Shown here: positions 1-64,000 of the stretch, piece after piece | Layout of the letters: each line of letters opens with the position of its first letter | Numbering within the stretch: position 1 is the first letter of the stretch | Source: a virus | Strand: one strand, 5' to 3' | Virus record (IMG/VR): IMGVR_UViG_3300044655_001596 | Coordinates: 13,319 to 77,318 of that record | Length of the DNA: 64,000 nt | Translations under genes and position numbers: made by a program | Notes under the pieces: generated by a model | What the model was told of the DNA's origin: nothing | Database searches by the model: none | What the model saw: only the letters and a program-made list of their open reading frames with translations

Positions 1-2
1 GC

Positions 3-332
3 GTGTACGCAGGTACCACAGACGGTGCGGGCATGCACTTGAACGAAGAAGCCATACTAGACTACAAACAAACCAACCGGCCCAAAAAGCGCGAGTGGAT
101 CGACGACTACTTTGTACAACTGTGTGCCTATGCAGAAGCGCACAACGAACTACACGGCACACGCATACGCAAAGGCGTGATTTTGATGTGCGTCAAACCT
201 GATCTAGACGAGCAACACAATATTGTTGGCCGGCCGCAGTACCAGGAATTTGTGCTGGAAGGCGCAGAATTTGAAAAATATCGTAACTTGTGGTGGAAAA
301 AGGTTGAACAGTACTACATGCTAAATATGTGA
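3..332 (+). CDS. PD-(D/E)XK exonuclease (Cas4-like), C-terminal part; 5' truncated by window edge
   Basis: AGTTDG...ILDYKQT and YFVQLCAYA motifs typical of phage PD-(D/E)XK exonucleases. Confidence 0.75.
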   Translation: MYAGTTDGAGMHLNEEAILDYKQTNRPKKREWIDDYFVQLCAYAEAHNELHGTRIRKGVILMCVKPDLDEQHNIVGRPQYQEFVLEGAEFEKYRNLWWKKVEQYYMLNM

Positions 333-351
333 TATCCAAAGGACAATCACT

Positions 352-2139
352 GTGGCAATTGTACAAATATCACGAATCACACAACGCAAGGGTTTATTTA
401 ACGATCTACCCGAACCATTAGCCGGCGCAGAACTGGGCTGGGCAACTGACACACGTCAACTTTTTATCGGTAATGGTACCCTGGCAGATGGCGCTCCTAT
501 TATTGGTAACACAGAAGTTCTTACTGAATTTTCTGACATCTTGAACTATGCCACTGAGTATACCTATAAAGGTGAAGCGGCCGGTTACACAGTCCAAACT
601 GGTGCCACAGCAGGTACACCAGTCAGTCAAAGTCTACAAAGCAGACTGGACAGTTATGCTGTGATTACAGACTTCGGTGCCACTGGAGATGGCATCACAG
701 ATGTCACGGCTGACATCAATCGTGCATTGGATCAGATTTTTTGTCAAGACATCAATCCCAGTATCCGCCGCAGTATTTTCTTTCCTGCCGGCACATACAT
801 TATCACAGACACACTGCTGATTCCACCTTACTGTAAACTCTACGGCGAAGGATCTGACAGCACAATCATCAGTTTCAATGTTCAACCCTGGACTTCTACA
901 ATCGCCTATGCTTCGGGTGTGCTGGTAGAAAACAGCGGTCTATACTATAGAAGCATTGCCGCGGTGCCAATTGGCATAGCTATTGGTAATACCACTTATT
1001 GGGGTGTTGAAACACTGCCCGATTATATGTTTAGAACCACAGATAGTCTTCAACAGACCGGTGCAAACATTGGTACCGGTGGTGCATTGCCGCCAGGTCA
1101 TGTAGAAATGTCCAGCATCAAGTTTAAGACCAATGTGCCCACTAGCGGTGCGCTGGTACAGGGTGCAGTGGATTGTGTGTTTGACTGTGTGGCGTTTGAA
1201 GGCAATGGAACTGCGGCCACACTTACCACCGCCACTCTTGCCACAGCTGGTGTGAGTTTTGCTAACCAAGGCAGTTATGTTTGTACCAATATTGTTTGGA
1301 ACAATTGTATTTTTACCAAGATGGCATGGGGAGTTAACACAGACGAAGCAGTGGAAGGCGTAACTGTCAGCAACTGTAGATTTGATACCTTGTTCCAAGG
1401 TGTATATCTTGGAACCATCTCTCCGGGTGTGGGCTATGTTGGACCAACTGGTGTGCGCATAGTACAAAACACATTTGATAATATCTATGCTGAAGGTATC
1501 ATCATTGTGAATTGCAGTCTCAATGCCACTGCCTACAACACGTTCTATGAAGTTGGAAACAGTTTCAATGGTCAGACCAATCCAGTGACTGCCATAATTG
1601 ACCTAGACGCAACCAACAATGTCAGTGTTGGGGATATGTTTGAACGCACAACTCAATACAGCACAGCCTTGCATCCTCGCATAGCACTAAACGACAAAAA
1701 CAATATCGCCCAGGGCATGAATGTCAACAACATCACACTATATCAAGATAATGTAGTAGATCTAACCTTGGCCAATCAGTTGAGTGTGGGCACCTACACT
1801 CGTGTTGCTGGTATCAACGACATTATTAATGACAATGCCGGAGCCAATTTGGTATACGTAGCAGGAACATACTACAGTGGTTTTAAGATGGATTACACAA
1901 TCAATCGAAGCGACTTTCGTAGAACAGGCACATTGACCGCAGTCAAAGGTCAGAGTACAACAGGCACAGGCTTTGTGTACACAGATGACTACTATGAAAA
2001 TGGTGTAACTGGCGTGACACTAACTGCCGCAGCCGATGGCGCTAATGTACTGGTAAGTTATACCGCAACCAGCACCGGGTCAGATGGTGCAATTAATTAT
2101 TCTATCACTAGTCTCGGTTCTCCTACTATTCCTAGTTAA
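352..2139 (+). CDS. virion structural protein with pectate-lyase-like beta-helix
   Basis: N-terminal MAIVQISRITQRKG...LAGAELGW virion-protein motif; DFGATGDGITD and FFPAGTY beta-helix signature; TAAATA box upstream. Confidence 0.7.
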   Translation: MAIVQISRITQRKGLFNDLPEPLAGAELGWATDTRQLFIGNGTLADGAPIIGNTEVLTEFSDILNYATEYTYKGEAAGYTVQTGATAGTPVSQSLQSRLDSYAVITDFGATGDGITDVTADINRALDQIFCQDINPSIRRSIFFPAGTYIITDTLLIPPYCKLYGEGSDSTIISFNVQPWTSTIAYASGVLVENSGLYYRSIAAVPIGIAIGNTTYWGVETLPDYMFRTTDSLQQTGANIGTGGALPPGHVEMSSIKFKTNVPTSGALVQGAVDCVFDCVAFEGNGTAATLTTATLATAGVSFANQGSYVCTNIVWNNCIFTKMAWGVNTDEAVEGVTVSNCRFDTLFQGVYLGTISPGVGYVGPTGVRIVQNTFDNIYAEGIIIVNCSLNATAYNTFYEVGNSFNGQTNPVTAIIDLDATNNVSVGDMFERTTQYSTALHPRIALNDKNNIAQGMNVNNITLYQDNVVDLTLANQLSVGTYTRVAGINDIINDNAGANLVYVAGTYYSGFKMDYTINRSDFRRTGTLTAVKGQSTTGTGFVYTDDYYENGVTGVTLTAAADGANVLVSYTATSTGSDGAINYSITSLGSPTIPS

Positions 2140-2564
2140 TGTGGCCTAAAACCTTTGCCGAAAGGCTTGAGAGTTGGACACAACTCCGTCGACAAGCCTC
2201 CACCGCTGATGCGGAAACAGCACTCAACGCCATCAACTCATGGTGGTTTCAAACTCCCTGGCGAGCATATCATTTGCACTGGGACGATCGAGCCGTTTGG
2301 CCTGATCCCTGGCAATTATTGAGCGACGATCTCTATTGTCCTCTTGCTCGCGGCCTGGGAATACTGTATACTATAACTATGCTGGATCGGCCAGATCTGC
2401 AGGATGCCGTTTTGGTAGAGGTAGATAGCGACAATTTAGTCCTGGTGCATGAAAAGAAATATATACTGAATTGGGACTCGGAGCAGATGTTAAATATCAC
2501 TCTAGGACGTTTCAACTCCCGACACAGCATTACGCAAGAGCAATTAAAACAACAAATTAGGTAA
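2139..2564 (+). CDS. hypothetical protein, possibly transglutaminase-like cysteine-protease fold
   Basis: Coupled to upstream gene; WPDPWQLL..DDLYC pattern loosely resembles BTLCP proteins. Confidence 0.45.
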   Translation: MWPKTFAERLESWTQLRRQASTADAETALNAINSWWFQTPWRAYHLHWDDRAVWPDPWQLLSDDLYCPLARGLGILYTITMLDRPDLQDAVLVEVDSDNLVLVHEKKYILNWDSEQMLNITLGRFNSRHSITQEQLKQQIR

Positions 2565-2566
2565 CA

Positions 2567-4885
2567 ATGAAGCAAATAACAGTACAAAAACGTGACGGAA
2601 CTCGCGAGCCGTTGGCGTTGGAAAAATGGCAAGCGCAAATAGCCAAGGTTTGTGCAGGCATCGCAGATGTGAGCCAATCAATGATTGAGATCAAAGCCCA
2701 GTTGCATTTCTATGATGGCATCACAACCAAAGAAATTGACGGTATCACACTGAGAGCCATAGTGGACCTGATTGACGTAGAATCAAATCCTGACGTTGGG
2801 CATACCAACTATCAGTATGTGGCAGGTAAGCAACGACTATCAATGTTGCGTAAAGATGTATACGGTTCATACGATCCTCCACACCTGTATGAAATTGTCA
2901 AGCGCAACGTGGCTACTGGTCTCTACACTCCTGAACTCTTGGAATGGTATTCAGAAGAAGACTGGAATCGCATGGAAGACATGATCGACCATGTGAAAGA
3001 CGAGCAGTATTCATATGCGGCTGTGGAACAACTGATTGAAAAATATCTTGTGCGTAATCGCTCAACAAAAGAAATTTATGAAACACCACAGGTTCGTTAC
3101 ATGATTGCGGCTGCCACGGTGTTTCACCGAGAAGAACCCAACACAGCTCGTATGCGTTATATCAAGGAGTACTACAATGCAGCTTCTGACGGTCTATTTA
3201 CTCTCGCAACTCCTGTTCTTGCTGGGCTTGGCACTCCCACTAAGCAGTTCAGTAGTTGTGTACTCATTCGCAGTGATGATGATCTTGACTCCATTTTTGC
3301 TAGTGGCGAAATGATGGCCAAGTATGCCAGCAAACGTGCTGGCATTGGTTTGGAGATTGGTCGCTTGCGCCCCTTAGGCTCACCCATACGTGGTGGCGAA
3401 ATCATGCACACCGGTATGATACCATTTTTAAAGAAGTGGTTTGGAGATTTACGCTCATGCTCACAAGGAGGTATCCGCAATGCAAGTGCTACTGTATTCT
3501 ATCCTATTTGGCATCTTCAGTTTGATGATCTTATTGTTCTTAAGAACAACCAAGGAACCGAAGAAACCCGAGTCCGTCATATGGATTATGGGGTTGTGCT
3601 TAGTGCTTTCTTCTGGAGACGATTTAAAAACAAAGAACAAATAACATTCTTTGATCCCAACGAAGTACCTGAACTGTACGAAGCATTCTATGCCAACACC
3701 GAACGCTTTGAAAAACTGTATGTGGAATATGAAAAGCGCCGAGACCTACGTACCAAGGTCATGAGTGCAGAAGAAGTGTTCAAGTCAGGCATACTCAAAG
3801 AGCGCACTGACACTGGCCGCATCTATCTAGTGTTCATTGACAACGTTCAGAATCAAGGTCCGTTTGATACTGAATACCATACCATTTACCAGAGTAACCT
3901 TTGCTGTGAAATTCTCCTACCTACTCGACCATTTAAAAGATTGGATGACGCTGATGGGCGAATCGCCCTCTGTACGCTGGGAAGTATTAACTGGGGTGCA
4001 TTCCGGAATCCTGAAGACATGCGTCGTGCTTGTAGAATTCTGCAGAGATCCTTGTGTAATATTCTTGACTACCAAGACTTCCTGTCAATCCAATCGCAGT
4101 TATCAAATGACGAAATCCAGCCGCTTGGTATCGGTATTACTAACTTGGCTTACTGGCATGCCAAGCGCGGACTCCAATATGGTAACAAGGACTCTTTGGC
4201 CGAAGTCAAGTCGTGGATGGAACATCAGGCTTTCTACCTTACCGAAGCAACAGTTGAACTTGCTAAGGAAAGAGGCCGTTGCAAAGATTCTGACCGCACC
4301 TGGTACGGTAAAGGTATCTTTCCTTGGGAGAGACGTAGCGCCGGGGTAAATGAACTCGCGGACTTTACGCCTGAACTGAACTGGGAAGGCCTACGTGCTG
4401 AAATGCGTAGTTACGGAGTACGCAATGCCACACTGATGGCCATTGCTCCTGTGGAGTCCAGTAGTGTTGTTATCAACTCAACCAACGGCATTGAAATGCC
4501 CATGAGCTTGATTTCAGTTAAAGAATCTAAAGCAGGAAGCCTTACACAGGTTGTGCCCGAGTACCACAAATTGAAAAACAAGTATCAACAGATGTGGGCA
4601 CAAAAAGACTGTGATGGTTATTTGAAAACAGCGGCGGTGTTGGCGGCCTATGTGGATCAGTCAATCTCAACAAATACGTTCTACAATCCAGCACATTTCC
4701 CAGATCGCAAAGTCCCTACAACATTGATTGCCAAGAACTTGATGCAGGCACACTACTGGGGCCTGAAAACATTCTACTACAGCCTGATCAACAAAGCCGG
4801 ATCAAAACAAACTGCCGAAGCGGCCCCTCTTGAAATCATCGACTTTGATCTCGAGGGCGAAGACTGCGAAGCCTGCAAGTTATGA
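2567..4885 (+). CDS. nrdA: ribonucleotide reductase class Ia alpha subunit
   Basis: ATP cone (VQKRDG), TPTKQFSSC, SNLCCEI, LKTFYY, C-terminal CEACKL. Confidence 0.98.
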   Translation: MKQITVQKRDGTREPLALEKWQAQIAKVCAGIADVSQSMIEIKAQLHFYDGITTKEIDGITLRAIVDLIDVESNPDVGHTNYQYVAGKQRLSMLRKDVYGSYDPPHLYEIVKRNVATGLYTPELLEWYSEEDWNRMEDMIDHVKDEQYSYAAVEQLIEKYLVRNRSTKEIYETPQVRYMIAAATVFHREEPNTARMRYIKEYYNAASDGLFTLATPVLAGLGTPTKQFSSCVLIRSDDDLDSIFASGEMMAKYASKRAGIGLEIGRLRPLGSPIRGGEIMHTGMIPFLKKWFGDLRSCSQGGIRNASATVFYPIWHLQFDDLIVLKNNQGTEETRVRHMDYGVVLSAFFWRRFKNKEQITFFDPNEVPELYEAFYANTERFEKLYVEYEKRRDLRTKVMSAEEVFKSGILKERTDTGRIYLVFIDNVQNQGPFDTEYHTIYQSNLCCEILLPTRPFKRLDDADGRIALCTLGSINWGAFRNPEDMRRACRILQRSLCNILDYQDFLSIQSQLSNDEIQPLGIGITNLAYWHAKRGLQYGNKDSLAEVKSWMEHQAFYLTEATVELAKERGRCKDSDRTWYGKGIFPWERRSAGVNELADFTPELNWEGLRAEMRSYGVRNATLMAIAPVESSSVVINSTNGIEMPMSLISVKESKAGSLTQVVPEYHKLKNKYQQMWAQKDCDGYLKTAAVLAAYVDQSISTNTFYNPAHFPDRKVPTTLIAKNLMQAHYWGLKTFYYSLINKAGSKQTAEAAPLEIIDFDLEGEDCEACKL

Positions 4886-5073
4886 ACAGCATAGAAAAGA
4901 TCTGGGCCCGGGCCACTGGGCATGTAATGGGCGAGAGTGATCATGACCGCCCGGATGTGCCTATACTGACACTACGAGAAGCCCGAATGGCCTTGTTTTT
5001 CAAAACGTTTTGGGTTATAATACATGTTGTAACCTGTGGTTTTATTATAGCCAACACAATTAGACACTGGTAA
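4882..5073 (+). CDS. small membrane hypothetical protein
   Basis: ATGA overlap with nrdA; one hydrophobic helix. Confidence 0.6.
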   Translation: MNSIEKIWARATGHVMGESDHDRPDVPILTLREARMALFFKTFWVIIHVVTCGFIIANTIRHW

Positions 5074-5080
5074 TTACACA

Positions 5081-6181
5081 ATGAGTAGAGCACAATACAA
5101 TTTAAAAACAAAAACAGACTATCTTAGTCGCAAGATGTTCCTAGATCCAGCAGGTCCTGTAACAGTACAACGATTTGAAGAAGTCAAGTACAACAAACTG
5201 GTCAAGTACGAGCAAGAAGCACGTGGCTTCTTTTGGGTTCCAGAAGAAATCTCTTTGACCAAAGACGCACAAGACTTCAAAGATGCGTCAGACACAGTCA
5301 AGCATATCTTTACATCAAACTTGTTACGCCAAACAGCACTAGACAGTTTGCAAGGACGTGGTCCCAGTCAAATCTTTACACCTGTTGTGAGTATTCCCGA
5401 ACTGGAAGCCTTGGTCTACAACTGGACATTCTTTGAAACCAACATTCATTCACGTAGCTACAGTCACATCATTCGCAACATTTACAATGTGCCCAAGGAT
5501 GTGTTCAACACTATTCATGACACACAAGAGATTGTGGACATGGCGTCTAGTGTTGGCAACTACTATGACAAGCTACATTTGATTAATTGTGTTGTAGAAA
5601 CCGGCGAAAAGATTGACGAAGAAAAACATATCAAAGCAATTTGGATGGCACTGAACGCAAGTTATGCCCTGGAAGCATTCCGATTCATGGTATCATTTGC
5701 TACCAGCTTGGCCATGGTAGAGAATCGTATCTTCATTGGCAATGGCAACATTATTCAGTTGATCTTGCAAGACGAAATGCTACACAAAGAGTGGACAGGT
5801 TGGTTGATCAATCAGGTGGTCAAAGAAGACCCACGCTTTGCTGCTGTCAAGGCCGAGTGCGAAGGCGAAGTATACCAAATGTACCTGGATGTGATCCGTG
5901 AAGAAAAAGCCTGGGCTGATTACTTGTTTAACAAAGGACCAGTGATTGGTCTTAATGCAAACATTCTCAAGGACTTTGTGGATTTTACAGCCGCAGCAGC
6001 TCTCAAAGAAATTGGAGTCAAGTACACCGAGCCGGCACCACGTAGTACACCTATTCCTTGGTTTACCAAGCACGTGGACACCAGCAAGAAACAAACTGCT
6101 CTCCAGGAAAACGAATCGACTAACTATGTGATTGGAGTCATGAGTGATTCGATTGATTACGAGGAGTTACCGGATCTATGA
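5081..6181 (+). CDS. nrdB: ribonucleotide reductase class Ia beta subunit
   Basis: FFWVPEE, ETNIHSRSY, DEMLH di-iron motifs; QENESTNY tail. Confidence 0.98.
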   Translation: MSRAQYNLKTKTDYLSRKMFLDPAGPVTVQRFEEVKYNKLVKYEQEARGFFWVPEEISLTKDAQDFKDASDTVKHIFTSNLLRQTALDSLQGRGPSQIFTPVVSIPELEALVYNWTFFETNIHSRSYSHIIRNIYNVPKDVFNTIHDTQEIVDMASSVGNYYDKLHLINCVVETGEKIDEEKHIKAIWMALNASYALEAFRFMVSFATSLAMVENRIFIGNGNIIQLILQDEMLHKEWTGWLINQVVKEDPRFAAVKAECEGEVYQMYLDVIREEKAWADYLFNKGPVIGLNANILKDFVDFTAAAALKEIGVKYTEPAPRSTPIPWFTKHVDTSKKQTALQENESTNYVIGVMSDSIDYEELPDL

Positions 6182-6642
6182 GAAATTTTATCAACATAAT
6201 AGAAAATGCACAGGGCATCACCGACGCTTGGTTCGCTGATGGGTTCGCCACTTTTAAAAATCCAGATAAAATTGAAAAATATGAGATTGCACAAAAACCT
6301 GGAGAGCTGACTCATCTTGAAAATCCAGACCCTGTGCCCTACCAACCTGGTGATTACATTATGACAGGTCCCAACGACGAACAGTATGTGCTGAGTCCCG
6401 CCAAATTCAACAGCCTCAAAGACGATCTAGGTGATGGTCGTTGCCAACCAAAGAAAATTCCAAAGGTTGCAAAACTAGCCGATCATGATGGCTTTGTCAC
6501 TGTGGATTGGGGTAGTGGTCCGCAAAAATTATTTTACACTGCTGGCAATGACTATATTGTCAAGCACGGCCCTAGCGACTATGGTGTTGTTAAGACAGAT
6601 ATCTTTGCCAAGACCTACGATAAATCACAAGAAGGAAAATAA
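6178..6642 (+). CDS. PGDYG-like domain protein with N-terminal MRNFINIIE leader
   Basis: Two internal repeats (PGDYIM / GNDYIV...DIFAKTY). Confidence 0.6.
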   Translation: MRNFINIIENAQGITDAWFADGFATFKNPDKIEKYEIAQKPGELTHLENPDPVPYQPGDYIMTGPNDEQYVLSPAKFNSLKDDLGDGRCQPKKIPKVAKLADHDGFVTVDWGSGPQKLFYTAGNDYIVKHGPSDYGVVKTDIFAKTYDKSQEGK

Positions 6643-6643
6643 A

Positions 6644-6865
6644 ATGAAAGCAATTGTATGGAGCAAATACCACTGCCCTTACTGTGACCAAGCCAAGGCC
6701 TTGCTCACACAGAAGGGTATAGAATTTGAAGAAAAGAAAATTGGTGACGGATACACCAAAGAAGATCTATTAGAAGCAGTTCCAAATGCTCGCACCGTGC
6801 CACAGATATTTCTTGGCGAAGAGCTAGTGGGAGGCTTCAATGAGCTCAAACAAAAACTTGCCTGA
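6644..6865 (+). CDS. glutaredoxin
   Basis: CPYC active site, TVPQIF, GGF; start corrected to ATG 6644 after GAAGGA RBS. Confidence 0.95.
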   Translation: MKAIVWSKYHCPYCDQAKALLTQKGIEFEEKKIGDGYTKEDLLEAVPNARTVPQIFLGEELVGGFNELKQKLA

Positions 6866-7511
6866 CCTAGACAACATCACAATAGACTGGTTCAAGGAAA
6901 ATATCCCAGACTTTGAAACCAAACATTTTTTCACAGCCGACTGGTTTTCAAACGCTGTTGTAAATTTTGAGTTTGTTAAGGCGCATGCAGATCAAAAGCT
7001 ATCGGCAATACTAGAAATTGGTTCACATGAAGGTCGCAGTGCCTGTTGGATGCTGGAAAACTTGCTGGCAGAAGACGGCACAATTACTTGTATAGATCCT
7101 TTTGGTAACCTACCATTGAATGCCTATACCAATGATGATTTGCCCGAGCACCTGATCATTCGAGACATACACAAACACAATACAGATTTAGCAAAGTTGC
7201 CCACACAGTCAGTTGAGGTCATGCCTGTCATGAGTTATCATGGTCTAGCACAATTGATTGTGGACCGTCGCGAGTTTGACCTTATATATGTAGATGGCAG
7301 TCATTGTTCAGATGCTGTGTTGGCAGATGCCACTATGGCGTTTGGCTTGCTCAAGACCGGCGGGTTCATGATCTTTGATGACTACTTGTGGAACGAATCC
7401 CCGGATGTGTTGGACCATCCTAAAATGTCCATTGATGCTTTTGTTAATATGTTTAGAAAGCATATTGCCATTGGCATGATCAATTATCAATACGTTATAC
7501 AGAAAGTTTAA
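6840..7511 (+). CDS. class I SAM-dependent methyltransferase (Methyltransf_24-like)
   Basis: LEIGSHEGRS, YVDGSH, GGFMIFDDY motifs. Confidence 0.85.
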   Translation: MSSNKNLPDLDNITIDWFKENIPDFETKHFFTADWFSNAVVNFEFVKAHADQKLSAILEIGSHEGRSACWMLENLLAEDGTITCIDPFGNLPLNAYTNDDLPEHLIIRDIHKHNTDLAKLPTQSVEVMPVMSYHGLAQLIVDRREFDLIYVDGSHCSDAVLADATMAFGLLKTGGFMIFDDYLWNESPDVLDHPKMSIDAFVNMFRKHIAIGMINYQYVIQKV

Positions 7512-7512
7512 A

Positions 7513-7818
7513 ATGCAACTAATCGCAACCCCAGGTCAAGTTTACACCTTTAAGTTAAACTCAGGAGAAGAACTCATTGCCAAAGTCAAACAGGCCGGTG
7601 GGGACTGGATTGAAATTACTGATCCAGTTAGTGTGGCTCCGGGTCCACAGGGCATGGGCTTGGTACCCTCAATGTTTACCGCTGATCCTGGCGCAGAAAT
7701 CAAGCTAAATACTGCCAGCGTAGCAATTTACGCATTGACAGATGACCCTGTCAAGATGAAATATATTGAAGCCACAACTGGCATCAAAGTGCCAGAGAAA
7801 AAACTAATACTAGGATAA
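7513..7818 (+). CDS. conserved T4-like phage protein (Sm-like fold)
   Basis: FKLNSGEELIAK start and YIEATTGI end typical of this phage family. Confidence 0.6.
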   Translation: MQLIATPGQVYTFKLNSGEELIAKVKQAGGDWIEITDPVSVAPGPQGMGLVPSMFTADPGAEIKLNTASVAIYALTDDPVKMKYIEATTGIKVPEKKLILG

Positions 7819-7819
7819 T

Positions 7820-8101
7820 ATGCCAGCAGTACAGAGAGTAGGTGATGCAAACGGAGCCGGTGGGGTAGCCCAGGGCGGTGTTGCCTCTGTGCGTGTGAAC
7901 GGACAACCTATCATTGTGAATGGTAACTCAGTAACTGCTCATGCACCCTGGGGCCGACCACACCCGCCCCATTCAGCAGCAACTACCACAGGTGGCAACG
8001 GCACAGTCAGAGCTGGCGGCGTACCTGTGGTCACAACTGGATGTGCTGACACCTGCGGACATGCTCGTGCTGGCGGTTCCGGTGATGTAAGGGCAGGATA
8101 A
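7820..8101 (+). CDS. PAAR-domain baseplate spike tip protein
   Basis: MPAVQRVGD, SVRVNG, H..PH, TCGH...GSGDV. Confidence 0.9.
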   Translation: MPAVQRVGDANGAGGVAQGGVASVRVNGQPIIVNGNSVTAHAPWGRPHPPHSAATTTGGNGTVRAGGVPVVTTGCADTCGHARAGGSGDVRAG

Positions 8102-10167
8102 TGCCTAGCGTACTAACACCACTGCAATTGACCGTTGCGGCATCCATGTTGAACAACACTGGATTAAAAGGATTTCCGTCGGCATTGCAAACTGCCATTG
8201 CCGCATTCAATGCCACCACAGTGATTGGCAATTTTATTGCCGCAGTTAATTTTTATAAATCTCAGTCATTTGCCACCGAATCAACCTTGACCAGTTTGTT
8301 GAGCATTGGCAGTACTGTGTGTCCAGCCTTGGGCAACAGCATACCTGCCAGTCCAGTGGGTACCTACACTTATCTCAACAGAGAATACTTGATCAATTAT
8401 CTTGGTGCCGTGGACGGCTCAACCATTGATCCATCGGGATTTTCCAACTTGATTGAGCAAACCTGTGCGGCTTATCTGGGCAACGGGGACTATGGCCGAT
8501 TCAGCCAAGGATTTGTGGCTGTGCAAGGATACATTGCCAGCACCAATGAATACATCAATTCAGCAGTGAATGCCAATCAATTTCTTGGACCAACCTTTAC
8601 CAACATGGATTCCTTGACCACTGCAGGAATCAGTGGTGCAAACAGCGACCTTGAAAAATTTGGTGTGGACTTGGCCAAGCAAGGTAATCTTGTGAATCTT
8701 CAAAACCTTGATCTTTACGGCACTCCTGCTGGACTTGTACAACAGATATCTCGCCTGGCTGGAGTCAACAGACAAGCTGTGCCTGCTGTTCAGTTGGCCA
8801 TGAATGCGGTGGGACTCACAGACAGCGACATTGAAAACATTGTGACTGACAATCGTGTGGGAATCAATCGACCCAATGGACTGAGTCAAAACGAATTTGA
8901 CCGCATACAAAAACTTGCCTACACAGCATTGTCATCAGTATCGGGCGACGACCTAGATCAAATTTTGTCAATCTTGGACGTGACCACTCCCAATATAACC
9001 AGCCTGGATCAATTGTTGGATCCTACCAAGGTGTTTCCGTTGAGTTATCCCACCATGCTGACTCCCACACCTGCGGGCGCGGTGCCTATATTTGGCAACG
9101 ACGGTAGTGTGAATTCCAGTGTCACACCCATTGTCAACTCATATCTACCCACAGCATCGGGTTGTGACGAACTGGGCAAAATTATTCCACCTGCTGATGC
9201 AGTGGCCAACAAGGCCATTGAAGTGGCCTTGAAACAAATCAACAACATTGGCACAACTACACTGCCCGAATTGGCCAACACAATACTTGGCTCTGTTGAC
9301 CAAGAGTGGGATCCAACGCAAGAATATCTAGCCAATGATGTGGTCAGCGTGGGTTCGCCTGTGCCCACATTTTATCGAGCCAAATCACCAGGCTGTACTC
9401 CGGGCAATTTTGTAGTTCCGCCAGGAGTGGACATTACAAACAGCAACTACTGGTCAGAAACCTCACTGGGCGGTCTCAGTACCATGGCTGATCTGCCGCT
9501 GATTCAACAACAGACCACACCAGTACCGGCCAGCGTGGCTGCATTTTTTGCAACCGAAGTGGCCACAGGCACAGGGCCATGCGGAGTACTCACCACCTAT
9601 GATGTGCTGGGCTTGGCACTAGACAGCAATGACTTTGCCGCACGGCTTACTGACGTCGCTGATATTATTGACGGGCTTGGTACTGGCCTAGATGATTTAT
9701 CTCAAATCTACATTGACATGTTGAGTTCGGCAAATGATGCCGCTATGATAACACTCATTGCTAATGCCAATGCAGAAATAGCAAGTATTAATTCGGTGCA
9801 TCCGCCTCAAGTGGCGACAATGAACACAGCCTGGACCTACATGGCCAACTTGATGAATTTAAGCGCCAAGTATACCAGCCAAGCCGGAGTTGATTATTTC
9901 TTGTTGCAAGCAGGCGATGCAAACAGCACCAAGAGTTTTGTGCAAAATTTGGCCTACTATGGTCGTCTCACTGCCCAAGGTGATGCTGCTGAGTTTTTGG
10001 AAAACCTAGCAGACACCACAACACTAGGCGGCCAGGCCATCATTGGTGCCATGAGAGAAGGCCGCAATCAGGAACGGTTGAATGCCAGAGGCTTGTACAA
10101 TAACACTCAGGTACCTAGTGATGCAGTGGTGGCACCAATTCCGGTAATACTCCCAGTTAACACATAA
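8101..10167 (+). CDS. large probable virion/baseplate-associated protein
   Basis: 688 aa, coupled to PAAR gene, Thr/Asn/Ala-rich; MREGRN motif near C-terminus. Confidence 0.55.
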   Translation: MPSVLTPLQLTVAASMLNNTGLKGFPSALQTAIAAFNATTVIGNFIAAVNFYKSQSFATESTLTSLLSIGSTVCPALGNSIPASPVGTYTYLNREYLINYLGAVDGSTIDPSGFSNLIEQTCAAYLGNGDYGRFSQGFVAVQGYIASTNEYINSAVNANQFLGPTFTNMDSLTTAGISGANSDLEKFGVDLAKQGNLVNLQNLDLYGTPAGLVQQISRLAGVNRQAVPAVQLAMNAVGLTDSDIENIVTDNRVGINRPNGLSQNEFDRIQKLAYTALSSVSGDDLDQILSILDVTTPNITSLDQLLDPTKVFPLSYPTMLTPTPAGAVPIFGNDGSVNSSVTPIVNSYLPTASGCDELGKIIPPADAVANKAIEVALKQINNIGTTTLPELANTILGSVDQEWDPTQEYLANDVVSVGSPVPTFYRAKSPGCTPGNFVVPPGVDITNSNYWSETSLGGLSTMADLPLIQQQTTPVPASVAAFFATEVATGTGPCGVLTTYDVLGLALDSNDFAARLTDVADIIDGLGTGLDDLSQIYIDMLSSANDAAMITLIANANAEIASINSVHPPQVATMNTAWTYMANLMNLSAKYTSQAGVDYFLLQAGDANSTKSFVQNLAYYGRLTAQGDAAEFLENLADTTTLGGQAIIGAMREGRNQERLNARGLYNNTQVPSDAVVAPIPVILPVNT

Positions 10168-10194
10168 AACGGCTACTTTGAGGTTGATTTTGTG

Positions 10195-10227
10195 TTGACT
10201 TAGTACAAACACTGCTATATAATACAG
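10195..10227 (+). promoter_or_regulatory. sigma70 promoter of porin gene overlapped by a LexA-like box
   Basis: TTGACT-17-TATAAT; CTGCTATATAATACAG (CTG-N10-CAG) at 10212-10227. Confidence 0.6.
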
Positions 10228-10265
10228 ATTGACTTATGTCATTCTACTTTTAAAAGGAAAAACTA

Positions 10266-11363
10266 ATGAAGAAAATCTTCGCAATCATGATTGCACTTGC
10301 GGCTACCTCTGTGTTTGCTCAAAGTGCTGTCAACATCACTGGCTTGGTTGACACCGGCCTGTTGTTCACCAATGCAGCCACTGGTGTCAATACCAAAGGC
10401 CTTGCGGCCAACAATTCATCTACCACAGTGCTTACTATCGGAGGCACTGAGGATTTGGGCAGCGGCCTACGTGCCAATTTCAAACTGCAACTCACACCTG
10501 ATTTTATTAATGGTGCTGGTGTTGAAGGCACCTCATACAACTCAACCACAGCAGGCACTGTGGGTGTTGGTCAAGAAGCCTTTATCGGTACAGAAGCCAA
10601 TTGGGGCACTGTGAAACTTGGTCGTGTGAACTCAAACATCTTGGAAACATGGCTCAACGGCTCAGCACTCGGGACTGCTATTGGTTCAGGTTATGGATCA
10701 AACGGTAACATCTTTACTCGTTACAGTGCCACAGCAACTCACACAGCACAATCTGCACCCACACGTTTCAATGGAGCCATTCGTTATGAATCTCCTGCAG
10801 TAGCAGGTTTTAGTGGTTCTTATTTGTATGTGCCACCCAGTGCCAGCGTCAATGCTCAGAGTGTGGTTGACTATGGTGTAAAATATGCCAATGGTCCTTT
10901 GAGTGTGCAGTATGCCTCTCAACGTATTGAACAATCAGGCACTTTGGCCACCACCACAGCATCATTTATTACCCCTGGTTCACAGGCCTTAGAAGCCGGT
11001 ACCAACAACACTCTTAGCCTGTTGTCGGCCAACTACCAGATTGGTGCCGCAACTGTGTATGGTGCTCGTTGGACAGAAAAACAAAACACTGCCACCGCCA
11101 TTGACCAGGTTGGACAGATGTTTGGTGCCAAGTACACCGTCGGTGCTACCAGCTTCATGATTTCAACTGGTTCCAGCAACGAAAAGAGCACAGCCAATGT
11201 AGACAAGAAAATTCTTGGGTACGGTGTGAATCATGACCTAAGCAAAAGAACCACCTTGTATGCACGTCTTGATACTCGTGATGCTGACACTAACACAGCA
11301 GGTGCCACAGCCGCTGCTGGTGTAACAAAGCGCACCGCAGTTGGTATACGCCACACGTTCTAA
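10266..11363 (+). CDS. Gram-negative trimeric porin (betaproteobacterial type)
   Basis: Signal peptide AQS, GTEDLGSGLRANFKL, LSKRTTLYA, C-terminal VGIRHTF beta-signal. Confidence 0.92.
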   Translation: MKKIFAIMIALAATSVFAQSAVNITGLVDTGLLFTNAATGVNTKGLAANNSSTTVLTIGGTEDLGSGLRANFKLQLTPDFINGAGVEGTSYNSTTAGTVGVGQEAFIGTEANWGTVKLGRVNSNILETWLNGSALGTAIGSGYGSNGNIFTRYSATATHTAQSAPTRFNGAIRYESPAVAGFSGSYLYVPPSASVNAQSVVDYGVKYANGPLSVQYASQRIEQSGTLATTTASFITPGSQALEAGTNNTLSLLSANYQIGAATVYGARWTEKQNTATAIDQVGQMFGAKYTVGATSFMISTGSSNEKSTANVDKKILGYGVNHDLSKRTTLYARLDTRDADTNTAGATAAAGVTKRTAVGIRHTF

Positions 11364-11468
11364 TACCAAAGTACTACTGATCAAAAAGTAATACTCAAGT
11401 ACTACAAAAGCCCTTCTGCGTGTAGGGCTTTTTTTATGGTTGACCGATAATTGCTCTTTTGCTATAAT
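11360..11468 (+). promoter_or_regulatory. operator + terminator + sigma70 promoter cassette
   Basis: GTAnTAC boxes at 11371, 11388, 11399; hairpin AAAAGCCCT..AGGGCTTTT + T run; TTGACC(11440)-17-TATAAT. Confidence 0.85.
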
Positions 11469-11498
11469 TAGAACATGAAAACAAAAAAGGAAAAGAAG

Positions 11499-11600
11499 AT
11501 GACAAAAAACAAAAAGCCAACCCTGGGAGAACTGTTCCGCAAACGACTGGGACTCAAGCCAACTCTAAATCAGTTGTTGGTCAAGCGGTTGCGTGGTTGA
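11499..11600 (+). CDS. basic microprotein with internal duplication (not in ORF track)
   Basis: MTKNKKPTLGELFRKRLGLKPTLNQLLVKRLRG after promoter and AAGGA RBS; alternative start 11475. Confidence 0.5.
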   Translation: MTKNKKPTLGELFRKRLGLKPTLNQLLVKRLRG

Positions 11601-11625
11601 CCGAATATTCCCAATTTGTTATAAT
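11597..11625 (+). promoter_or_regulatory. sigma70 early-type promoter
   Basis: TTGACC-17-TATAAT followed by AGGAG RBS. Confidence 0.85.
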
Positions 11626-11655
11626 ACTTGTACAGAAACTTAACAGGAGACCAAG

Positions 11656-11940
11656 ATGGAAAAACTCAGCACTATTCAGCAAATCAATTCTGCTATCATG
11701 TTTGGTAATCTTTCTAATGTAGAACTGGAATCTGTAATTTCGGCAGTGAAGTTTGCACGGGCCAGCCTGGCCAAGCAAAACAAACGAGCATTCCAGCCAG
11801 GCGACTCTGTGAAGTTCACCAGCAATCGCAATGGCCTGACTTATGTTGGCACAGTTAACAAAGTCAAAATCAAATTTATTCTTGTCAAGACCAATGCAGG
11901 CTTGTTCAATGTACCAGCCAACATGCTGGAGGCCGCATGA
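11656..11940 (+). CDS. hypothetical early protein (SH3-like C-terminus)
   Basis: Own promoter and RBS; GDSVKF...GTVNKVKIK pattern. Confidence 0.75.
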   Translation: MEKLSTIQQINSAIMFGNLSNVELESVISAVKFARASLAKQNKRAFQPGDSVKFTSNRNGLTYVGTVNKVKIKFILVKTNAGLFNVPANMLEAA

Positions 11941-12095
11941 CATTCCGTGCATGGTTGCGAGAGATGTGGTATGACCACCTCGACGAACTACAATCACTGG
12001 GTATGTTGCCACCCAAGTATGAGTTGAAAGAATACTTCAACAAATACAAATATTGGCTCAAGCGTGAATACCGTCATCAACAAGGAGCAAAATAA
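11937..12095 (+). CDS. small hypothetical protein (52 aa, not in ORF track)
   Basis: MTFRAWLREMWYDH...YKYWLKREYR; overlaps both neighbours. Confidence 0.65.
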   Translation: MTFRAWLREMWYDHLDELQSLGMLPPKYELKEYFNKYKYWLKREYRHQQGAK

Positions 12096-12451
12096 TGGGT
12101 CTCGACATGTATGCATACACCGCCGCCAAGGCCAATGCAGACTACGAAACTGGTCAACGTGAACTTGCCTACTGGCGTAAACATCCTAACCTACATGGTT
12201 GGATGGAACAACTTGCTGAATCTAAAAATGTAGAGTACAGTACATTCAACGGCGTTGAACTAGAACTCACTTGGGAGGATCTAGACAAACTGGAACATGC
12301 AATAACGCACAATCAACTGCCTCCCACACGAGGTTTCTTCTTTGGTGATTTTGCAGACGACTACTACAAAGCACAAGATCTTGAGTTCATCAAGAAGGCC
12401 CGAGCAGAATTGTTCTTGGGTTTAAAAGTGTTTTATAACTCCTCATGGTAA
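12095..12451 (+). CDS. conserved phage hypothetical protein (MGLDMY family)
   Basis: MGLDMY, YWRKHPNLHGWM, GFFFG, YNSSW motifs; AAGGAG RBS. Confidence 0.8.
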   Translation: MGLDMYAYTAAKANADYETGQRELAYWRKHPNLHGWMEQLAESKNVEYSTFNGVELELTWEDLDKLEHAITHNQLPPTRGFFFGDFADDYYKAQDLEFIKKARAELFLGLKVFYNSSW

Positions 12452-12462
12452 GGCTGTAAATA

Positions 12463-13836
12463 ATGAATGAAACTGACTTCTCAAACGAAAGGTTTGACAG
12501 CATAGTGGCGGCAGGTTGGATCCGTGATCTAGAAAGTTCGGACAGTCGCATACACAAAGAAAAAACAATTGAAAAAGCATTGATGGCCGCCAAACTGGGC
12601 AGTGCCGATGCACAATGTTTCCTCTTTAATTGCTACCAGGCTTACAATCCTTTCTACACATTTAACATCCGTCAGGTGCCTGAGACTGAGGGCCTGACTG
12701 GTAGGCCTAACCCTTGGACAAAATTTTGGGCCTTGTTGGAAGCCCTGCGCACACGATACATCACAGGCAATCGTGCCCGTGACAGTGTTGAATCTCTTAG
12801 CCAAGAGTTTGACTCAGATGAGTGGAACAACTTGGCTCGGCGTGTGATGATTAAAGATCTACGATGCGGAATCTCAGAAAAGACCTTGAACAAAGTGCTG
12901 GGCAAGACCGAATACAAGATTCCTGTGTTTACTTGCCAGCTGGCACAAGACTCCACAGACCAACCCAAGAAACTAAAAGGCATCAAACGTCTGGAAGTCA
13001 AGCTGGATGGTGTGCGTGTGTTGGCAGTGGTTGATGGCAGTAATGTTACCTTGTTCAGCCGTAATGGCAAAGAGTTTGAAAACTTTCCGCAGATTGCAGA
13101 TGCTGTAGAAGATGCTCGCAAACACTTCCAATATGGTCGTGGTACCGGTGGGCGTTTTGTACTAGATGGCGAGATTGTGGGCGAGAGCTTCCAGAAGCTG
13201 ATGAAACAAGCACACCGCAAAAGTGATGCCCGAACTGATGGTATGGTTTATCACATTTTTGATATCATTCCGTTGGATAGTTTCCAAGAAGGGCATTGTA
13301 ACATACAACAGTACAAACGCATTGAATGGATTGATAGTGCCAAGGAGCGTCTGCTTGAAACACCCTGCCTGCGTATTATGAATGGGCTAGAAGTGAACTT
13401 GGACACAGCCGAAGGTCATGATATCATGCAACGGTTCGCTGAAGCATCAGTGGCAGAAGGTTTCGAAGGCATTATGATCAAGAGCATGGATGCACCTTAT
13501 GAGTGCAAACGTTCAGACTTTTGGATGAAATGGAAGCCTACAATTAGTGTTGATCTCAATATTGTGGGTTTTGAGCAAGGAACAGGTCGCAATGAAAATC
13601 GACTTGGTGCTATAATTTGTGAAGGAGAAGACAATGACCGTAGAATTCGCGTTAATGTTGGTAGCGGCTTTAGTGATGCTCTTCGTGATGAGTATTGGGC
13701 CGCAAGGGATAACTTGCTTGGTCACTTGGTTGAAGTCCAAGCGGACGCAGTCACACAAAACCAAGACGGAACATACTCCCTGAGATTTCCGCGCTTTTTG
13801 CGCTTCCGTGATTTTGATGCAGGAAATAAATTATGA
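12463..13836 (+). CDS. ATP-dependent DNA ligase
   Basis: KLDGVR motif I, LDGEI, EGIMIK, WMKWK, SLRFPRF. Confidence 0.96.
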   Translation: MNETDFSNERFDSIVAAGWIRDLESSDSRIHKEKTIEKALMAAKLGSADAQCFLFNCYQAYNPFYTFNIRQVPETEGLTGRPNPWTKFWALLEALRTRYITGNRARDSVESLSQEFDSDEWNNLARRVMIKDLRCGISEKTLNKVLGKTEYKIPVFTCQLAQDSTDQPKKLKGIKRLEVKLDGVRVLAVVDGSNVTLFSRNGKEFENFPQIADAVEDARKHFQYGRGTGGRFVLDGEIVGESFQKLMKQAHRKSDARTDGMVYHIFDIIPLDSFQEGHCNIQQYKRIEWIDSAKERLLETPCLRIMNGLEVNLDTAEGHDIMQRFAEASVAEGFEGIMIKSMDAPYECKRSDFWMKWKPTISVDLNIVGFEQGTGRNENRLGAIICEGEDNDRRIRVNVGSGFSDALRDEYWAARDNLLGHLVEVQADAVTQNQDGTYSLRFPRFLRFRDFDAGNKL

Positions 13837-14252
13837 AAATTGGACTCAGTTACAGCCGTTGTGTTCGTGACATTGTTGACGGCAAGGTAGACATCAATGA
13901 TGTTCTGGTCATTGTTGCTCGCACAGACTTTGATCCACGTGATGATGCACAATGGTCGGGTATCTGGGCAGGCTATAGTGGCGGCTCATTTCTAAACACA
14001 AATATGGAATGGGGCGATACTGATTACACGGAACAAGATTTCCGTGATGTCAGTATTGAATTATGGAATCAAGGCAAGTTCCACCAGCCCCGCAAGTTCG
14101 GTGCTCACCCCCGACGCCTGCCGTACTACTGGTTAGAAACTGTGGTATCAGACAGCGACCTAGAAAACTCGCCCACTGTAAAAGACGCTTGGAACAAATT
14201 CCAACTGGTATCTGGCCTTCGAGGCACCCCACTGAAAGCACACAATGAGTAA
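13833..14252 (+). CDS. hypothetical protein
   Basis: ATGA overlap, operon context. Confidence 0.7.
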   Translation: MKIGLSYSRCVRDIVDGKVDINDVLVIVARTDFDPRDDAQWSGIWAGYSGGSFLNTNMEWGDTDYTEQDFRDVSIELWNQGKFHQPRKFGAHPRRLPYYWLETVVSDSDLENSPTVKDAWNKFQLVSGLRGTPLKAHNE

Positions 14253-14472
14253 ACGAGTTGGACCCATCACCCTGGACGGCGACGCCGCTGATCGCATTAC
14301 TTTGCTTAACTTGAAAGAGTTCCGTGGCTATCTCAAGAAAGAGCTCAGTGACTGGAAAAAGAATCCCAAAACTGAAGACAATCCCAACGGCTATTGGTTG
14401 CATCCTGAAGACGTTGGCAACAACATCCGCATAATCGAAGCATTGAACCTAGTGATCAAACAATACGAATGA
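14245..14472 (+). CDS. hypothetical protein
   Basis: Overlapping operon context. Confidence 0.65.
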   Translation: MSKRVGPITLDGDAADRITLLNLKEFRGYLKKELSDWKKNPKTEDNPNGYWLHPEDVGNNIRIIEALNLVIKQYE

Positions 14473-14699
14473 CAACAAAATCAGCAAAAGGCCTGCGTGG
14501 TCACATTATCGACAGCCTTGACGGCACCTATTATTTTCGGGTGTATGATGCTGATCACAACTTTACAGATTACCTGTTGCGTCATTGCGATTTGACTGTG
14601 GTAATTGATGATGAAGATGCATACTTGTATGAAGACGAATTTAGTGCAACACTAGATCACAGTCCAGGAACATTAGGAATAAAAGACGATGGTACTTGA
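14469..14699 (+). CDS. hypothetical protein
   Basis: ATGA overlap; FRVYD...LDHSP motif. Confidence 0.65.
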   Translation: MTTKSAKGLRGHIIDSLDGTYYFRVYDADHNFTDYLLRHCDLTVVIDDEDAYLYEDEFSATLDHSPGTLGIKDDGT

Positions 14700-14808
14700 G
14701 ATATTTTTGTACGGTTTTATCTCAGCATTTGGTTGGTGGAGTGCCACACACTATGTGATTGAGCCGCACTTTCCACCACCCATTGAAAAGAAAGTGGAAC
14801 AAAAGTGA
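14689..14808 (+). CDS. small membrane protein (39 aa, not in ORF track)
   Basis: MVLEIFLYGFISAFGWWSATHYVIEPHFPPP; fills the gap and overlaps both neighbours. Confidence 0.55.
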   Translation: MVLEIFLYGFISAFGWWSATHYVIEPHFPPPIEKKVEQK

Positions 14809-15263
14809 AAAAAATCTACTACGAAAAACGTGGTCGCAGGTACGTGCCTGTCGCTGAAAATGACTATGACATGTTTGATGCCATGCCAAAAGGCGCACAT
14901 CTTGTGATGTGCTATCCTGGTGGACAAAGCAAACGCTACAACATCAACCCTAACTATGCGGCCTTGATTGCCGCTGGGCGTGTTGCTGAGGATGCAATGA
15001 GCGAAGCCATTCGCAAGGCCAGCGAACTGCGACCACAAAAAACCACTATTACCCCAGGACAAAAGCAAGCCTGGGAAAAGTTGGCCAAAGAGTTTGGTAG
15101 TGAATTAGCCACATTGCAAATCAGTAGTGCCAGAGATATTGCCGAAGCAGGATTGAAAGCATTGCAAGCAGAAGCAGATAAATTAATGCAACACGAAAGT
15201 GTAAAAAGTGCATACGAACAATTCCTGTTGGTATGCGAATTAACCAAGAAGGAGAATGCATAA
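14805..15263 (+). CDS. hypothetical protein
   Basis: GTG start overlapping upstream stop; operon context. Confidence 0.7.
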   Translation: MKKIYYEKRGRRYVPVAENDYDMFDAMPKGAHLVMCYPGGQSKRYNINPNYAALIAAGRVAEDAMSEAIRKASELRPQKTTITPGQKQAWEKLAKEFGSELATLQISSARDIAEAGLKALQAEADKLMQHESVKSAYEQFLLVCELTKKENA

Positions 15264-15958
15264 TGTATGCAACAACAGTTGACAGTTATCGAGACGCCGC
15301 AGGCGTAAACCAGGCCATGGGCCGAGTATATGGCCATATGGCGCTGGCTGTGCTAACCAGCATGCTTGTGAGCATGTTTGTGGGCATGAACCCAGAACTG
15401 GTTGAGTTTTTCTTTACCGGCATCATGAAGTGGGTAGTGATCTTTGCACCACTTGCGGCAGTGTTTGTGGTTGCACCTGTACTGGCCAGTAACCCAACAC
15501 CTCCGGTGGCCATGGCGGCTCTACACGGCTTTGCGGCCTTGATGGGTCTGAGCTTTGCAATGATCTTTGTGATCTACACCATGGGATCGATCTTTACTGC
15601 CTTCATGGGTGCGGCTGTGCTTTTTGGCACCATGAGTGGGTATGGTTATTTTACCAAACAAAGTCTTGATTCAGTAGGCAAGTATGCCTTTGTCGCTTTG
15701 ATCGCCATCTGCATTGCCAGTATAGTTAATATCTTTATTGGCAGCACCGTGATGCAGATGGTGATCTCCGCAATTGCAATCTTGGTGTTTTTGGCACTCA
15801 CGGCCTACGACACTCAAACCATTCGTGAAAGAGTATCACGTGAAGATAGCACCTATGGTGATGAAGTGTCTGGAGCACTGAGTTTGTACCTGGACTTTAT
15901 CAATATCTTTATTCACTTGCTCCAGTTGTTTGGAATTATGAACAACAAAGACGACTAA
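15263..15958 (+). CDS. Bax inhibitor-1/YccA family membrane protein
   Basis: About 7 TM helices, AYDTQ, GALSLYLDFINIF; start set at ATG 15263 after AAGGAG. Confidence 0.93.
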   Translation: MYATTVDSYRDAAGVNQAMGRVYGHMALAVLTSMLVSMFVGMNPELVEFFFTGIMKWVVIFAPLAAVFVVAPVLASNPTPPVAMAALHGFAALMGLSFAMIFVIYTMGSIFTAFMGAAVLFGTMSGYGYFTKQSLDSVGKYAFVALIAICIASIVNIFIGSTVMQMVISAIAILVFLALTAYDTQTIRERVSREDSTYGDEVSGALSLYLDFINIFIHLLQLFGIMNNKDD

Positions 15959-16068
15959 TGTACATCTCATCCAGGAATCTTGAAATACAATTGCCCTGGG
16001 AGCCAGGCCTGTTGGAATGGTTGCAAGAACACTACCCAGTTTCGGGTTATTTTTTAGTAGAGGACTAG
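15958..16068 (+). CDS. microprotein (36 aa, not in ORF track)
   Basis: MYISSRNLEIQLPWEPGLLEWLQEHYP; coupled to neighbours. Confidence 0.45.
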   Translation: MYISSRNLEIQLPWEPGLLEWLQEHYPVSGYFLVED

Positions 16069-16069
16069 C

Positions 16070-17038
16070 ATGGCCACAATTGACGAACAAAACAAATTGA
16101 TTGAAGTACTCAAGTTTACACCACGCACCTACAAGATTCAATTGTGGGGCTATGGTGGTGAGTACATCATGGGCACAGTGGATCGCAAGATCTATGATTA
16201 CTTTCGCTATCGTAGACTGAGCCTAAGTGACTTTGCTTGGGACTCGGACTATGCAGAGGAAAACAACATTCCCGAAGAAATGTGGCCGTTCTCACCAGGC
16301 AGTTACTATGACTGTGATGACATTTGCCATGAACACGGGGTTGACCGCAATGCTGGCACAATTCAAATCATGGACGAACAAGATCAAATTGTTTACGAAA
16401 AGAGACTGGAAGACATCTCAGGCATGGGTGCAGATGGTGATCCACCTGAACCCGAATGGGGCGGTGGCGAGGAATACTGGATTGGTATGAAGCCGGTGGG
16501 CACAGTAGTGTTCTTTGGCATCAGCAACGAGAAGGGCACTTTCTTTGAAGGTGAACTTCCACTAACCCAACCATTTGACGTTGCCAAACTTGAAATGGGC
16601 TATGACGAGATTGACGGCAACGACATTATCACCAACGTCAAATATGATGGCGAACAGATCGACAACTGGGGAGGTGACACCAACGGCAAAAGTAGTGATT
16701 TTGGTTTCTACCTGGTTAAGGATTCCAACACCTGGCAAAAATATTGCACCATGGATGATATTGAATATCCAATGACTGAATGGTTTCCCAAGAAGATCAA
16801 GCCTGTGCGTGAAGGCGTGTACATGATCAGAGTACCAGGCAAAAGTGGTTATACACATCATGCCAAGTGGACCGGTACACGTTGGATTAGTTCCTGGCAA
16901 GAGGACGTTAGCGACACTGAAGAACTCAAAATCAAAGAATGGCAAGGCATCTCTTTTGATCCTGAAGAACTAGAAATTCGAGAAGACTTTGATAAACTTG
17001 TTGTAGAATTTGACGAACTGTCGAAAGAGGAGAACTAA
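16070..17038 (+). CDS. acidic hypothetical protein
   Basis: 322 aa ORF with GAGGA RBS; C-terminal TEWFP..KPVREGVY module. Confidence 0.75.
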   Translation: MATIDEQNKLIEVLKFTPRTYKIQLWGYGGEYIMGTVDRKIYDYFRYRRLSLSDFAWDSDYAEENNIPEEMWPFSPGSYYDCDDICHEHGVDRNAGTIQIMDEQDQIVYEKRLEDISGMGADGDPPEPEWGGGEEYWIGMKPVGTVVFFGISNEKGTFFEGELPLTQPFDVAKLEMGYDEIDGNDIITNVKYDGEQIDNWGGDTNGKSSDFGFYLVKDSNTWQKYCTMDDIEYPMTEWFPKKIKPVREGVYMIRVPGKSGYTHHAKWTGTRWISSWQEDVSDTEELKIKEWQGISFDPEELEIREDFDKLVVEFDELSKEEN

Positions 17039-17039
17039 T

Positions 17040-17423
17040 ATGGCAACATGGGTATTAACAACTGCTGAAAAGAAAAACGTTGAAGAAATTGAATTTTGGT
17101 ACAAAGACGGAAAAATAATCAAACGCACTACTGGTTTTCGTTGGGGCACAGTCTATTGCGAAAGTGATGAACGGCCTGATATTGATTTAGAGAATCCGGA
17201 TGGCCTTGAAGTATTTGCTACTGATTATGACTTCGAACTTGACAACTTGGATGATGGACATTACTGTGATGTTGAATATCCGGACGACATGAGCGAAGAA
17301 GAACAAGAGCGTATGGACGAACTCTGGGATGAAGATTCTTATAGTGCCTGGGAAGAAGAAGGTTGGTCAAACGACGACACAGAAACTTGGTTCCATGGTC
17401 CACTAGATTTAGAACAACAATAA
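17040..17423 (+). CDS. highly acidic hypothetical protein
   Basis: GAGGAG RBS; D/E-rich. Confidence 0.7.
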   Translation: MATWVLTTAEKKNVEEIEFWYKDGKIIKRTTGFRWGTVYCESDERPDIDLENPDGLEVFATDYDFELDNLDDGHYCDVEYPDDMSEEEQERMDELWDEDSYSAWEEEGWSNDDTETWFHGPLDLEQQ

Positions 17424-17424
17424 G

Positions 17425-17645
17425 TTGACATCGCCACCACTCCTTGTGTATAATGCAAGTGTGCATGGGCAAGGAGATAGGTGGCGATCTAATGGCATGA
17501 GCGGGGTGATTGAACGCCCGGGCCCGACATAGCCGTGGCAGGTAGATGTAATGCCCACGAGGTTGAGACACTGTCCAAGACCCGGCAACGGGTCAAAACC
17601 GGCTGGTACCCGGTGTATGCTTCAGTTGGAATTCACAGTGAAAGG
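17425..17645 (+). ncRNA. candidate structured RNA / long structured leader behind a sigma70 promoter
   Basis: TTGACA-18-TATAAT then a GC-rich non-coding tract with stems CGTGGCA/TGCCCACG, GACCCG-GCAA-CGGGTC, ACCGG/CCGGT. Confidence 0.5.
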
Positions 17646-17653
17646 AACGTTAA

Positions 17654-17971
17654 ATGTCTGTTAAAATAGAAGCCTCTGATTCCATGCTTCCATCCCTTGA
17701 CTCTCTTAAAACAACGGCTTTGCCCATGCACAAATTATATTTCGAACTGAGTGATATTGACACATGGTATGCCATCATGCGTGAAGCACGAGCACAGTTC
17801 GGCAAAAACTGGCGTAGTCAGGCACATGTCAAACGACGACTAGAACACGCCAGTCTCTGGCGAGTGGATGGTCACGCAGAACGTGTGTGGTTTGAAGTGC
17901 CAGATCCCAAGTTCGGTACCTGGATAGCCATTAAACATGCTGTTAGACAGGTGCAACCACCCGGTAAATAA
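17654..17971 (+). CDS. hypothetical protein
   Basis: AAAGGA RBS; C-terminal FEVPDPKFGTWIAIK. Confidence 0.7.
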   Translation: MSVKIEASDSMLPSLDSLKTTALPMHKLYFELSDIDTWYAIMREARAQFGKNWRSQAHVKRRLEHASLWRVDGHAERVWFEVPDPKFGTWIAIKHAVRQVQPPGK

Positions 17972-17977
17972 TACTCT

Positions 17978-19480
17978 ATGATATTTGGATTTGCTATTCT
18001 CGCCACCGCATTGTTGTTAAGCATGGTGGCTGCTTATTACTCAGTAGCCGGATTGGTGGCCATATTTTCTGCGGCGACCATTCCGGTTATCATCATGGGT
18101 GGCAGCCTGGAACTGGGCAAGATTGCAGCCACAGTGTGGTTGCACAACAATTGGCGACGTGCTGGTTGGGCATTCAAGTTTTATCTTGTGCCTGCTGTGG
18201 CGTTTCTCATGATCTTGACTAGTATGGGTATTTTTGGATATCTATCAAAAGCACACAGTGATCAAAGTTTAGTGTCGGGCGATGTACAAAGTAAAATTGC
18301 CATCTATGACGAAAAGATCAAGACAGCAAAGGACAATATAGATGCGAACCGGAAGGCGCTTAGACAGATGGATGAAGCTGTGGACCAAGTTATGGGTCGA
18401 AGCAGTGATGAAAAAGGTGCCGACAAAGCTGTTGCAATCCGACGAGCACAGCAAAAAGAACGTGCAAGACTTCAATCCGAGATCGCGGCCGAACAGAAAA
18501 CAATTGCCGCCGTTAGCGAAGAACGTGCGCCAATCGCTGCCGAGGTTCGTAAGGTTGAAGCAGAAGTTGGACCGATAAAATACATTGCGGCCTTGCTGTA
18601 CGGAGACAACCCTGACAACAATCTGCTAGAACGTGCGGTGCGTTGGATGATCATAATGATTGTGCTGGTGTTTGATCCACTAGCACTAACCTTAATTCTA
18701 GCCGCCAACAAACAGTTTGAATGGGCACGACAAGGCACCGGAGGTTTTGTACACGACGAGCCCAAGTACGAGGCCGACGATGGTCCTTTAACTGACCAAC
18801 AAGTTGATCAACTCAACAAATCTGTTGAAGTGCTTAAAACAGACCCGCACCCACCAGGCTGGATGTTTGACAAGTTTCCTTATCTACAGGCTGGCGCGGC
18901 CATGTTCTTCAAAGACGTCAAACCCATGCCGGCTCAGTCTGACAATGACCAAGCGGCCATGAACATTGTTGCAGAACCTCCTGGTATAGAAACACGCCCA
19001 TTTACTCCTGACGAAATAGCGGCGCTGGAGGCGGCGGATCACGAAGATGAAGAGGATGATGCACTCAAAGCTGCCATTAGACAATGGAAAGCTGCCAACC
19101 CCGACGATACCTTGAAGAACCAACGTTTCAAATTGATGCGGGGAGAAATTGCTGAATTACCTTGGATGGGCTTGTTGGCTGACAATGAATCAAGAAAAGA
19201 AATAAACAGTGGGTTTGGCACACAGTTTCCACCACATGCCGAACGTGGCGATACCTTTGTAAGAGTTGACCGCCTGCCCACAGTGGTCTATAAGTACAAT
19301 GGTAAAGACTGGATAGAAGTTGACAAAAATCTAACAGACAGTTATACTTACGATATTGCTTATATTGATCACTTGATAGAGCGCATTGCATCTGGCGAAT
19401 ATGATGCTGAACTATTGAGTGAAATCGAGCGTGAGCAAGTGTCCCAACGTTTACAATCAAATACAAATACAAACACATGA
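17978..19480 (+). CDS. membrane protein with long coiled coil
   Basis: 3 N-terminal TM helices, coiled coil, 4th TM (VFDPLA), soluble tail; TAAATA box upstream; stop overlaps clpX start. Confidence 0.8.
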   Translation: MIFGFAILATALLLSMVAAYYSVAGLVAIFSAATIPVIIMGGSLELGKIAATVWLHNNWRRAGWAFKFYLVPAVAFLMILTSMGIFGYLSKAHSDQSLVSGDVQSKIAIYDEKIKTAKDNIDANRKALRQMDEAVDQVMGRSSDEKGADKAVAIRRAQQKERARLQSEIAAEQKTIAAVSEERAPIAAEVRKVEAEVGPIKYIAALLYGDNPDNNLLERAVRWMIIMIVLVFDPLALTLILAANKQFEWARQGTGGFVHDEPKYEADDGPLTDQQVDQLNKSVEVLKTDPHPPGWMFDKFPYLQAGAAMFFKDVKPMPAQSDNDQAAMNIVAEPPGIETRPFTPDEIAALEAADHEDEEDDALKAAIRQWKAANPDDTLKNQRFKLMRGEIAELPWMGLLADNESRKEINSGFGTQFPPHAERGDTFVRVDRLPTVVYKYNGKDWIEVDKNLTDSYTYDIAYIDHLIERIASGEYDAELLSEIEREQVSQRLQSNTNTNT

Positions 19481-20694
19481 AATCAAATGATCAAATCACA
19501 TCCTGCAGTTTTTGTGGAAAACACAAAGATGCAGTGGCTAAACTTATTGTAGGTGAAGGTGTTGCCATATGCAATGAGTGTGTGGAACTATGTGAAACTT
19601 TGCTGAAAGATGAAAATTTTGCCGGCACAGTCAGCCCTCCTGTTGTGATGGACCCTGAACACATAAAAAATCATCTAGATCAGTATGTGATTGGCCAGGA
19701 TCGTGCCAAACAGGTACTGAGCGTGGCAGTGGTAAATCATTACAAACGCATTAGTAATCCGGGAACTGATACTGAGATTGAAAAGTGTAACATTCTCATG
19801 CTTGGCCCAACGGGGTCGGGCAAAACATTGTTGGCACGTAGTGTAGCACGTTACTTGGATGTACCGTTCGTGATTGCCGATGCCACAAGTCTTACTGAAG
19901 CAGGTTATGTAGGCGACGACGTTGAGAGCTTGATCTCTAGATTGTTTGCCGCATCGGGCGGTGACATCGCCAAAACACAGCGCGGCATTGTGTTCATTGA
20001 CGAAATTGACAAAATCAGTCGCCGCAGTGAAAGTGCTTCAATCACACGAGATGTGTCAGGAGAAGGTGTACAACAGGCCTTGCTTAAACTGGTAGAAGGC
20101 ACCAAGTGCAGAGTCACTCCCACAGGAAATCGCAAGCATCCTTCAGGTGACATGATTGAGATTGATACCACTAACATCTTGTTTATTGCTGGTGGTGCGT
20201 TCGTGGGTCTTGATGCAGTGGTAAAAAATCGTGTGCGTGGAACTTCGATTGGTTTCAGTGCAAAAGTAAAAGACGACACAGAAACACACCTAGACCAAGT
20301 CACACCAGAAGACTTGATCAAGTTTGGTATGATTCCAGAGTTTGTGGGTCGTTTCCCTAGCTGGGTAGCACTCAACGAACTCAACAAAGAAGATTTGATC
20401 CGTATCTTGCTGGATGTCAAACACAGTTACATTGCACAATACTCTTGGTTGTTTGAACAAGACAAAGTAGAACTAGAATTCAGTGCAGAAGCCTTGGAAA
20501 TGATTGCAGATCGCACTATTCTAAACAAAACTGGTGCTAGGGGTTTGCACTCAGAGCTAGAACGTGTGTTACTCCCCCATATGTTTTATTTGGCCCGTTA
20601 TCGTAGGGAAGGAGTAAACCGCGTGTTTATTGATGCAGATCAGGTAAATACCCCTACAGAACTAAAGGAAGCAAATGGAAAAGCTAAGGGGTAG
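19477..20694 (+). CDS. clpX: ATP-dependent Clp protease ATPase subunit ClpX
   Basis: C4 zinc finger [20 protein letters not shown] pore loop, DEIDK, RKH loop, IGF loop, GARGL. Confidence 0.97.
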
Positions 20695-20899
20695 ATCAGT
20701 ACTGGTCACAGATGGTAACGTAGACAAAGCTCTACGTAAATTCAAAAAGAAAATTCAAACATCGGGCATCTTAGATGATGTTCGAGCCAAAGAGTTTTAC
20801 GAAAAACCCACTACAGAACGCAAACGCAAAAAGTCAGCGGCGCAAAATCGTTGGCGCAAAAAACTAGCCGAACAGGCTTTGCCCAAAAAACTTTATTGA
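20675..20899 (+). CDS. rpsU: ribosomal protein bS21
   Basis: [11 protein letters not shown]...[14 protein letters not shown]. Confidence 0.93.
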
Positions 20900-20929
20900 T
20901 AATGGGTTTTCGTGTATAATAAATAACTG

Positions 20930-20989
20930 TGTAGTGCCCATAGTGGGGCTACATCTAAGTCATCTTGCTTATAAAGGAGAAAACAAATG
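20930..20989 (+). promoter_or_regulatory. ROSE-like RNA thermometer in hsp20 leader
   Basis: 5' hairpin TGTAG..CTACA, then TCTTGCTT-ATA-AAGGAGA pairing the SD with a bulged G (U(U/C)GCU motif). Confidence 0.65.
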
Positions 20990-21445
20990 ACAAAAACTCT
21001 CACCCTTCGTAGTTTCGACATTCCCGCACTCACCAAATTTGGTATCGGTTTCGATAACATGTTTGATGAACTCATGCGTGTGAGTACTCAACAATCCTCA
21101 ACCAACTACCCGCCCTACGATATTGTACAAATCAATGACGACGAGTACATGATCAGTGTGGCTGTGGCCGGTTTTGGGCATGACAACCTTACTGTGACCA
21201 AGGACAAAAACTTCTTGATTATTGAAGGCAAGCACAGTCGTGAAACTGTGGAGAATGACGATGCCACTGCAAAATATTTGCACAAAGGTATTAGTGAAAG
21301 AAGTTTCCGCAGAGAATTCCAACTTGCGGATCATGTGGAAATTAGTAATGCTCACCTTGAACTAGGTATTCTCAGCGTTCACTTGCGACGTGAAGTGCCC
21401 GAAGAAGCCAAGCCAAAGACTATTGCTATCACATACACTTCCTAA
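20987..21445 (+). CDS. small heat-shock protein (Hsp20/IbpA)
   Basis: IGFD, NYPPYDI, AVAGF, YLHKGI, PEEAKPK. Confidence 0.95.
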   Translation: MTKTLTLRSFDIPALTKFGIGFDNMFDELMRVSTQQSSTNYPPYDIVQINDDEYMISVAVAGFGHDNLTVTKDKNFLIIEGKHSRETVENDDATAKYLHKGISERSFRREFQLADHVEISNAHLELGILSVHLRREVPEEAKPKTIAITYTS

Positions 21446-21502
21446 TATAATAGTGTAAATACAGTAGGGACGCGGTGTCCCTACTGCTAACAAGGAAACA
21501 AA

Positions 21503-21814
21503 ATGGCACAAAGCGAAACTAAAACTAGAATCAAACCCTTAGAATCTGTGCAAGAGCCGCCCTTGTACCGTGTGGTCTATCTCAATGACAATCAAACCAC
21601 GTATGAATTTGTGGTAGAGACTTTGATTGAATACTTTGACTACACCGCAGAAACCGCAGAACAAATCACAATAGACATCCATGATGCGGGATCAGCTGTG
21701 GTAGCAGTGCTGCCATACGAGATTGCTGAACAAAAAGGTGTGGAAGTGACCATGCTGGCACGAGCACAAAGTTATCCACTGCAAATCAAACTAGAACCAG
21801 AACCTGTTGGTTAA
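21503..21814 (+). CDS. clpS: ClpS N-degron adaptor
   Basis: PPLYRVVYLNDNQTTYEFVV, IHDAG, EIAEQK, YPL. Confidence 0.93.
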   Translation: MAQSETKTRIKPLESVQEPPLYRVVYLNDNQTTYEFVVETLIEYFDYTAETAEQITIDIHDAGSAVVAVLPYEIAEQKGVEVTMLARAQSYPLQIKLEPEPVG

Positions 21815-22599
21815 AAATCAATCACAATGCGTTGTGGATAGTACACATGCCGTGAATATTTGGTATGTTGTCGTCCACGACAGTTGTTGACAAATCGAAT
21901 ACCCGACCGTGTTTGGTCTACTGATCCATGGTAGTGTCCAAAACACCAAGTATGAATCTTGTTTTCGGTGTCGGCTGCCATGGCCTGCATCATGAGTCTG
22001 TTGCCCATGGTATTGAATTTCATGCTACCGTCTAGATCGATGTCATGAGCAATCAGGGCTGGATCGGGCACAGTATGAGTGACCATCACAATCTTTCGAA
22101 CATCTGCATGCCGTTGCAGTTTTTGCACACTGTTAATCATGTAACTAGCATCGTTGTTACTGAGTCTTGCTATGTTTTTGGTGGCTGCGGCGCTCATGTT
22201 GTATTTTTCTTGCACCCATTGATCCACTTGATCAGGATCAATTCCTAGATCAAAATCAAATCCAAACCAGCCATTGGTACCTAGAATAGCAACTCCATCA
22301 ACAATTACCACGTTGTCTTGTAAGTACACTATATTGGGTATGCGTTTGATACGCCGCACAAGATCGCTGTAACTGGAACCAAGATCTTCAAGATAATTAT
22401 AATGCTCGTCATTCCCGTCAATGTAAAACACAGCCTGATAGCATCGTCCAAGATGTCTAAGGGTACGTGTGACAGTGTCGCGATCCCGGGCAATATCCCC
22501 AGCAACTACGCACACTGGGCTGGTGGCCTGATGATGCCAATCCAGTTGATCCCAGGTTTCTACGTGTAGGTCTGAAATTAAATCAAATGCAAAACTCAT
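21811..22599 (-). CDS. calcineurin-like metallophosphoesterase (atypical GNDE motif)
   Basis: SDLH, AGD, GNDEH, THTVP, FGHYH. Confidence 0.88.
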   Translation of the reverse strand: MSFAFDLISDLHVETWDQLDWHHQATSPVCVVAGDIARDRDTVTRTLRHLGRCYQAVFYIDGNDEHYNYLEDLGSSYSDLVRRIKRIPNIVYLQDNVVIVDGVAILGTNGWFGFDFDLGIDPDQVDQWVQEKYNMSAAATKNIARLSNNDASYMINSVQKLQRHADVRKIVMVTHTVPDPALIAHDIDLDGSMKFNTMGNRLMMQAMAADTENKIHTWCFGHYHGSVDQTRSGIRFVNNCRGRQHTKYSRHVYYPQRIVIDF

Positions 22600-22623
22600 G
22601 ATACATATTTAAAAGGAAATAAC

Positions 22624-22980
22624 ATGAACATAATATTTGGCGACGCCATCAAAGAGATTCCGGACAGTTTTACAATATTAGAACTAGACACATTTCGCAC
22701 ACCCAAGGACGAGTTACGAACAGCATATTGTGTGGTAGAAACCATACCCCTGTCAGAATTTGCCACGCTGGAAGACTATAAAAAAATACATGCTGATCTT
22801 GTAAAGTTCTATCGAGAACGGCAATGGAACTATTGCGAACATGCAATAGAAGGACTCATGGGACGTTGGAATGGTGAGCTTGACACATTCTACACCAATC
22901 TATTGAGTCGTGTGATGCACTTGAAAGAAAATCCGCCGTCAGACGACTGGGATGGATTCACTGTTAGGCAAAGTAAGTAA
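22624..22980 (+). CDS. stand-alone protein resembling the C-terminal part of class III nucleotide cyclases
   Basis: LELDTFR, YRERQW, PPSDDWDG. Confidence 0.55.
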   Translation: MNIIFGDAIKEIPDSFTILELDTFRTPKDELRTAYCVVETIPLSEFATLEDYKKIHADLVKFYRERQWNYCEHAIEGLMGRWNGELDTFYTNLLSRVMHLKENPPSDDWDGFTVRQSK

Positions 22981-24192
22981 ACTTTGCATACGTTTGTTGC
23001 GAGCGTCTATAGCACCATCAAAATTCTGTTTAAATTCATTGATCAACTGATTGTGCCATTCCGTTGAAAAAAATCTCTGTTGGTTATAGTTAGCAATCAA
23101 TCTCAATGAATCATAAACTTGTTGTTTAGCATCATGTGGTAATGTTGCAATACGCTTCATCTCTGACAGAATAGCCTGCAATCTTTCCAATGGGTCAGCA
23201 ATGGTGTCATACGTTTCGTCGATTATGTTATGAAAAGTTTTGAACCCATAACCGCGAAGATATTCCAGACTACCTTGCGTGGCCACCAAAATAAACGGAT
23301 GCCCGCAAGCAATTGGTCTAAGTGTTTTTTCTGTAAGATGTAATCTATCATCATCAAACAAAGTTTCTAGTACAACTTCTAGATTGGTAGTTTGATAGTC
23401 GTGTGTAAAGTAATCAGCACTAGATAGACTGTCACTAGTGTTGTGGAAAAAATATTGCTCAAGGTCTTGACGTTGGATTTGAAATTTTTTATTTTGAAAT
23501 TGATGTTGACGATAATCAGTTGAATCTTGACTGTTAAATCCCATCTTGCAATGCGAATACAGGTCATGTTCGACCACAAGTTCGGCAAATTTTAATCTAT
23601 ATTCTCTAGTACCTGACCAAGCACGATTGTATATCAAAAAGTCTTTTTGTGGCGTTCGTTTTGATAGCAATACATCATGTTGTGCATATCTAAACCAATC
23701 TCTAGCAATCACACCGTGACACCACCAGTATACTCCTATAAAATCTATATCTTGATATTTTTGTAAATTAGATGATCGTTGTTCAGAATGTATTAACAAA
23801 ACTGGAATCTGATACAGTAAAAACCCAAAGATAATTTTGAAATTGAGATGATGTATTATTTTTCCCACTAGTGATTTGACCATGCCAGTAATAAATTCAT
23901 CTTGGTCTTGAATGATCTGAAAATTAGGATGCACTGATTCAAACACATCAGGTGACGAATAAAGATCAAAATTCAACGGTTCTTGATCATGCATAAACAA
24001 GATATTTTGACGGGCATATTGATATCTTGTTTCCCATGACTGGTCCGAACCATCAATAAGACCATTGGTTAAAAACACCGTAAGGTCGGTTATTTTTCTT
24101 GAGCCATGTGGGAAAAAGCGATAAATTATTAGATCGCGATGGTTGCAAACATCGTGCAAAAAGTTGTATAATCTATCTAAAGGAACACTCAT
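22939..24192 (-). CDS. putative glycosyltransferase (GT10-like C-terminal motif)
   Basis: ETLF..LHLTEKTLRPI..GHPFI..GFKTF..DETYD; start set at MSVPLDRLY. Confidence 0.6.
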   Translation of the reverse strand: MSVPLDRLYNFLHDVCNHRDLIIYRFFPHGSRKITDLTVFLTNGLIDGSDQSWETRYQYARQNILFMHDQEPLNFDLYSSPDVFESVHPNFQIIQDQDEFITGMVKSLVGKIIHHLNFKIIFGFLLYQIPVLLIHSEQRSSNLQKYQDIDFIGVYWWCHGVIARDWFRYAQHDVLLSKRTPQKDFLIYNRAWSGTREYRLKFAELVVEHDLYSHCKMGFNSQDSTDYRQHQFQNKKFQIQRQDLEQYFFHNTSDSLSSADYFTHDYQTTNLEVVLETLFDDDRLHLTEKTLRPIACGHPFILVATQGSLEYLRGYGFKTFHNIIDETYDTIADPLERLQAILSEMKRIATLPHDAKQQVYDSLRLIANYNQQRFFSTEWHNQLINEFKQNFDGAIDARNKRMQSLLTLPNSESIPVV

Positions 24193-25431
24193 ATGAAGAA
24201 AATTGGATTTATTGGTATCGGCAAACTGGGACTCGACTGCGCGGAAGTTATGGCAGAGAAGCACGAAGTCAGAGGTTACGATATTTACCCGCGTACCAGC
24301 GACTCGGTAAAAGTTTGCGATATTGATGAATTGGTCAATGAAAGCGAATGGATTTTTATTGCAGTACCCACTCCACATGCTGAAGGCTACGATGGCTCGG
24401 TGCCCAGCTCACACATGGAACCACGTGACTTTGGACATGACGCTGTGATCAGTGCAATCAACAATGTCAACAAGTACGCAAAGTCACCCAAGAAAGTTGT
24501 GTTGATCTCCACAGTATTACCCGGCACCACACGCCGCAAGTTTTATCCACTGCTAGACAAGAGTCATCAGTTCTTGTACAACCCTTATCTAATTGCCATG
24601 GGCAGTGTGAAGTGGGACATGGTCAACCCTGAGATGGTCATGATTGGTACAGAGGATGGCAACCCCAATGCACTAGCAGGCGAGTTGATCGATTTGTACA
24701 AGACCATGATGGTAAACGATCCTCGCTATGAGATTGGCACCTGGGACGAATGTGAAGCAATGAAGATTTTCTACAACACATTCATTAGCGCAAAAGTTGG
24801 TCTTGTGAACATGATTCAAGACTTTGCACTGCGCATTGGCAACATCAATGTTGACGTGGTTACAGATGCCTTGGCACGCTCGACCATGCGTATCATGGGC
24901 CCCAAGTACATGACCGCAGGTATGGGCGATGCAGGCGCTTGCCATCCACGTGACAACATTGCCTTGCGTTGGTTGGCCAAAGAATATGACATTGGCTACG
25001 ACTTGTTTGACACAGTGATGCATGCTCGAGAAATTCAAGCCAAGAACCTTGCCATGTTTCTAGTTGAACAGGCTAAACAACATGGCATGAGCATTGTGAT
25101 TCATGGCAAAGCCTACAAGCCCGATGTTGAATATTGTATTGGATCATACTCTACTCTAGTAGGACACTATGTTAAACAAGCAGGCTTTGGCGTAAGATAC
25201 CTTGATCCCCTGGCAGATGATCCTGCAGAAGTTATTACAGAACTGGCAGGTCCTGCGGTGATATTGTGGGCACACAATCGCAAGATCACTTATGAGTACA
25301 CCGGTGATCAACCTGACACGTTGCCGTATTGCCCAATCCCACATGGTAGTGTAGTGGTTGATCCATGGCGTAAACTTCCACAGATTGAGAATTTGACTGT
25401 GGTACATTATGGCAACACACGAAATTCTTAA
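24193..25431 (+). CDS. UDP-glucose/GDP-mannose 6-dehydrogenase family protein
   Basis: GIGKLG Rossmann motif, AVPTP, STVLPGT, KIFYNTF, GACHPRD catalytic Cys, AYKP. Confidence 0.92.
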   Translation: MKKIGFIGIGKLGLDCAEVMAEKHEVRGYDIYPRTSDSVKVCDIDELVNESEWIFIAVPTPHAEGYDGSVPSSHMEPRDFGHDAVISAINNVNKYAKSPKKVVLISTVLPGTTRRKFYPLLDKSHQFLYNPYLIAMGSVKWDMVNPEMVMIGTEDGNPNALAGELIDLYKTMMVNDPRYEIGTWDECEAMKIFYNTFISAKVGLVNMIQDFALRIGNINVDVVTDALARSTMRIMGPKYMTAGMGDAGACHPRDNIALRWLAKEYDIGYDLFDTVMHAREIQAKNLAMFLVEQAKQHGMSIVIHGKAYKPDVEYCIGSYSTLVGHYVKQAGFGVRYLDPLADDPAEVITELAGPAVILWAHNRKITYEYTGDQPDTLPYCPIPHGSVVVDPWRKLPQIENLTVVHYGNTRNS

Positions 25432-25927
25432 ATATCATATTCCCAAGTTTTGGGATGACGAGTTTAAGCAACTCAACTACGTCAACGAAGAATTCAATGA
25501 CGCGGAAAGCCTGGAGCGTTGGACAGCTCAGGGTTATGCCAACCGATTCACCGGGGACATGTGCGACATGCGCAGTCCACAACCAAGTTGGAATCAGCAG
25601 TTTGTCAATATCTATAGTGAACTGGGTTGGAAAGACATTGGTACCAGTTACTATAGAATGGGCACAGGTACTATTCTTCCAACTCACGGTGACTTGTATC
25701 TTCGCTATGTTGACCTGTTCAATCTCCGGGGGCAAGAACAACGCATACGCAGAGCCATTGTGTTCCTAGAAGACTGGAAACCCGGACACTATTTTGAAGG
25801 CAACAACGATGCCAAGGTCAATTGGCGAGCAGGAGATGTAGTTGAGTGGCAGTACGATGCGCCACACTTGGCTGCCAATCTTGGGCTAGAACCAAGGTAC
25901 ACATTACAAATCACAGGATGGGTATGA
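25409..25927 (+). CDS. 2OG-Fe(II) oxygenase / cupin-fold protein
   Basis: PTHGD...PHLAAN (HxD..H), RYTLQITG. Confidence 0.75.
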   Translation: MATHEILKYHIPKFWDDEFKQLNYVNEEFNDAESLERWTAQGYANRFTGDMCDMRSPQPSWNQQFVNIYSELGWKDIGTSYYRMGTGTILPTHGDLYLRYVDLFNLRGQEQRIRRAIVFLEDWKPGHYFEGNNDAKVNWRAGDVVEWQYDAPHLAANLGLEPRYTLQITGWV

Positions 25928-26835
25928 TCAACAGTCGCGACGAGTGGAGTCCACTAAAACGCATAGTAGTAGGAGATGCTACTCATGCCAACTGGCCTGT
26001 ACTGGATCCTGTATTCTCCAAAGAGAGTGAAAAGACCACCTGGAAAGAAACACCTGTTCCTCGCGGGCCTGTTCCACAACGAATCATAGATGAAGCAAAC
26101 GAAGACTTGGATGGTCTGGCAACGACTCTGATGAGCCTGGGCGTAGAAGTGTTACGTCCGGATCCACTCAACTTCCAAGTCCACGATGGCATGTACAACT
26201 ACTGCCCGCGTGATCGTTTGTTGGTGTACGGCAACAGCATTGTGAACCCTGCCATGATGTATCCTTGTAGAGATATGGAACTGCAATGCTATCATGACAT
26301 TGTGGACGAAGCAGAACACTACCACTTCATGCCCAGACATGAAGGATTTGTATTGGATGCAGCCAACGTATGCAGACTGGGCGATCAGATGTTGTTTTTA
26401 GAATCCGCATCAGGTAACCGCAAAGCCTACAATTGGTTGTGTGATGTGTTCCCAGATGTCAAAATTGAATTGTGCAATTTTTATGCAGGGGTACATATTG
26501 ATTCTACCATTGTGCCCTTGCGTGAAGGCCTGGTGTTACTCAACAGTTCGCGTGTGAACTTTGATACGGTACCACAAGTGTTTGATGGTTGGCACAAGGT
26601 TTGGGTAAACGAAGTGGTGGCACAAGGTTTTCACGAGTACCCATATGCATCAAAATGGATAGCAATGAACATGTTGGTAGTTGATCCACACACGGTCATC
26701 TGCGACAAGAATCAAACTGAATTAATTCGAACACTCCGAAGTTACCAATTTGAAGTGATACCTTTGGAATTACGCCATTCACGCACTTTGGGCGGTGGTT
26801 TCCATTGTGTTACACTAGACCTAGAACGCGGTTGA
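25924..26835 (+). CDS. amidinotransferase (glycine/inosamine-phosphate amidinotransferase family)
   Basis: EWSPLK, YCPRD, DAAN, HIDST, GGGFHCVT catalytic Asp-His-Cys. Confidence 0.92.
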   Translation: MINSRDEWSPLKRIVVGDATHANWPVLDPVFSKESEKTTWKETPVPRGPVPQRIIDEANEDLDGLATTLMSLGVEVLRPDPLNFQVHDGMYNYCPRDRLLVYGNSIVNPAMMYPCRDMELQCYHDIVDEAEHYHFMPRHEGFVLDAANVCRLGDQMLFLESASGNRKAYNWLCDVFPDVKIELCNFYAGVHIDSTIVPLREGLVLLNSSRVNFDTVPQVFDGWHKVWVNEVVAQGFHEYPYASKWIAMNMLVVDPHTVICDKNQTELIRTLRSYQFEVIPLELRHSRTLGGGFHCVTLDLERG

Positions 26836-26866
26836 CTAATATTCAAAAATGCTGTATAATTACAGC
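26832..26866 (+). promoter_or_regulatory. sigma70 promoter of uvsE with a palindrome over the -10 box
   Basis: TTGACT-17-TATAAT; GCTGTA-TAAT-TACAGC. Confidence 0.65.
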
Positions 26867-27907
26867 ATGACTACACCTATTACTCCTCGTATCGGCTTTT
26901 GTTGCAAATGGCTCAATGATCCCACGGAATGTGGTGGTATGAAAGTCAATGCCAAAGACCGTGATCTAAACGGGCGTTCCACTACCATGCGCTGGCTTCG
27001 TGAGCACAAGGACGAAGCTGAACAGCGTCAGTGGGACATTATGAATCACAATGCGTCAGCGGCTGTGAAGATGATTGAGCGTGTGGGCACATTGCCTCCT
27101 GAACGGCGCATGGTGCGTCTAGGCAGTGAGATGCTACAAGGCTACACTGAGAAAGATTGGATTGACTGGTGGCAACGACGTGAAATTCAAGATCACTGCG
27201 AACAAATTTTTAAACCGGTGGGCGATACTGCTCGGAGGCTTGGCGTTCGGCTTTCCTTCCATCCAGGGCAATTTTGTGTACTAGCAAGTGAGAGTGATGA
27301 GATTGTGGAACGATCCATCCTCGAGTTTGAATACCATGCTGATATGGCACGGTGGATGGGCTACGGCGAGACCTGGCATGATCATGGATTCAAGATCAAC
27401 GTACACTTGTCAGGCAAAGGCGGCCCTGCTAAGTTTTTGCAAACACTCAAGCGATTGAGTCCCGAGGCTCGCAACCTCATAACTATCGAAAATGATGAGA
27501 TGACAAATGGATTGGACACTACTTTGGCTGTGGCTCAGCATGTGGCTCTTGTGTTGGACGTACACCACCACTGGATCAACACCGGCGAATACATCGAACC
27601 GCAGGACGTTCGTACAAGTCGGGTTATTGACAGCTGGCGCGGTGTTCGTCCTGCAATGCATTTTAGTACTAGTCGCGAGGACATTTTGGTCGACCATGTT
27701 CGAACAGTTCGACCAGACCTTGCTGAACTTCTTGCTAGAGGTTTTAAAAAGCAGAAGCTCCGAGCACACAGTGACTTCTGTTGGAACTCAGCTGTAAACG
27801 ACTGGGTCTTGGGCTTTAGTGACCAGTTCGATATACAAGTAGAAGCCAAGGGCAAGAACTTGGCAAGTGAACAACTTTATGAACAATATACTTCTCAACA
27901 TCTTTGA
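26867..27907 (+). CDS. uvsE: UV damage endonuclease UvsE/UVDE
   Basis: RIGFCC, RLSFHPGQF, IENDE, LDVHHH, AHSD, VEAKGK. Confidence 0.93.
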   Translation: MTTPITPRIGFCCKWLNDPTECGGMKVNAKDRDLNGRSTTMRWLREHKDEAEQRQWDIMNHNASAAVKMIERVGTLPPERRMVRLGSEMLQGYTEKDWIDWWQRREIQDHCEQIFKPVGDTARRLGVRLSFHPGQFCVLASESDEIVERSILEFEYHADMARWMGYGETWHDHGFKINVHLSGKGGPAKFLQTLKRLSPEARNLITIENDEMTNGLDTTLAVAQHVALVLDVHHHWINTGEYIEPQDVRTSRVIDSWRGVRPAMHFSTSREDILVDHVRTVRPDLAELLARGFKKQKLRAHSDFCWNSAVNDWVLGFSDQFDIQVEAKGKNLASEQLYEQYTSQHL

Positions 27908-28166
27908 TTGGATACGCAGTGACTACAGAACTAACCCGTTTAGGTTCGTCGTGGAAGTACTGGCTTGGGCTGTGTCTATTGGGTGCAGTATTACGATGGC
28001 TGCCACTGTACCTAATCCCCCTCTCGTTGTACTTTACCCTATTTGGATTGCTGGTTGTGCTATGTACGCTTGGGCTGCTTGGACTCGTAAATCGTTTGGT
28101 ATGTTGGCCAACTACATTCTTTTAGTCAGCATCGATACTGTGGGTTTGCTACGCATGATTTTGTAA
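27879..28166 (+). CDS. small 3-TM membrane protein
   Basis: Hydrophobic helices; overlaps uvsE end. Confidence 0.7.
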   Translation: MNNILLNIFDWIRSDYRTNPFRFVVEVLAWAVSIGCSITMAATVPNPPLVVLYPIWIAGCAMYAWAAWTRKSFGMLANYILLVSIDTVGLLRMIL

Positions 28167-28182
28167 CAAAATTGTAACATGA
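28161..28182 (+). promoter_or_regulatory. Pho box
   Basis: TTGTAACAAAA-TTGTAACATGA 11-bp direct repeat directly upstream of pstS. Confidence 0.75.
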
Positions 28183-28219
28183 TTTGGCCTAAATACTTGT
28201 GAACTACAAAGGAGAAATC

Positions 28220-29221
28220 ATGTTCAAACACTTACTGACATTACTGGCCGCTTTCACAGTGGTTACAGCACAAGCACAGTCGACCATCAACGGTGGTGGA
28301 GCAACATTCCCAGCTCCTCTCTATTCAAAGTGGGCAGAAGCCTATCACAAAGCCACTGGCATTCGTATCAACTATCAGAGTGTGGGTTCGGGCGCCGGTA
28401 TTAGAATGACTGAAGCACGAACAGTGACATTTGGTGCTAGTGATATGCCGCTTACAGATGACCGATTGGCCGCCCTGGGTGTGTTTCAATTCCCCACATG
28501 TATTGGCGGTGTGGTGCCTGTTATCAACATAAAAGGTATTGAGCCTGGTTCCATGCGTTTGACTGGCCCGGTGATAGCCGATATCTTCTTGGGCAAAATT
28601 AAAAAGTGGAACGATCCTGCAATCACAGCATTAAATCCCACGCTCAAACTGCCAGATCAAGAAATTACAGTAGTTCGCAGAGCCGACGGGTCAGGCACCA
28701 CATTTATTTGGACCAACTATCTCAGCAAGGTCAGCCCAGAGTTCAAAGCCACCATAGGCGAAGGCACAGCAGTTAACTGGAAGGTGGGCGCCGGCGGTAA
28801 AGGCAACGAAGGTGTTGCCGCCATGGTTCGACAACTGCCAGGATCCCTGGGTTATGTTGAATATGCATACGTTACACAAACCAAAATGAACTGGGTCAGC
28901 GTACAAAACTCAGCTGGTACTTGGGTAGCACCTACTGAAGATGCTTTTAAGGCAGCCGCCGCTAATGCTGATTGGAATCGCACCTACTTTCAAATCTTAA
29001 CAGATCAAAAGGGTCGCGATGCTTGGCCCATTAGTGGTGCTACATTTGTTCTGGTACATCTCAAGCCAGAAAAACCTGAAGATCTCAAAGCAGCGTTGAC
29101 ATTTTTTGATTGGGCATTTACCAACGGTGACAAAATGGCTGATGACCTAGATTATGTTACATTGCCGGCGGCAGTCAAAACCAAGATTCGTTCAGACTGG
29201 AAACGTCTAGGATTGAATTAA
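28220..29221 (+). CDS. pstS: phosphate ABC transporter substrate-binding protein PstS
   Basis: GATFPAPLY, GSGAG, FGASD, RADGSGTT, GKGNEGV, WPI; signal peptide. Confidence 0.97.
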   Translation: MFKHLLTLLAAFTVVTAQAQSTINGGGATFPAPLYSKWAEAYHKATGIRINYQSVGSGAGIRMTEARTVTFGASDMPLTDDRLAALGVFQFPTCIGGVVPVINIKGIEPGSMRLTGPVIADIFLGKIKKWNDPAITALNPTLKLPDQEITVVRRADGSGTTFIWTNYLSKVSPEFKATIGEGTAVNWKVGAGGKGNEGVAAMVRQLPGSLGYVEYAYVTQTKMNWVSVQNSAGTWVAPTEDAFKAAAANADWNRTYFQILTDQKGRDAWPISGATFVLVHLKPEKPEDLKAALTFFDWAFTNGDKMADDLDYVTLPAAVKTKIRSDWKRLGLN

Positions 29222-29226
29222 ATCGA

Positions 29227-29263
29227 CCACAACGATAGAGTGGCGCTGGAACTCGTAACCAGC
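29227..29263 (+). ncRNA. candidate two-hairpin/pseudoknot RNA element in pstS 3' UTR
   Basis: CCAC/GTGG and GCTGG/CCAGC stems with complementary loops ACGA/TCGT. Confidence 0.35.
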
Positions 29264-29266
29264 AGG

Positions 29267-29294
29267 TACCCCAAAATTTTTGGGGTATTTTTTT
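29267..29294 (+). terminator. intrinsic terminator after pstS
   Basis: TACCCCAAAA/TTTTGGGGTA + T run. Confidence 0.85.
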
Positions 29295-29334
29295 GTCTGT
29301 GTTTAATGATTTGCGCACAGGCTTAAATATCTAT

Positions 29335-29499
29335 ATGAGTTGGTTCAAACGAATTCCACACCGTTATCCCCCAGCCCCGCCTGCCTCTGCTCCGCATAGA
29401 ACTAGTCCTGCTACTGATCGGGCACTAGAAGAGTCCAAGTCGCTGGGTCCAAAAACCCGTAAGAAAACTGTCAAAAAGCCCCCACTAAATAAGGCATGA
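29335..29499 (+). CDS. small basic Pro-rich protein
   Basis: TAAATA box 5 nt before ATG; overlaps next gene. Confidence 0.45.
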   Translation: MSWFKRIPHRYPPAPPASAPHRTSPATDRALEESKSLGPKTRKKTVKKPPLNKA

Positions 29500-30170
29500 A
29501 ACCCACCATAGCCCTATTCCTGCACGACCCCAAGTGTAGTGTACAAAGCGGTAATGGGCTCATGCGAGCCCTGGGCGATCACTACAAGTTCAAAATATTC
29601 GGGCGCAATCAGCTGGAAGACACATTTTTTGAAGATGTAGACATGGTTGCTGTGCCCGGCGGTATTGGTGACGCAGACACCTTTGACGGGCTGTTCAAAC
29701 ACAGTGCCGAACGTGTGAGGCAATTTGTTGACGGTGGTGGCCGGTATCTAGGAATCTGCATGGGCGCATACTGGGCAGGAAGCGCATATCTTGACATCTT
29801 GGATGGGGTAGATGCAGTACAATATATCCGCCGCCCGGGAACAGACACACGCAGACCACATGCCAAAAACTTGCCTGTGTTATGGCAAGATCGTTATGGA
29901 AGTGTTGAGCCTTGGAAGATGTTTTTTTATGATGGGTGTGCGCTGGTGGGAGACCGTACCAAGTTCAAGACTCTGGCCACGTACATGAATGGCGACGCCA
30001 TGGCAATTATACAAAACAACATTGGCCTAATAGGATGTCATCCTGAAAGTGAACAATTCTGGTACGACAGTTACTCATGGATGCGTGGTCGATATCACAG
30101 AGGACAACACCATACCCTGTTGTTGGACTTTGTAGATCAGTTAATGCACACGAAGCCGAGCAAGCCTTAA
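29496..30170 (+). CDS. BPL-N / class I glutamine amidotransferase-like protein
   Basis: VPGG, YLGICMGAY nucleophile elbow, GCHPE. Confidence 0.85.
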   Translation: MKPTIALFLHDPKCSVQSGNGLMRALGDHYKFKIFGRNQLEDTFFEDVDMVAVPGGIGDADTFDGLFKHSAERVRQFVDGGGRYLGICMGAYWAGSAYLDILDGVDAVQYIRRPGTDTRRPHAKNLPVLWQDRYGSVEPWKMFFYDGCALVGDRTKFKTLATYMNGDAMAIIQNNIGLIGCHPESEQFWYDSYSWMRGRYHRGQHHTLLLDFVDQLMHTKPSKP

Positions 30171-30848
30171 CAGTCTAAACAGGCTGAGCCACATCCAGCC
30201 TATGTCAAACTCCCACCACTTTTTAGAGAGGCGGGCACTCGCTGGTTCCAGGTGGTGGTTGTTGTGCAACTCTTCGCCACCAATAACAATACCCCAAGGG
30301 CTAATATTGCGACTATGATCTTTAGTTTTGCCATTACGATATCCTATCCAATGTCCTACACCGTTGATGACTCCAGCTGCCCAGAAAGGAATCCACAGCA
30401 TCTGAATGCCCCAAATCAACACTCCCCACCAACCAAATATCAAGACATCTAGCATAAAGAGAATGCCAATGCCAAGTCTAGAGTGAGGCTGGTATACGTG
30501 AAGCTCCATCCAATCAGCAGGAGTACCAACACCATATGTATTAACCATATCCGTATCTTTTGATGCTTCATGATATAACCCTGCTCCTTTAAAAAACACT
30601 CTTTTGATTCCATACACATGTGGTGAGTGTGGATCTCCATCCGCATCGCTAAATCTATGATGTTTGCGATGTATGGCCACCCACTGTTTGGTTACCATGC
30701 CTGTGGTCAACCATAACCAGGCTCGCATAAAGTGTTCAAGTATGGGATGAAATTCTATGCCTCGATGTGCTTGGCCACGATGCAAATACAACGTGACACA
30801 AACGATAGTAATGTGTGTCATTGCCAGTGTTGCGATTAGTTCTGTCAT
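30141..30848 (-). CDS. membrane fatty-acid (acyl-CoA/lipid) desaturase
   Basis: His boxes HRGQAH, HRKHH, HNNHH; WWEFDIGW. Confidence 0.93.
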   Translation of the reverse strand: MTELIATLAMTHITIVCVTLYLHRGQAHRGIEFHPILEHFMRAWLWLTTGMVTKQWVAIHRKHHRFSDADGDPHSPHVYGIKRVFFKGAGLYHEASKDTDMVNTYGVGTPADWMELHVYQPHSRLGIGILFMLDVLIFGWWGVLIWGIQMLWIPFWAAGVINGVGHWIGYRNGKTKDHSRNISPWGIVIGGEELHNNHHLEPASARLSKKWWEFDIGWMWLSLFRLLRLARLRVH

Positions 30849-30859
30849 AGTTTATTTAA

Positions 30860-30882
30860 TAAAAAAGCCCCTTTCGGGGCTG
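30860..30882. terminator. terminator hairpin for the minus-strand gene
   Basis: AAAAAAGCCCC-TTTC-GGGGCT. Confidence 0.75.
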
Positions 30883-30884
30883 AT

Positions 30885-31136
30885 TTATTTTGCAGGAGTT
30901 TTTCGTGTTCGTGTTGGTCGAGCCGTTGTGGGTTTGGCAGCTGGGGTTGTTTTGGGTTTAGCAGGTGCTCTTGGTTTTTTAATAGGCACAGGTGCTACCA
31001 CTGAAGCTGGTTCCGATGCTGTTTCGATTGGTTTGGGAAACGGCCAATCGGTACCTGGCGTTTCAATTTTGTAAGGTGCCTTGGTCTCCACTGCTGTTGG
31101 TTTGCCAAAAAAGAATTCTTTAATTTTTTGAAACAT
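30885..31136 (-). CDS. Lys/Pro/Ala-rich small protein
   Basis: AGGAGA RBS, TAAATA box upstream; APYKIE motif, histone-like tail. Confidence 0.7.
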   Translation of the reverse strand: MFQKIKEFFFGKPTAVETKAPYKIETPGTDWPFPKPIETASEPASVVAPVPIKKPRAPAKPKTTPAAKPTTARPTRTRKTPAK

Positions 31137-31201
31137 AATGTTCTCCTATGTTGTATTTAACAATTTAGTGACCATTCACTAGGAAAAACCACCGTTTTAT
31201 A

Positions 31202-31291
31202 TTGCATTGCAACAAGATTGTCATATATAATAGTACATAGGACGCTGGATAGGCCGGGTCCTATAGTAAACTCGCTTAATAGGAGAAACAC
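31202..31291 (+). promoter_or_regulatory. promoter with PhaR-like box and ROSE-like leader
   Basis: TGCATTGCAACA over the -35; TATAAT 31226; hairpin ATAGGAC/GTCCTAT; CTCGCTTAATAGGAG. Confidence 0.55.
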
Positions 31292-31570
31292 ATGTTTACA
31301 GCAGACGCATTCATCGACACCGTTCAAACCGGTAAAAAAACTTGGGTCAACACTTTTGTGACCAATGAGGCCATGAAAGACGCAATGATCAAATTCGTTG
31401 ACAACCAAGCCGACTACACCAAAAAAGCCATCAAGGCTACCACAGACGCCGCAACCACTGTTGCCAGCGAAACTGTCAAAGCTGTGCAAGAAGCTACCAA
31501 ATTTGACTATGTGAAATTTGGCGAAGGAATCATGAAGGCTTACACCGCCCAGTCATCTAAATCAAAGTAA
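31292..31570 (+). CDS. phasin-like amphipathic helical protein
   Basis: Ala/Lys/Thr-rich helical 92 aa; PhaR-like box upstream. Confidence 0.6.
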   Translation: MFTADAFIDTVQTGKKTWVNTFVTNEAMKDAMIKFVDNQADYTKKAIKATTDAATTVASETVKAVQEATKFDYVKFGEGIMKAYTAQSSKSK

Positions 31571-31645
31571 TACTCTAGTACTACTTTTTGACAGCCCCAG
31601 ATTTTGGGGCTTTCTCTTGACCAATAATTCGTCATCTGCTATAAT
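31564..31645 (+). promoter_or_regulatory. operator + terminator + sigma70 promoter cassette
   Basis: AAAGTAATACTCTAGTACTAC; AGCCCCA/TGGGGCT hairpin; TTGACC(31617)-17-TATAAT. Confidence 0.85.
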
Positions 31646-31654
31646 TACTGCATT

Positions 31655-31807
31655 ATGAAGCCAATCCATTTTGTTTTGCAGGCTCCCCGAGAGCGTCGAC
31701 ATCGTGCCCTGTTTGATCAGGACTTGCCGTTCCGCGGTCGTGTGGAGCGGCCAAAGACCGAGTATCGGCGCAGACCCAAACACAAGAATCGCGAGCAACA
31801 AGAATGA
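31655..31807 (+). CDS. ArfA-like microprotein (50 aa, not in ORF track)
   Basis: RALFDQDLPFRGRVERPKTEYRRRPKHKN resembles the ArfA core [28 protein letters not shown]. Confidence 0.55.
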   Translation: MKPIHFVLQAPRERRHRALFDQDLPFRGRVERPKTEYRRRPKHKNREQQE

Positions 31808-32049
31808 AACTTATTGCACCTCTATTGCTGTCGTTGTTGGTGGGTTGCGCTTCGCAATCTTACACACCGCCACCTTCTGTTGCGGCCATGCCCAATGACT
31901 GTGCCAACCGGCAGGCAATCATCAGTTGGTTAGAAACACAAGCCCGAGTTCCTCGTCAAGCATTTGAAAGTGAGAAGCACTATGAACAAACACGCTCGCA
32001 GATTCGCCACCGTTTGTGGCATGTGCGTTATAACTGTCAGCCTGTTTAG
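31804..32049 (+). CDS. lipoprotein
   Basis: Lipobox LVGC; additional Cys pair. Confidence 0.75.
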   Translation: MKLIAPLLLSLLVGCASQSYTPPPSVAAMPNDCANRQAIISWLETQARVPRQAFESEKHYEQTRSQIRHRLWHVRYNCQPV

Positions 32050-32305
32050 TGGATGTGCAACTCATCCAGATGTCACACGCATACCCATGGCCACAATAGA
32101 TCTCAATCACTTTCAAGTTGATTGTAGGATCAAAGATCAACAGGTGGCCATGTTGCAAGCCATGCGCCAAACACCCAACGAACAATTTGGCAGTCGCATG
32201 CGAGCCATGAATCCTTTTGTTTGGACCAGTGATCATGATGTGGCATTCAACAATCCCAACAAGTACATCAACTACCATCTCAACAATTTGAGGTATTGCC
32301 CATGA
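31982..32305 (+). CDS. lipoprotein
   Basis: Lipobox FSGC; DC...YC Cys pair like the preceding gene. Confidence 0.65.
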   Translation: MNKHARRFATVCGMCVITVSLFSGCATHPDVTRIPMATIDLNHFQVDCRIKDQQVAMLQAMRQTPNEQFGSRMRAMNPFVWTSDHDVAFNNPNKYINYHLNNLRYCP

Positions 32306-32862
32306 AACGACTGCTAATTGCCGCATTGATACCTGCCAGTGTACTGGCGTCCGAGTGTGTGTTGCAGGATCGAACCGTGACTGCCAGTGCAGTTCGCATT
32401 GAAGAACGATCTGGTCTTCGCGAAGATGTTGTTCCTGCACCCGACGGAGGCCGTAGATGCATGGTCAATTTTAAAGCACGAGTTGGTGCCACTTGGTATT
32501 GGGCACAAGGCCATTATGATTGGCCCGGCGATCGCCCACGTGGTGAAGCCTGTGCTGTGGCTGTGTCGCGAGCCGAAGATTCAGTTCGAACACAAGTGGC
32601 GCCCAGTCATGTGCGTAGTGAAAAGGTAATGGTGTGTTCGGACCAACGCGATCTGGAACTGCTTCGCAGTACCAATCCCGGCAGCGTAGGACGACTGCAC
32701 CAATTTCGTCCGCATCCAGACTTTCCGCGAGAGTTTTGGCACAATGGTGCTCGCTGTCGCTGGTTTTTGGATAGCACTTTTCGACATCAAGATGTCTACA
32801 CCTACCAAGGCGTAATTTGCCAAATCCAAAAGGATCAATGGGTAGTGGTTGACAAGTTTTGA
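32302..32862 (+). CDS. secreted Cys-rich protein
   Basis: Signal peptide MKRLLIAALIPASVLA; six Cys. Confidence 0.7.
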   Translation: MKRLLIAALIPASVLASECVLQDRTVTASAVRIEERSGLREDVVPAPDGGRRCMVNFKARVGATWYWAQGHYDWPGDRPRGEACAVAVSRAEDSVRTQVAPSHVRSEKVMVCSDQRDLELLRSTNPGSVGRLHQFRPHPDFPREFWHNGARCRWFLDSTFRHQDVYTYQGVICQIQKDQWVVVDKF

Positions 32863-32911
32863 TCATTTGTGTATAATAGAAGTATCGTGTAACTAACCTG
32901 AAAGGTTTTGT

Positions 32912-33730
32912 ATGTTAATCAAACGTTTATCTGTCCTAGCAGTGGCCACAAGCCTTGTGGCATGTGCAAGCACAACGGCACAAAAAGCCGAAACTGTGGC
33001 TCCCGCTCCGGTGACCCGTGTGGTTGAAATAGCACCGCAAGTGGCGCCTGCACCACACCCTTATGCCTTGCCTGAACGGCAAGTTCGCACAGTGGTACGA
33101 GCTCCTGCTTGGTTCGTGAACTTGCCCGAAGATACCGCAGACATGACCTTTGCTGTGGGCACTGCAACATCAACGGATGAGCAAATGGCCTACGACAAAG
33201 CACGTATGGCTGCAGAGCGCAAACTGGTTGAGCAGATGTATGCTAGAATTACCACACAGACCAACAGCTTCAAAGCTGATCGTGGCAGTGCAACAATTGA
33301 AAACTACCAGCAAGTCACACGCAAAAATGCACGTGGTGAGCTGAGTGGTGCTCAACGAGTAGACAGTCAAGTCACACATGATGGGCAATACTACAAGGTC
33401 TATGTACTATTGCGATTGCCTACAGGCGCCAACAACACAATGCAAACACGTCGTGATCAACAACGTCTGCAACGTGAAGCAGAAATCCGCGGTCGCGCCG
33501 CAGAACGCAACATGGACGCAACCGAAGCTCGTGATGCGCAGATTGAGCAAGAAAATACTCGCTCACTTGAGCGTAGTCTTGAACCCCAGAGCAAAGTTAC
33601 CCCTGTAACTGTACCCACAACGTCTGGAGAACTTAAACTGCTGGATGTTGACAACGCTGAATATCGGCAAAAAAGGGCAGAAGCACTACAAAAACCTGGT
33701 GCTGTAGTAGGACAAACAGTAGTTAGATAA
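32912..33730 (+). CDS. LPP20-like lipoprotein
   Basis: Lipobox LVAC; PAWF...AVGTATS...AYDKARMAA...YKVYVL; own promoter TTGACA(32849)-17-TATAAT. Confidence 0.75.
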   Translation: MLIKRLSVLAVATSLVACASTTAQKAETVAPAPVTRVVEIAPQVAPAPHPYALPERQVRTVVRAPAWFVNLPEDTADMTFAVGTATSTDEQMAYDKARMAAERKLVEQMYARITTQTNSFKADRGSATIENYQQVTRKNARGELSGAQRVDSQVTHDGQYYKVYVLLRLPTGANNTMQTRRDQQRLQREAEIRGRAAERNMDATEARDAQIEQENTRSLERSLEPQSKVTPVTVPTTSGELKLLDVDNAEYRQKRAEALQKPGAVVGQTVVR

Positions 33731-33789
33731 GCCCAAAAACGGCGTATAAATAAAAGCGGTGCTAAAAACACCGCTTTCTCCACTTTAAA

Positions 33790-34365
33790 ATGACCATTGA
33801 AACCACACAAACAATTGAGCAGACTCACACCCAAGCCTTGGCCGACAACGGTATGTATGTTTTCATGGGCGAGGTTGACAATGACAACATCAAACCTATA
33901 ATTGAATGGATCCTGCACGAGAACTTTGTGACCAAGAGAAAACGCAAAGAACTCTTGCTGATGATTTGCTCAGAAGGTGGGGACATGAGTTCGGCATTTG
34001 CCTTGATTGATGTCATGCGCAGTTCTGTCATTCCAATCAAAGTTGTGGGACTGGGGCAGATTGCCAGTGCTGGATTATTGATCTTTTTAGCAGGAACACC
34101 GGGTCGTAGAACGCTCACTCCCAATACATCAATCATGAGTCACCAGTATGCCTGGGGCAGTGATGGCAAACATCACGAGCTGTTGGCCACAATTAAAGAG
34201 TTTGAGCTAACACAAACCCGTATGGTACAGCACTACATAGATTGTACAGGGTTAGATGAAGCCCAAATCAAGCAACACCTGTTGCCACCGCATGATGTTT
34301 ATTTAGGTGCAGACGATGCCTTGCGTTTGGGCATTTGCGACCATATCAGCCAACTGTCTCGTTAA
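33790..34365 (+). CDS. ClpP-like protease (divergent paralog)
   Basis: SEGG, GQIASAG (Ser), MSHQ (His), HDVYL (Asp); TATAAATA upstream. Confidence 0.9.
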   Translation: MTIETTQTIEQTHTQALADNGMYVFMGEVDNDNIKPIIEWILHENFVTKRKRKELLLMICSEGGDMSSAFALIDVMRSSVIPIKVVGLGQIASAGLLIFLAGTPGRRTLTPNTSIMSHQYAWGSDGKHHELLATIKEFELTQTRMVQHYIDCTGLDEAQIKQHLLPPHDVYLGADDALRLGICDHISQLSR

Positions 34366-35936
34366 CCTTTTTTCCGACGTCCCAACGTCTTTTCGTCAAA
34401 GTCGGGCTGTGTGGCTTTCCTTGATGCTTTGGCGCCTGGGCCAGTCAATCTAGGCTCCTTGCCCACCTGATTCAAATCATCAGTATCGAGTTTTGCTGGC
34501 TCTGCTTGACCTGCTGGCATGTTGCCGGGCTCGGTGATATCTTCCCCGCCGGGTGAAAACTCCACACTCATTTTACCCTTGATTTCACCTGCTGAACCCT
34601 TGGTCTTGAGCTTGACCTGACCGCTGATCTTGGCTGGCCAAAATGCTTCGGTTACCAGTCGGTCGCCTTTGACTTTGCTGTATAGTTGCACAAAGTTGTA
34701 GCCTAAACTTTCAATCAAGGCCGCTCGCAATTCTGGCACAGCACGATCAGTGTTTACAGCTCGCATCACATCGCTAATGGTAGCATACCATGCTTTGCCG
34801 CCATCAGTTGCAGTGCCGTCTTTGACTTTGTCACTGAGTTGCTGGTTGAACTGTCTCATCACACTAGCAGGTAAAGATTGGCCAGTTTTAAAACTTCTTT
34901 CGTATTCGGCGACCGAGTCTGGTGTAAACGGAATCAAAGGATGATAGGCCTTGGGAACCTTGTTGGAATTCAACATGTATAGATAGTTCATCATGGCAAA
35001 TGGCTGAGTAAACTGTCCCAATGTGTCATCTTGTGCAATATCCAAGAATTCGGCAGCATCGGGGTATTTTTCTCTGACTTCGTTGGGTAACTTCATGCTG
35101 CCTAAACTGGGCGGAGCACCTGTTCCCGCGGCCTTACTGGAAATCTTAATCGCATGACCGTTTTCGTCATTAACCACACTAAAACTGTCGGCCAAGGGAT
35201 TGTTGCTGGCCTTGGGAAAGTACATGATCAAGTCATCAAAATTAGCGCCCACAAATTCTTCAAACTCTTGCTTACTACCACGAATAAACGGAACAGTACC
35301 GCGAACCAGTCCTAACGCACCAAGATACTCGCTGGCGTACAACTCAATTGCTTTGATTTCATCCTTTGATAGATTGGACGGAAACATCGGAATCTGTCCG
35401 TCATTGACCTGTCGAGCCATGTATATCACAGCATCACCAACCTTGCCTAGCTTTTGTAAATCTGGATTGTTGGCCAAGCGATCATACATTTCTGCTGCTG
35501 GGAAACCACCAGCCTGTAGCACAGTGTTCATGCTGTTGCCAAAGTCTTGAATTTCAATGTCTGTTGTGTTGAACACCTGACTGGGTTTGATGCTGATGTT
35601 TTCTGCTTCTTTGCTGCCAAACTCCACGGTTTTCAACAGCTCGGTATTTTTGACTGTGCCACCATCCTTGGTGTTCATGGTTATGGTTTTTTTTGGGCCA
35701 GTTGCAATCCAAGCTGCTACACTATTGACTTCTGAAGGATCCACAATGACTTCGCCGCCACTGACCAAGGTAAATGGTGAACCAGTTTGAACCTTGTGCA
35801 AAAATAGATCACCTCTAGAAAAAGGCTTCTTTGTAGCAGGATTGATCACTGAACTCATCTTGTTTGGAGGGATTTCACTGGCAGCCAAGTTGGCTTCAGT
35901 CAGTACATTGTCGAGTAAATTGAGTAGGTCACGCAT
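34362..35936 (-). CDS. putative PD-(D/E)XK-type nuclease with N-terminal leader
   Basis: YASEYLG...NPLADSF...IKISSK; N-terminus [15 protein letters not shown]. Confidence 0.5.
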
Positions 35937-35987
35937 TGCTATTTTCCAAGAATAATGTTATACTTATGCTTTGAACAAGGAGACCCC

Positions 35988-36581
35988 ATGCCAAATCTAG
36001 TACCAATTGTGCTTGAACAAACCGCCAAAGGCGAACGCAGTTATGATATCTACAGCCGATTGCTCAAAGACCGTGTGATCATGCTGGACACAGAAGTATC
36101 GGAACACACAGCCAGTTTGCTGGTAGCACAGATGCTGTTTTTGGAGAGTGAAAACCCTGACAAAGATATCTCCCTATATATCAATTCGCCAGGCGGATCG
36201 GTCACAGCAGGCATGGCCATCTATGACACCATGCAGTTTATCAAGTGTGATGTGCAGACCATTGTGATGGGTCAGGCCTGTAGTATGGGAAGTCTGCTAA
36301 GTACAGCAGGAGCCGCAGGCAAGCGCACGATCCTGCCCAATGCCCGACACATGATTCACCAACCATCAGGTGGTGCTCGTGGGCAAGCTACAGACATCCA
36401 AATCCAAGCACGAGAAATCCAAAAGATGAAAGAGTATCTCACCACAATCTATGTCAAGCACAACTCAGCAGGTAAAACCTATGATGAATTTGCTCGTGAC
36501 ATGGAACGTGATTTCTTTATGAGTGCTCAAGAAGCCTTGGACTATGGACTAGTAGATAAAATTATCAACAAACGAGAATGA
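35988..36581 (+). CDS. clpP: ATP-dependent Clp protease proteolytic subunit ClpP
   Basis: [38 protein letters not shown]; AAGGAG RBS. Confidence 0.97.
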
Positions 36582-37852
36582 GTTTAAAAGAAACGTTTTG
36601 TTCCAGCCCCTGGTTCCACATGAGAATCAACAATGCTGGACATTATGAATACTGTCGTTGGGCCACAAAAGATCAACACGATCCTGCCAATAACATTTAT
36701 GATGTAACGCCAGTTGAGTTTTTTCAGCAACACATGATTCCAATCAGGCAACAGTTACTCAACGGAGAGTCTCCGGCAGGGTGTTTGGAATGCACACACA
36801 TGGAACAGCATGGCAAGATCAGCGGCCGGCAGAAACAACTACTCAAGACAGGCGTACGACTAGAGCAGTTTGAAAAAACACTGGCGTCCGGTCCTTGGAT
36901 GACTGAATTTGCTCAACATGGCACAACGTCTCAAATGCCACAAGATTGGCAAATAGATCTTGGCAACTATTGCAACAGTGCCTGTATTTTTTGTACCCCG
37001 CGCTGGAGTTCTCGGCTTGCTACAGAATTTAAAAAAATAGGCATTGTTGACTCAATGCCTCCGCCAAACTGGACTGACAATCCTGCTTTGGTGCAAGAAT
37101 TAATAGATGCACTGATTGCAAGCCCAAACATACAATACCTACATTTCATTGGTGGTGAAACACTGATTACTCCTGCATTCAAAATCATTCTTGAAGCACT
37201 GATCCAAGCCGGGTTGCATCAGAGTGCTACCATTGGCCTAACCACAAATTTGAGTGTGTGGCGAGATGATGTTGTTGAGCTACTAAAACAATTTCAAGGA
37301 GTAAACCTTGGAATGAGTGTGGAAAGTTTCAAGATCATCAACGACTATGTGAGATATCCTGTGTGTTTGCCAACTGTGTTTGAAAATTTAGATCGATGGA
37401 TCAAAATTGGCAAGCAACAAAACTGGTGGTTGCAATTTAGAATCACACCCACTGCACTCACAGTTGGGCACATGTTGGGTGTTTACCAATATGCCTGGCA
37501 TCATAACATTGCTGTGGAAAGTTGTGATTTTTTTAATGAACCTAAATTTCTACGTCCGGCAGTGTTGCCCGGGGAATACAGACAACGCATCATCGCAGAG
37601 CTACAGACCTGGATTGATCATCATCCTGTTGATGACGGTGTTGTGTTGAATATTCGAAACCCCAATGTTGCTCGACAACAGATTGTGCAAGATCTGCAGA
37701 GTTATGTAAATTACTTGAAATCAGAACCAGACCAAAGTTGGAGATTGCCCGACTTGGTTGAATATTTAAAACGACTAGAATCAAGTAGAAGCAATAGTGT
37801 GCTGACTTACCTACCGGAATATGAAGAACTTTTTAGATCTGCTGGCTACTGA
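36578..37852 (+). CDS. radical SAM protein with N-terminal SPASM/twitch-like domain
   Basis: [12 protein letters not shown]; N-terminal FCSSPW..YC..C..C. Confidence 0.9.
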
Positions 37853-38075
37853 GTTACAATTAGAGATTGTCACAGACGGCAAGATCACTCATGCTGGCCT
37901 GCATGACCCGTTGATTTTTAATACAACCAAGTGCAATACTGTTATTGTTGACGGTATTGAAATACTGCCCAAATATCAAGACTTGGTCAACAACAAGGTT
38001 TTGATAATTCGTGAACCATTTTATCAATGGTATCACCGAGTATCAGGGCAAGGTTGGTTGCTGACCCCGCACTAG
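37821..38075 (+). CDS. hypothetical protein
   Basis: Overlaps radical SAM end; PFYQWYH..GQGWLL. Confidence 0.6.
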   Translation: MKNFLDLLATELQLEIVTDGKITHAGLHDPLIFNTTKCNTVIVDGIEILPKYQDLVNNKVLIIREPFYQWYHRVSGQGWLLTPH

Positions 38076-38134
38076 GGATGAACTTCCCAGCCTTCTCGAG
38101 CCCAACGATACAGCATTAATAGGTCTGCAATCAT
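38072..38134 (-). CDS. 20-aa micropeptide (not in ORF track)
   Basis: MIADLLMLYRWAREGWEVHP; ATGA overlap with upstream ORF. Confidence 0.35.
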   Translation of the reverse strand: MIADLLMLYRWAREGWEVHP

Positions 38135-38250
38135 TTTAAGTACAAGGCCTTGGCTTCGATTATTCTTCCTTGTCTAGCCAGTACTGAGGCTGCACGGGCT
38201 TGACCCATGGCTTCAAAAAATTTCCAAAATCCCTGTAGAACTTGTTTCAT
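38131..38250 (-). CDS. 39-aa microprotein (not in ORF track)
   Basis: MKQVLQGFWKFFEAMGQARAASVLARQG; GGAGG RBS, ATGA overlap. Confidence 0.65.
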   Translation of the reverse strand: MKQVLQGFWKFFEAMGQARAASVLARQGRIIEAKALYLK

Positions 38251-38408
38251 ACGTAACCTCCAGATTGTTTTTGATAATACTGACGTTCAAAGTACTCAAC
38301 GTCGGCTGTGGACTTGGGGTAATGGCTGGAGATGTAACGTTCTAAACGGGATTGGTAATCCTGTCGAGGAAACATCTCGGCCAATCTTTTTAAGATTTCT
38401 GCTAACAT
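38247..38408 (-). CDS. DUF3563-like microprotein (53 aa, not in ORF track)
   Basis: LERYISSHYPKSTADVEYFERQY; AAGGAG RBS and TAAATA box upstream. Confidence 0.7.
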   Translation of the reverse strand: MLAEILKRLAEMFPRQDYQSRLERYISSHYPKSTADVEYFERQYYQKQSGGYV

Positions 38409-38480
38409 GATATTGTCTCCTTCTCAGTATTTACCACTAGTGGTTTCTACTTATATTATATTATTATCACAATCGCTAGG

Positions 38481-38509
38481 TTGACCAATAATTTGCCTTT
38501 TGCTATAAT
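38481..38509 (+). promoter_or_regulatory. sigma70 early-type promoter
   Basis: TTGACC-17-TATAAT, ATG 6 nt downstream. Confidence 0.85.
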
Positions 38510-38515
38510 ACTTAT

Positions 38516-38941
38516 ATGCTTTATTTTGCCTATGGAATGAACACCAACACACAAGGAATGGCCACTCGCTGTCCGGGTGCCGTGGCGTTTGGCCGTGCTC
38601 GTTTGTTGGGACACCGGTTTCGATTTGCAGGACCAGCTGATGTACAAGTTGACCGCAGAGATTTTGTAGACGGTGTGCTGTGGGATATCACGGAAGATTG
38701 CCTAAAATCCCTGGACCTGCTGGAAGGCTATCCCTACTATTACGACCGCAAGTGGGCCACAGTGGAGCATGATCAGGGCGAATATCCTGCTCTTGTTTAC
38801 TACATGCAACCAGGCAATCGCAATCATGCCCCAGGTTCGGGCTATTTTAACATGGTTTTAGAGGGCTACAAGGAGTTTGGAGTTCCTACTAAGCAACTCT
38901 GGGAAAATGTAACCCAAAGTACTACCTTTTTACCCTACTAA
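38516..38941 (+). CDS. gamma-glutamylcyclotransferase (AIG2-like)
   Basis: YFAYGMN, GVLW, LDLLEGYP..Y. Confidence 0.9.
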   Translation: MLYFAYGMNTNTQGMATRCPGAVAFGRARLLGHRFRFAGPADVQVDRRDFVDGVLWDITEDCLKSLDLLEGYPYYYDRKWATVEHDQGEYPALVYYMQPGNRNHAPGSGYFNMVLEGYKEFGVPTKQLWENVTQSTTFLPY

Positions 38942-39017
38942 ACTGTAGGGTTTTTCTGGTTGACCAGAATTACCCGTTTTGCTATAATATACACATAGAC
39001 AGCAAAAAGGAGCCCAA
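38916..39017 (+). promoter_or_regulatory. operator + terminator + promoter cassette
   Basis: GTACTAC 38919; ACCCTAC/GTAGGGT + T run; TTGACC(38960)-17-TATAAT; AAGGAGCCC. Confidence 0.85.
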
Positions 39018-39269
39018 ATGCGACACGTACCAGGTTTTAGTAACAGCACCCGAATTCGCTACATTGTCAACGGTTTTGGCATGTACGGCACCATCAACGA
39101 CATCTACACAAAAACAGCCACAGTCACGCATGGTGCGGCTCTGCGCCTGGCAATCCAAAAATTGGCTTACGATCGCCGTCACAGTAGTTTTCGGGGAGAG
39201 GGTCGCCCAGTGGGCATCGGTATCACCCACGAAGGAATCCAAGTGCAAATTGACTTGATGGCCAACTAA
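39018..39269 (+). CDS. hypothetical early protein
   Basis: Own promoter and RBS. Confidence 0.75.
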   Translation: MRHVPGFSNSTRIRYIVNGFGMYGTINDIYTKTATVTHGAALRLAIQKLAYDRRHSSFRGEGRPVGIGITHEGIQVQIDLMAN

Positions 39270-39345
39270 AAGTACTACTTTTTTGGTTGACCAGAATTTC
39301 CCAATTTGCTATAATATACGCATACAGACACAAAAGGAGCCCACT
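39270..39345 (+). promoter_or_regulatory. operator + promoter cassette
   Basis: GTACTAC 39272; TTGACC(39287)-17-TATAAT; AAGGAGCCC. Confidence 0.85.
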
Positions 39346-39621
39346 ATGTTTTACATCGTTGCCAAAGGTACTGGACTTATTGTTACTGACGGTCCCAATC
39401 GTAACCGTGCCTACAAAACTTTTGGTGCCGCACGTGCCACCCGCACCCGTCTTTGCAACAAAGCAGGTTGGAGCGTGGCTGACTTGAGCATCATCGATAC
39501 CAAGTACTACCAAGCCCCTAAGATGATTGTCAAGAATCTCATGTCCGGCAAGGATGTTGAGATTGATGCAGACACTCCTTGGTGTTGCAACCCTGCGTCT
39601 GAAACTTATTGGAGCATGTGA
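39346..39621 (+). CDS. hypothetical early protein
   Basis: C-terminal KNLMSG..DTPWCCNPASETYWSM phage motif. Confidence 0.8.
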   Translation: MFYIVAKGTGLIVTDGPNRNRAYKTFGAARATRTRLCNKAGWSVADLSIIDTKYYQAPKMIVKNLMSGKDVEIDADTPWCCNPASETYWSM

Positions 39622-39767
39622 TGGGTGACGAAAAACAATATTGGACTGTGAGTTGGACCCAGCCTTATACCAGCTGGCCCCGGCCCCAACCAGAACCTAA
39701 ATTGGAACCCGAGGTTGAAGATCTTACTATAGCCCGCGAAGTACTGGCAAGGATCATGTCACTATGA
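39621..39767 (+). CDS. small hypothetical protein (not in ORF track)
   Basis: 48 aa ORF coupled at both ends. Confidence 0.45.
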   Translation: MGDEKQYWTVSWTQPYTSWPRPQPEPKLEPEVEDLTIAREVLARIMSL

Positions 39768-40111
39768 AATGGTTTGCTGAAACAACTGACTGGAAAGACA
39801 CTGTGCCCAACGGTATCTACTTGCTGGACGATGGCAAGAGCAAGATGTATGCTTTCCGGCCACAGGGCACAGGTGAGATCAAAGTATTTCGAAACCCAAT
39901 CCGCATTGATACTCGTGGGCGTAAGTTTGTTATCAACCCTGTGCAGTTCGAAACAAAACTCAAGGAACCTGAACCCGAAGGCCGTGTGATTGAGGTCAAG
40001 GGTAGCAAGGGTGACATCTACCGAGTAACCGATGTCAACGGCAATCTCTCTTGCACTTGTTCGGGATTTCGATTTCGTGGAGAATGTAAACACATCAAGG
40101 AGCTGGCATGA
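39764..40111 (+). CDS. SWIM zinc-finger protein
   Basis: GSKGDIYRV...CTCSGFRFRGECKH. Confidence 0.85.
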   Translation: MKWFAETTDWKDTVPNGIYLLDDGKSKMYAFRPQGTGEIKVFRNPIRIDTRGRKFVINPVQFETKLKEPEPEGRVIEVKGSKGDIYRVTDVNGNLSCTCSGFRFRGECKHIKELA

Positions 40112-40416
40112 AATATCTCGTAGTTTTATTTTTAGCAGTTACCAATGTCTGGGCACAACCACAAGCCCGGCCTGGCCAACATGATCTGGCGTTCACGGCA
40201 CTACCAGCATATCCAGTCAAACGGGTGCAGTGGATTGTGACTGATCGTGTGGACGAAATGTGCCAAGGCTTTGCACCACTCACCCAAGGTCGCAAGTACA
40301 TTGCCTGCACCAAATTCAATGATAGTGTTTGCATAGTGTACACCAGACCCAATCTAACGCTGTCTGAACTGGGACACGAAATGCGTCATTGCTTTGAAGG
40401 TCATTGGCACCAATGA
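40108..40416 (+). CDS. secreted HEXXH protein
   Basis: Signal peptide; LGHEMRHCFEGHWH. Confidence 0.7.
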   Translation: MKYLVVLFLAVTNVWAQPQARPGQHDLAFTALPAYPVKRVQWIVTDRVDEMCQGFAPLTQGRKYIACTKFNDSVCIVYTRPNLTLSELGHEMRHCFEGHWHQ

Positions 40417-40595
40417 AATACCTTATGATTTTATTTTTGTGTGGTACGTCTGTGGCACAGACTGTAACCACTACTACCCAGACCATCCGGGAAGAAACAA
40501 CAATGGTCACAGTGACTCAAAACGGAAGCATAACCACACAACCCAGCGTTCCAATTGTGTATCGTTGCAACGGGCGAACGTGCGTTAAGCCCTAG
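40413..40595 (+). CDS. small secreted protein
   Basis: Signal peptide; ATGA overlap. Confidence 0.55.
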   Translation: MKYLMILFLCGTSVAQTVTTTTQTIREETTMVTVTQNGSITTQPSVPIVYRCNGRTCVKP

Positions 40596-40600
40596 TCACA

Positions 40601-40628
40601 AGAAAGCCCCTTTCGGGGCTTTCATTTT
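40601..40628. terminator. bidirectional terminator
   Basis: GAAAGCCCC-TTTC-GGGGCTTTC between convergent genes. Confidence 0.85.
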
Positions 40629-40855
40629 TACGCCTGATCTACGAACTTTTTGAGTTCTTCGGCCTTGACCACAATTTCTGTGCTGGACGGAAAGTCAGGC
40701 AAAGTTGGGAAGGGTAGCGTACCACGATTGGCATCAGTCAACTTAGAGTGATACTCATCAGTCAATGATTGGCGTTTTTGGAATACTGGCGTCACGAGGA
40801 TATCGTTGGCCATTTTGAGAAGTTCGAGACGGAGCTCGTAAGGTGTTTTGCTCAT
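40628..40855 (-). CDS. conserved phage hypothetical protein
   Basis: MSKTPYELRLELLKMA...AEELKKFV; ACACAGGAGA RBS. Confidence 0.8.
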   Translation of the reverse strand: MSKTPYELRLELLKMANDILVTPVFQKRQSLTDEYHSKLTDANRGTLPFPTLPDFPSSTEIVVKAEELKKFVDQA

Positions 40856-40926
40856 GTTTTTCTCCTGTGTATGTGTGTGTTATCAAGTCCCGCCCTATGC
40901 AGGACAAGATTGCTACACGAGCAAGT

Positions 40927-41358
40927 TTACTTATAGATGTAATTGACGGTGTCAGAATTTTCGCGGTAGATGCCGGCGCCGTTCTTTAAATGGAAACGCT
41001 TAGCCATCTCGGTCTTGGGACTGAGGGTAACGTAGGTATCAATGTCCGGAAACTCTTGTTTGATTGATTCTTGTGCTCGAACAATCAGTTCGCGCCCGGC
41101 CCCTGCGGCGTAACTCCAAATTGTGTAAAATACCGCAGTTTTGGCACTCCCGACCAACTCCACCAAGTCATCCACGGCGGCTGGAATGTTGTCCAAAAAC
41201 TTCACGCAAGTGATTGCTCGGGTTTGGTCGCCGTCTTTGAGCATGTATATTCTTGAGTTGGAATTCACCCGTTGGTCGGCAGGTATCTCAGGGCGCACTG
41301 GGTCGTCCTTTAGGAGGTTAACAATTTCGTCAGTTATACTTGTGATGGTGTGTAACAT
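40927..41358 (-). CDS. GNAT-like fold protein
   Basis: AVFYTIWSY..GAGR, TLSPKT, FHLKNGA. Confidence 0.7.
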   Translation of the reverse strand: MLHTITSITDEIVNLLKDDPVRPEIPADQRVNSNSRIYMLKDGDQTRAITCVKFLDNIPAAVDDLVELVGSAKTAVFYTIWSYAAGAGRELIVRAQESIKQEFPDIDTYVTLSPKTEMAKRFHLKNGAGIYRENSDTVNYIYK

Positions 41359-41425
41359 ATTACGCTCTTTATATGCTGTGTAAACCTATTTATCAAAGGT
41401 ACGTAGAAAAAGAAAATAGGGCCGT

Positions 41426-41689
41426 TCAGCCCTGATTTTCTTGATACTTTTTCATAGCCAGTACCCGAGCTATCAGTAACCTTGTCTTCACGTAGTCCGA
41501 AAGTTCTTCGTCGTCATCATCTGGTTCAAACTCTGGAACCCGTGGTCTACGTGCTGAACAGGCACAAAGATCTTCGTCATCCGGGGCCACATACGGATCG
41601 TAGTTGGCCAACCGGATGGCTGTAAATCTATGAGGATTACTTCTTAGTAGTTTCGGCTTTGGCGGGAGCTTTGGCTTCGCTTTTGGCAT
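41426..41689 (-). CDS. hypothetical protein (start uncertain)
   Basis: Acidic patch and C-terminal LSDYVKTRLLIAR. Confidence 0.4.
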   Translation of the reverse strand: MPKAKPKLPPKPKLLRSNPHRFTAIRLANYDPYVAPDDEDLCACSARRPRVPEFEPDDDDEELSDYVKTRLLIARVLAMKKYQENQG

Positions 41690-41837
41690 CGGCCTTGGCA
41701 GGTGTACTGGCTGCAGGAGCAGGGGCAGTGACAGCAGGCTTGGCTTCTACTTTCTTTTCTTCTTTCTTGGGCGCTGGTGCTTGTGCAAAAGCGGTAACTG
41801 CAAAAGCAGTGGCGATGAGTGCGATCAATTGTTTCAT
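41637..41837 (-). CDS. small secreted Ala/Lys/Pro-rich protein
   Basis: MKQLIALIATAFAVTAFAQ signal; AAGGAG RBS. Confidence 0.8.
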   Translation of the reverse strand: MKQLIALIATAFAVTAFAQAPAPKKEEKKVEAKPAVTAPAPAASTPAKADAKSEAKAPAKAETTKK

Positions 41838-41883
41838 AGTAATCTCCTTTGATTTGAAACTAGCAAGAATTTCTCTTGCTGTA

Positions 41884-41937
41884 TATACAACGCCATAGCC
41901 CGCAAATGAGTTGACTTAATTTGGCAATGTTGCCAAA
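41884..41937. promoter_or_regulatory. ECF-type promoter (minus strand) and 18-bp palindromic operator
   Basis: Minus strand GTCAAC-17-CGTTGTA; TTTGGCAA-TG-TTGCCAAA at 41920-41937. Confidence 0.5.
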
Positions 41938-42017
41938 ACATGTTGCGATTGTGTTACAACTGTCTTATAATACTTAAATGCTGTACGCAACGGCTAAACT
42001 TAAGAAAGGTAAAAATT

Positions 42018-42284
42018 ATGCGTTTTAATGAAGACACCAAGACTTACAAAGTCTTTTCCGCACTCCAAGCTGGCGAGACATTGACTCCTGCCCAGGCACA
42101 ACACCGTTTTGGTGTTAAGAACCTCAGCGCCGAAGTCAGCCGCGTTCGCCAGGCTGGTTTCTGTGTTTACGCCAACAGCCGTGTTGCTGGTAACGGCGTC
42201 AAGGTCACTGAGTATCAAATTGGCAAACCCAGCCGCAAGTTGATTGCCGCTGGTTACAAGGCCATGGCACTTGGTTTGGCTTAA
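42018..42284 (+). CDS. winged-helix DNA-binding protein
   Basis: LQAGETLTPAQAQHRFGVKNLSAEVSRVRQAG HTH pattern; GAAAGG RBS. Confidence 0.75.
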   Translation: MRFNEDTKTYKVFSALQAGETLTPAQAQHRFGVKNLSAEVSRVRQAGFCVYANSRVAGNGVKVTEYQIGKPSRKLIAAGYKAMALGLA

Positions 42285-42301
42285 CTCACTGAGTGACATT
42301 T

Positions 42302-42328
42302 AAAAAGGCCGGCAACGGCCTTTTTTTG
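42302..42328 (+). terminator. intrinsic terminator
   Basis: AAAAAGGCCG-GCAA-CGGCCTTTTTTT. Confidence 0.9.
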
Positions 42329-42341
42329 TTTTAAATAGTTT

Positions 42342-43220
42342 ATGATTATTGAAGGCACTTCGCGATGTACACTGGCATGTCCTGCATGCCCTAGGACATG
42401 GTTCTCAGACAAATTTGGTCGACCATTCCCCAAACACGATCTCGACATTGATGCATTTTCTCGGTTTATGGATTGTGAGTCAGGACGACAAGTTTGTACT
42501 TTTTCTTTAAACGGAAATCATGGCGATGTGATATATTGGCCAGAATTGTTTGATTTTTTAGAAACTTTTAAAAACAAAAAATTCATCATAAGCACAAACG
42601 GAAGCCACCAACGTCCTGAGTTTTGGAAAAAACTATCAACTCATCTAAAAGTTGGAGATACAGTGTTTTTTAGTATTGATGGTCTTGAGGACACCAATGG
42701 TCTCTATAGACGTAATGCAGATTGGCCCAGCATCATGCAGGCTATTGACATCATGCGACACAGTGATGCAACTTTGGTATGGAAAAGCCTGGTATTTTCC
42801 AGCAACCAACACCAACAACAACAAATGGCAGACCTAGCCAATAGTTTCGGCATGAAATTTGTAAGTGATGTTACCAACAGATTTGGTGACGAGTCATTGA
42901 GACCTAGTGAAAATCTAGTGCTGACTGATCGTAATCCCGATATAACTGTAACCAAAATAGAACCTCGATGCAGCGATCTGGAGTATGTGAGTGCAGATGG
43001 TTATTATTGGCCTTGTTGTATGATATCATCTATGTTTACCTTGCAGAAAACACCTCTTTGGAAACAGCGTGACCAATGGCTTATACATAATCAAACTTTG
43101 GACCGGGCCCGAGAAACATTAGAAACTTTTAAAAAACTGATGGTAGCAGATCCTCATGTGGTGTGCCAAATGCATTGCAAAGAAGGGCAAAAAGATTTCT
43201 TGTGGACAAGAATGAATTGA
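42342..43220 (+). CDS. radical SAM protein
   Basis: CTLACPAC, GNHGD, STNG, FSIDG, C-terminal PCC..C..C. Confidence 0.9.
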   Translation: MIIEGTSRCTLACPACPRTWFSDKFGRPFPKHDLDIDAFSRFMDCESGRQVCTFSLNGNHGDVIYWPELFDFLETFKNKKFIISTNGSHQRPEFWKKLSTHLKVGDTVFFSIDGLEDTNGLYRRNADWPSIMQAIDIMRHSDATLVWKSLVFSSNQHQQQQMADLANSFGMKFVSDVTNRFGDESLRPSENLVLTDRNPDITVTKIEPRCSDLEYVSADGYYWPCCMISSMFTLQKTPLWKQRDQWLIHNQTLDRARETLETFKKLMVADPHVVCQMHCKEGQKDFLWTRMN

Positions 43221-43263
43221 CAACTATTTTATAAACTCGCTGTTCTAATCCCAATGGGCACTT

Positions 43264-43321
43264 GAAAACCCCTGCTTACGGCAGGGTTTTTCTTGACTGA
43301 ATATTCTAAATCCTGTATAAT
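43264..43321 (+). promoter_or_regulatory. terminator + sigma70 promoter
   Basis: CCCTGC-TTACG-GCAGGG + T run; TTGACT(43293)-17-TATAAT. Confidence 0.8.
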
Positions 43322-43327
43322 AGTTAC

Positions 43328-43780
43328 ATGCTTAAAAAACTCTTTCAACGCATGGGACGGTACCGTGTAATTATGGACCGTGTGGAAAACCAACCCTATC
43401 TGGAACGCTACTATGTGTTCCTTCGAGATAGAGATCGATTTCCATTCAACATCTTTGTACACAAGTTTCTCAAGAGTGATCCGGATGATGTACATGATCA
43501 TCCTTGGCCGTTCTTTACTCTAATCCTCCGAGGTGGCTACTGGGAGTGGACACCGCAATTTGATGCACAAGGTCGCAAGACAGCCGAAGTTGCCAAATGG
43601 TGCGGCCCTGGAAGTTTCCGTTGGGCCAGAGCCCGTCAGTATCACAGAGTGGAACTGGATCCAGATGTGACTTGTTGGACCCTGTTTTGTCCCGGACCCA
43701 AACAACGTGACTGGGGATTCCTGGTCCGGAACAAGTGGGTACAATGGGAACAATACCTGGCACAACGCCGGACATCATGA
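43328..43780 (+). CDS. cupin-fold protein
   Basis: HDHPW..LRGGYWE..HRVEL..WGF. Confidence 0.8.
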   Translation: MLKKLFQRMGRYRVIMDRVENQPYLERYYVFLRDRDRFPFNIFVHKFLKSDPDDVHDHPWPFFTLILRGGYWEWTPQFDAQGRKTAEVAKWCGPGSFRWARARQYHRVELDPDVTCWTLFCPGPKQRDWGFLVRNKWVQWEQYLAQRRTS

Positions 43781-43793
43781 AAGTAAATATATC

Positions 43794-44147
43794 ATGGAAT
43801 TACTAAGTTTTATAATTGATCTTGTGCTGGCAGGTATTGTGACATGGTTTGTTTTTACCTGGTTGGTAAGTCGTTATTTGGAAAACCAAATCAGGACTGT
43901 AGTGAGAGACCTCGATCAGGAACAGTTGATTCCACTCACAGTAGAGGTTGACCAAAATCAATACTTCTGCTACAATAGCATTACCAAGGCATTTGTGTGC
44001 CAGGGACACAGTTTGAAAGAAATCGTAGACAGATTTAAACAACGTTATCCAGAAAAGTCTGCTGCTATCTATGATGGCGACGAGACTGCGGTGCGTACAC
44101 TTAAATCACAATTGAAAGACTTAGATGAAAATCGCGGTAGCATCTGA
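43794..44147 (+). CDS. membrane-anchored hypothetical protein
   Basis: N-terminal TM; FVCQG motif; TAAATA 4 nt before ATG. Confidence 0.7.
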   Translation: MELLSFIIDLVLAGIVTWFVFTWLVSRYLENQIRTVVRDLDQEQLIPLTVEVDQNQYFCYNSITKAFVCQGHSLKEIVDRFKQRYPEKSAAIYDGDETAVRTLKSQLKDLDENRGSI

Positions 44148-44991
44148 CATCCATCTTGAATTTGGTGACCTTGACATCACCAATGACAGTCAGGCTGACG
44201 TGTTGATCTTGAGTGGTGATATCTGTGTGGCCGCTGACTTGGACATGCGTGACCGCAGACAAACAGAACTGGGCTTTGCTCGTTGGCGCTCGGAGATGTT
44301 TCATGAATTCTTCGAACGCTGTGCCGCAAATTTTCCACACGTGATCTACATCATGGGCAACCATGAATACTATCACAGTGACTTTGCAACTGCTCTGGGT
44401 GAGATGCGCAGGAAACTGTCACACTTGCCTAATCTGTACATTCTTGAACGTGAAATCAAAGTAATCGATGACGTTACCTTTATTGGCGGCACCCTGTGGA
44501 CCGACATGAACAATCGAGATGAACTCACATTGTATCACATGCGAACCATGATGAATGACTTCCGTGTGATCCAAAACAGTGCAGTACCAGTTCACTTTAG
44601 AACATCGGAAGGCGAGTTTAAAACTCGCGTGGCCAAGTTCTCACCCGAAGATGCTGTGACAGAACATGTGAAAATGAAAGAATACATTCAAGTGGTAACT
44701 GACATGCTGGGCAAAAATCCCAACAAGTATGTGGTGGTTGGACATCATGCACCCAGTCGTCAGAGCACACACGAAATGTATGCACATGACACTATCATGA
44801 ACGGTGGCTACAGTTCAGACATGGATGAGTTTATTGAGGACCGTCCACAAATCAAATTGTGGACACATGGGCACACTCATCATGTGTTTGATTACATGAT
44901 TGGTGAAACCCGTGTGGTGTGCAACCCACGTGGGTATTATGGACATGAAGCGAGGGCAGACGAATGGAAACTCCTGACCGTGGATATTTAA
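44125..44991 (+). CDS. calcineurin-like metallophosphoesterase
   Basis: SDIH, GD, GNHE, HHAP, HGHTH, NPRGY. Confidence 0.92.
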   Translation: MKIAVASDIHLEFGDLDITNDSQADVLILSGDICVAADLDMRDRRQTELGFARWRSEMFHEFFERCAANFPHVIYIMGNHEYYHSDFATALGEMRRKLSHLPNLYILEREIKVIDDVTFIGGTLWTDMNNRDELTLYHMRTMMNDFRVIQNSAVPVHFRTSEGEFKTRVAKFSPEDAVTEHVKMKEYIQVVTDMLGKNPNKYVVVGHHAPSRQSTHEMYAHDTIMNGGYSSDMDEFIEDRPQIKLWTHGHTHHVFDYMIGETRVVCNPRGYYGHEARADEWKLLTVDI

Positions 44992-45170
44992 ACTGGTTTC
45001 GATACAGTGGGATCAGTGTTATCGTTACACTGAACCCACTGCATTGGAGATTGACACCACGTGCAAGGCGAGAGCCCAACGATGGTTGGCCCAGTCCCAA
45101 TGAACGCACCTGGTCAGTGAGTTGGTTGTTCTTGACTATACGTGGTTGGGTCGACAACGGAGATTGGTAA
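44964..45170 (+). CDS. hypothetical protein
   Basis: Trp-rich, operon context. Confidence 0.55.
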   Translation: METPDRGYLNWFRYSGISVIVTLNPLHWRLTPRARREPNDGWPSPNERTWSVSWLFLTIRGWVDNGDW

Positions 45171-45346
45171 TGACTGAACTCGAACTAGCCTTGAAAAATC
45201 ATGACTGGAGTCTAGCAGGTTTTGCTAGCCGAGTTCAGGTTGATCAACTCATGAAACAACATCCTGTTGAAGCTGCCGCACTGTGGGAAAAACACTGCCC
45301 TTGGAGCAACAGCAACGGCGGTTATATTAATTGGAGAAAACAATGA
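45170..45346 (+). CDS. hypothetical protein
   Basis: MTELELALKNHDW; coupled start. Confidence 0.55.
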   Translation: MTELELALKNHDWSLAGFASRVQVDQLMKQHPVEAAALWEKHCPWSNSNGGYINWRKQ

Positions 45347-46056
45347 AAGTTTATATTGGCAAATATCGGGATCACTGGATCTCACCTTACACCATGTTGG
45401 ACTATGCATTCTTCTGGACTGACTGGTCAAAGTGCAGTCGTGACCGACGTATTCGCAGTCTTGAAGAAGAAAGCCGATACATTGAGCGTCCAGAATGGTG
45501 CGAACGCTGGAGTGATTATCTTGCTCCTGTCAGTCGTGCAATTGCCTGGGTACTGGATCGTGTGCATCCGCCCATCAACCTTGTGAAGATTGACTACTGG
45601 GATACCTGGAGCATGGACCATACCTTGAGTCCCATTATCCTGCCCATGCTCAAACAGCTCAAAGAAAAGAAACACGGCGCACCTTTTGTGGATGACGAAG
45701 ATGTGCCCGAGCACCTGCGTAGCACTGCCGCACCAGCCAAAGAAAACGAGTGGGACACTGATGCCAATCACTTTGCTCGTTGGGATTGGGCCATGGGCGA
45801 AATGATCTTTGCATTTGAGTGCAAAGCGGACGACTCATGGGAAGATGCTTTCCGTTCGGGCGAGCATGACATTGTTTGGATTCCCGTGGACAAGGATGGC
45901 AATGAAGTGCCCAAGGGCGAGCACAAGTACTATCAAATGGGGCATGGTCCCAAGGACACTTACAAGTGTGATTACGAAGGTATGAAAGAGGTGCAAAAGC
46001 GCATTGACAATGGCTTCCGCTTGTTTGGCAAATACTATCAAGCTCTTTGGGATTGA
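45343..46056 (+). CDS. conserved phage hypothetical protein
   Basis: MKVYIG, DTWSMDHTL, GFRLFGKYYQALWD. Confidence 0.8.
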   Translation: MKVYIGKYRDHWISPYTMLDYAFFWTDWSKCSRDRRIRSLEEESRYIERPEWCERWSDYLAPVSRAIAWVLDRVHPPINLVKIDYWDTWSMDHTLSPIILPMLKQLKEKKHGAPFVDDEDVPEHLRSTAAPAKENEWDTDANHFARWDWAMGEMIFAFECKADDSWEDAFRSGEHDIVWIPVDKDGNEVPKGEHKYYQMGHGPKDTYKCDYEGMKEVQKRIDNGFRLFGKYYQALWD

Positions 46057-46058
46057 AC

Positions 46059-46316
46059 ATGGGTGAGTCTGCATTTGTTGCCATGGCGGCTGAACTTCTT
46101 GCTGAGGCCATTGATAACGAGATACTTAAAAATCGCATTAGTCATGATAACTATGAACAGTGGCGGAAACAATATACCTGGGACGCATTGACCAACAAGC
46201 GATACGGTGAAAGTTTCTGCAACTACTTCAAGATCAAAGACCATCGTATTTTTCATGAGACAAACTGGTTGGTGTGCGATACTGTTATAAGGAGAGAATG
46301 GCTTGCAACATCCTGA
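46059..46316 (+). CDS. hypothetical protein
   Basis: RYGESFCNYF motif; operon context. Confidence 0.6.
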   Translation: MGESAFVAMAAELLAEAIDNEILKNRISHDNYEQWRKQYTWDALTNKRYGESFCNYFKIKDHRIFHETNWLVCDTVIRREWLATS

Positions 46317-46545
46317 TTACCCACACGGCGCACAAATAACCTGGGGTCGCCCTTACGACACAATCACTGCCTGGGACGAGATTGCCACCTGGGGCATAGA
46401 GTTTTTTGGACTACCTGGCGACCGTTATGTTACCGACATAAACATCAATGAAATGGTTTGGTGGTTCCGTGATCCAAGAGACCAAACTCTGTTTGTGTTA
46501 CGCAATGGCTTGGCTCGATGCATAGAGTTAGAATTGAACACATAG
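46303..46545 (+). CDS. hypothetical protein (FxLKW-like family)
   Basis: FGLPGDRY...WWFRDPRDQTLFVLR. Confidence 0.6.
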   Translation: MQHPDYPHGAQITWGRPYDTITAWDEIATWGIEFFGLPGDRYVTDININEMVWWFRDPRDQTLFVLRNGLARCIELELNT

Positions 46546-46739
46546 CTCCAATGGCCGCAATTGAACTAAAAGATCAATTGCTTGCAGACGGATTAGTTAT
46601 CAACAGAGATTTTGTTTGGGAATATCGCCAGGCAACTTATGACAATGACGGGTTCACTGCTGTTACTCCCAAACAAGCAACCTTCTCATTCTTCAAACCA
46701 GCCATGGCCACATTCTATCAGCTCAAATGGGCAAGATAA
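46518..46739 (+). CDS. hypothetical protein (FxLKW-like family)
   Basis: FSFFKPAMATFYQLKW. Confidence 0.6.
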   Translation: MHRVRIEHIAPMAAIELKDQLLADGLVINRDFVWEYRQATYDNDGFTAVTPKQATFSFFKPAMATFYQLKWAR

Positions 46740-46748
46740 GTATTTTCG

Positions 46749-47546
46749 ATGATTACAAAGATATTAACCACAATCTTGTTATGTGTGACTTTGTCAGCTC
46801 ATGCCGACAGCGTGTTGTTGTACAACCTCTCACAAGATCGAACAGTAATGAGTCGCGATGCTGACCAGGTGCGTAGCATTGCCAGCATAACCAAAATCAT
46901 GACTGCCATGGTTACTCTAGATTATGACATAGACCTTAGCCGTAAACTGATGTTGAGCAAGCGTGTTCACAGTTACCTTCCCAGGCAAATGTACACTCGA
47001 GAACAACTACTCAAGGCCATGTTGATCAAATCAGACAATGCGGCGGCTGAAACTCTAGCAGAAGATTACCCTGGCGGCAGGTCTGCATTTGTTGCTAGAA
47101 TGAATCACCAAGCCCGGTTGTGGGACATGAAACGGACCAGCTTTGTTGACCCTTCGGGGCTGGGAGTATTCAACATCAGCACAGCCAGAGACGTGGCTGA
47201 CCTCATGCAAACCGCCATGGGATACTGGTTGATTCGCGAAGTCAGTGGTCAAAAGCAAGTGGCATTTGAAACCAAGTACGCCAAGAAAATTAGAACAATA
47301 AATTTGGAACACACGTCCGGACCATTGCTGTTTACGTTTGACAATGTATTGGTCAGCAAAACAGGATTGACCAATGCCGCGGGCTGGTGTGTGGGCATGG
47401 TAGTGGAGCAAAACAAACAACAATATGTGGTGGTAGTGTTAGGATCAAAAAACAAAAAACAACGCCTGGACACAGTAAAGGATATTCGCTACAATCATGT
47501 GGTGGACACTTATTTGCGAGAGCTGGAGATTCCCACTACATACTAA
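46749..47546 (+). CDS. peptidase S11 D-Ala-D-Ala carboxy/endopeptidase (PBP7-like)
   Basis: Signal peptide; SITK, SDN, KTG motifs. Confidence 0.92.
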   Translation: MITKILTTILLCVTLSAHADSVLLYNLSQDRTVMSRDADQVRSIASITKIMTAMVTLDYDIDLSRKLMLSKRVHSYLPRQMYTREQLLKAMLIKSDNAAAETLAEDYPGGRSAFVARMNHQARLWDMKRTSFVDPSGLGVFNISTARDVADLMQTAMGYWLIREVSGQKQVAFETKYAKKIRTINLEHTSGPLLFTFDNVLVSKTGLTNAAGWCVGMVVEQNKQQYVVVVLGSKNKKQRLDTVKDIRYNHVVDTYLRELEIPTTY

Positions 47547-47548
47547 CA

Positions 47549-47779
47549 ATGAATCTTGGTGCTTATCAAATCCGCGACAAAGAGAGCTTTGCTTATGCCA
47601 AAGAGATCACCAAACCTTTTGGCGGAGTTGACCGGGTGATTGCTTGGTGCAAGACTGAGATGCAAAATGATTGGCGATGGCAGTTGGTGCAGGCCTCCAG
47701 TGACATCGCCCCAGGTCGATACATTTTCTATTTTGACTCAGACCGTGACTGTTGTGCATTCACGCTGAAATGGCTGTAA
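47549..47779 (+). CDS. hypothetical protein (FxLKW-like family)
   Basis: WCK...FYFDSDRDCCAFTLKW. Confidence 0.65.
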   Translation: MNLGAYQIRDKESFAYAKEITKPFGGVDRVIAWCKTEMQNDWRWQLVQASSDIAPGRYIFYFDSDRDCCAFTLKWL

Positions 47780-47782
47780 AAA

Positions 47783-47829
47783 CTAGTACTTTTGTAGTAC
47801 TTGACAAATAAATCACAAACCTGTATAAT
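47783..47829 (+). promoter_or_regulatory. operator pair + sigma70 promoter
   Basis: CTAGTAC/GTAGTAC 11 bp apart abutting TTGACA(47801)-17-TATAAT. Confidence 0.8.
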
Positions 47830-47860
47830 TTAGACATAGCAACTTTTAATAGGTGTCACT

Positions 47861-48097
47861 TTGTCTATCCAAATTGAAAATCTTACCGCCGAGCAGGTGG
47901 AAATGTGCGACATCATGTGGAGCTTTGAATCCGCTGAAGAATACATGACCTGGTACGAACTCTTGGATGAAGCTGACCAACAGCAGGCTGATGTACTGCA
48001 ACATATTATCATTCAAGAAAGCATGGAAGAGATGCTGAGTGAGATCAGTGGGCAGTATGCGGATATCCGTGACTACTTGAAAAAATTCATGCTATGA
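47861..48097 (+). CDS. acidic hypothetical protein
   Basis: TTG start after promoter. Confidence 0.6.
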   Translation: MSIQIENLTAEQVEMCDIMWSFESAEEYMTWYELLDEADQQQADVLQHIIIQESMEEMLSEISGQYADIRDYLKKFML

Positions 48098-48426
48098 ACC
48101 ATCAGTTTGTTGTGGTGTGGGATAACACCGGGCTGGAGTACATAGGTGACATCACCTTGGATGAACAGCAACGCACCTGGAGTGCCCTCAAAGGCGAGCC
48201 ATTGAAATACACCATTCCCAATCTTGGCCATCTCATGCTTCGTGCCCGTTACAACACTCAACGACACTATGAGATCTACATTGTGACTGCCACAGATGGC
48301 ATCACAGCCGAAGACATACGAGACATGTTTGAAGCCAACCCACAGGCGTCAGCAGACACTATCCGCAGAATTGGTCAATGCGTACACAGTGACCGAGCTC
48401 AGGAAGATAGTGTGGTAATACGATAA
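48094..48426 (+). CDS. hypothetical protein
   Basis: WDNTGLE, LRARYNTQRHYEIY motifs. Confidence 0.7.
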   Translation: MNHQFVVVWDNTGLEYIGDITLDEQQRTWSALKGEPLKYTIPNLGHLMLRARYNTQRHYEIYIVTATDGITAEDIRDMFEANPQASADTIRRIGQCVHSDRAQEDSVVIR

Positions 48427-48430
48427 CAGG

Positions 48431-48534
48431 TTGACAGCATGGTGTATTTGCTATATAATACACACAAGTCAGCTCAGTATGGTACTGATCGGCTTACTAA
48501 TCTGACGTATTGCACGTCACTGAAAGGAAACAGA
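48431..48534 (+). promoter_or_regulatory. sigma70 promoter and structured leader
   Basis: TTGACA-17-TATAAT; TCAGTA/TACTGA and TGACGT/ACGTCA inverted repeats. Confidence 0.7.
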
Positions 48535-49587
48535 ATGGCACAAAAACGCCTTACCCGCAAACTCACTGACGTTATTGCAGAAGTTGAAACGCAACTTCGC
48601 GCACACTATAACGTAACGCAAAAAGACCTTGATGCATGGCGAGCCCGTGCCCAGGCTCTATCATATCGATTTCCCACCAGTTCCATGATTGCAATTGAGG
48701 ACTTGTGGATTGATTATGAAGTCCAACGTGATGTGCTACACAAGCACATTATTAACATCATGAAAAAGTGGGATCCACGCATCTGCTCGCCTGGATCAGC
48801 TTGCCGCTTTGGCGGAAAGCCCCCGATCTATCTGTATGATGCACAACACCGTACCATTGCGGCTGGCCTACTGGGTTATACAGAAATTCCCTGTGCTGTA
48901 GTAGAAACAGACGAAGTTAATTTTGCCAGTTATGCCTTTGAAATGCTCAACGACACTGGGGTCAAACGACTCACACCCGGAGACTTGCATCGCAATGCCT
49001 TGGTGCGTTACAAGAATGGTAGCCGTGACAAGAAGGTAGTAGATGCCCGCACCATGCAGGATCAATTTGATACTGCGGGTATTGACCTACAGGACAAAGG
49101 TTCACGTGCAAGTGACAACCTGCGTGGCGACAATGATTACTTTATGAGTCACTTTAAGTATGCTCAAAAGGGCATTGAGATTGATGACAGCGGTAAAGTG
49201 CTGTTGGAAATTTTGTCCGCAATCAAAGACACATTTCCCCTGCAAGAAGAAATTGATCAGGGTTGTTACATTGGGCTGTATGAACTGCATCGTATCTCCA
49301 GCACCAATGCCAACAGCCGATTACCTGCGGGTTGGATGAAAACAGTACTAGAAGCAATCAAGCCCACGTTCAAGAGTTCTGCATTGATTCACGCCAAAGC
49401 CAAAGTGCAATGGGAACATGTGAATCCCGGCGCAACTTGGTCAGCTCCCAGTGCCATGGCAAACTTTTTGCGTGAGTTGTACCTCCGCAATGGCGGTGGA
49501 ATCAATCTACCGTATCACGGTGAAGGTGCCAAGATGGGCGTGGAAGAAGGCAATGTTGCTCCAGGCCTGTTTCCTGAAGGAGTGTAA
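48535..49587 (+). CDS. ParB/Srx-superfamily (DGQHR-like) protein
   Basis: LWIDYEVQR...LYDAQHRTIAA; AAAGGA RBS. Confidence 0.75.
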   Translation: MAQKRLTRKLTDVIAEVETQLRAHYNVTQKDLDAWRARAQALSYRFPTSSMIAIEDLWIDYEVQRDVLHKHIINIMKKWDPRICSPGSACRFGGKPPIYLYDAQHRTIAAGLLGYTEIPCAVVETDEVNFASYAFEMLNDTGVKRLTPGDLHRNALVRYKNGSRDKKVVDARTMQDQFDTAGIDLQDKGSRASDNLRGDNDYFMSHFKYAQKGIEIDDSGKVLLEILSAIKDTFPLQEEIDQGCYIGLYELHRISSTNANSRLPAGWMKTVLEAIKPTFKSSALIHAKAKVQWEHVNPGATWSAPSAMANFLRELYLRNGGGINLPYHGEGAKMGVEEGNVAPGLFPEGV

Positions 49588-49588
49588 C

Positions 49589-50044
49589 ATGAGACCTATT
49601 TGTGTTAATCACGGATGCGAGGAAGAAGTTACTTACAGCCACAAGGATACACTGGGAAACCCTCGTTGGCGTATACATTGCGGTCATTGTCAGGCCGCAA
49701 GTTGGGGCAAATGGCCGCATCGTTCAGGAGTCACTCCATACAAAACTGGCAAGTGTACCAATGTAGATGGACACCTGGGATTTGATTGCATGGTCAAATG
49801 GACCAAAATACCAGATTGGGCCAAGGGCATGACCGAAGTGGATCACATTGACGGAGATCATACAAATAATCATCCCAGCAACCTGGACGAATTGTGCCCG
49901 CTTTGCCACAAACTCAAGGGCCAACAGTCGGGCGACTTTAACAAAACAAAACATCACGGAATCAACCTGCCAGTTGGACACAAGGGTAAAAAGCGTACCA
50001 GTGCCCGCAGTCAATTTTCTGCTTTGTTTGAGGTTGGAACATGA
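49589..50044 (+). CDS. HNH endonuclease with Zn-binding Cys motifs
   Basis: EVDHIDGDHTNNHPSNLDELCPLCH. Confidence 0.88.
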   Translation: MRPICVNHGCEEEVTYSHKDTLGNPRWRIHCGHCQAASWGKWPHRSGVTPYKTGKCTNVDGHLGFDCMVKWTKIPDWAKGMTEVDHIDGDHTNNHPSNLDELCPLCHKLKGQQSGDFNKTKHHGINLPVGHKGKKRTSARSQFSALFEVGT

Positions 50045-50604
50045 ACTTGAAAGAATCTCTAGATCAATTCACAGCACCGGTGTACAGCAAAACTCGTCGT
50101 ACCCCTGACACCTATCGAACCGTGGCAGACTATTGTAGACGCAACTTGGTTCGCCTGGTTGGTGAGTATCATGCTGTGGAAAACGATCAACAACTGCTGA
50201 GAGAAATCCGCAACGACATTGACACATATCTACGCAGATATCACGAGTACTGTATTCAACAACGTGACGGTATGAAAGCACACTACCACGAAGTTGGTGC
50301 AGACGAGGATTGTGACTTTGAGCACTTGATACCGGCCGCACGAATCCGTGACTTGCTATTGGCCAGTGCTATTTCTGTAGAGCAGGCTCTCAATGCACCA
50401 ACTGTACGATTGAGTCGAACCAAGCATGCCGCTCTCAAAGAAGCAGGATGGGCAAGTACTACTCCAGACATGTGGTGCCCGTTCCGGCGTTATACCCAGG
50501 TGTTTGACGCCACCTACGAAACTCACGATGGAACAATAATTGACCCTAGCACCTGGACATTAGAACAACATTTTGACTATTTCAAACATTTGGTAATCAA
50601 CTAA
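50041..50604 (+). CDS. putative HNH-like (beta-beta-alpha-metal) protein
   Basis: DFEHLIP...LSRTKHAAL...PFRRY. Confidence 0.5.
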   Translation: MNLKESLDQFTAPVYSKTRRTPDTYRTVADYCRRNLVRLVGEYHAVENDQQLLREIRNDIDTYLRRYHEYCIQQRDGMKAHYHEVGADEDCDFEHLIPAARIRDLLLASAISVEQALNAPTVRLSRTKHAALKEAGWASTTPDMWCPFRRYTQVFDATYETHDGTIIDPSTWTLEQHFDYFKHLVIN

Positions 50605-50613
50605 GGAAATTCC

Positions 50614-50853
50614 ATGAGCATATTGCAATTCAAAAGCCGACCTTGGACTGTGTTTGATGCCGCCAACAAGGAGCACAGACGTTGGTATTATCAATTTACC
50701 CAACATGGTACCTGGGGTAGATGTCCATATCGTTTTATTGTACCCGATGATCACGGAGATCTTATTACCATGTGTCAACGTAGTCTTGTGCGTTATTATG
50801 TAGAGCATGAGTTTAGCAAAAAAACAACTATACGATTTCAAAAAGCTAAATGA
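50614..50853 (+). CDS. hypothetical protein
   Basis: FDAANKEHR..WGRCPYRF motif; AAGGA RBS. Confidence 0.7.
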   Translation: MSILQFKSRPWTVFDAANKEHRRWYYQFTQHGTWGRCPYRFIVPDDHGDLITMCQRSLVRYYVEHEFSKKTTIRFQKAK

Positions 50854-51974
50854 TTCAAGATCTTTATAGTCAGTGGACAATACAGCCACATCATGTGCAT
50901 GGTGATTGTTTTACTGGTTATGAACCCATATATGATCAACTGGAACGATTCACCTCTGCCACCTATGATCAAGACCCTGCAGGCACCATTGCCCGGGTCA
51001 AGGCCTTGTACAGAAGCATCAACTTGGTGCCCATTGATTACTATACTGAAACCGGGCTAATTGATCACTTGCGACAGTTTAGAGACCAAGCAATAAATCC
51101 AGTAGCTGACAACGTGCTGGGACTGGGCAACAATCAAGGACAGAAATTAAATCGTTTTTTGTTTCCCAACATGATGACTGCGGAACCCAAGGGTCGTGGA
51201 TCAAACAGCCTACGAGATAGATTCTACAACGATGCCAAACTGGAACGTGCCATCAGAATCTGCTTTGAATTTAGAACTGGCAATCGCCTGGTTCATCCCA
51301 CTGCTCTACGCCGTAGCCTGGAATTGGTCACAGGTGAAAACATACAAAACTTCAAGCCGCAAAATGCTCGAGCCTTGGTAGAGCACCTGTGTCCTGTTAT
51401 GTGGGGCAGAGTGTATGATTACTCGGCAGGGTATGGTGGACGATTGCTGGGCATCACTTCCAGCCGTATGGGGTACGACTATGTGGGCGTAGATCCCAAC
51501 ACAGAAACATTTCGAAATTTACAATACCTAGCTCAACTGATCGACACAGCATTTGGGCGCAGTGCCACTTTGTGTTGTGATGTGAGTGAAAACTTCCAGC
51601 CCCGGGACATTGATCTTGCATTTTCAAGTCCACCTTATTTCAACTTGGAAAAATACTCAGACGAGCCCACTCAATGCATGGTCCGATGTGCTACACTGGA
51701 TGACTGGTTTGAACTGTATGTCACCCCCACCATGCAACGCATACATCAAGGACTAAACGCAGATGGGGTGTTTGCTACCAACATTGCCGACTACAAAACT
51801 GGCGGCAAGCAAGAATACCAAGTGGTTGACAGATGGATTGCTCTGGCCGAGAAACTGGGATTCCGGTATCAAAAAGTCATACGCATGATGCTGAACACAA
51901 GACCCGGTGTGGGCAATCACAAAACAGACGGACGTCAAAAGTGGGAAGGAGTGTATGTTTTTTCCAAGGTCTAA
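50850..51974 (+). CDS. amino (N4-C/N6-A) DNA methyltransferase
   Basis: YDYSAGYGGRLLG motif I and FSSPPYF motif IV. Confidence 0.85.
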   Translation: MIQDLYSQWTIQPHHVHGDCFTGYEPIYDQLERFTSATYDQDPAGTIARVKALYRSINLVPIDYYTETGLIDHLRQFRDQAINPVADNVLGLGNNQGQKLNRFLFPNMMTAEPKGRGSNSLRDRFYNDAKLERAIRICFEFRTGNRLVHPTALRRSLELVTGENIQNFKPQNARALVEHLCPVMWGRVYDYSAGYGGRLLGITSSRMGYDYVGVDPNTETFRNLQYLAQLIDTAFGRSATLCCDVSENFQPRDIDLAFSSPPYFNLEKYSDEPTQCMVRCATLDDWFELYVTPTMQRIHQGLNADGVFATNIADYKTGGKQEYQVVDRWIALAEKLGFRYQKVIRMMLNTRPGVGNHKTDGRQKWEGVYVFSKV

Positions 51975-51986
51975 ACACTAGTTTAA

Positions 51987-52099
51987 AAAGTAATACTCTA
52001 GTACTACAAAAACCCTACAGAAATGCAGGGTATTTTTTTGGTTGACCAAAAATGCCCGATTTGCTATAATAGTGGCATAGAGAGTAACAAGGAGCCCAA
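51987..52099 (+). promoter_or_regulatory. operator + terminator + promoter cassette
   Basis: AAAGTAATACTCTAGTACTAC; ACCCT..AGGGT + T run; TTGACC(52042)-17-TATAAT; AAGGAGCCC. Confidence 0.85.
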
Positions 52100-52417
52100 A
52101 TGTCCAAACTGCTGATCACCACCCAAGTTTACGAAAACTACGCCTGGCGCGAAGATGGTACCATTGGTACTGGCGCCGAAGCCTATTGGAAGGCCAAGGG
52201 CGGTAGCGATTACGTTATTCGCAACATCGACATCAACCGTGTGCAAGAGCTGGCCAAGTCCGCCTGCGCTCAGGTTGAGCAAGCCAGTGATTATTTCACT
52301 GAAACTGTGATTGGCTGGGAAGTGGTGGCTGACGACTACCTTACGGAGTTTGAACAGGATCAGTTGGAGTTCGAAGGCAAGATCAGGTTCCCTGCACAGG
52401 AACTGAGCGTGGCTTGA
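52100..52417 (+). CDS. hypothetical early protein
   Basis: TQVYENY..YWKAKGG phage motif. Confidence 0.8.
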   Translation: MSKLLITTQVYENYAWREDGTIGTGAEAYWKAKGGSDYVIRNIDINRVQELAKSACAQVEQASDYFTETVIGWEVVADDYLTEFEQDQLEFEGKIRFPAQELSVA

Positions 52418-52419
52418 GG

Positions 52420-52448
52420 TTGACCAGAAATTGCCAATTTGCTATAAT
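52420..52448 (+). promoter_or_regulatory. sigma70 early-type promoter
   Basis: TTGACC-17-TATAAT. Confidence 0.85.
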
Positions 52449-52479
52449 ATACACATATTGAAACACAAAGGAGTCTAAG

Positions 52480-52977
52480 ATGGGCACACGTAGTCGCATT
52501 GCAGTCATGCACGGAGAAATTGCAAAGTCAATCTATTGTCATTGGGACGGCTATCTGGAGCACAACGGTGCCATCCTTCAGGAGCACTATGATTCTGCCA
52601 AAGCCAATGAATTGGTTTCTCTAGGCGACATGAGTGCTTTGCGTCCTGAAATTGGCACACCACATGCCTTCAGTCAGTTTGAACTGGAAGAAATGGATCG
52701 CGAAGAATTTGTTAGAACAACAGAAAACATGTGTACCTTTTACGGTCGCGATCGTGGCGAGGAAAACGTTGGCTGGAAAGTGGCTCACACCTTTGAGGAG
52801 TTCTTTGAACAGGTTGACAACTGTGGCGGCGAGTGGTACTATGTCATGCAGGATGGTGCATGGTATTGCGGCAATACATACTCAAGCGATGCCCGTTTCT
52901 ACAAAAAACTAGTACTTTTAGCTGAAGCCCTTGCGGATCAAGTGGTTGAAGAAGACGCAAAAACGGTTGACCAATAA
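52480..52977 (+). CDS. conserved phage early protein (MGTRS/YCHWDGY family)
   Basis: SIYCHWDGY, LGDMS, YGRDRGE. Confidence 0.8.
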   Translation: MGTRSRIAVMHGEIAKSIYCHWDGYLEHNGAILQEHYDSAKANELVSLGDMSALRPEIGTPHAFSQFELEEMDREEFVRTTENMCTFYGRDRGEENVGWKVAHTFEEFFEQVDNCGGEWYYVMQDGAWYCGNTYSSDARFYKKLVLLAEALADQVVEEDAKTVDQ

Positions 52978-53025
52978 TTCCCTATTTGCTATAATAGTGG
53001 CATAGAGAGTAAAAAGGAGTCCAAG
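52965..53025 (+). repeat. promoter-leader cassette, near copy of 52040-52099
   Basis: Shared ATTTGCTATAATAGTGGCATAGAGAGTAA; TTGACC(52967)-17-TATAAT. Confidence 0.85.
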
Positions 53026-53271
53026 ATGAGCATTGAAATTGAATACAATCTGACTGGTGCTGTAAAAGATTACGGCATGTTTAGCGAACTTGGCAACGCC
53101 GCAGTCCACGCCATTGTGGTTGCCGCCCGTGCCAACAACCTGACTTGGCCCCAGACCTATCGTGCTCTGCACCAACTGTCCGAACAAAAAGAATTTGGTG
53201 AGGCCATGGACACTGAAGTGCGCGAATGCGTGTACTCTGCACTGAATTTTGACACACCTTTTTACTGCTAA
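53026..53271 (+). CDS. hypothetical early protein
   Basis: YGMFS..GNAAV..EAMDTEVRE motif. Confidence 0.75.
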   Translation: MSIEIEYNLTGAVKDYGMFSELGNAAVHAIVVAARANNLTWPQTYRALHQLSEQKEFGEAMDTEVRECVYSALNFDTPFYC

Positions 53272-53281
53272 GGAGATCACC

Positions 53282-54055
53282 ATGCCTGGATTTGTAGACG
53301 TATCAAACATGACTGCTCTTGAAGTCAAACGCCTGGGTCAGATGGATGACTACGATGAGGAACCGTACCAGCCACGCCGCACCTGGCAACCCCGTGCCCG
53401 GCCTGTGAGTGTCAAGCACTCGGTGGACAATGTTTGGGGCGCGGCAGTGGCGGCACAACGAGAAAATGGCGGCTACTTCAAAGAAGAACAGTGGATGCCA
53501 AATGCTACTCCTCCTTATATCGCCAAGCGCAAGAACCGCGACATTATGTTTGACCTCTTGGCCAATCCTGTTCAACTCACTGTGGAAGATATTGCACAGG
53601 GCCAGGAGTGCCGCAAGTTCTTGCAACAAGACATTACCTTCCGTGCCCTCAAAGGCCGGCTCACAGACTTTGATAGCTCTGTGAGCAAGGTCATTGCTGT
53701 GGAAGATGAATTTGATACTGTGAAACACAAGTTGGAATTGGCTGTGGTTGCATGTCTGCCTGCAAGTCATGCTCGCAGTTTAGAGCGCCAGGCAGTTCAG
53801 GAACGAGTGCGTCAAACATCAGGTGCCGTGATTGGCAACCCTGGTGACAAGGTTCAACTGGACGTGGAGATCATCAAATCCAACTACAGTCAGCAATGGA
53901 ACACCTGGTACGCCACTGCCGTTACCGCAGACAACTCTGCTGTGTTTTTTGCATACCGCCAAGAACTGGCTAAAGGTGCAAAGTACACTATTGTAGGAAC
54001 CGTCAAGGCTCACAGAGACGGCTCCACCCAACTCAACCGTGTGAGCATTATCTAA
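53282..54055 (+). CDS. hypothetical protein with C-terminal OB-fold-like domain
   Basis: IGNPGDKV...GTVKAH..TQLNRV; AAGGAG RBS. Confidence 0.7.
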   Translation: MPGFVDVSNMTALEVKRLGQMDDYDEEPYQPRRTWQPRARPVSVKHSVDNVWGAAVAAQRENGGYFKEEQWMPNATPPYIAKRKNRDIMFDLLANPVQLTVEDIAQGQECRKFLQQDITFRALKGRLTDFDSSVSKVIAVEDEFDTVKHKLELAVVACLPASHARSLERQAVQERVRQTSGAVIGNPGDKVQLDVEIIKSNYSQQWNTWYATAVTADNSAVFFAYRQELAKGAKYTIVGTVKAHRDGSTQLNRVSII

Positions 54056-54064
54056 GGAAATTGT

Positions 54065-54193
54065 ATGCGTAACTTTGTACTTGGTGCTATTTTTGGTTTG
54101 GTGATTGCCACCGTGGGCTTTTCCGGATTGGCACGTATGTTTGACAAAGGTGTGCATACCATCCAACAGACCAGCAAAGAACTGGCCCAGTAA
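54065..54193 (+). CDS. small membrane protein (not in ORF track)
   Basis: MRNFVLGAIFGLVIATVGFSGLARMFDKGV; AAGGA RBS. Confidence 0.65.
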   Translation: MRNFVLGAIFGLVIATVGFSGLARMFDKGVHTIQQTSKELAQ

Positions 54194-54230
54194 AACGGGC
54201 AAATCGAACCAAAAATTATGCAAAAAATGG

Positions 54231-54259
54231 TTGACCAATATCACATCTTTTGCTATAAT
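54231..54259 (+). promoter_or_regulatory. sigma70 early-type promoter
   Basis: TTGACC-17-TATAAT. Confidence 0.85.
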
Positions 54260-54326
54260 TTAGGTATGTTGAGCAATAAGGCACAACATTTTTAAAACTT
54301 GATAGGCAACTTTGAAAGGCAATTTT

Positions 54327-54662
54327 ATGTCCGCAGATAAACTGTTCACCGTGGCTGGTACCGCTACTAACTCCGATGGCACTACTAAGGCTCGTTTTGC
54401 AAACGACCTGGTAGCCCGCATCAAGATCCTTAACAAGGCTGGATGCACCAACATCAACTTGGCAGAATTGCCCCGTGCAATGACCAAGCTGGAAGCTCTC
54501 CAGTATCTTACTGAGCAGGGCATTACTGAAGGCGATGCTGGCTATGCTGTAGCCAACAAGCTCTCTGAGAAGAGCAAGATCGCCAAGAAAGGCGAAGTCA
54601 AGGTCAAGGCTGTCAAAGCCTCTGCACCCAAGACCACTGCCAAGACTGCTGAAAAAGCATAA
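54327..54662 (+). CDS. conserved phage protein with Lys/Ala-rich tail
   Basis: FTVAG..KARFAND..ELPRAMTK; followed by hairpin at 54680-54702. Confidence 0.75.
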   Translation: MSADKLFTVAGTATNSDGTTKARFANDLVARIKILNKAGCTNINLAELPRAMTKLEALQYLTEQGITEGDAGYAVANKLSEKSKIAKKGEVKVKAVKASAPKTTAKTAEKA

Positions 54663-54737
54663 GCAGGCTGGAGTGCCAAAAAGGCGGCTTTCGGGCCGCT
54701 TTTCTACGACTTTTTGCGGTAACTGGTAATTAATACT

Positions 54738-54992
54738 ATGCTAGAACAAGACGAATTCTTACACGAGCGTATCAAGACGGTTATGCTGGATGTCATGGGT
54801 GTGCTGTATGACAATGGCATCAAACATGTACACATGGGTGCCATGATGAGATTGTTGGGAGTTGATGATGTCAAGGCCTCAGAACACGACAATGAACTTA
54901 TTGAATTGGACGAAAAGTTTGGTGCCATGTTATCTCAGTTAAATAAAAATGCAGCACCTGTAGAAGTTCCCGAAGGCGCTACTTTCCATTAA
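54738..54992 (+). CDS. hypothetical protein
   Basis: Operon context. Confidence 0.65.
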   Translation: MLEQDEFLHERIKTVMLDVMGVLYDNGIKHVHMGAMMRLLGVDDVKASEHDNELIELDEKFGAMLSQLNKNAAPVEVPEGATFH

Positions 54993-55240
54993 TGACCATA
55001 CCTAATTATCGCGCAGTGGAACCACTGTTTATTGTGTTCCTGCGCAACAACAATCAGGCTGAACAACTGTTCAGAGCCTGGATCAAACAAAATCGAATTG
55101 AACATGCCAACGTCTCAGGCAACAAAATGATGTTACATGATCAACGTGCGTTTGAACAGTTCCGTGTGACCTGGACGCACAGTCTTGACTCCGTTACAGT
55201 CTGGGACACTTGGTTAAAAAGACACATTTACTTTGACTAG
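54992..55240 (+). CDS. hypothetical protein
   Basis: Coupled start. Confidence 0.65.
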   Translation: MTIPNYRAVEPLFIVFLRNNNQAEQLFRAWIKQNRIEHANVSGNKMMLHDQRAFEQFRVTWTHSLDSVTVWDTWLKRHIYFD

Positions 55241-55323
55241 CAAGAGTGCCAAAAACCTGACATTTTATTGACAACTGTGTTAGATGACTGTATAATTACT
55301 ATTGTCATTACAAGGAGTATAAC

Positions 55324-55509
55324 ATGACCCAACACGAACAAATCGTAGCCGCTTACGAAACTTACCTGGCCGAGAATGCCAAGTTCACCGAAAAAGGTGT
55401 AAAGGCTGCTGCCGCCCGTGCTCGCAAAGCCCTGCAAGAAATGAGCAAAGGTATCAAAGAGCGTCGCAAAGAAATTACCACAGAGAAAGAAGCACTTGCT
55501 GCAAAATGA
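55324..55509 (+). CDS. histone H1-like Hc1-family protein
   Basis: KFTEKGVKAAAARARKALQEMSKGIKERRKEI; promoter TTGACA(55268)-17-TATAAT. Confidence 0.8.
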   Translation: MTQHEQIVAAYETYLAENAKFTEKGVKAAAARARKALQEMSKGIKERRKEITTEKEALAAK

Positions 55510-55632
55510 TCGTAAAAGATAGTCAACTACAAACTGAATGGCCAGTCATAATGACACCTGCACAAAGAGAGCAACTAGTACAAGAAAAGTTGGCTCGGGC
55601 ACTGGTGTGGCATCAAACACTAAAAAAACAAT

Positions 55633-55845
55633 ATGACAAACAAAAAGAGCCGCATGATAAACGTAGTTGAAGACCCAGATAATCCAGGAGAATTGCTCTT
55701 GGATTTGGGTAACGAATTGTGTGCCGAGCTTGGGTGGCAAGCAGGCGACACAGTCGAATGGATAGACCAAAAGGATGGCTCATGGCTACTACAGAAGAAA
55801 GTCTCAGCGAATTACTTGACACACTCAACACAACAGACAAAATAG
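55633..55845 (+). CDS. AbrB/MazE-like DNA-binding protein
   Basis: GELLLDL..ELCAELGWQAGDTVEW. Confidence 0.7.
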   Translation: MTNKKSRMINVVEDPDNPGELLLDLGNELCAELGWQAGDTVEWIDQKDGSWLLQKKVSANYLTHSTQQTK

Positions 55846-56354
55846 ATTTTTCCAGTGGATCGACCCTGGGAGGATTCTCAGATTACAACTATGGCGCTAT
55901 TCCGCCATTGGCCACCGTAGATTTTTCCAAGCTGACAACGTCAACTGTAACAATAGGAGACACTACTGCTCCTTCATATACAATTGGAATTGGCAGTACT
56001 GGGTCAACGCACTCAAATACAGTTTGGACTACATCAGGCACCAGCAGTGTAAATTGGAACCAAAGTGTCGTGGGTGGAATTTATCATAACCCAGCAATGG
56101 AAGTTAACCAAGGTGGACAAGTCTCCCTTAAAGGTGATAATGCTGACATTGACATCAATGGCAAGAGCCTGGTCAAGTGGATGCAGGTCATGGAAGAACG
56201 TATGAACTGGATGCAACCCAACGTGGAACTGGAAAAAGAATGGGACGACTTGAAGAAGCTGGGAGACCGCTATCGCAAGTTGGAACAGAAGTGCAAAGAA
56301 AAAGCAGAAATGTGGAAGAAACTTAAATCAATGCCTAAACCGGAGATCAGATGA
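55782..56354 (+). CDS. hypothetical protein (Ser/Thr-rich N-terminus, coiled-coil C-terminus)
   Basis: ADIDINGKSL..ELEKEWDDLK motif. Confidence 0.65.
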   Translation: MATTEESLSELLDTLNTTDKIDFSSGSTLGGFSDYNYGAIPPLATVDFSKLTTSTVTIGDTTAPSYTIGIGSTGSTHSNTVWTTSGTSSVNWNQSVVGGIYHNPAMEVNQGGQVSLKGDNADIDINGKSLVKWMQVMEERMNWMQPNVELEKEWDDLKKLGDRYRKLEQKCKEKAEMWKKLKSMPKPEIR

Positions 56355-57133
56355 CCCCCAAGCAACGCATCAAACACATCACAAAGTGGATCCGACAATA
56401 CGCAACAAAAAACAAGATCTCTACGCTAGTTGTAGGCATCTCGGGCGGAATTGACAGCTCTGTGGTCAGCGCACTTTGCGCAGAAACAGGACTCAACACT
56501 ATTGTGGTTCAGATGCCTATTCGTCAGAATCGCAAGCTGGACAATCGTAGCTCAATGCAAGCTGGCTGGTTGCTGGAACGCTACAAAAACGTCACGCACA
56601 TGAGCATGGACTTGACCCCAGTGTTCACAGCATTTGAAAAGAAGCTGGAGCCTGTTTGCCGGGACAGCGATTCTATAACTCTAGCATTTGCCAACTCACG
56701 TGCTAGATTGCGCATGATGACCTTGTACCAAATTGCACAAAGCCACGGTGGCATTGTGGTTGGCACAGGCAATAAAGTAGAAGACTTTGGCGTGGGTTTT
56801 TTTACCAAGTATGGTGATGGTGGCGTGGATATTTCACCCATTGGCGACTGCATGAAAACTGCTGTTTGGGACATGGGACGAGAGTTTGGACTCCCACAAG
56901 AGATCATTGATGCAGAGCCCACAGACGGACTCTGGGATGATGGACGTACCGACGAGGGGCAACTGGGCATGACCTATCCTGAGTTAGAATTGGCCATGAA
57001 TCAAGCCACATACTCAGAACTTGAGCTGTACGCCACTGGTCCTGAAAAGAAAAAACTCAAACAATATCGAGCAATTCGAGCTAGAAACCTGCACAAGATG
57101 GAACCAATTCCTGTGTGCCGAATCTCTGAGTAA
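56351..57133 (+). CDS. nadE: NH3-dependent NAD+ synthetase
   Basis: GISGGIDS, NSRARLRM, GTGNKVE, FFTKYGDGG, PTDGL, TDE. Confidence 0.95.
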   Translation: MTPKQRIKHITKWIRQYATKNKISTLVVGISGGIDSSVVSALCAETGLNTIVVQMPIRQNRKLDNRSSMQAGWLLERYKNVTHMSMDLTPVFTAFEKKLEPVCRDSDSITLAFANSRARLRMMTLYQIAQSHGGIVVGTGNKVEDFGVGFFTKYGDGGVDISPIGDCMKTAVWDMGREFGLPQEIIDAEPTDGLWDDGRTDEGQLGMTYPELELAMNQATYSELELYATGPEKKKLKQYRAIRARNLHKMEPIPVCRISE

Positions 57134-57214
57134 ACTGCGCCGTTTACTCCAAAACGGCACCTTTTTGGCCCGGTCTTTGCCCGGTTCTGCAACCATCGAG
57201 TAAGTAAAACTACC

Positions 57215-57790
57215 ATGAAAGCACAAGTAAACCACATCAGCGATCAACTCGCAATCTGGAGTTCAAGAGCCTTCCGAGTCCTAGGACTTTGGATTGTGGC
57301 CTTGGCTGTGATTGCTGTGAGCAATCACAAACTCAACGAACTCCGCTCGGGCGTGGAGGCCATGCCTGCAGGGTATGTGTCGGCCCAAGAAAAAATTCGA
57401 TCCTTGGATTGCCTAACACGCAACATCTACTGGGAAGCCGCATCAGAGCCTTTTGAAGGCAAAGTAGCAGTGGCGCAAGTCACCATGAACCGTGTGGCCC
57501 ACGGAAAATTTGGTGACAGTGTCTGCGGGGTGATCTATCAGAAAAATGTATTCTACGAAAAGGTAATTTGTCAATTCAGTTGGGTGTGCGAAACCACACA
57601 CAAGACTCGACCAGTGTATCCGCCCTTGTGGGCTGAATCTGAACTGGTGGCCAAGAAAGTCTTGTTAGAAAACTTTAGATTACCAGGCTTAAAGAACGCA
57701 TTGTACTATCATGCAGATTATGTTAGCCCGGGCTGGAAATTACCTAAAATTGACCAAATTGGTCGTCACATTTTCTACGGAGAAAGATAA
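57215..57790 (+). CDS. cell wall hydrolase (SleB/Hydrolase_2)
   Basis: CLTRNIYWEA, AVAQVTMNR, CQFSW, YYHADYV, IGRHIFY; N-terminal TM. Confidence 0.92.
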   Translation: MKAQVNHISDQLAIWSSRAFRVLGLWIVALAVIAVSNHKLNELRSGVEAMPAGYVSAQEKIRSLDCLTRNIYWEAASEPFEGKVAVAQVTMNRVAHGKFGDSVCGVIYQKNVFYEKVICQFSWVCETTHKTRPVYPPLWAESELVAKKVLLENFRLPGLKNALYYHADYVSPGWKLPKIDQIGRHIFYGER

Positions 57791-58104
57791 TGCCTTTTAA
57801 GTTTCCTATGACAATCATTGCTGTTCGTGAATTCCTTGCCAACAGCCTTGCGAAGCTTTCGGCAGACACCCTGGGCTGGCTGGCAGCTATTGTGCTACAT
57901 TGTGCAACCTTGCCCAGTTTCCTGGCCTTGATGACCGGACTGAGTGACCGGACTCCTGGCCTGGACATTATCCTGTTTCTCTGGGGCGGCCTGGTCCTGT
58001 TGTTCCTGCGAGCAGTGGTGCTCAAAGACATGCTCAACATCATCACCATTGGTTTTGGTTTTATACTACAAGCCGGGTGCATGGCCCTGATCCTTTTTAA
58101 GTAA
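57790..58104 (+). CDS. 3-TM membrane protein (possible holin-like)
   Basis: Three hydrophobic helices, coupled to the hydrolase gene. Confidence 0.6.
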   Translation: MPFKFPMTIIAVREFLANSLAKLSADTLGWLAAIVLHCATLPSFLALMTGLSDRTPGLDIILFLWGGLVLLFLRAVVLKDMLNIITIGFGFILQAGCMALILFK

Positions 58105-58107
58105 AAA

Positions 58108-58143
58108 GTACTACTTGACACAAAATCCATGATCTGCTATAAT
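58108..58143 (+). promoter_or_regulatory. operator + sigma70 promoter
   Basis: GTACTAC abutting TTGACA(58115)-17-TATAAT. Confidence 0.8.
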
Positions 58144-58164
58144 AAAGCATGATTAGAAATTGCT

Positions 58165-58386
58165 ATGAAACTCTGCACTAATTGCGACGAACGAGCCTTG
58201 TGCTGTGATCACTGTGCCTACTTCAACTTCAATGGGAATGAAAGCGGTGCTTACACCGGCAATGGTTGGTGTCGTTTACACAAGCGAGCAGAAGACCCTG
58301 GCAGTCTCTGTGACGAGTATTTTTGTTTTGAACTCTTAGCAAAGGGCCTGCCTAATGAGCATGCATCTACACCACCCCAGTCTTAG
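58165..58386 (+). CDS. small Cys-rich protein
   Basis: CxxC..CCxxC..C..C..C. Confidence 0.55.
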   Translation: MKLCTNCDERALCCDHCAYFNFNGNESGAYTGNGWCRLHKRAEDPGSLCDEYFCFELLAKGLPNEHASTPPQS

Positions 58387-58747
58387 TCTCAACGGCCGCA
58401 AGAAGGGCAAAGTCAAGTTTCGTAATGCCGAAGAGGCTCGCAAGGCACGTGAGCTTGACGCTAGTTGGAAAGAACTCCAAAAGAAGTGGGAAGTGGACGC
58501 TGACGAGAAGAAGCGTCGACGTGCTATGAAAGCAGAAACTTTGGTATACAAATTGGCCGCGCCTGCAGGTCGTAGCACCACACATCATATTCCCAGTGTC
58601 AACACCGGTGGCAACGCCACCTTGGCTGCACCCAAAGTGTACACTGGCACCAAGGTCAAAGGTATTGCCACCATGCACAAGTCAAATGCTGTGCCTGTAT
58701 TTTCGGACGAAGAGGCTGTGGAAATCAGTCGCATGCGTCGCGGATGA
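58355..58747 (+). CDS. conserved T4-like basic protein
   Basis: YTGTKVKGIATMHKSNAVPVF..ISRMRR. Confidence 0.8.
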   Translation: MSMHLHHPSLSLNGRKKGKVKFRNAEEARKARELDASWKELQKKWEVDADEKKRRRAMKAETLVYKLAAPAGRSTTHHIPSVNTGGNATLAAPKVYTGTKVKGIATMHKSNAVPVFSDEEAVEISRMRRG

Positions 58748-59004
58748 AAGACCTATACTCCACGCCCGAAGCCAGATTGGATACCATACTGGGCCAGGTC
58801 TCTTTTTGGGCCAGGATGCAACGGTGCAAAACATCTGAAGAAGGTAAGAAGAATTGTACCACAAGCGTAGACACAATCACATGGTTTAGGGACACTTGGG
58901 GTATACAACTGATACCCTCGGATGATACCATATTTGGATTCCAGCGCCAGGTCAACATTGTGGACGAGCAGAAGTACATGATTTTTTTATTGAAGTGGTC
59001 ATGA
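58744..59004 (+). CDS. hypothetical protein (FxLKW-like family)
   Basis: IVDEQKYMIFLLKWS. Confidence 0.65.
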   Translation: MKDLYSTPEARLDTILGQVSFWARMQRCKTSEEGKKNCTTSVDTITWFRDTWGIQLIPSDDTIFGFQRQVNIVDEQKYMIFLLKWS

Positions 59005-59042
59005 AGAAAAAACGTTTATTAACCTTTAAAGGAGATTTTGAA

Positions 59043-59447
59043 ATGGGTGGTATGTGGGAAAAAGATGAAGTGGTGCGCTTGCTCAAAGGTGCGCCAGGTA
59101 CTCAGTATCAAGAAGGTGACGATCAAGTCAAAGAACAGATCCGTTCATGGGTAAGGGGTCTGCTGACCAACAGCGAAATTAGTGTGACATTCATCAAAGC
59201 AGATGGCACTGACCGTGACATGCTGTGTACCCTGGACGGGTCTAGGATTCCAGTCAGTGTAACAAAGCCGGTAGTACTGACCGCAAGTACCGCACCAGTG
59301 GATGGCATTGTGCGTGAAAGCAAAAAGCCTCGAAAAGAACCTGATCCACACAGTATCCGCGTGTTTGATTTGGAAAAGCAAGAATGGCGCAGTTTCCGTT
59401 TTGATAGACTCAAAAAGGTCACGGCCACTTTGGATTTCAATAAGTAA
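59043..59447 (+). CDS. WYL-like (WYL_2/SH3) domain protein
   Basis: VTFIKADGTDRDMLCTL..VFDLEKQEWRSFR. Confidence 0.8.
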   Translation: MGGMWEKDEVVRLLKGAPGTQYQEGDDQVKEQIRSWVRGLLTNSEISVTFIKADGTDRDMLCTLDGSRIPVSVTKPVVLTASTAPVDGIVRESKKPRKEPDPHSIRVFDLEKQEWRSFRFDRLKKVTATLDFNK

Positions 59448-59453
59448 TACTCA

Positions 59454-59672
59454 ATGGCCAAAGAAGATATTATCAACATGGAAGGGAGGGTAGAAGAAGT
59501 TTTGCCCGCCGCCATGTTCCGGGTAAAACTAGACAACATCAACAATCTAGTTCTAGCACACTTGTCCGGGCGTATGCGTAAGAACAACATCAAAGTCCTA
59601 CTGGGAGATCGGGTAGAAATAGAATTTTCACCTTACGATCTTACCAAGGGTCGTATTACCCGCCGCAAATAA
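59454..59672 (+). CDS. infA: translation initiation factor IF-1
   Basis: [44 protein letters not shown]. Confidence 0.96.
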
Positions 59673-59679
59673 ATACAAC

Positions 59680-60240
59680 ATGGACACAACAGCCTCTTTA
59701 AGCGATTTTATCAACATAGTGGAAGCCAGCACTCGTCCGGCCAAACTAGAAACTACTCCTCTCCCTTATGGCATCAAAGACCTTGAACCTGTGATGAGTG
59801 AAGAAACCATCAACTATCATTTTGAACATCTAGCCAAAGGCTATGCAAAGCGTTACAACGCAGGAGAAGGCAATGCGGATTTTAATCGTGCTGGCAGTTT
59901 TTTACACAATAAGTTCTTCCCTCAGCTTCGGGCTCCTAAAGGTGCCAACCGGCCCCGTGGTGCAGTACTCGCGCTGATAGAAGAAAAGTTTGGAACCTGG
60001 GAAGACTTCAAGGAGCAGTTTAAAGAAGCCGCAATGAAGATCCAAGGGTCTGGTTGGGTTTATTTGAGCACTGGGGGTGATATCAAGACCATTGCCAATC
60101 ATGCTGTGCGTACCGACATTTGTGTGCTGGTGGATTGGTGGGAACATGCCTGGGCACTAGACTATCAATCAGACAAAGAAAAATATTTAGACAACATTTG
60201 GAAAATTATTGACTGGGACGTTTGCAACGAACGTCTCTAA
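59680..60240 (+). CDS. Fe/Mn superoxide dismutase with N-terminal extension
   Basis: LPY..LEP..SEET..YH, LHN, GSGW, DWWEHA. Confidence 0.92.
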   Translation: MDTTASLSDFINIVEASTRPAKLETTPLPYGIKDLEPVMSEETINYHFEHLAKGYAKRYNAGEGNADFNRAGSFLHNKFFPQLRAPKGANRPRGAVLALIEEKFGTWEDFKEQFKEAAMKIQGSGWVYLSTGGDIKTIANHAVRTDICVLVDWWEHAWALDYQSDKEKYLDNIWKIIDWDVCNERL

Positions 60241-60246
60241 AAATCA

Positions 60247-61716
60247 ATGTCACAAGTTGTATTGTTTGGTGATTCGGCATTGAAATTTAGCCGACCTTTA
60301 TCAATTTATAAATTAGCCAGTCATCTAAGAGATAACGGTGTATCTTGTACACCAGTCTGGGCATGGCGATATGTGTCTGCGTCTGATTTTTACAAAATCT
60401 GTAAAAAATTTTTATCTTCTGAAACACAGGTAGTTGGAATATCAACCACACTACTAGGTGCTAGAACTAAACATTTTTGGGGGATATCAGATTCCGAAAT
60501 GGCAATAAGGTTCAAACTAATACGTAAACTTGCACCTAATGCAAAATTAGTAGCGGGAGGATCTCAACTGCCAGAAGTGCCCATTGAACAAATACCTTTA
60601 AGCAAAGAGATTGATTTGTTTGTTACAGGGCAAGGGGAGAACAGTCTTCTGGCCATTGTCAAAGAAAAAAGAGTAAAAACTCTGCAACCAAGTCCACCAA
60701 TTGTGACTCAGGATCTATACCCTTACAATGATTTTGTCAACACCATGACAAAGTTTGGCAAACAAGATTGTATTATTCCCGGCGAAGCAATGGGCTATGA
60801 ATTTGCACGTGGTTGCATTTTTAAATGTAGTTTTTGCACCTATGAGTTGACTGGAAAAAATCGCAACGACTATAACAAATCTGTTGATACAATTACTCAA
60901 GAGCTAAAACATAACTATGATCAATTTGGAATCACGCACTACAATGCTCTTGATGATTTATTAAACGATAGCGAAGAAAAAGTAAATGCAATACTAGACA
61001 TTGCTGAGAGGTTGCCTTTCAAGCTAACATATTCTGCTTTTGTGAGGTTAGATATGTTACGTAGATTTCCTACCATGGCCACCAAGTTACAACAGTCAGG
61101 ACTGATTGGTGCGTTTATGGGGATTGAAACAGTAAACGATGCCAGCGGTCGAGCAGTAGGCAAAGGTCTTGGAAAAAATCGAATCAATGAAGCTCTGGCA
61201 ATGTTGGATGAATCGTGGAAAAATTCTGTAGTCACTGAGGCCAGCTTTATCTTGGGGTTGCCCGAAGATACTCCAGATACAAAAAATCAATTGTTTGAAT
61301 GGTTACAAGAACCCTTGACTAAAAGAACAATACATTATATAAATGTGAATTCTCTAGGAATTAACAGTTATAGAAAATTATCAGACATTGACAAGGACCC
61401 GTCCTTGTTTGGCTACACAATCGATCGTAACTTATTATGGAATCTTCCAATGTATAGTCAGGCACAAGCATCAGAAGATAGCAAGTGGGTGACACGGAAA
61501 TATTATTCTGGCCGTAAATACAATACGTTCCCCAGGATAGATGTTTTTACATTGCCATACTTGTTGAGTATTACTGATTGTCGCAGTGACATATTAAATG
61601 TCATATTAAATGATCATTCAACAATATGGAATAACAATGAAGAATGGCTGAACTGGACAGACTCTCAGTTTACCATGCATCGAGACAAATATATCAACAA
61701 CTTATTAGGAAGATAA
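60247..61716 (+). CDS. B12-binding-type radical SAM protein
   Basis: RGCIFKCSFC, DD, GIET, FILGLP; N-terminal VAGG..GQGE domain. Confidence 0.88.
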   Translation: MSQVVLFGDSALKFSRPLSIYKLASHLRDNGVSCTPVWAWRYVSASDFYKICKKFLSSETQVVGISTTLLGARTKHFWGISDSEMAIRFKLIRKLAPNAKLVAGGSQLPEVPIEQIPLSKEIDLFVTGQGENSLLAIVKEKRVKTLQPSPPIVTQDLYPYNDFVNTMTKFGKQDCIIPGEAMGYEFARGCIFKCSFCTYELTGKNRNDYNKSVDTITQELKHNYDQFGITHYNALDDLLNDSEEKVNAILDIAERLPFKLTYSAFVRLDMLRRFPTMATKLQQSGLIGAFMGIETVNDASGRAVGKGLGKNRINEALAMLDESWKNSVVTEASFILGLPEDTPDTKNQLFEWLQEPLTKRTIHYINVNSLGINSYRKLSDIDKDPSLFGYTIDRNLLWNLPMYSQAQASEDSKWVTRKYYSGRKYNTFPRIDVFTLPYLLSITDCRSDILNVILNDHSTIWNNNEEWLNWTDSQFTMHRDKYINNLLGR

Positions 61717-61719
61717 CTT

Positions 61720-62040
61720 ATGATTACACTAACAGAAAATGCAGTTGGCAAATTAAAAGAATTGTTTGCTGAAGAAAATAATCCCAATCTTCTCTTGCGG
61801 GTGTTTGTACAAGGGGGAGGGTGTAGCGGTTTTAGCTATGGGTTTACGTTTGACGAATCTCGCAACGAAGATGACTTTGACGTTCCGGCTGAAGTTCCAG
61901 TTGTGGTTGATAGTATGAGCATGCAATATCTTCAGGATTCTTCAATTGATTACAAAGAAGATTTGATGGGTGCTAGTTTTGTGATTGACAACCCACAGGC
62001 ACAGACCACATGCGGTTGTGGATCTAGTTTCTCAGTTTAG
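61720..62040 (+). CDS. A-type Fe-S carrier (ErpA/IscA/HesB)
   Basis: [14 protein letters not shown]. Confidence 0.95.
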
Positions 62041-62266
62041 CACGATTTTTGGGATCAGCAACCCAGGCTTTGTAGGCGTTGATGATGGGCCCTTGCGCTC
62101 TTAACGGCACACCTTGTTCACCTTCTAGGATATACTTCAACAATGGCATGTCTGGCATGATCTTGCTGTAAGCGGTGGCATTGCGAGTCAGTTGTTCAAA
62201 CACTACGGACTTTCCCTCGTCGTCGAGAGCATGAAACTTTTTTGTTAGATCTTCTACACTAAACAT
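62024..62266 (-). CDS. hypothetical protein
   Basis: AAGGA RBS; last gene of minus-strand operon. Confidence 0.65.
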
Positions 62267-62269
62267 ATT

Positions 62270-62734
62270 TTATTCCTTTAGTAATTTTGCCTTGGGGCAA
62301 TTTTTTATGGCATCAAACAAGTCAGATGGTTTTACTTTTTTGTAGCTGTCTGGAAACAACTCAATACCCACTAGTTCAAGACCACGAGCACAAAACTCTG
62401 AGCACATCCATTGTTTTGGATCTTTCCAAAACTTTTTGGTTCTTGGAATAAGAACATTCAGTGGAGCCAGCGCAGTATAGTCATAGGGCTTGCCCAATTC
62501 TGTTTCACACCACTCACGCAAGATTTGTTCTTGTTCCTTAGTGATATCCAGTTCGTAGTTGTATTCCCAGAGGTACTTTCTATTACGAGTGGCAATAATT
62601 CTACCTGCTTCCATGGCGGCCACTATTTGTATACCATCGCTGAATTCAAATTCGCAATGACTCACACGACTCCAGGTCCACAGTCTAATCAATGGACTCA
62701 GCGGCAATAGACTTGCCGTAAATCTAATCTTCAT
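62270..62734 (-). CDS. permuted papain-like NlpC/P60 (YiiX/YebB-like) enzyme
   Basis: SHCE..GKPYD..WMCSE. Confidence 0.85.
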   Translation of the reverse strand: MKIRFTASLLPLSPLIRLWTWSRVSHCEFEFSDGIQIVAAMEAGRIIATRNRKYLWEYNYELDITKEQEQILREWCETELGKPYDYTALAPLNVLIPRTKKFWKDPKQWMCSEFCARGLELVGIELFPDSYKKVKPSDLFDAIKNCPKAKLLKE

Positions 62735-63999
62735 ATGTTCTTTCTAAATATCCAACTACGCAACCGACTCTTGAACCAGCGATCGATATAAGGATACAAC
62801 GTATCTCTATTTCTCAAGGCCCAAGACAGTACTCGTCCTAGCAGTATACTACGAATATTGTTGTTATGCAACACATAATTTGTCAATTTGAGTGTGTAGT
62901 TGAAAATCAATGCCTGTTGTTCTGGGCTGACAGTTTGGTTTTCTTCATTGTACACATGGCTTTCATAAGCGGCTTGGTCCAAGAATCCTCGATATACCAA
63001 AGCGTATGTTCCGCCAGTTTTCACAATGTTGTTCACACGCACACCATTGGCATAGTGGCTTTCGCCAGTAGCCAGCATTAGGTTGTATACGGTGACAGCA
63101 TCCTTGATTTTGATCTTGTTGGCAACATCAACAATCTTGATTGGGCCCAGCCAAGGAGCCAGTGTGGTTGCTAAATCACTAATAGCACACAGTTCGTCAG
63201 CATCATTGTAGAACGGATGTTCTTCTGTGATGTAAGGCTTGACTTTGCTGTCTAGTGAGAATACCCACTTGCTGACATCATGCACACGAATCTTGACGCC
63301 TATTACTTTTACAGGTGTGTTGGACAATGCTTCAAGGATAACGTCGCCGGCTATGATATTTTCAATGGCTTTGAGAGTGCCATCTGCCATGGTGATTTGT
63401 GTACCTGCCAAAAAGCAGCCACCACCGCCACCGCCACCATCAAAGCCACCAGAGTCACCACCACCAGACACTTCTCCTCCGCTTTGGGTTTCAATAACTC
63501 CACTACGAGGATTGATGCCAAATCTGTTGGCAATGTTTTCAAATTGCGGAGTAGTAGACCCGTTGACTGGTATCCATACTCCCGATTGTTTTATATAGGC
63601 AGATTTAACTTGATTCCAAACACCATTGGCTTTGACATAGGTTTCTTTGACAGGATTGAATATGCCATTCACATGCACAAAGGTGCCAGACACATCAAAC
63701 TCAAACACAGCATAGCCTGTGGTGCCGTCGCCTCCATTGGCGTTGCCGCCTTGGCCTGCATTACGCCAGTACTGGTTAGTGGTTCCTCCAGGAGTTCGAC
63801 CACTAGGGTCAGCCACAACAGTGCCCGAACTTAGTCCATACGATCCAGCATAGCCACCTTGATCTCCTCCGGGTGTGGTTCCGCCTTGGCCACCGCCCCA
63901 GCCACCACCACCACCACCACCTCCGCCGCCGTCGCCGGGTTTGTTGGTTCCGTTTTGTCCAGCATTGTCGCCTGGTGCAGCTTGGCCGTTGGGCCCTGG
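62731..63999 (-). CDS. glycine-rich tail fibre-like protein with Hint autoprocessing domain; 5' truncated by window edge
   Basis: Frame stays open to the window edge (Gly-rich); VKANGVW repeats; GGG-CFLAGT..ITEEHPF..VYNL..YANGVRVNN at 63028-63417. Confidence 0.8.
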   Translation of the reverse strand, partial: PGPNGQAAPGDNAGQNGTNKPGDGGGGGGGGGGWGGGQGGTTPGGDQGGYAGSYGLSSGTVVADPSGRTPGGTTNQYWRNAGQGGNANGGDGTTGYAVFEFDVSGTFVHVNGIFNPVKETYVKANGVWNQVKSAYIKQSGVWIPVNGSTTPQFENIANRFGINPRSGVIETQSGGEVSGGGDSGGFDGGGGGGGCFLAGTQITMADGTLKAIENIIAGDVILEALSNTPVKVIGVKIRVHDVSKWVFSLDSKVKPYITEEHPFYNDADELCAISDLATTLAPWLGPIKIVDVANKIKIKDAVTVYNLMLATGESHYANGVRVNNIVKTGGTYALVYRGFLDQAAYESHVYNEENQTVSPEQQALIFNYTLKLTNYVLHNNNIRSILLGRVLSWALRNRDTLYPYIDRWFKSRLRSWIFRKNI

Positions 64000-64000
64000 A

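Follow-up and report, generated by a model that had tools for sequence, protein, structure and literature searches.

TAAATA boxes abutting start codons suggest leaderless or near-leaderless late mRNAs in an uncultured lake phage and its relatives

A 64,000-nucleotide stretch of DNA (hereafter the window), taken from a 77-kb contig that is a fragment of an uncultured lake phage of ~340 kb, raises the question of what a conserved hexamer does when it lies directly against a start codon. The first-pass annotation had counted at least 11 genes with TAAATA or TAAGTA 4–8 nt 5' of the ATG and no Shine–Dalgarno (SD) sequence, and had proposed that their late transcripts are leaderless or nearly so. 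All 11 starts were confirmed: the box is TAAATA in eight and TAAGTA in three, ends 4–8 nt 5' of the ATG and is followed by no SD, the sole SD-like 4-mer in the 11 spacers being a partial AAGG at 29496.

The first box (17965–17970, + strand) is separated by 7 nt from the ATG at 17978 of a gene for a 500-aa protein (17978–19480) and overlaps the stop of the preceding frame; the ortholog in G001, a complete 349-kb relative, retains TAAATA at 11 nt. On the minus strand, the box at 22606–22611 lies 6 nt from the ATG at 22599 of a metallophosphoesterase gene (21811–22599), within a 24-nt divergent intergenic region common to the gene at 22624, and G001 has an identical box and spacer. The box at 29324–29329 (+), just 3' of a terminator-like hairpin (29264–29290), has a 5-nt spacer and precedes a putatively coding 54-aa frame starting at 29335. 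The box at 29486–29491 (+), with a 4-nt spacer, precedes the gene of a GATase-like protein (29496–30170) whose ATGA overlaps the small 54-aa frame; this is the weakest of the 11 cases. A fatty-acid desaturase gene (30141–30848, minus strand, ATG at 30848) has its box at 30853–30858, 4 nt away, with an intrinsic terminator (30881–30866) immediately 5'; its G001 ortholog lacks the box and has an SD-like GAAGG instead, which counts against the reading favored below. Spacers of 4 nt, the commonest in the window, are also found at 42332–42337 (+), where a terminator (42302–42325) immediately precedes the box of a radical SAM protein gene (42342–43220), and at 43784–43789 (+), 5' of the gene of a 117-aa protein with a hydrophobic N-terminus (43794–44147). 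The three TAAGTA boxes, all on the plus strand, precede genes for a D-Ala-D-Ala carboxypeptidase of family S11 (46737–46742, 6-nt spacer, gene 46749–47546), a SleB-type cell-wall hydrolase (57201–57206, 8 nt, 57215–57790) and the initiation factor IF-1 (59441–59446, 7 nt, 59454–59672); the TAA of the first was read by eye as the stop of the preceding ORF (46518–46739). The last box, TAAATA at 59670–59675 (+), lies 4 nt from the ATG of a Fe/Mn superoxide dismutase (SOD) gene (59680–60240), and its TAA doubles as the IF-1 stop.

Several features bear on the start codons themselves. The ATG is the earliest possible start of the frame in nine of the 11 genes, an in-frame stop lies 6–12 nt 5' of it in seven, and Pfam alignments begin at residues 4–20 in the desaturase, radical SAM, peptidase S11 and IF-1 proteins.

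A second class of boxes lies farther away, 21–34 nt from the start codon, with an SD in between. TAAATA at 20645–20650 (+) is 30 nt 5' of the ATG of the ribosomal protein gene bS21 (20675–20899), with AAAGGAAG between them, and this box is also kept 5' of bS21 in G001. The same distance separates the box at 28190–28195 (+) from the ATG at 28220 of a gene ending at 29221 (SD AAAGGAG), and the box at 322–327 (+) from the GTG at 352 of a 595-aa protein (AAAGGA between). On the minus strand, boxes lie at 31154–31159, 23 nt 5' of the ATG at 31136 (SD TAGGAG; gene 30885–31136), at 38428–38433, 25 nt 5' of the ATG at 38408 (SD GAAGGAG; 53-aa frame 38247–38408), and at 41387–41392, 34 nt 5' of the ATG at 41358 (weak SD AAAGAG; 143-aa protein). 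The contrast with the early genes, most of which were described in the first-pass annotation as having strong SD leaders instead, also holds: examples of an AAAGGAG leader 3' of a TTGACC-N17-TATAAT promoter are those at 39018, 39346, 52100, 52480 and 53026.

The placement of the near boxes in the contig and its clade is not due to chance. It is enriched over shuffled controls: TAA[AG]TA starts 9–14 nt 5' of the start in 10 of the 116 called genes of the contig, from start calls that miss three of the 11 starts above, vs 1.03 ± 0.96 (maximum 5) when the same 60-nt upstream segments were shuffled 1000 times, and in G001 the values are 32 vs 3.2 ± 1.8. When gene calls are set aside, 8 of the 42 TAAATA copies in the contig are followed 3–8 nt on by the ATG of an open frame of 60 codons or more, as are 30 of 138 in G001, vs 0–6% for most composition-matched hexamers in the contig and mostly 1–5% when both sequences are considered; TAATAA, TAAATC, TAAATG and TAAATT show no enrichment in this comparison. 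TAAATA is also the commonest hexamer 6–36 nt 5' of starts, where 17 of its 42 copies lie. Eleven other complete genomes of the clade contain 297 TAAATA-N4-5-ATG sites vs 78 for the reversed control. No enrichment of the near layout was found in T4 (10 sites vs 12 controls) or in five cultured jumbo relatives (Phosso, Atu_ph07, PA5oct, Munch and CBB). The Pelagibacter phage HTVC008M, a cultured, T4-like phage said to encode bS21, is moderately enriched by motif counts (16 sites vs 7 controls, often as TAAATAGTAnnATG); it is marine and, at 147 kb, much smaller, and its enrichment is weaker than that of this clade.

The near boxes are also conserved. Some 45 relatives all have the IF-1 box as TAAGTA at −13, even though the coding sequence before it differs among them. 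The SOD box lies 4–6 nt 5' of the ATG in ~50 of 80 relatives, including some in which it is 18–37 nt beyond the IF-1 stop, so that its distance to the ATG is kept, although the spacer differs in sequence and that stop in distance.

Near-class genes share further properties: the box starts 10–13 nt from the ATG, no SD is present, ATG is the only start codon and a pyrimidine occupies −1. In G001, the box starts 10, 11, 12 and 13 nt from the ATG in 7, 12, 3 and 5 genes, respectively, and a second cluster lies at 21–32 nt. None of its 32 near-class genes has an SD-like 4-mer, vs 152 of 342 others (p = 4e-8), and 25 have a pyrimidine at −1, vs 168 of 342 (p = 0.0016); the long frames opened after the box begin with ATG in 29 cases, TTG in three and GTG in none. 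Eight of the 32 sites are in divergent intergenic regions, and two of these are back-to-back box pairs with spacers of 23 and 27 nt. Such short spacers, together with the terminators adjoining the boxes at 29324, 30858(−) and 42332, leave no room for another promoter. Since the box is so close to the ATG and no ribosome-binding site is present, the 5' ends of the messages probably coincide with or adjoin the start codon.

Which polymerase would read this box? In T4, the late box is TATAAATA at −13 to −6 (PMC1524935). A gp55-type late sigma factor is encoded in all four near-complete relatives searched (phrog_234, ~1e-24; phrog_12791, 1e-60 to 1e-73), with 32% identity to T4 gp55 over the core; the gene is absent from the 77-kb contig and was seen in relatives only. 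The sliding-clamp family of T4 (gp45) had no match in the relatives, in a search that failed in every control genome as well. The genes that follow far-class boxes in G001 include those for baseplate wedge, tail sheath, tail fiber and virion proteins, and the portal gene has a near-class box. The core motif, the gp55 homologue and this placement before virion genes together support the identification of the box as a T4-like late promoter. The further proposal, that the late transcripts are leaderless or nearly so, fits the fixed spacing; its "late" part sits less easily with the window, whose boxed genes mostly encode auxiliary enzymes and are not classic late structural genes. We nevertheless consider it probable that gp55-type late promoters are fused to start codons in this clade and give rise to leaderless or near-leaderless late mRNAs. 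Transcription start sites, the late timing of the auxiliary genes and the mode of translation are predictions from sequence. With T4 geometry, a TAAATA starting 11 nt 5' of the ATG would place +1 on its A. For 4-nt spacers, strict T4 geometry would place +1 on the T, so the start is assumed to be one base closer to the box, and spacers of 6–8 nt (17978, 46749, 57215 and IF-1) predict leaders of 1–3 nt, which are not strictly leaderless.

A/U-rich elements 5' of start codons can help initiation. The near box might therefore be a translational signal, either such an enhancer or a non-SD ribosome-binding element, on longer transcripts from upstream promoters; start sites deduced from sequence are compatible with longer transcripts, and many near-class genes stand in co-directional arrays. 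We regard this as unlikely. The enrichment is confined to TAAATA and TAAGTA and does not extend to composition-matched A/T hexamers, and the same hexamer occurs 21–32 nt 5' of SD-led virion genes, where a ribosome-binding role is impossible. The terminators 5' of three window sites and the 23–27-nt spacers of the divergent G001 pairs also argue against it, as do the pyrimidine at −1 followed by A at +1, a signature of transcription starts, and the presence in the clade of a homologue of gp55, the factor that reads this motif in T4.

More doubtful still is the takeover that the first-pass annotation had envisaged, in which phage bS21, IF-1 and an ArfA-like factor reprogram host ribosomes toward leaderless late mRNAs. 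bS21 and IF-1 are real (PF01165 at 4e-21 and PF01176 at 4e-22), both have the late box and are predicted to be late genes of the same program, and both occur in 11 of the 12 complete genomes of the clade. That phage bS21 selects phage late transcripts is an idea already published (PMC9723584), and infection by phiYS40 offers a precedent, since it raises IF2 and lowers IF3, as summarized in PMC3594737. However, a search of the contig for the ArfA family gave no hit, even with the threshold relaxed to E ≤ 10, and a scan for KGKGS-type motifs was equally negative. The complete genome G004 lacks bS21 and yet has 30 box-N4-5-ATG sites, whereas the Sinorhizobium phage Phosso has IF-1 without enrichment of near-layout sites; in the clade itself, the near-universality of both genes makes their co-occurrence with the layout uninformative. 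SD leaders are found on many of the clade's late genes, bS21 and the main tail genes among them. Leaderless translation is promoted by IF2 and opposed by IF3, with no recorded role for IF-1 (PMC4611024), and E. coli ribosomes devoid of bS21 and uS2 are better at translating leaderless lambda cI, so that the published tie is with the loss of bS21 rather than with extra bS21 (PMC10491246). A functional link of bS21 or IF-1 to the leaderless class is thus unsupported.

That the box is a by-product of TAA stops and short A/T-rich spacers in packed operons, with downstream translation by coupling or re-initiation, is very improbable and largely refuted: although the box overlaps or supplies the upstream stop at 17978, 59454 and 59680 (and at 46749 by eye), such overlap concerns 3 of 10 near-class contig sites, as classified by gene context, and 5 of 32 in G001, the stop-like hexamers are not enriched, shuffling the upstream sequences lowers the number of sites ten-fold, the SOD distance is kept even away from the IF-1 stop, and the IF-1 box stays TAAGTA in whichever of two frames the upstream gene ends (read by eye). 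Where the overlap does occur, translational coupling could serve the genes concerned.

The late-promoter reading can be compared with known systems. T4 late promoters, which depend on gp55, gp33 and the gp45 clamp, have the same core box, no conserved −35 element and the same placement before virion genes, but their upstream TA is not conserved in this clade; variants are CTAAATA in Aeromonas phage Aeh1 (PMC1524935) and ATAAATA in the jumbo phages CBB and GAP32 (PMC5259590). Unlike T4 and the five jumbo relatives, this clade has the box fused to the ATG in about half of its box-associated genes. Leaders are missing from most middle and late mRNAs of the Thermus phage phiYS40, during whose infection host IF2 rises and IF3 falls (Sevostyanova et al., 2007, as cited in PMC3594737). 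From that account, the two cases have in common a temporal class of leader-free phage mRNAs and possibly an altered initiation machinery. They differ in that the start sites of phiYS40 come from experimental mapping, whereas those proposed here come from motif positions, and in that the factors affected by phiYS40 are the host's IF2 and IF3, whereas IF-1 and bS21 are encoded by this clade itself, whose promoter is gp55-like. The phiYS40 host phylum, Deinococcus-Thermus, itself commonly uses leaderless mRNAs (PMC12340547). There and in other leaderless-rich bacteria, as here, a −10-type element and the start codon are separated by a short, constant interval that holds no SD, and a −10 box adjoining an ORF without SD is the genomic signature of leaderless transcription (PMC12340547). 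In those bacteria the box is the −10 element of the host sigma-A, whereas the one described here belongs to a phage late sigma factor and occurs in the same genome as strongly SD-led early and late genes. The freshwater huge phages with bS21 described by Chen et al. (2022; PMC9723584) are likewise lake phages of ~300–350 kb in which bS21 is expressed or predicted late, and they gave rise to the hypothesis that bS21 favors late mRNAs. Their bS21 is on the reverse strand in the terminase/capsid/portal block, whereas here it lies between ClpX and Hsp20/ClpS, and their predicted hosts are Bacteroidetes, which are non-SD, whereas this phage makes heavy use of AAGGAG; that paper makes no mention of leaderless mRNAs, promoters or IF-1.

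In this clade, TAAATA, with TAAGTA as a weaker variant, would thus be the late promoter, the core of TATAAATA, read without a −35 element by host RNA polymerase carrying the phage gp55-type sigma factor. In the far layout, as at bS21 in the window and at the sheath, baseplate and fiber genes of the relative, the transcript would have a short leader with an SD. In the near layout, the first transcribed base would be the A of the ATG or one no more than ~3 nt away, and the mRNAs would be translated by recognition of a 5'-terminal AUG, without SD pairing.

Eleven starts in the window (17978, 22599 on the minus strand, 29335, 29496, 30848 on the minus strand, 42342, 43794, 46749, 57215, 59454, and 59680) were read in the first-pass annotation as those of leaderless late mRNAs. 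Inspection of the sequence bears out the underlying observation: at all 11, TAAATA or its weaker variant TAAGTA (hereafter, the box) ends 4–8 nt upstream of the ATG. The accompanying statement that no Shine–Dalgarno (SD) sequence intervenes holds for 10 of the 11 spacers, and the remaining one contains only a partial AAGG (29496). The start assignments appear sound, because the ATG is the first possible start of its frame in nine cases, an in-frame stop lies 6–12 nt upstream in seven, and Pfam alignments begin within the first 20 residues; the exception is the 54-aa frame at 29335, whose coding status is uncertain. Early genes do have SD leaders, with TTGACC-N17-TATAAT promoters followed by AAAGGAG. 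These early cassettes, which also carry a TG, are near-identical and are repeated upstream of small genes at 38481–39315 and 52050–53030. TAAATA also lies immediately before the ATG of the DNA ligase gene (12463) and that of a gene located ~3.5 kb before the window, but these copies were not counted as promoters of those genes because the transcript would start inside the gene.

The source contig, an IMG/VR viral sequence of 77,318 bp, has a CheckV completeness of 22%, and the whole genome is therefore expected to measure ~340 kb. Relatives found via their IF-1 and gp55-like genes have genomes of 320–365 kb, with one exception of 436 kb (G016), and terminal repeats are present in several of them. 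Among cultured phages, those closest in their portal protein (~50% identity) are the jumbo myoviruses Phosso, Atu_ph07, PA5oct, and the RaK2/CBB group; a megablast search with 20 kb for a near-identical cultured phage in GenBank gave no match. The contig encodes replication and nucleotide-metabolism proteins (primase, DnaB, RNR, and ligase) and auxiliary enzymes (metallophosphoesterase, desaturase, radical SAM proteins, D-Ala-D-Ala carboxypeptidase, SleB-like hydrolase, and SOD), together with IF-1 and a proteostasis cluster composed of a ClpX-like ATPase (19477–20694), bS21 (20675–20899), Hsp20 (20987–21445), and ClpS (21503–21814). In this cluster, TAAATA at 20920 and at 21456, each followed by a hairpin-containing leader, precedes Hsp20 and ClpS, respectively. 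The Fe/Mn SOD homologue (59680–60240; loci L003–L076) has an N-terminal extension (..I.L.EASTRPAKLE..) that is kept in dozens of relatives. Beside it, at 60247–62040, a gene for a radical SAM protein of 489 aa is followed by one for an Fe-S assembly protein of the IscA/HesB type, and another radical SAM gene starts at 42342; the phage seems to supply its own Fe-S support.

The association of the box with start codons exceeds chance. On the contig, 10 genes have a box starting 9–14 nt upstream of their start, against 1.03 ± 0.96 when the same upstream sequences are shuffled. In a test that is independent of gene calls, 8 of the 42 TAAATA copies on the contig have, 3–8 nt downstream, an ATG at the head of a frame of 60 codons or more, while most composition-matched hexamers reach 0–6%. 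In G001, a complete relative of 349 kb, 30 of 138 copies pass the same test, and the number of boxed genes is 32 versus 3.2 ± 1.8 in shuffles. Measured from the start of the box, the distance to the ATG has its mode at 10 nt in the window and at 11 nt in G001. In G001, these distances fall into two sharply separated groups: a near class, with 7, 12, 3, and 5 genes at 10, 11, 12, and 13 nt, and a far class at 21–32 nt, in which an SD lies between box and start. Across 11 further complete genomes of the clade, TAAATA-N4-5-ATG occurs at 297 sites versus 78 for the reversed control pattern. No such enrichment is seen in T4 (10 sites vs. 12 controls) or in five cultured jumbo relatives (60 vs. 96 in total), whereas the cultured SAR11 phage HTVC008M displays a modest enrichment of the same layout (16 vs. 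7).

The box is very probably the late promoter of this clade, because its core is like those of T4, Aeh1, and CBB, because relatives contain a gp55 homologue, and because it is positioned before virion genes. No hexamer is commoner upstream of starts than TAAATA, which matches the core of the T4 late box, TATAAATA; the T4 box occupies positions -13 to -6 and is read by gp55 (PMC1524935). Conservation is absent at the positions equivalent to the initial TA of the T4 box, a likeness to the late box of Aeh1, CTAAATA (PMC1524935). Similarly, in the jumbo phages CBB and GAP32, ATAAATA is found upstream of structural genes and a gp55-like gene is present (PMC5259590). Base frequencies compiled for 75 boxes over the preceding 15 nt, a matrix that ends short of the canonical -35 position, reveal no conserved upstream element, and their sole signal is a weak G at -2. 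The gp55-family sigma factor (phrog_234 and phrog_12791 matches) was detected in all four near-complete relatives searched (G001, where the gene lies at 65007–65927, G003, G004, and G005), and the clade homologue aligns with T4 gp55 with 32% identity over the core (BLASTP, 4e-9). The window's own 77-kb contig, which represents ~22% of the genome, has no match to the family. The gp45 clamp (phrog_223) was matched neither in five relatives nor in the control genomes, and neither gp45 nor gp33 is reported for CBB (PMC5259590). The G001 genes for the baseplate wedge, tail sheath, tail fibre, and virion proteins follow far-class boxes, and the portal gene follows a near-class one. The only full T4 consensus on the contig, TATAAATA, is found at 33745–33790; after it come a terminator-like hairpin (AAAGCGGTG...CACCGCTTT) and an ATG (33790) that lacks an SD.

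Several features of the sequence suggest that the late mRNAs of the near class are probably leaderless. With the geometry of T4, transcription would start eleven bases past the first T of TAAATA, which is exactly the modal distance between box and ATG in G001. In that genome, an SD-like 4-mer is found upstream of none of the 32 near-class genes versus 152 of the 342 others, and a pyrimidine at -1 followed by A at +1 is found in 25 of 32 versus 168 of 342. This dinucleotide is the usual one at transcription start sites. Productive starts after the box comprise 29 ATG, 3 TTG, and no GTG; leaderless translation is known to need AUG (PMC4611024). In addition, three boxes of the window are directly preceded by intrinsic terminators, and the box overlaps the upstream stop codon at only 3 of 10 sites on the contig and 5 of 32 in G001. 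Eight G001 sites are in divergent spacers, including two (274518–274546 and 325677–325701) in which back-to-back TAAATA/TAAGTA boxes each lie 5 nt from their ATG; these spacers measure only 23 and 27 nt and therefore have no space for a second promoter or a leader. In the divergent pair of the window (22599–22624), a single box of this kind is present, and the other gene (22624) is SD-led.

Conservation among relatives points in the same direction. The IF-1 box, TAAGTA, is unchanged in ~45 relatives and, by our reading of the sequences, does not depend on the frame in which the upstream gene ends. The SOD box is located 4–6 nt from the ATG in ~50 relatives, including some in which it lies 18–37 nt past the IF-1 stop. 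A 4-nt spacer, the commonest in the window, would need a transcription start one base nearer to the box than the T4 canon, and spacers of 6–8 nt, that of IF-1 included, would predict leaders of 1–3 nt. The two layouts also interchange in evolution, even between close relatives, since the desaturase gene has a terminator, a box, and the ATG in the window (30848, minus strand), whereas its G001 ortholog (210069–210767, minus strand) has an SD-like GAAGG and no box. For the carboxypeptidase, the GATase-like gene, and the 54-aa frame, tblastn found no ortholog in G001.

It had also been proposed that phage-encoded bS21, IF-1, and an ArfA-like factor form a translation-takeover system acting on these mRNAs. 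The first two proteins are real, with scores above the Pfam gathering thresholds: bS21 (PF01165) with 71.3 bits (4.4e-21; 20696–20854), and IF-1 (PF01176), at full length, with 78.2 bits (3.7e-22; residues 8–71 of 72). The phage IF-1 is 57–63% identical to proteobacterial IF-1. Directly upstream of the IF-1 gene is that of a WYL_2 (Sm-like SH3) protein (58995–59447; 7e-10), which ends inside a conserved TAAGTAAT. The third component found no support: a search of the whole contig for PF03889 was negative at E ≤ 10, no KGKGS-type motif appears in a six-frame scan, and a Pfam search of ten small neighbouring proteins identified no rescue factor (the matches were WYL_2, Hsp20, ClpS, radical SAM, and the Fe-S assembly protein). 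The box upstream of bS21 is of the far class and is kept in G001, that of IF-1 is of the near class, and both genes are predicted to be late; late expression of bS21 has been reported in other lake phages (PMC9723584), which fits this prediction.

A functional link between these two proteins and the leaderless layout is speculative. Since nearly every genome of the clade carries both genes (11 of the 12 complete ones), their co-occurrence with the layout is not informative. G004 (IMGVR_UViG_3300027759_000045; 346,856 bp, with terminal repeats), a complete genome with IF-1 in which bS21 was not detected, has as many fused boxes as the other genomes of the clade, and Phosso has IF-1 but not the layout. 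Initiation on leaderless mRNAs relies on IF2 and is counteracted by IF3 (PMC4611024), and ribosomes without bS21 and uS2 perform better on the leaderless lambda cI mRNA (PMC10491246). The closest precedent, phiYS40, combines leaderless late mRNAs with altered initiation factors, but the factors that it changes are IF2 and IF3 (PMC3594737). We regard as quite improbable a scheme in which late translation would be divided into two channels, with abundant virion proteins made from SD-led mRNAs and dozens of auxiliary proteins from leaderless ones, and in which late IF-1 and bS21 would retune host ribosomes, setting the balance between channels or favouring phage over host messages.

Regarding the host, contigs bearing the closest bS21 (95% identity) and a close IF-1 (83%) are binned in a Haliscomenobacter MAG (L186, NZ_JBBAKG010000057.1; G020:C49:16105-16317). 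These look like phage contigs, binned either with their host or as an artefact. The phage IF-1 shares 54% identity with the IF-1 of the MAG itself versus 63% with a Polaromonas IF-1, and the abundance of AAGGAG leaders in the phage speaks against a Bacteroidota host.

Both gp55-type TAAATA promoters in jumbo phages and leaderless late mRNAs in phages are already known; we found no description in the searchable literature of a gp55-type box fused to the start codon and giving leaderless late mRNAs. In IMG/VR, relatives in the clade number more than 600 for gp55 and 470 for IF-1. For these phages, gene callers that expect an SD may misplace starts more often, and the box is an inexpensive means of predicting which of their many unknown and auxiliary metabolic genes are late. 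Should the start sites be confirmed, these lake phages, an abundant and widespread clade, would produce ~15–45 leaderless late mRNAs per genome from minimal gp55-type promoters, their other genes relying on strong SD leaders. They would then provide a natural system for studying how SD-using bacteria translate messages that lack a leader, why the late genes of one phage are divided between two modes, and how a promoter of 8 bp can also serve as the entire upstream region of a gene.

Follow-up and report, generated by a model that had tools for sequence, protein, structure and literature searches.

A freshwater jumbo phage gene preceded by a PhaR-type operator and a ROSE-like leader

Introduction

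Phasins are small, amphipathic, all-helical proteins, rich in Ala, Lys and Thr, that coat the polyhydroxybutyrate (PHB) carbon-storage granules of bacteria. In Betaproteobacteria their genes (phaP) are controlled by the repressor PhaR (PhbF), which binds an operator overlapping the promoter and is drawn onto the granules when the cell starts making PHB, thereby releasing transcription. The PhbF consensus TG[N]TGC[N]3GCAA was footprinted and shown to repress in Herbaspirillum seropedicae, and CTGC-N3-GCAG is the site in Rhodobacter sphaeroides (PMC3206438). At the level of translation, the short two-hairpin ROSE-like RNA thermometers of Pseudomonas ibpA (Rfam ROSE_3, RF02523; PMC3669281) place a stable hairpin at the 5′ end of the mRNA, followed by a short hairpin in which a U(U/C)GCU anti-Shine-Dalgarno (anti-SD) with a bulged G pairs imperfectly with the SD. 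Phage promoters that carry host nutrient-regulator sites are known for phosphate and nitrogen: Pho boxes precede cyanophage pstS and phoA, and NtcA sites occur in cyanophage promoters. The phage lambda cIII mRNA is a thermosensor. In the literature searched, which was limited to one library, we found no report of a phage gene under PhaR, the regulator that senses the physical presence of PHB granules, or of ROSE-type leaders on phage genes.

Here we examine a small gene in a 64,000-nucleotide stretch of viral DNA (positions 13,319 to 77,318 of IMG/VR record IMGVR_UViG_3300044655_001596; hereafter the window) that is part of a ~350-kb lake jumbo phage. An initial annotation, made from the sequence alone, described a phasin-like gene with a PhaR-like box overlapping its -35 and a leader of the same design as that of the phage hsp20 gene, and inferred that the phage senses host carbon storage and temperature and coats or mobilises the granules. 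The observation is confirmed, as each of the sequence features described is present where it was placed, and comparison with relatives supports it strongly. The interpretation is only partly supported: the regulatory part is well supported, granule binding by the product is inferred, and mobilisation is unsupported.

The gene (31292-31570, plus strand, as are its promoter elements, leader and terminator) forms a self-contained unit with promoter, leader, a 92-aa ORF and terminator. An intrinsic terminator-like stem-loop at 31593-31618, AGCCCCAG-ATT-TTGGGGCT followed by a U-rich tail, was found by a terminator scan and closes a monocistronic unit; the next promoter, TTGACC-17-TATAAT, starts at 31617.

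The operator and promoter

The 12-mer TGCATTGCAACA lies at 31203-31214 within the 15-mer TATTGCATTGCAACA (31200-31214), a near-palindrome with a TGC-N3-GCA core and flanks, to which no strand is assigned. Its left arm embeds a -35-like hexamer, TTGCAT (31202-31207), followed by an 18-nt spacer and the -10 hexamer TATAAT (31226-31231), such that the site overlaps the promoter. The promoter is predicted rather than mapped: the -35-like hexamer aligns with the canonical TTGATC/TTGATT -35 of box-less relatives (loci L006, L048 and L049) at the same distance from TATAAT, the TCATATATAAT block is conserved in many loci, and the transcription start is inferred at about 31237-31238. The leftmost exact RNA contig starts at 31247, which is compatible with this start but is not a mapped 5′ end. 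RNA contigs from four lake or freshwater metatranscriptomes cover 31221-31545 and almost nothing of the flanks (one run also has a small piece at 30858-30899), although this is only a weak hint of expression, since contigs cannot show level, strand or ends and uncovered flanks prove nothing.

Within the window alone the box is unremarkable. The core TGC-N3-GCA is not above chance, with 15 sites against about 30 expected, nor are the matches to the 12-mer with up to 2 mismatches, with 18 against 17.8 expected, and the window's own box departs from the PhbF consensus at one position (TA-T-TGC instead of TG-N-TGC at position 2). The significance of the box comes only from comparison with related loci. 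The box belongs to a palindrome TG(T/C)TGC-N3-GCA(A/G)CA, and TGYTGC-N3-GCA lies at -130 to -50 of the gene in 40 of 62 unique related phage loci, against 0.003 expected per equivalent stretch; in 37 of the 62 the fit to TG-N-TGC-N3-GCAA is exact. The full 15-mer is present in 31 of the 62 loci and never elsewhere in 363 kb of flanks. In five complete phage genomes of 343-364 kb the palindrome occurs exactly once per genome, always at this gene, whereas the reversed-pattern control gives 0. This uniqueness led us to reject the box as a generic phage promoter element, and a sigma-54 or LysR-type box was rejected on sequence, there being no GG/GC spacing and no T-N11-A register.

The same kind of box is used at phasin genes of the likely host lineage. 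Of 35 bona fide Burkholderiales Phasin_2 genes, 33 carry one or two such boxes within 300 nt upstream, and one of these sites, 126 nt upstream of a bacterial phasin gene (L180), is letter-for-letter identical to the window 15-mer; the 15-mer is 8-fold or more above the reversed control in five genomes. No PhaR DNA-binding domain was found in the five complete phage genomes, so a host repressor is implied, although binding and repression by PhaR, and their relief by PHB, were not assayed. The assignment of the host to Burkholderiales is inferred from a single auxiliary gene, the phage pstS, whose product has its best bacterial relatives only in that order, at 54-67% identity. The PhaR N-domain was found in 42 of 61 sampled genomes of the order.

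Two alternative views of the palindrome, both of which we consider very unlikely, can be weighed against these data. In the first, it is the operator of a phage-encoded regulator, possibly the 92-aa protein itself acting as an autorepressor, and its likeness to PhaR boxes is coincidence or mimicry. A unique palindrome directly upstream of a small helical protein gene is a classic autoregulation layout, the box occurs once per genome, and one database protein (P0166) joins a LacI-type HTH to part of the family. Against this stand the identity of the operator class with that upstream of the 33 bacterial phasin genes and its fit to the footprinted PhbF motif, the predicted fold of three long helices with no recognisable HTH or RHH, and the distant family members that keep the protein and lack the palindrome, which would not be expected of an obligate autoregulator. 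In the second, the gene is not specially regulated but simply strongly and constitutively expressed, the palindrome being a lineage-specific -35-region sequence kept by descent, hairpin I of the leader a generic 5′ mRNA stabiliser and the anti-SD pairing too weak to matter. The loci are indeed related by descent, so that counts are not independent, hairpin-I-like stem-loops precede at least three genes in the window, the Rfam scores are below threshold and the predicted melting is shallow (see below). However, the arms of the palindrome are kept while 14 different 3-nt spacers occur and the upstream flanks diverge completely, the box sits in the -35/-10 spacer instead of over the -35 in four loci (L021, L042, L060 and L068), and it is unique in ~350-kb genomes that hold many sigma-70-like promoters.

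The box is nevertheless not universal. Six to eight related loci have an ordinary TTGAT -35 and no box, and in the distant half of the protein family, whose contexts were taken from viral contigs, 51 of 53 loci have a T4-late-like ATAAATA promoter and a CA-rich leader with neither box nor anti-SD. The protein is therefore not intrinsically tied to PhaR control.

The leader

Hairpin I (31237-31264), at the predicted 5′ end of the mRNA, has a 7-bp outer stem AUAGGAC/GUCCUAU, a bulged G, a 4-bp inner stem and the loop AUAGG, with a folding energy of -18.4 kcal/mol (z = -2.9 against shuffles). Across 52 sequences 7 of its 10 pairs show compensatory changes and 97.9% of cells are paired, in agreement with RNAalifold. 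Hairpin II (31271-31285) consists of the anti-SD CUCGCU (31271-31276; ROSE motif UCGCU at 31272-31276 with G31274 bulged), the loop UAAU and the SD AGGAG (31281-31285), six nucleotides before the ATG at 31292. UCGCU or UUGCU is present in nearly all of the 52 leaders and 94.9% of cells are paired, but mostly with one-sided C/U changes, so that support for the anti-SD is conservation rather than covariation. U(C/U)GCU is kept at a fixed distance from the SD in the phasin-like and hsp20 leaders only, and a variant leader (UUUCGUCUU) re-pairs with the SD in a shifted register, both of which argue against the view that the gene is not specially regulated. A third helix predicted by minimum free energy folding, GUAAAC (31266-31271) pairing with GUUUAC after the AUG, was rejected as unsupported because departures were never compensated.

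ROSE_3 is the only Rfam hit in the leader. The match spans 31236-31297 and covers model positions 1-69 of 69, with the anti-SD and SD aligning to the corresponding ROSE_3 helix, but scores 21.5 bits against a gathering score of 43; the same place scores 23.7-36.5 bits (E 8e-4 at best) in 8 of 11 related loci, again below the gathering score. The leader of the phage hsp20 gene (20926-20986, plus strand; CDS 20987-21445, with an HSP20 Pfam match) has the same two-part design, a 5′ hairpin followed by CUUGCUU-AUAA-AGGAG, and no PhaR box. A covariance model built from the phasin-like leaders finds it as the second-best hit in the window (28 bits, E about 1e-4). Near Burkholderiales hsp20 genes, this model found nothing at 30 sampled genes and Rfam found nothing at 20. 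ROSE_3 was not found in 101 Burkholderiales genomes either, but the control genomes also gave no hit, so that this search says nothing on a host origin of the leader.

Temperature sensing is plausible. The isolated hairpin II is the minimum free energy structure of its segment and goes from -5.5 kcal/mol at 15 C to -2.5 at 37 C, yet in the full leader the mean SD pairing probability falls only from 0.61 at 5 C to 0.52 at 42 C. Nearest-neighbour models do not capture the non-canonical pairs of ROSE elements, and this shallow curve leaves it undecided whether the SD becomes accessible on warming.

The predicted three-helix protein

The 92-aa product is predicted with confidence (AF2 pLDDT 86.8) to fold into three helices, at residues 4-22, 26-70 and 73-90. 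The 45-residue central helix is amphipathic (muH 0.37, P = 0.001 against shuffles); across the helices muH is 0.37-0.41, with P of 0.001-0.02 for helices 1 and 2, although this feature is not specific to phasins. The protein has more than 1,100 homologues and 268 clusters at 50% identity, and the family has so far been found only in viral contigs. No match was found in 301 sampled Burkholderiales genomes, where two marginal hits inside large ORFs were treated as spurious, or in 50,697 GenBank phage records searched by megablast with 5 kb and by tblastn with two family members.

Homology to phasins is not demonstrable. Pfam, PHROGs and NCBIfam scans of the single sequence gave nothing meaningful, with a weak Bac_DNA_binding hit at E 0.063, the window protein has no Phasin_2 (PF09361) hit even at E 10, and PHROGs gave nothing for 79 family members. 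A profile search of the PDB returned only noise and Foldseek of the model against the PDB found nothing at E below 1. The initial annotation had proposed profile comparison with phasin families as a check of its reading; hhalign against 35 real Burkholderiales phasins gave P 0.02-0.1 (full range 0.017-0.16) with unstable registers, and a reversed control scored as well (18.1). In a phasin-HMM decoy test the family median was 3.7 bits against 3.3 for reversed and 0.0 for shuffled sequences. Weak but repeated look-alike signals do exist: Phasin_2 is the only Pfam family hit by several members (5 of 79 at E below 0.01, best 1.2e-4), and the orthologue in one phage genome (G005) is the only Phasin_2-like place in that genome (14.7 bits against a gathering score of 24.9, model positions 16-94 of 100). 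The nearest named ESM clusters for two members sharing 43% identity are Phasin_2, PHB_acc and PHA_synth_III_E, with scores of 0.83-0.88, which we regard as leads only; the Phasin_2-like clusters flagged by the ESM atlas are bacterial and of ~90 aa.

As to mobilisation of the granules, no PHB depolymerase family (PHB_depo_C, Esterase_PHB) was found in five phage records, namely four complete genomes and the window's own 77-kb fragment.

These results bear on a further alternative, which is possible but which we consider less likely, that the regulation is real but the product has nothing to do with PHB. It would be an abundant late or general phage protein, for example a virion-internal, nucleoid-associated or chaperone-like protein, which this phage clade has placed under PhaR and a thermometer only to use the host's carbon and stress state as a cue for dose or timing. 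Besides the missing phasin homology, the absence of a depolymerase or other PHA gene from the phage records searched and the Bac_DNA_binding hit, this view is favored by the late-type promoters of distant members, whose 5′ hairpins and CA-rich leaders are built for high expression, and by the presence of CATAAATA in the spacer of many box-bearing promoters. Against it, host PhaR regulons are, as far as described, centred on granule proteins (PMC3206438), the phasin-like look-alike signals occur in two divergent members, the gene does not lie in a structural module in any locus inspected and no PHROG family matches.

Interpretation

We propose, with moderate confidence, that this is a monocistronic gene of a ~350-kb freshwater jumbo phage that is wired into the host's PHB-granule regulon. 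In this model the host sigma-70 RNA polymerase reads a promoter whose -35 lies inside a single host-type PhaR operator; free host PhaR would bind there and block transcription, and when the host starts making PHB, PhaR would be drawn onto the granules and the phage gene released. Translation is probably damped in the cold and eased on warming or stress, together with that of the phage hsp20. The most likely role of the product is a phasin-like coat or chaperone-like protein acting on PHB granules or other hydrophobic surfaces. The phage thus probably reads the host's carbon-storage state, and perhaps temperature, before making this protein. Of these elements, our analysis establishes the anatomy of the locus, the conservation and uniqueness of the operator, its identity with host phaP boxes, the covariation of hairpin I and the fold prediction, whereas PhaR binding, thermosensing, the Burkholderiales host and granule binding by the product are inferences, the last not having been examined by localisation or binding assays.

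A bolder and doubtful extension, though not excluded by the data, is that a widespread clade of these phages has plugged one of its own genes into the PhaR regulon so as to make the product only in cells that are actively laying down PHB. The product would be a new, non-homologous class of granule-surface protein, a "viral phasin", that re-coats the granules, displacing host phasins, PhaR or PhaZ, to steer stored carbon and reducing power towards phage production, with the thermometer shared with hsp20 adding a second gate.

If PhaR control holds, abundant lake jumbo phages can tell whether their host is storing carbon and adjust at least one highly conserved gene to that, which links viral infection to the PHB economy of freshwater Burkholderiales. 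The locus also offers a clean, small, testable system of a 15-bp operator, a 55-nt leader and a 92-aa protein, and as the protein family has more than a thousand members and no annotated relative, assigning it any function would be useful.

Comparison with described systems

Compared with the phaP/phaR promoters of H. seropedicae, the phage locus has the same operator sequence class overlapping the promoter and a downstream gene for a small amphipathic helical protein. It differs in being carried by a phage in which no phaR was found, in having one site where most bacterial phaP promoters have two about 56-60 bp apart, and in that its product is not a demonstrable Phasin_2 member. Relative to phasins themselves, the product shares the small, amphipathic, all-helical character, the richness in Ala, Lys and Thr and a PhaR-box promoter, but at 92 aa it has about half their length of 170-195 aa.

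The leader resembles the experimentally studied ibpA thermometers in its length of about 55-60 nt, its stable G+C-rich hairpin I, in which even the sequence is alike (GGAyGCyG...CGGGUCC), and its short hairpin II that leaves the AUG free. Hairpin II is, however, 2-3 bp shorter, and the gene controlled is not a small heat-shock gene, although the phage hsp20 has a related leader. Like the lambda cIII thermosensor, it would be a phage mRNA whose structure sets translation according to temperature, but cIII is not ROSE-type and works through alternative structures rather than simple melting. As with the Pho boxes and NtcA sites of cyanophages, a lytic phage promoter carries the operator of a host transcription factor that reports the host's nutrient state; here the regulator would be PhaR, which is titrated by a storage polymer rather than responding to a soluble signal, and the controlled gene is not a recognisable host-derived metabolic gene.

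Genomic context and inferred host

The 64-kb window is part of a 77-kb IMG/VR viral contig judged about 22% complete, whose close relatives are complete genomes of 343-364 kb, two of them with terminal repeats; this is, therefore, a jumbo phage. The DNA recurs almost letter for letter in many lake-water metagenomes and has a G+C content of 45-46%. In addition to the gene discussed here, the window encodes PstS, a fatty-acid desaturase, ClpP-like proteins and an HSP20. The gene is surrounded by host-like auxiliary genes (28199-29221, 29496-30170, 30141-30848 and 33790-34365), namely PstS, a class-I glutamine amidotransferase-like protein, a fatty-acid desaturase and a ClpP-like protease, and these neighbors differ between related phages. 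The 80 best bacterial relatives of the PstS belong exclusively to Burkholderiales, at 54-67% identity, from which we infer, but have not proved, a betaproteobacterial host.

Organization of the locus

Every sequence element listed in the initial annotation, which described a box overlapping the -35, a leader built like that of hsp20 and a 92-aa product, is present. The 15-mer TATTGCATTGCAACA lies at 31200-31214 and contains a -35-like TTGCAT (31202-31207) that is separated by 18 nt from TATAAT (31226-31231). Hairpin I (31237-31264) consists of a 7-bp outer stem, a bulged G, a 4-bp inner stem and the loop AUAGG, and folds at -18.4 kcal/mol (z = -2.9). It is followed by CUCGCU (31271-31276), UAAU and AGGAG (31281-31285), with the ATG at 31292. 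The 92-aa open reading frame ends at 31570 and a terminator-like stem-loop lies at 31593-31611, hence the gene is a self-contained unit.

A second σ70-like site, TTCACT-17-TATATT (31175-31203), has its -10 abutting the left edge of the box, such that a start from it would fall inside the operator. Directly after the terminator, a near-consensus promoter with TG, TTGACC-17-TATAAT (31617-31645), drives a 50-aa Arg/Lys-rich ORF (the two together spanning 31617-31807) that has weak DUF7230 and phrog_6310 matches and is conserved downstream in 37 of 80 loci. On the other side, an 83-aa Pro/Ala/Lys-rich protein (30885-31136, minus strand) is transcribed divergently from the same intergenic region as the PhaR box and is kept there in about 18 of 80 loci. 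Small PAK-rich proteins bearing signal peptides lie near the family gene in distant phages (976-1218 in locus L246 and 260-520 in locus L217). By composition the 83-aa protein recalls the histone-like tails of PhaF and PhaM, a resemblance that was not tested.

The PhaR-type operator

The PhaR orthologue PhbF of Herbaspirillum seropedicae binds eleven PHB-related promoters, for which MEME and DNase footprinting give the consensus TG[N]TGC[N]3GCAA, and represses phaP1 and phbF fusions, whereas Rhodobacter sphaeroides PhaR uses CTGC-N3-GCAG (PMC3206438). Taken alone, the core TGC-N3-GCA is not enriched in the window, with 15 sites against about 30 expected, and the case for an operator rests on comparison. 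We retrieved 80 related viral loci and aligned their upstream regions, most of which carry TG(T/C)TGC-N3-GCA(A/G)CA at the -35 position. Among 62 unique loci, TGYTGC-N3-GCA lies at -130 to -50 in 40, against a background of 0.003 per equivalent stretch, and the full 15-mer is found there in 31 and never elsewhere in 363 kb of flanking phage DNA. The arms of the palindrome are kept while 14 different spacer triplets occur and the sequence just upstream is unalignable. The position and form of the operator vary: in four loci (L021, L042, L060 and L068), about 90-100 nt upstream of the gene, the box fills the spacer between a canonical TTGACT and TATAAT rather than lying over the -35; in five (L024, L052, L057, L061 and L066) the arms are separated by 4 instead of 3 bases (TGCTGC-GACC-GCACA type); and six to eight loci have no box and a plain TTGAT -35. 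In five complete genomes the 15-mer occurs exactly once per genome, always at this gene, and the reversed control pattern occurs zero times. It is therefore a gene-specific operator and not a phage promoter motif. A PhaR DNA-binding domain was found in none of these five genomes.

To compare the phage box with those of potential hosts, we collected 35 bona fide Phasin_2 genes from a sample of Burkholderiales genomes, 33 of which have one or, more often, two boxes of the same form within 300 nt upstream. One of these sites (in bacterial locus L180, at -126) is TATTGCATTGCAACA, identical to the window. Where two boxes are present 30-250 nt upstream of the phasin genes (bacterial loci L168-L204), as in most Burkholderiales phaP promoters including those of Ralstonia-related genomes, they are spaced about 56-60 bp apart, although the R. 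eutropha PhaR site has been described as two unrelated 12-bp repeats (PMC3206438). In five such genomes the 15-mer is 8-fold or more commoner than its reversed control, and a PhaR N-domain is present in 42 of 61 sampled genomes of the order. The tallies of phasin genes and PhaR domains include one unpublished genome (G036), from which no sequence was used and whose phasin locus (L195) was left out.

The ROSE-like leader

The only Rfam match in the region is ROSE_3, which is full length but scores 21.5 bits against a gathering score of 43. The same place scores 23.7-36.5 bits in 8 of 11 other loci, where ROSE_3 is the top hit of the 66-kb search (E 8e-4), and the alignment covers both hairpin I (GGAyGCyG...CGGGUCC) and the ACUCGCU...AGGAG helix. 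Across 52 distinct leaders, hairpin I has 10 pairs, 7 of them with compensatory changes, and 97.9% of cells are paired, whereas slid-partner controls collapse to 32-51%. The anti-SD helix is 94.9% paired, but given that the SD cannot vary, support comes mostly from C/U alternation against G and from conservation of U(C/U)GCU. A variant leader (UUUCGUCUU) still pairs with the SD in a shifted register with a bulged G. Isolated hairpin II is the MFE structure, at -5.5 kcal/mol at 15 °C and -2.5 kcal/mol at 37 °C, but in the full leader the predicted occlusion of the SD is partial and falls slowly with temperature. The architecture is that of the experimentally dissected short ROSE elements of Pseudomonas ibpA, which have two hairpins, a stable hairpin I at the 5′ end and a melting hairpin II with U(U/C)GCU (PMC3669281).

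A covariance model of the leaders finds the phage hsp20 leader as the second hit in the window (28 bits). It also finds, at 15 bits, a hairpin-I-like stem-loop with the same GCAUAGGGC loop but no anti-SD, which precedes a 75-aa ORF (40628-40855) on the minus strand (40628-40912 with the stem-loop). The apparent homologue of this ORF lies two genes downstream of the family gene in distant phages (2162-2434 in L246 and 2565-2834 in L217). Hairpin I may therefore be a more general 5′ element of this phage. In searches of Burkholderiales genomes and hsp20 genes we were unable to trace the design to host hsp20 genes.

The predicted three-helix protein

The protein family is large, with over 1,100 sequences at 90% clustering and 268 clusters at 50%, and strongly conserved, with the pattern MF..D..ID.VQ..KK..V..FV followed by FVD.Q..YTK. 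It is so far viral only: the nearest ESM clusters are all viral, and we found no credible match in 301 Burkholderiales genomes, none in GenBank phages and no PHROG. Two members have unusual architectures, P0133 (161 aa) being a tandem duplication of the family domain and P0166 (143 aa) joining a LacI-type helix-turn-helix N-terminus to the C-terminal two thirds of the family, although the latter may be an assembly chimera. With a 79-sequence alignment, AlphaFold gives a confident three-helix model (pLDDT 86.8) with amphipathic helices, and nothing in the PDB matches it.

The signals pointing to phasins are all weak. Phasin_2 is the only Pfam family hit by more than one member (5 of 79), and the only Phasin_2-like place in one of the phage genomes (G005) is this gene (14.7 bits). 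For two members sharing 43% identity, the nearest named ESM clusters are Phasin_2, PHB_acc and PHA_synth_III_E, at scores of 0.83-0.88 that fall below the method's own reliability line. Profile comparison with phasins had been put forward in advance as a check on the phasin reading; when run with hhalign against 35 real phasins it gave P 0.02-0.16 with inconsistent registers, and a reversed template scored as well. Similarly, a phasin HMM scores the family far above shuffled sequences but barely above reversed ones (medians of 3.7, 0.0 and 3.3 bits for family, shuffled and reversed sequences). The likeness is mainly that of amphipathic Ala/Lys/Thr-rich helices and we therefore do not assign the protein to Phasin_2.

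Distant family members

The more distant half of the family (31-49% identity among the aligned representatives) is found in other uncultured phages (loci L207-L286, with the gene at 1501 in most; e.g., L246 1376-1500), where it lies behind a T4-late-like (C/T)ATAAATA box, a different 5′ hairpin (GAAGTTACGGGTTCTTC) and a CA-rich leader, AAACACACACATAGGAG. In 51 of 53 unique loci there is no PhaR box and no anti-SD, and the two exceptions (L210 and L274) have a box directly upstream of the ATAAATA. The protein is therefore an abundant phage protein in its own right, and PhaR plus ROSE control is an acquisition of the clade to which the window belongs. This keeps open the rival reading that the product is unrelated to PHB and that only its dose or timing is tied to the storage state of the host. 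No PHB depolymerase family was found in the five phage records searched, comprising four complete genomes and the window's own fragment, and the proposal that the phage mobilizes granules has no support.

Expression in nature

Contigs of four lake or freshwater metatranscriptome runs from four studies lie on 31221-31545 and almost nowhere else in 30800-31900, and one 151-nt contig (31247-31397) is identical to the window. This provides only a weak hint that the gene family is transcribed in nature.

Interpretation and comparison with known systems

The observation made in the initial annotation thus holds. Its interpretation, that the phage senses host carbon storage and temperature and coats or mobilizes the granules, is supported only in part. 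The reading of the box as a PhaR operator is strongly supported, by comparative evidence; the ROSE-like reading of the leader is supported in architecture but unproven in function; and the identity of the product as a phasin is likewise unproven. Mechanistically, we favor repression by host PhaR that is relieved by PHB synthesis, plus a ROSE-type translational gate, acting on a small amphipathic protein that most likely acts on granule or other hydrophobic surfaces. We consider the regulatory part of this model likely, whereas binding of the product to granules is a tentative proposal that we hold with low confidence. Although neither has been described for PhaR or on phage genes in the literature that we could search, control of a phage gene by a host regulator and ROSE-type leaders are both already known, and the locus described here differs from these known systems in that the proposed host regulator is PhaR and the ROSE-like leader precedes a phage gene.

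Follow-up and report, generated by a model that had tools for sequence, protein, structure and literature searches.

The gene at positions 31655-31807 of a giant lake phage sequence encodes a 50-aa protein which, judged by profile comparisons, is a distant relative of the bacterial ribosome-rescue factor ArfA, and this homology is well supported. The sequence analyzed here (the window) comprises 64,000 nucleotides of a 77-kb IMG/VR virus record with a completeness of 22% by CheckV estimate. We consider it moderately probable that the protein acts as an ArfA-type factor, made constitutively and independently of tmRNA, which brings host RF2 to non-stop ribosomes. From its sequence features the family appears as a divergent, sub-threshold variant of ArfA with a new N-terminus, loop-less and without tmRNA control, which is fixed in a clade of tmRNA-bearing giant phages.

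The arfA-like gene in the phage genome

The gene and its immediate surroundings comprised the following features (positions are those of the window).

31593..31611 (+), terminator-like hairpin found by consensus scan, with an 8-bp stem followed by a T-rich tail
31617..31645 (+), sigma-70-type promoter with TTGACC (31617-31622), a 17-nt spacer and the extended -10 box TGcTATAAT
31646..31654 (+), gap of 9 nt between the -10 box and the ATG, without Shine-Dalgarno site
31655..31807 (+), arfA-like ORF, ATG to TGA, 50 aa
31726..31751 (+), in-ORF hairpin with an 11-bp stem, codons 24-33 (LPFRGRVERP)
31804..32049 (+), lipoprotein-like gene, 81 aa (MKLIAPLLLSLLVGC...), whose ATG overlaps the stop codon of the arfA-like ORF (ATGA)

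The translation of the ORF is MKPIHFVLQAPRERRHRALFDQDLPFRGRVERPKTEYRRRPKHKNREQQE, and its TGA at 31805-31807 follows seven residues past the KH motif. Coordinates and translation were the same as in the preliminary description of this DNA, including the start of the ORF 9 nt past a TATAAT. That description had called the gene hidden and below the cutoff of the ORF track. The latter is true for that particular track only, since JGI already calls and names close homologues, and the word hidden was an overstatement given that homologues are named ArfA by JGI and that an ArfA of 51 aa is annotated in the cultured phage J2-1.

A search of 5.8 billion proteins yielded 81 homologues of 49-52 aa with 58-94% identity, encoded on contigs of up to 352 kb, and many of them carried the JGI name 'stalled ribosome alternative rescue factor ArfA'. 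We found the gene in 22 IMG/VR viral loci, and comparison with these loci gave dN/dS values of 0.04-0.25 with synonymous sites near saturation. A phasin-like gene was located directly 5' of the arfA-like gene in all 22 loci. The fuller gene order in relatives was phasin-like gene, arfA-like gene, lipoprotein genes, ClpP, a minus-strand gene and a second ClpP, and this synteny was kept in relatives including genomes of 349 kb (estimated 97% complete) and 343 kb (estimated 99%). The 81 homologues, the dN/dS values and the conserved neighbours in the 22 viral loci show that the ORF is not a chance frame but a real gene under purifying selection. In a clade of lake phages with genomes of roughly 345 kb it belongs to the core genes, and the phage was recurrent across many lake-water metagenomes. 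No match to cultured phages was obtained by megablast of the region, and a pattern scan with close-family patterns gave no confirmed relatives among 185,579 species genomes.

Promoter, leader and downstream genes

The promoter that the preliminary description had placed 5' of the ORF proved to be a sigma-70-type phage promoter. Its TATAAT is located at 31640-31645, its hexamers match the consensus at 11 of 12 positions, and the TG of the extended -10 box is present. With one mismatch allowed, the promoter pattern occurred in 20 copies in the window, all on the plus strand, versus 0.19 expected from shuffles, and the promoter is therefore a member of the phage's own host-type family (repeated sequence TTGACC(A/G)ATAAT..TTTGCTATAAT). 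These 20 sites span window positions 10195-58143 (e.g. 11440, 26832, 38481, 43293 and 52967). Two promoter classes could be distinguished, one with a leader of ~30 nt containing AAGGAG, and one with the ATG 6 nt past the -10 box, for which leaderless mRNAs are predicted in the case of a 346-aa UvdE-like, a 141-aa and a 150-aa gene. For the arfA-like mRNA, too, no leader or one of only ~3 nt is predicted from the presumed transcription start site, and the gene can be assigned to the near-leaderless promoter class.

Of the 22 loci, 18 (14 distinct sequences) had a TTGAC-type -35 and a TATAAT/TACAAT -10 box directly 5' of the gene, the four loci outside this count being L001, L019, L020 and L021. 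The spacing between -10 box and ATG was 6-9 nt in 16 of these 18 loci, and the other two (L006 and L008) had a leader of 25 nt. The gene copies in L001, L019 and L020 are part of an operon and lie behind an ordinary GGAG (Shine-Dalgarno) site, a placement indicating that the coding sequence is selected for the protein and not merely as a leader. Upstream of the promoter, the terminator-like hairpin is predicted to close the unit of the phasin-like gene (31292-31570), and a comparable hairpin was present 5' of the promoter in relatives L007, L009 and L016.

Coupled translation with the next gene is likely because of the ATGA overlap of the arfA-like stop with the following ATG. This overlap was found in most relatives, even where the downstream gene was a different one. 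In the window the region 31804-33730 contains four successive genes for secreted or lipoprotein-like proteins, three of them with lipobox-type N-termini ending in C. They showed weak matches to LPP20 and to the 17-kDa antigen and were kept in many, not all relatives. In one metagenomic protein (P0098, 82 aa) the ArfA-like core was fused to an N-terminus resembling the one encoded by the window's lipoprotein gene at 31964-32305 (..CVITASLFSGCATEP..DLNHYRIDC), which is probably due to a rearrangement, or to an assembly or frameshift artefact, in a relative. Further upstream, window positions 24193-30848 encode host-like metabolic genes, among them genes for a UDP-glucose-dehydrogenase-like protein, a UvdE UV endonuclease, a PstS-like phosphate-binding protein, a BPL_N/GATase-like protein and, on the minus strand, a fatty-acid desaturase.

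Homology to ArfA at the profile level

The single ORF gave no match to Pfam ArfA (PF03889; gathering threshold 25.5 bits) at E <=10, no NCBIfam match and no phmmer match in the PDB, and no Pfam ArfA match was found anywhere in the 77-kb record. Sub-threshold Pfam ArfA matches were obtained for 1 of 42 close homologues and for 9 of 114 superfamily representatives. From these two sets we built profiles A1 (42 close homologues) and A2 (114 superfamily representatives). The superfamily itself, as defined by an exhaustive HMM search of 1.84 billion representatives, formed 148 clusters at 50% identity and was almost entirely metagenomic. When searched against all PDB sequences, profile A1 matched only six distinct ArfA sequences, with E values of 0.0015-0.018 and in colinear alignment, and A2 again matched ArfA only. 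In hhalign comparisons with an enterobacterial ArfA alignment, built from the translated MG1655 arfA and its relatives, A1 and A2 reached probabilities of 90% and 89% (scores 36.6 and 35.2, E ~2e-6). The scores for 100 column-shuffled ArfA alignments were 9.7 +/- 1.9 (maximum 17.6) and those for reversed alignments 9-10. As these controls were far below the real scores, basic composition does not explain the ArfA match, which includes the non-basic residues A, L, F, V, E, Y and H. The nearest Atlas neighbours of one homologue included DUF7230 and ArfA clusters, which we take as a lead only.

The ArfA-likeness claimed in the preliminary description thus holds at the profile level (PDB, hhalign and shuffle control), though the ORF itself lies below the Pfam ArfA threshold. 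Accordingly, the HMM search suggested there as a check failed for the single ORF against Pfam ArfA and succeeded for the family profiles, so that profile similarity, the lack of which had been named as counterevidence, was found. The stretch of ArfA quoted for comparison also agreed with the translated MG1655 arfA.

The hhalign alignment allowed us to place the residues with known roles in E. coli ArfA on the phage protein. A18 aligns with A18 of E. coli ArfA, where the exchange A18T abolishes RF2 activation while binding and RF2 recruitment without hydrolysis are possible (PMC8012679). F26 corresponds to F25, whose hydrophobic contact is held to explain RF2 specificity, and G28-E31 to Q27-E30, which adds a beta-strand to RF2 domain II/IV (PMC8012679). 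Further towards the C-terminus, Y37 aligns with Y39, R39 with R41 and K42-H43 with K44-H45; the basic C-terminus of E. coli ArfA occupies the mRNA channel with the KH motif in a pocket (PMC8012679). Residues A18, F26, R29, R39 and H43 were invariant in the close family and V30, E31, Y37 and K42 were conserved in at least 95%, i.e. the ArfA residues with assigned roles align with invariant or at least 95% conserved phage residues. Across the 148 clusters of the superfamily the channel-binding tail was the most conserved part, with R39 and K42 invariant and Y37 and H43 conserved in ~87-88%.

The AF2 model of the phage protein was extended, with a single short helix at residues 17-20 (pLDDT 83), a pTM of 0.28 and no globular fold, and Foldseek found no structural match to it in the PDB. 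The modelled helix is compatible with the short helix formed by E. coli ArfA residues 15-24 at the decoding centre (PMC8012679) and with a ribosome-bound peptide, a compatibility that proves nothing.

Differences from bacterial arfA

The phage protein can be aligned colinearly, from residue 12 to about residue 50, with ArfA (YhdL) of E. coli and other beta- and gammaproteobacteria (Pfam PF03889; PDB 5MDV, 5U4I, 5H5U, 5MGP and 7OJ0), and both share A18, L19, F25/F26, the RVE strand, Y, R and KH. Its length is also close to that of truncated ArfA, which is active without its last 17-18 residues (PMC8012679). Unlike in ArfA, the N-terminal 17 residues (MKPIHFVLQAPRERRHR) are without counterpart and contain conserved residues of their own (R14 and H16), and P25 is extra. 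The absence of the KGKGS loop noticed in the preliminary description is reflected in the alignment by three missing residues of the KGKGS region. With these three residues gone, the stretch linking the RF2-docking strand to the KH anchor is shorter and could differ in geometry. A further difference from the bacterial ArfA used for comparison is that the protein is phage-borne.

In bacteria, arfA gives rise to a stop-less mRNA, either by an in-frame hairpin that is cut by RNase III or by a terminator. Because it is made from such a message, bacterial arfA is kept low by tmRNA, and ArfA serves as a reserve that comes into play only upon tmRNA failure. In contrast, the phage gene has a stop codon and has neither an RNase III/terminator hairpin nor a hydrophobic C-terminal extension. 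All 22 viral relatives terminate 4-9 residues past KH. No terminator-like site was detected in the ORF by consensus scan, and the fold of the whole ORF was no better than that of shuffles (z = 0.05). Hence the stop-less mRNA, tmRNA repression and hydrophobic extension that characterize bacterial arfA were not recognizable in the phage ORF, and its initial characterization as pre-shortened and stop-terminated was confirmed with regard to the stop codon and to the lack of an arfA-type hairpin or terminator. Owing to the real stop and the missing hairpin and extension, no tmRNA repression is expected for the phage gene.

The hairpin within the ORF (31726..31751) was considered as an arfA-type truncation hairpin and rejected. 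It is the sole stem, is located mid-ORF 5' of the KH anchor, and varied in stability among relatives from -3.4 to -19.5 kcal/mol without compensatory changes. A cut at this stem would take off the essential tail, which makes it an unlikely truncation site.

Related phage proteins and other rescue factors

Among 50,697 cultured-phage records, tblastn returned a single match, to a gene of Pseudoalteromonas phage J2-1 (MF988720.1, ATN93434.1) encoding a stop-terminated protein of 51 aa with the annotation 'alternative ribosome-rescue factor A'. The J2-1 protein scored 41.3 bits on Pfam ArfA (cut-off 25.5), also passed the DUF7230 cut-off, and had 63% identity with the window ORF in an alignment of 30 residues (E 7e-11). 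Judged by these similarities, it represents a bridging sequence between the window ORF and ArfA. Both phage proteins are short and stop-terminated and have the same loop-less spacing (RVERDKTKYRRKKKHKNRE; RVERxKTxYRR). Unlike the window ORF, J2-1 ArfA has kept a canonical N-terminal half and scores above the Pfam ArfA threshold. J2-1 is a 142-kb Ounavirinae phage of a marine gammaproteobacterium, and the ArfA role of its protein is given by annotation alone.

The best direct HMM matches of the ORF tail were to DUF7230 (PF23876; 18.9 bits) and phrog_6310 (E 1.1e-5). The DUF7230 match (E 0.0016) covered residues 28-48 only and stayed below the gathering threshold of 27 bits, and a six-frame search of the record against DUF7230 gave 18.2 bits. 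DUF7230 was matched by 48 of the 114 superfamily representatives, and since J2-1 ArfA passes both cut-offs the DUF7230 and ArfA families overlap. PHROG families 6310 and 2701, like DUF7230, are close to the phage protein; being without known function, none of the three lends it a mechanism.

By analogy, the phage protein may also be compared with BrfA of Bacillus subtilis and ArfT of Francisella tularensis, which are likewise small basic factors. Both occupy the mRNA channel when it is empty and bring in a release factor, the KH motif is shared by BrfA, and both are held to have evolved independently of ArfA (PMC8012679).

Phage ArfA as a kind is already known by annotation, from JGI, from GenBank and from one genome report, that of Citromicrobium phage RXM (PMC8953757). 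A survey of huge phages lists tmRNA, SmpB, RF1/2 and RRF, and ArfA is not mentioned in those of its passages that contain rescue terms (PMC7162821). Among the papers searched, none reported experimental work on a phage ArfA-like protein. What is added here is a composition-controlled homology test, the J2-1 bridge, a map of the key residues, the finding that a permuted tmRNA co-occurs with the gene, and the sampled rarity of ArfA and of the phage-type family in the candidate host order.

tmRNA and Clp proteases

Genes related to proteostasis and translation were encoded on both sides of the arfA-like gene, and a permuted two-piece tmRNA (Rfam RF04321, 97-136 bits) was detected in three relatives (G001, G002 and G003).

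19477-21814 and 33790-36581 of the window, proteostasis/translation set including Hsp20 and ClpS
19477-20694 of the window, ClpX
20675-20899 of the window, bS21-like protein of 74 aa, overlapping the end of ClpX
33790-34365 of the window, divergent ClpP
35955-36581 of the window, canonical ClpP
105139-105495 of G002 (L121), permuted tmRNA (RF04321)
341179-341502 of G001 (L122), permuted tmRNA (RF04321)
286370-286820 of G003 (L123), permuted tmRNA (RF04321)

The tmRNA-bearing relatives have the same synteny, a size of ~300-350 kb and estimated completeness values of 99%, 97% and 81%. The permuted tmRNA adjoins large tRNA clusters in relatives. ARAGORN, which called the tmRNA in G001 and G002, predicted the tag ANDSQFALAA for both, and a beta_tmRNA match of 91.6 bits was obtained in G001. 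The standard tmRNA model RF00023 matched only tRNAs in the relatives, all below the gathering score. Searches of the window and of the 77-kb record gave neither tRNA nor tmRNA, and with an estimated completeness of 22% the absence of a tmRNA from the record says little. None of five relatives encoded a gene for SmpB or for an RF-1-domain protein, and host SmpB and RF2 would therefore be needed for both rescue arms. Between the two ClpP genes of the window we further observed a minus-strand gene for a 524-aa protein without Pfam match.

Candidate hosts and bacterial cousins

The beta-type tmRNA hints at a betaproteobacterial host. A genome-contig scan based on ClpP found matches of 60-66% identity across many phyla, without a signal for a particular host. 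Among 301 sampled genomes of the order containing Undibacterium, three encoded a Pfam ArfA and one a chromosomal member of the phage-type superfamily; weak matches were found in 2 of 400 genomes of the class.

The chromosomal member (L117, 1492-1632, minus strand) encodes 46 aa (E 5.6e-14) and lies in a small, AT-rich genome of the Undibacterium order (G582, ~1.3 Mb), flanked by genes for MarC-like and VIT-like membrane proteins. A nearly identical metagenomic protein (P0162) extends beyond the same point into a hydrophobic tail. A weakly matching cousin was found in bacterial genome G399 (L115, 1432-1635, minus strand) as a frame of 68 aa with a DUF7230 score of 19.6 bits. This frame runs straight past KH into a 22-bp hairpin (z = -5.5), which is the non-stop design of arfA. 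This hairpin supports a rescue role for the wider superfamily, as a single, weakly matching case.

Possible function of the phage protein

As an ArfA-type rescue factor acting on a 70S ribosome that has stalled at the 3' terminus of a broken mRNA, the protein would insert its basic C-terminal tail (KTEYRRRPKH) into the empty mRNA channel, where the KH motif would anchor it. Domain II/IV of host RF2 would gain a beta-strand from the FRGRVE segment, and the region around A18 would let RF2 open and hydrolyse the peptidyl-tRNA. The gene would encode the already-shortened active length (~7 residues past KH) with a stop codon, and a strong host-type promoter would give rise to its nearly leaderless mRNA. 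Shortened length, stop codon and promoter together suggest production regardless of tmRNA activity, and the phage probably makes the ArfA-like protein all the time. We infer ribosome binding, RF2 dependence, the timing of expression and a benefit to the phage.

Conservation across the 148 clusters is strongest in the tail that binds the channel, which would also suit a protein that blocks ribosomes rather than rescuing them. Such a protein would plug the mRNA channel of host ribosomes, be they vacant or non-stop, either on its own or together with unproductive recruitment of RF2 as in ArfA(A18T), and its effect might be to hold ribosomes back, to inhibit host rescue, or to bias ribosomes towards the leaderless mRNAs of the phage. 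Recruitment without hydrolysis has a precedent in ArfA(A18T) (PMC8012679), the ArfA-unrelated N-terminus might fail to activate RF2, and the phage uses several leaderless or near-leaderless genes. However, a pure plug would have no need of A18, F26 and R29-V30-E31, the residues of productive RF2 docking and activation, which vary little or not at all in the close family, and the tmRNA of the clade suggests an investment in rescue and not in blocking. We therefore regard a blocking function as unlikely.

The new N-terminal third, and the presence of a tmRNA without SmpB in the clade, could point to a rescue-type factor with another partner than proposed above. It might act with RF1 as well as RF2, like Francisella ArfT, or with the phage tmRNA and host SmpB, or it might serve other stalls, and small rescue factors sharing only the KH tail are thought to have arisen more than once (PMC8012679). 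Against this, F26 aligns with ArfA F25, the residue held responsible for RF2 specificity, the RVE beta-strand is kept, and nothing in the sequence resembles the globular domain of SmpB, which makes a different partner quite unlikely in our view.

The ArfA likeness might instead be convergent, the product being a small, basic peptide that binds nucleic acids and has no relation to ArfA, or the ORF being mainly a leaderless uORF that loads ribosomes for the lipoprotein genes. This would fit a short, basic protein below Pfam cut-offs and an ATGA overlap kept in most relatives whatever gene comes next, but is highly improbable given an ArfA match far above composition-preserving controls that includes non-basic residues, strong amino-acid conservation while synonymous sites are saturated, and the occurrence of the gene behind Shine-Dalgarno sites in the operons of L001, L019 and L020.

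With the arfA-like gene, the two-piece tmRNA of the clade and the ClpX, ClpS, two ClpP and bS21-like genes of the window, the phage appears to bring both rescue arms. More speculatively, and with low confidence, the giant lake phage clade might carry a complete, self-controlled rescue and clean-up module (ArfA-like protein, two-piece tmRNA and ClpX/ClpS/ClpP). If so, the ArfA-like arm would keep ribosomes available when stalls exceed the capacity of trans-translation, with the excess stalls coming from the infection or from cleavage of mRNA or tRNA by abortive-infection RNases of the host. The arfA-like gene would then serve counter-defence or translation capacity and not be just a borrowed housekeeping gene, and the module would reach hosts which are mostly without canonical ArfA.

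If the proposed ArfA-type function is true, an uncontrolled phage ArfA together with a tmRNA and Clp proteases would mean that large phages handle ribosome stalling themselves. Stalling is expected to rise with the degradation of host mRNA or with defence nucleases that cut mRNA or tRNA. The family would also provide natural minimal ArfA variants, loop-less and with a new N-terminus, for probing what is needed for the recruitment and opening of RF2.
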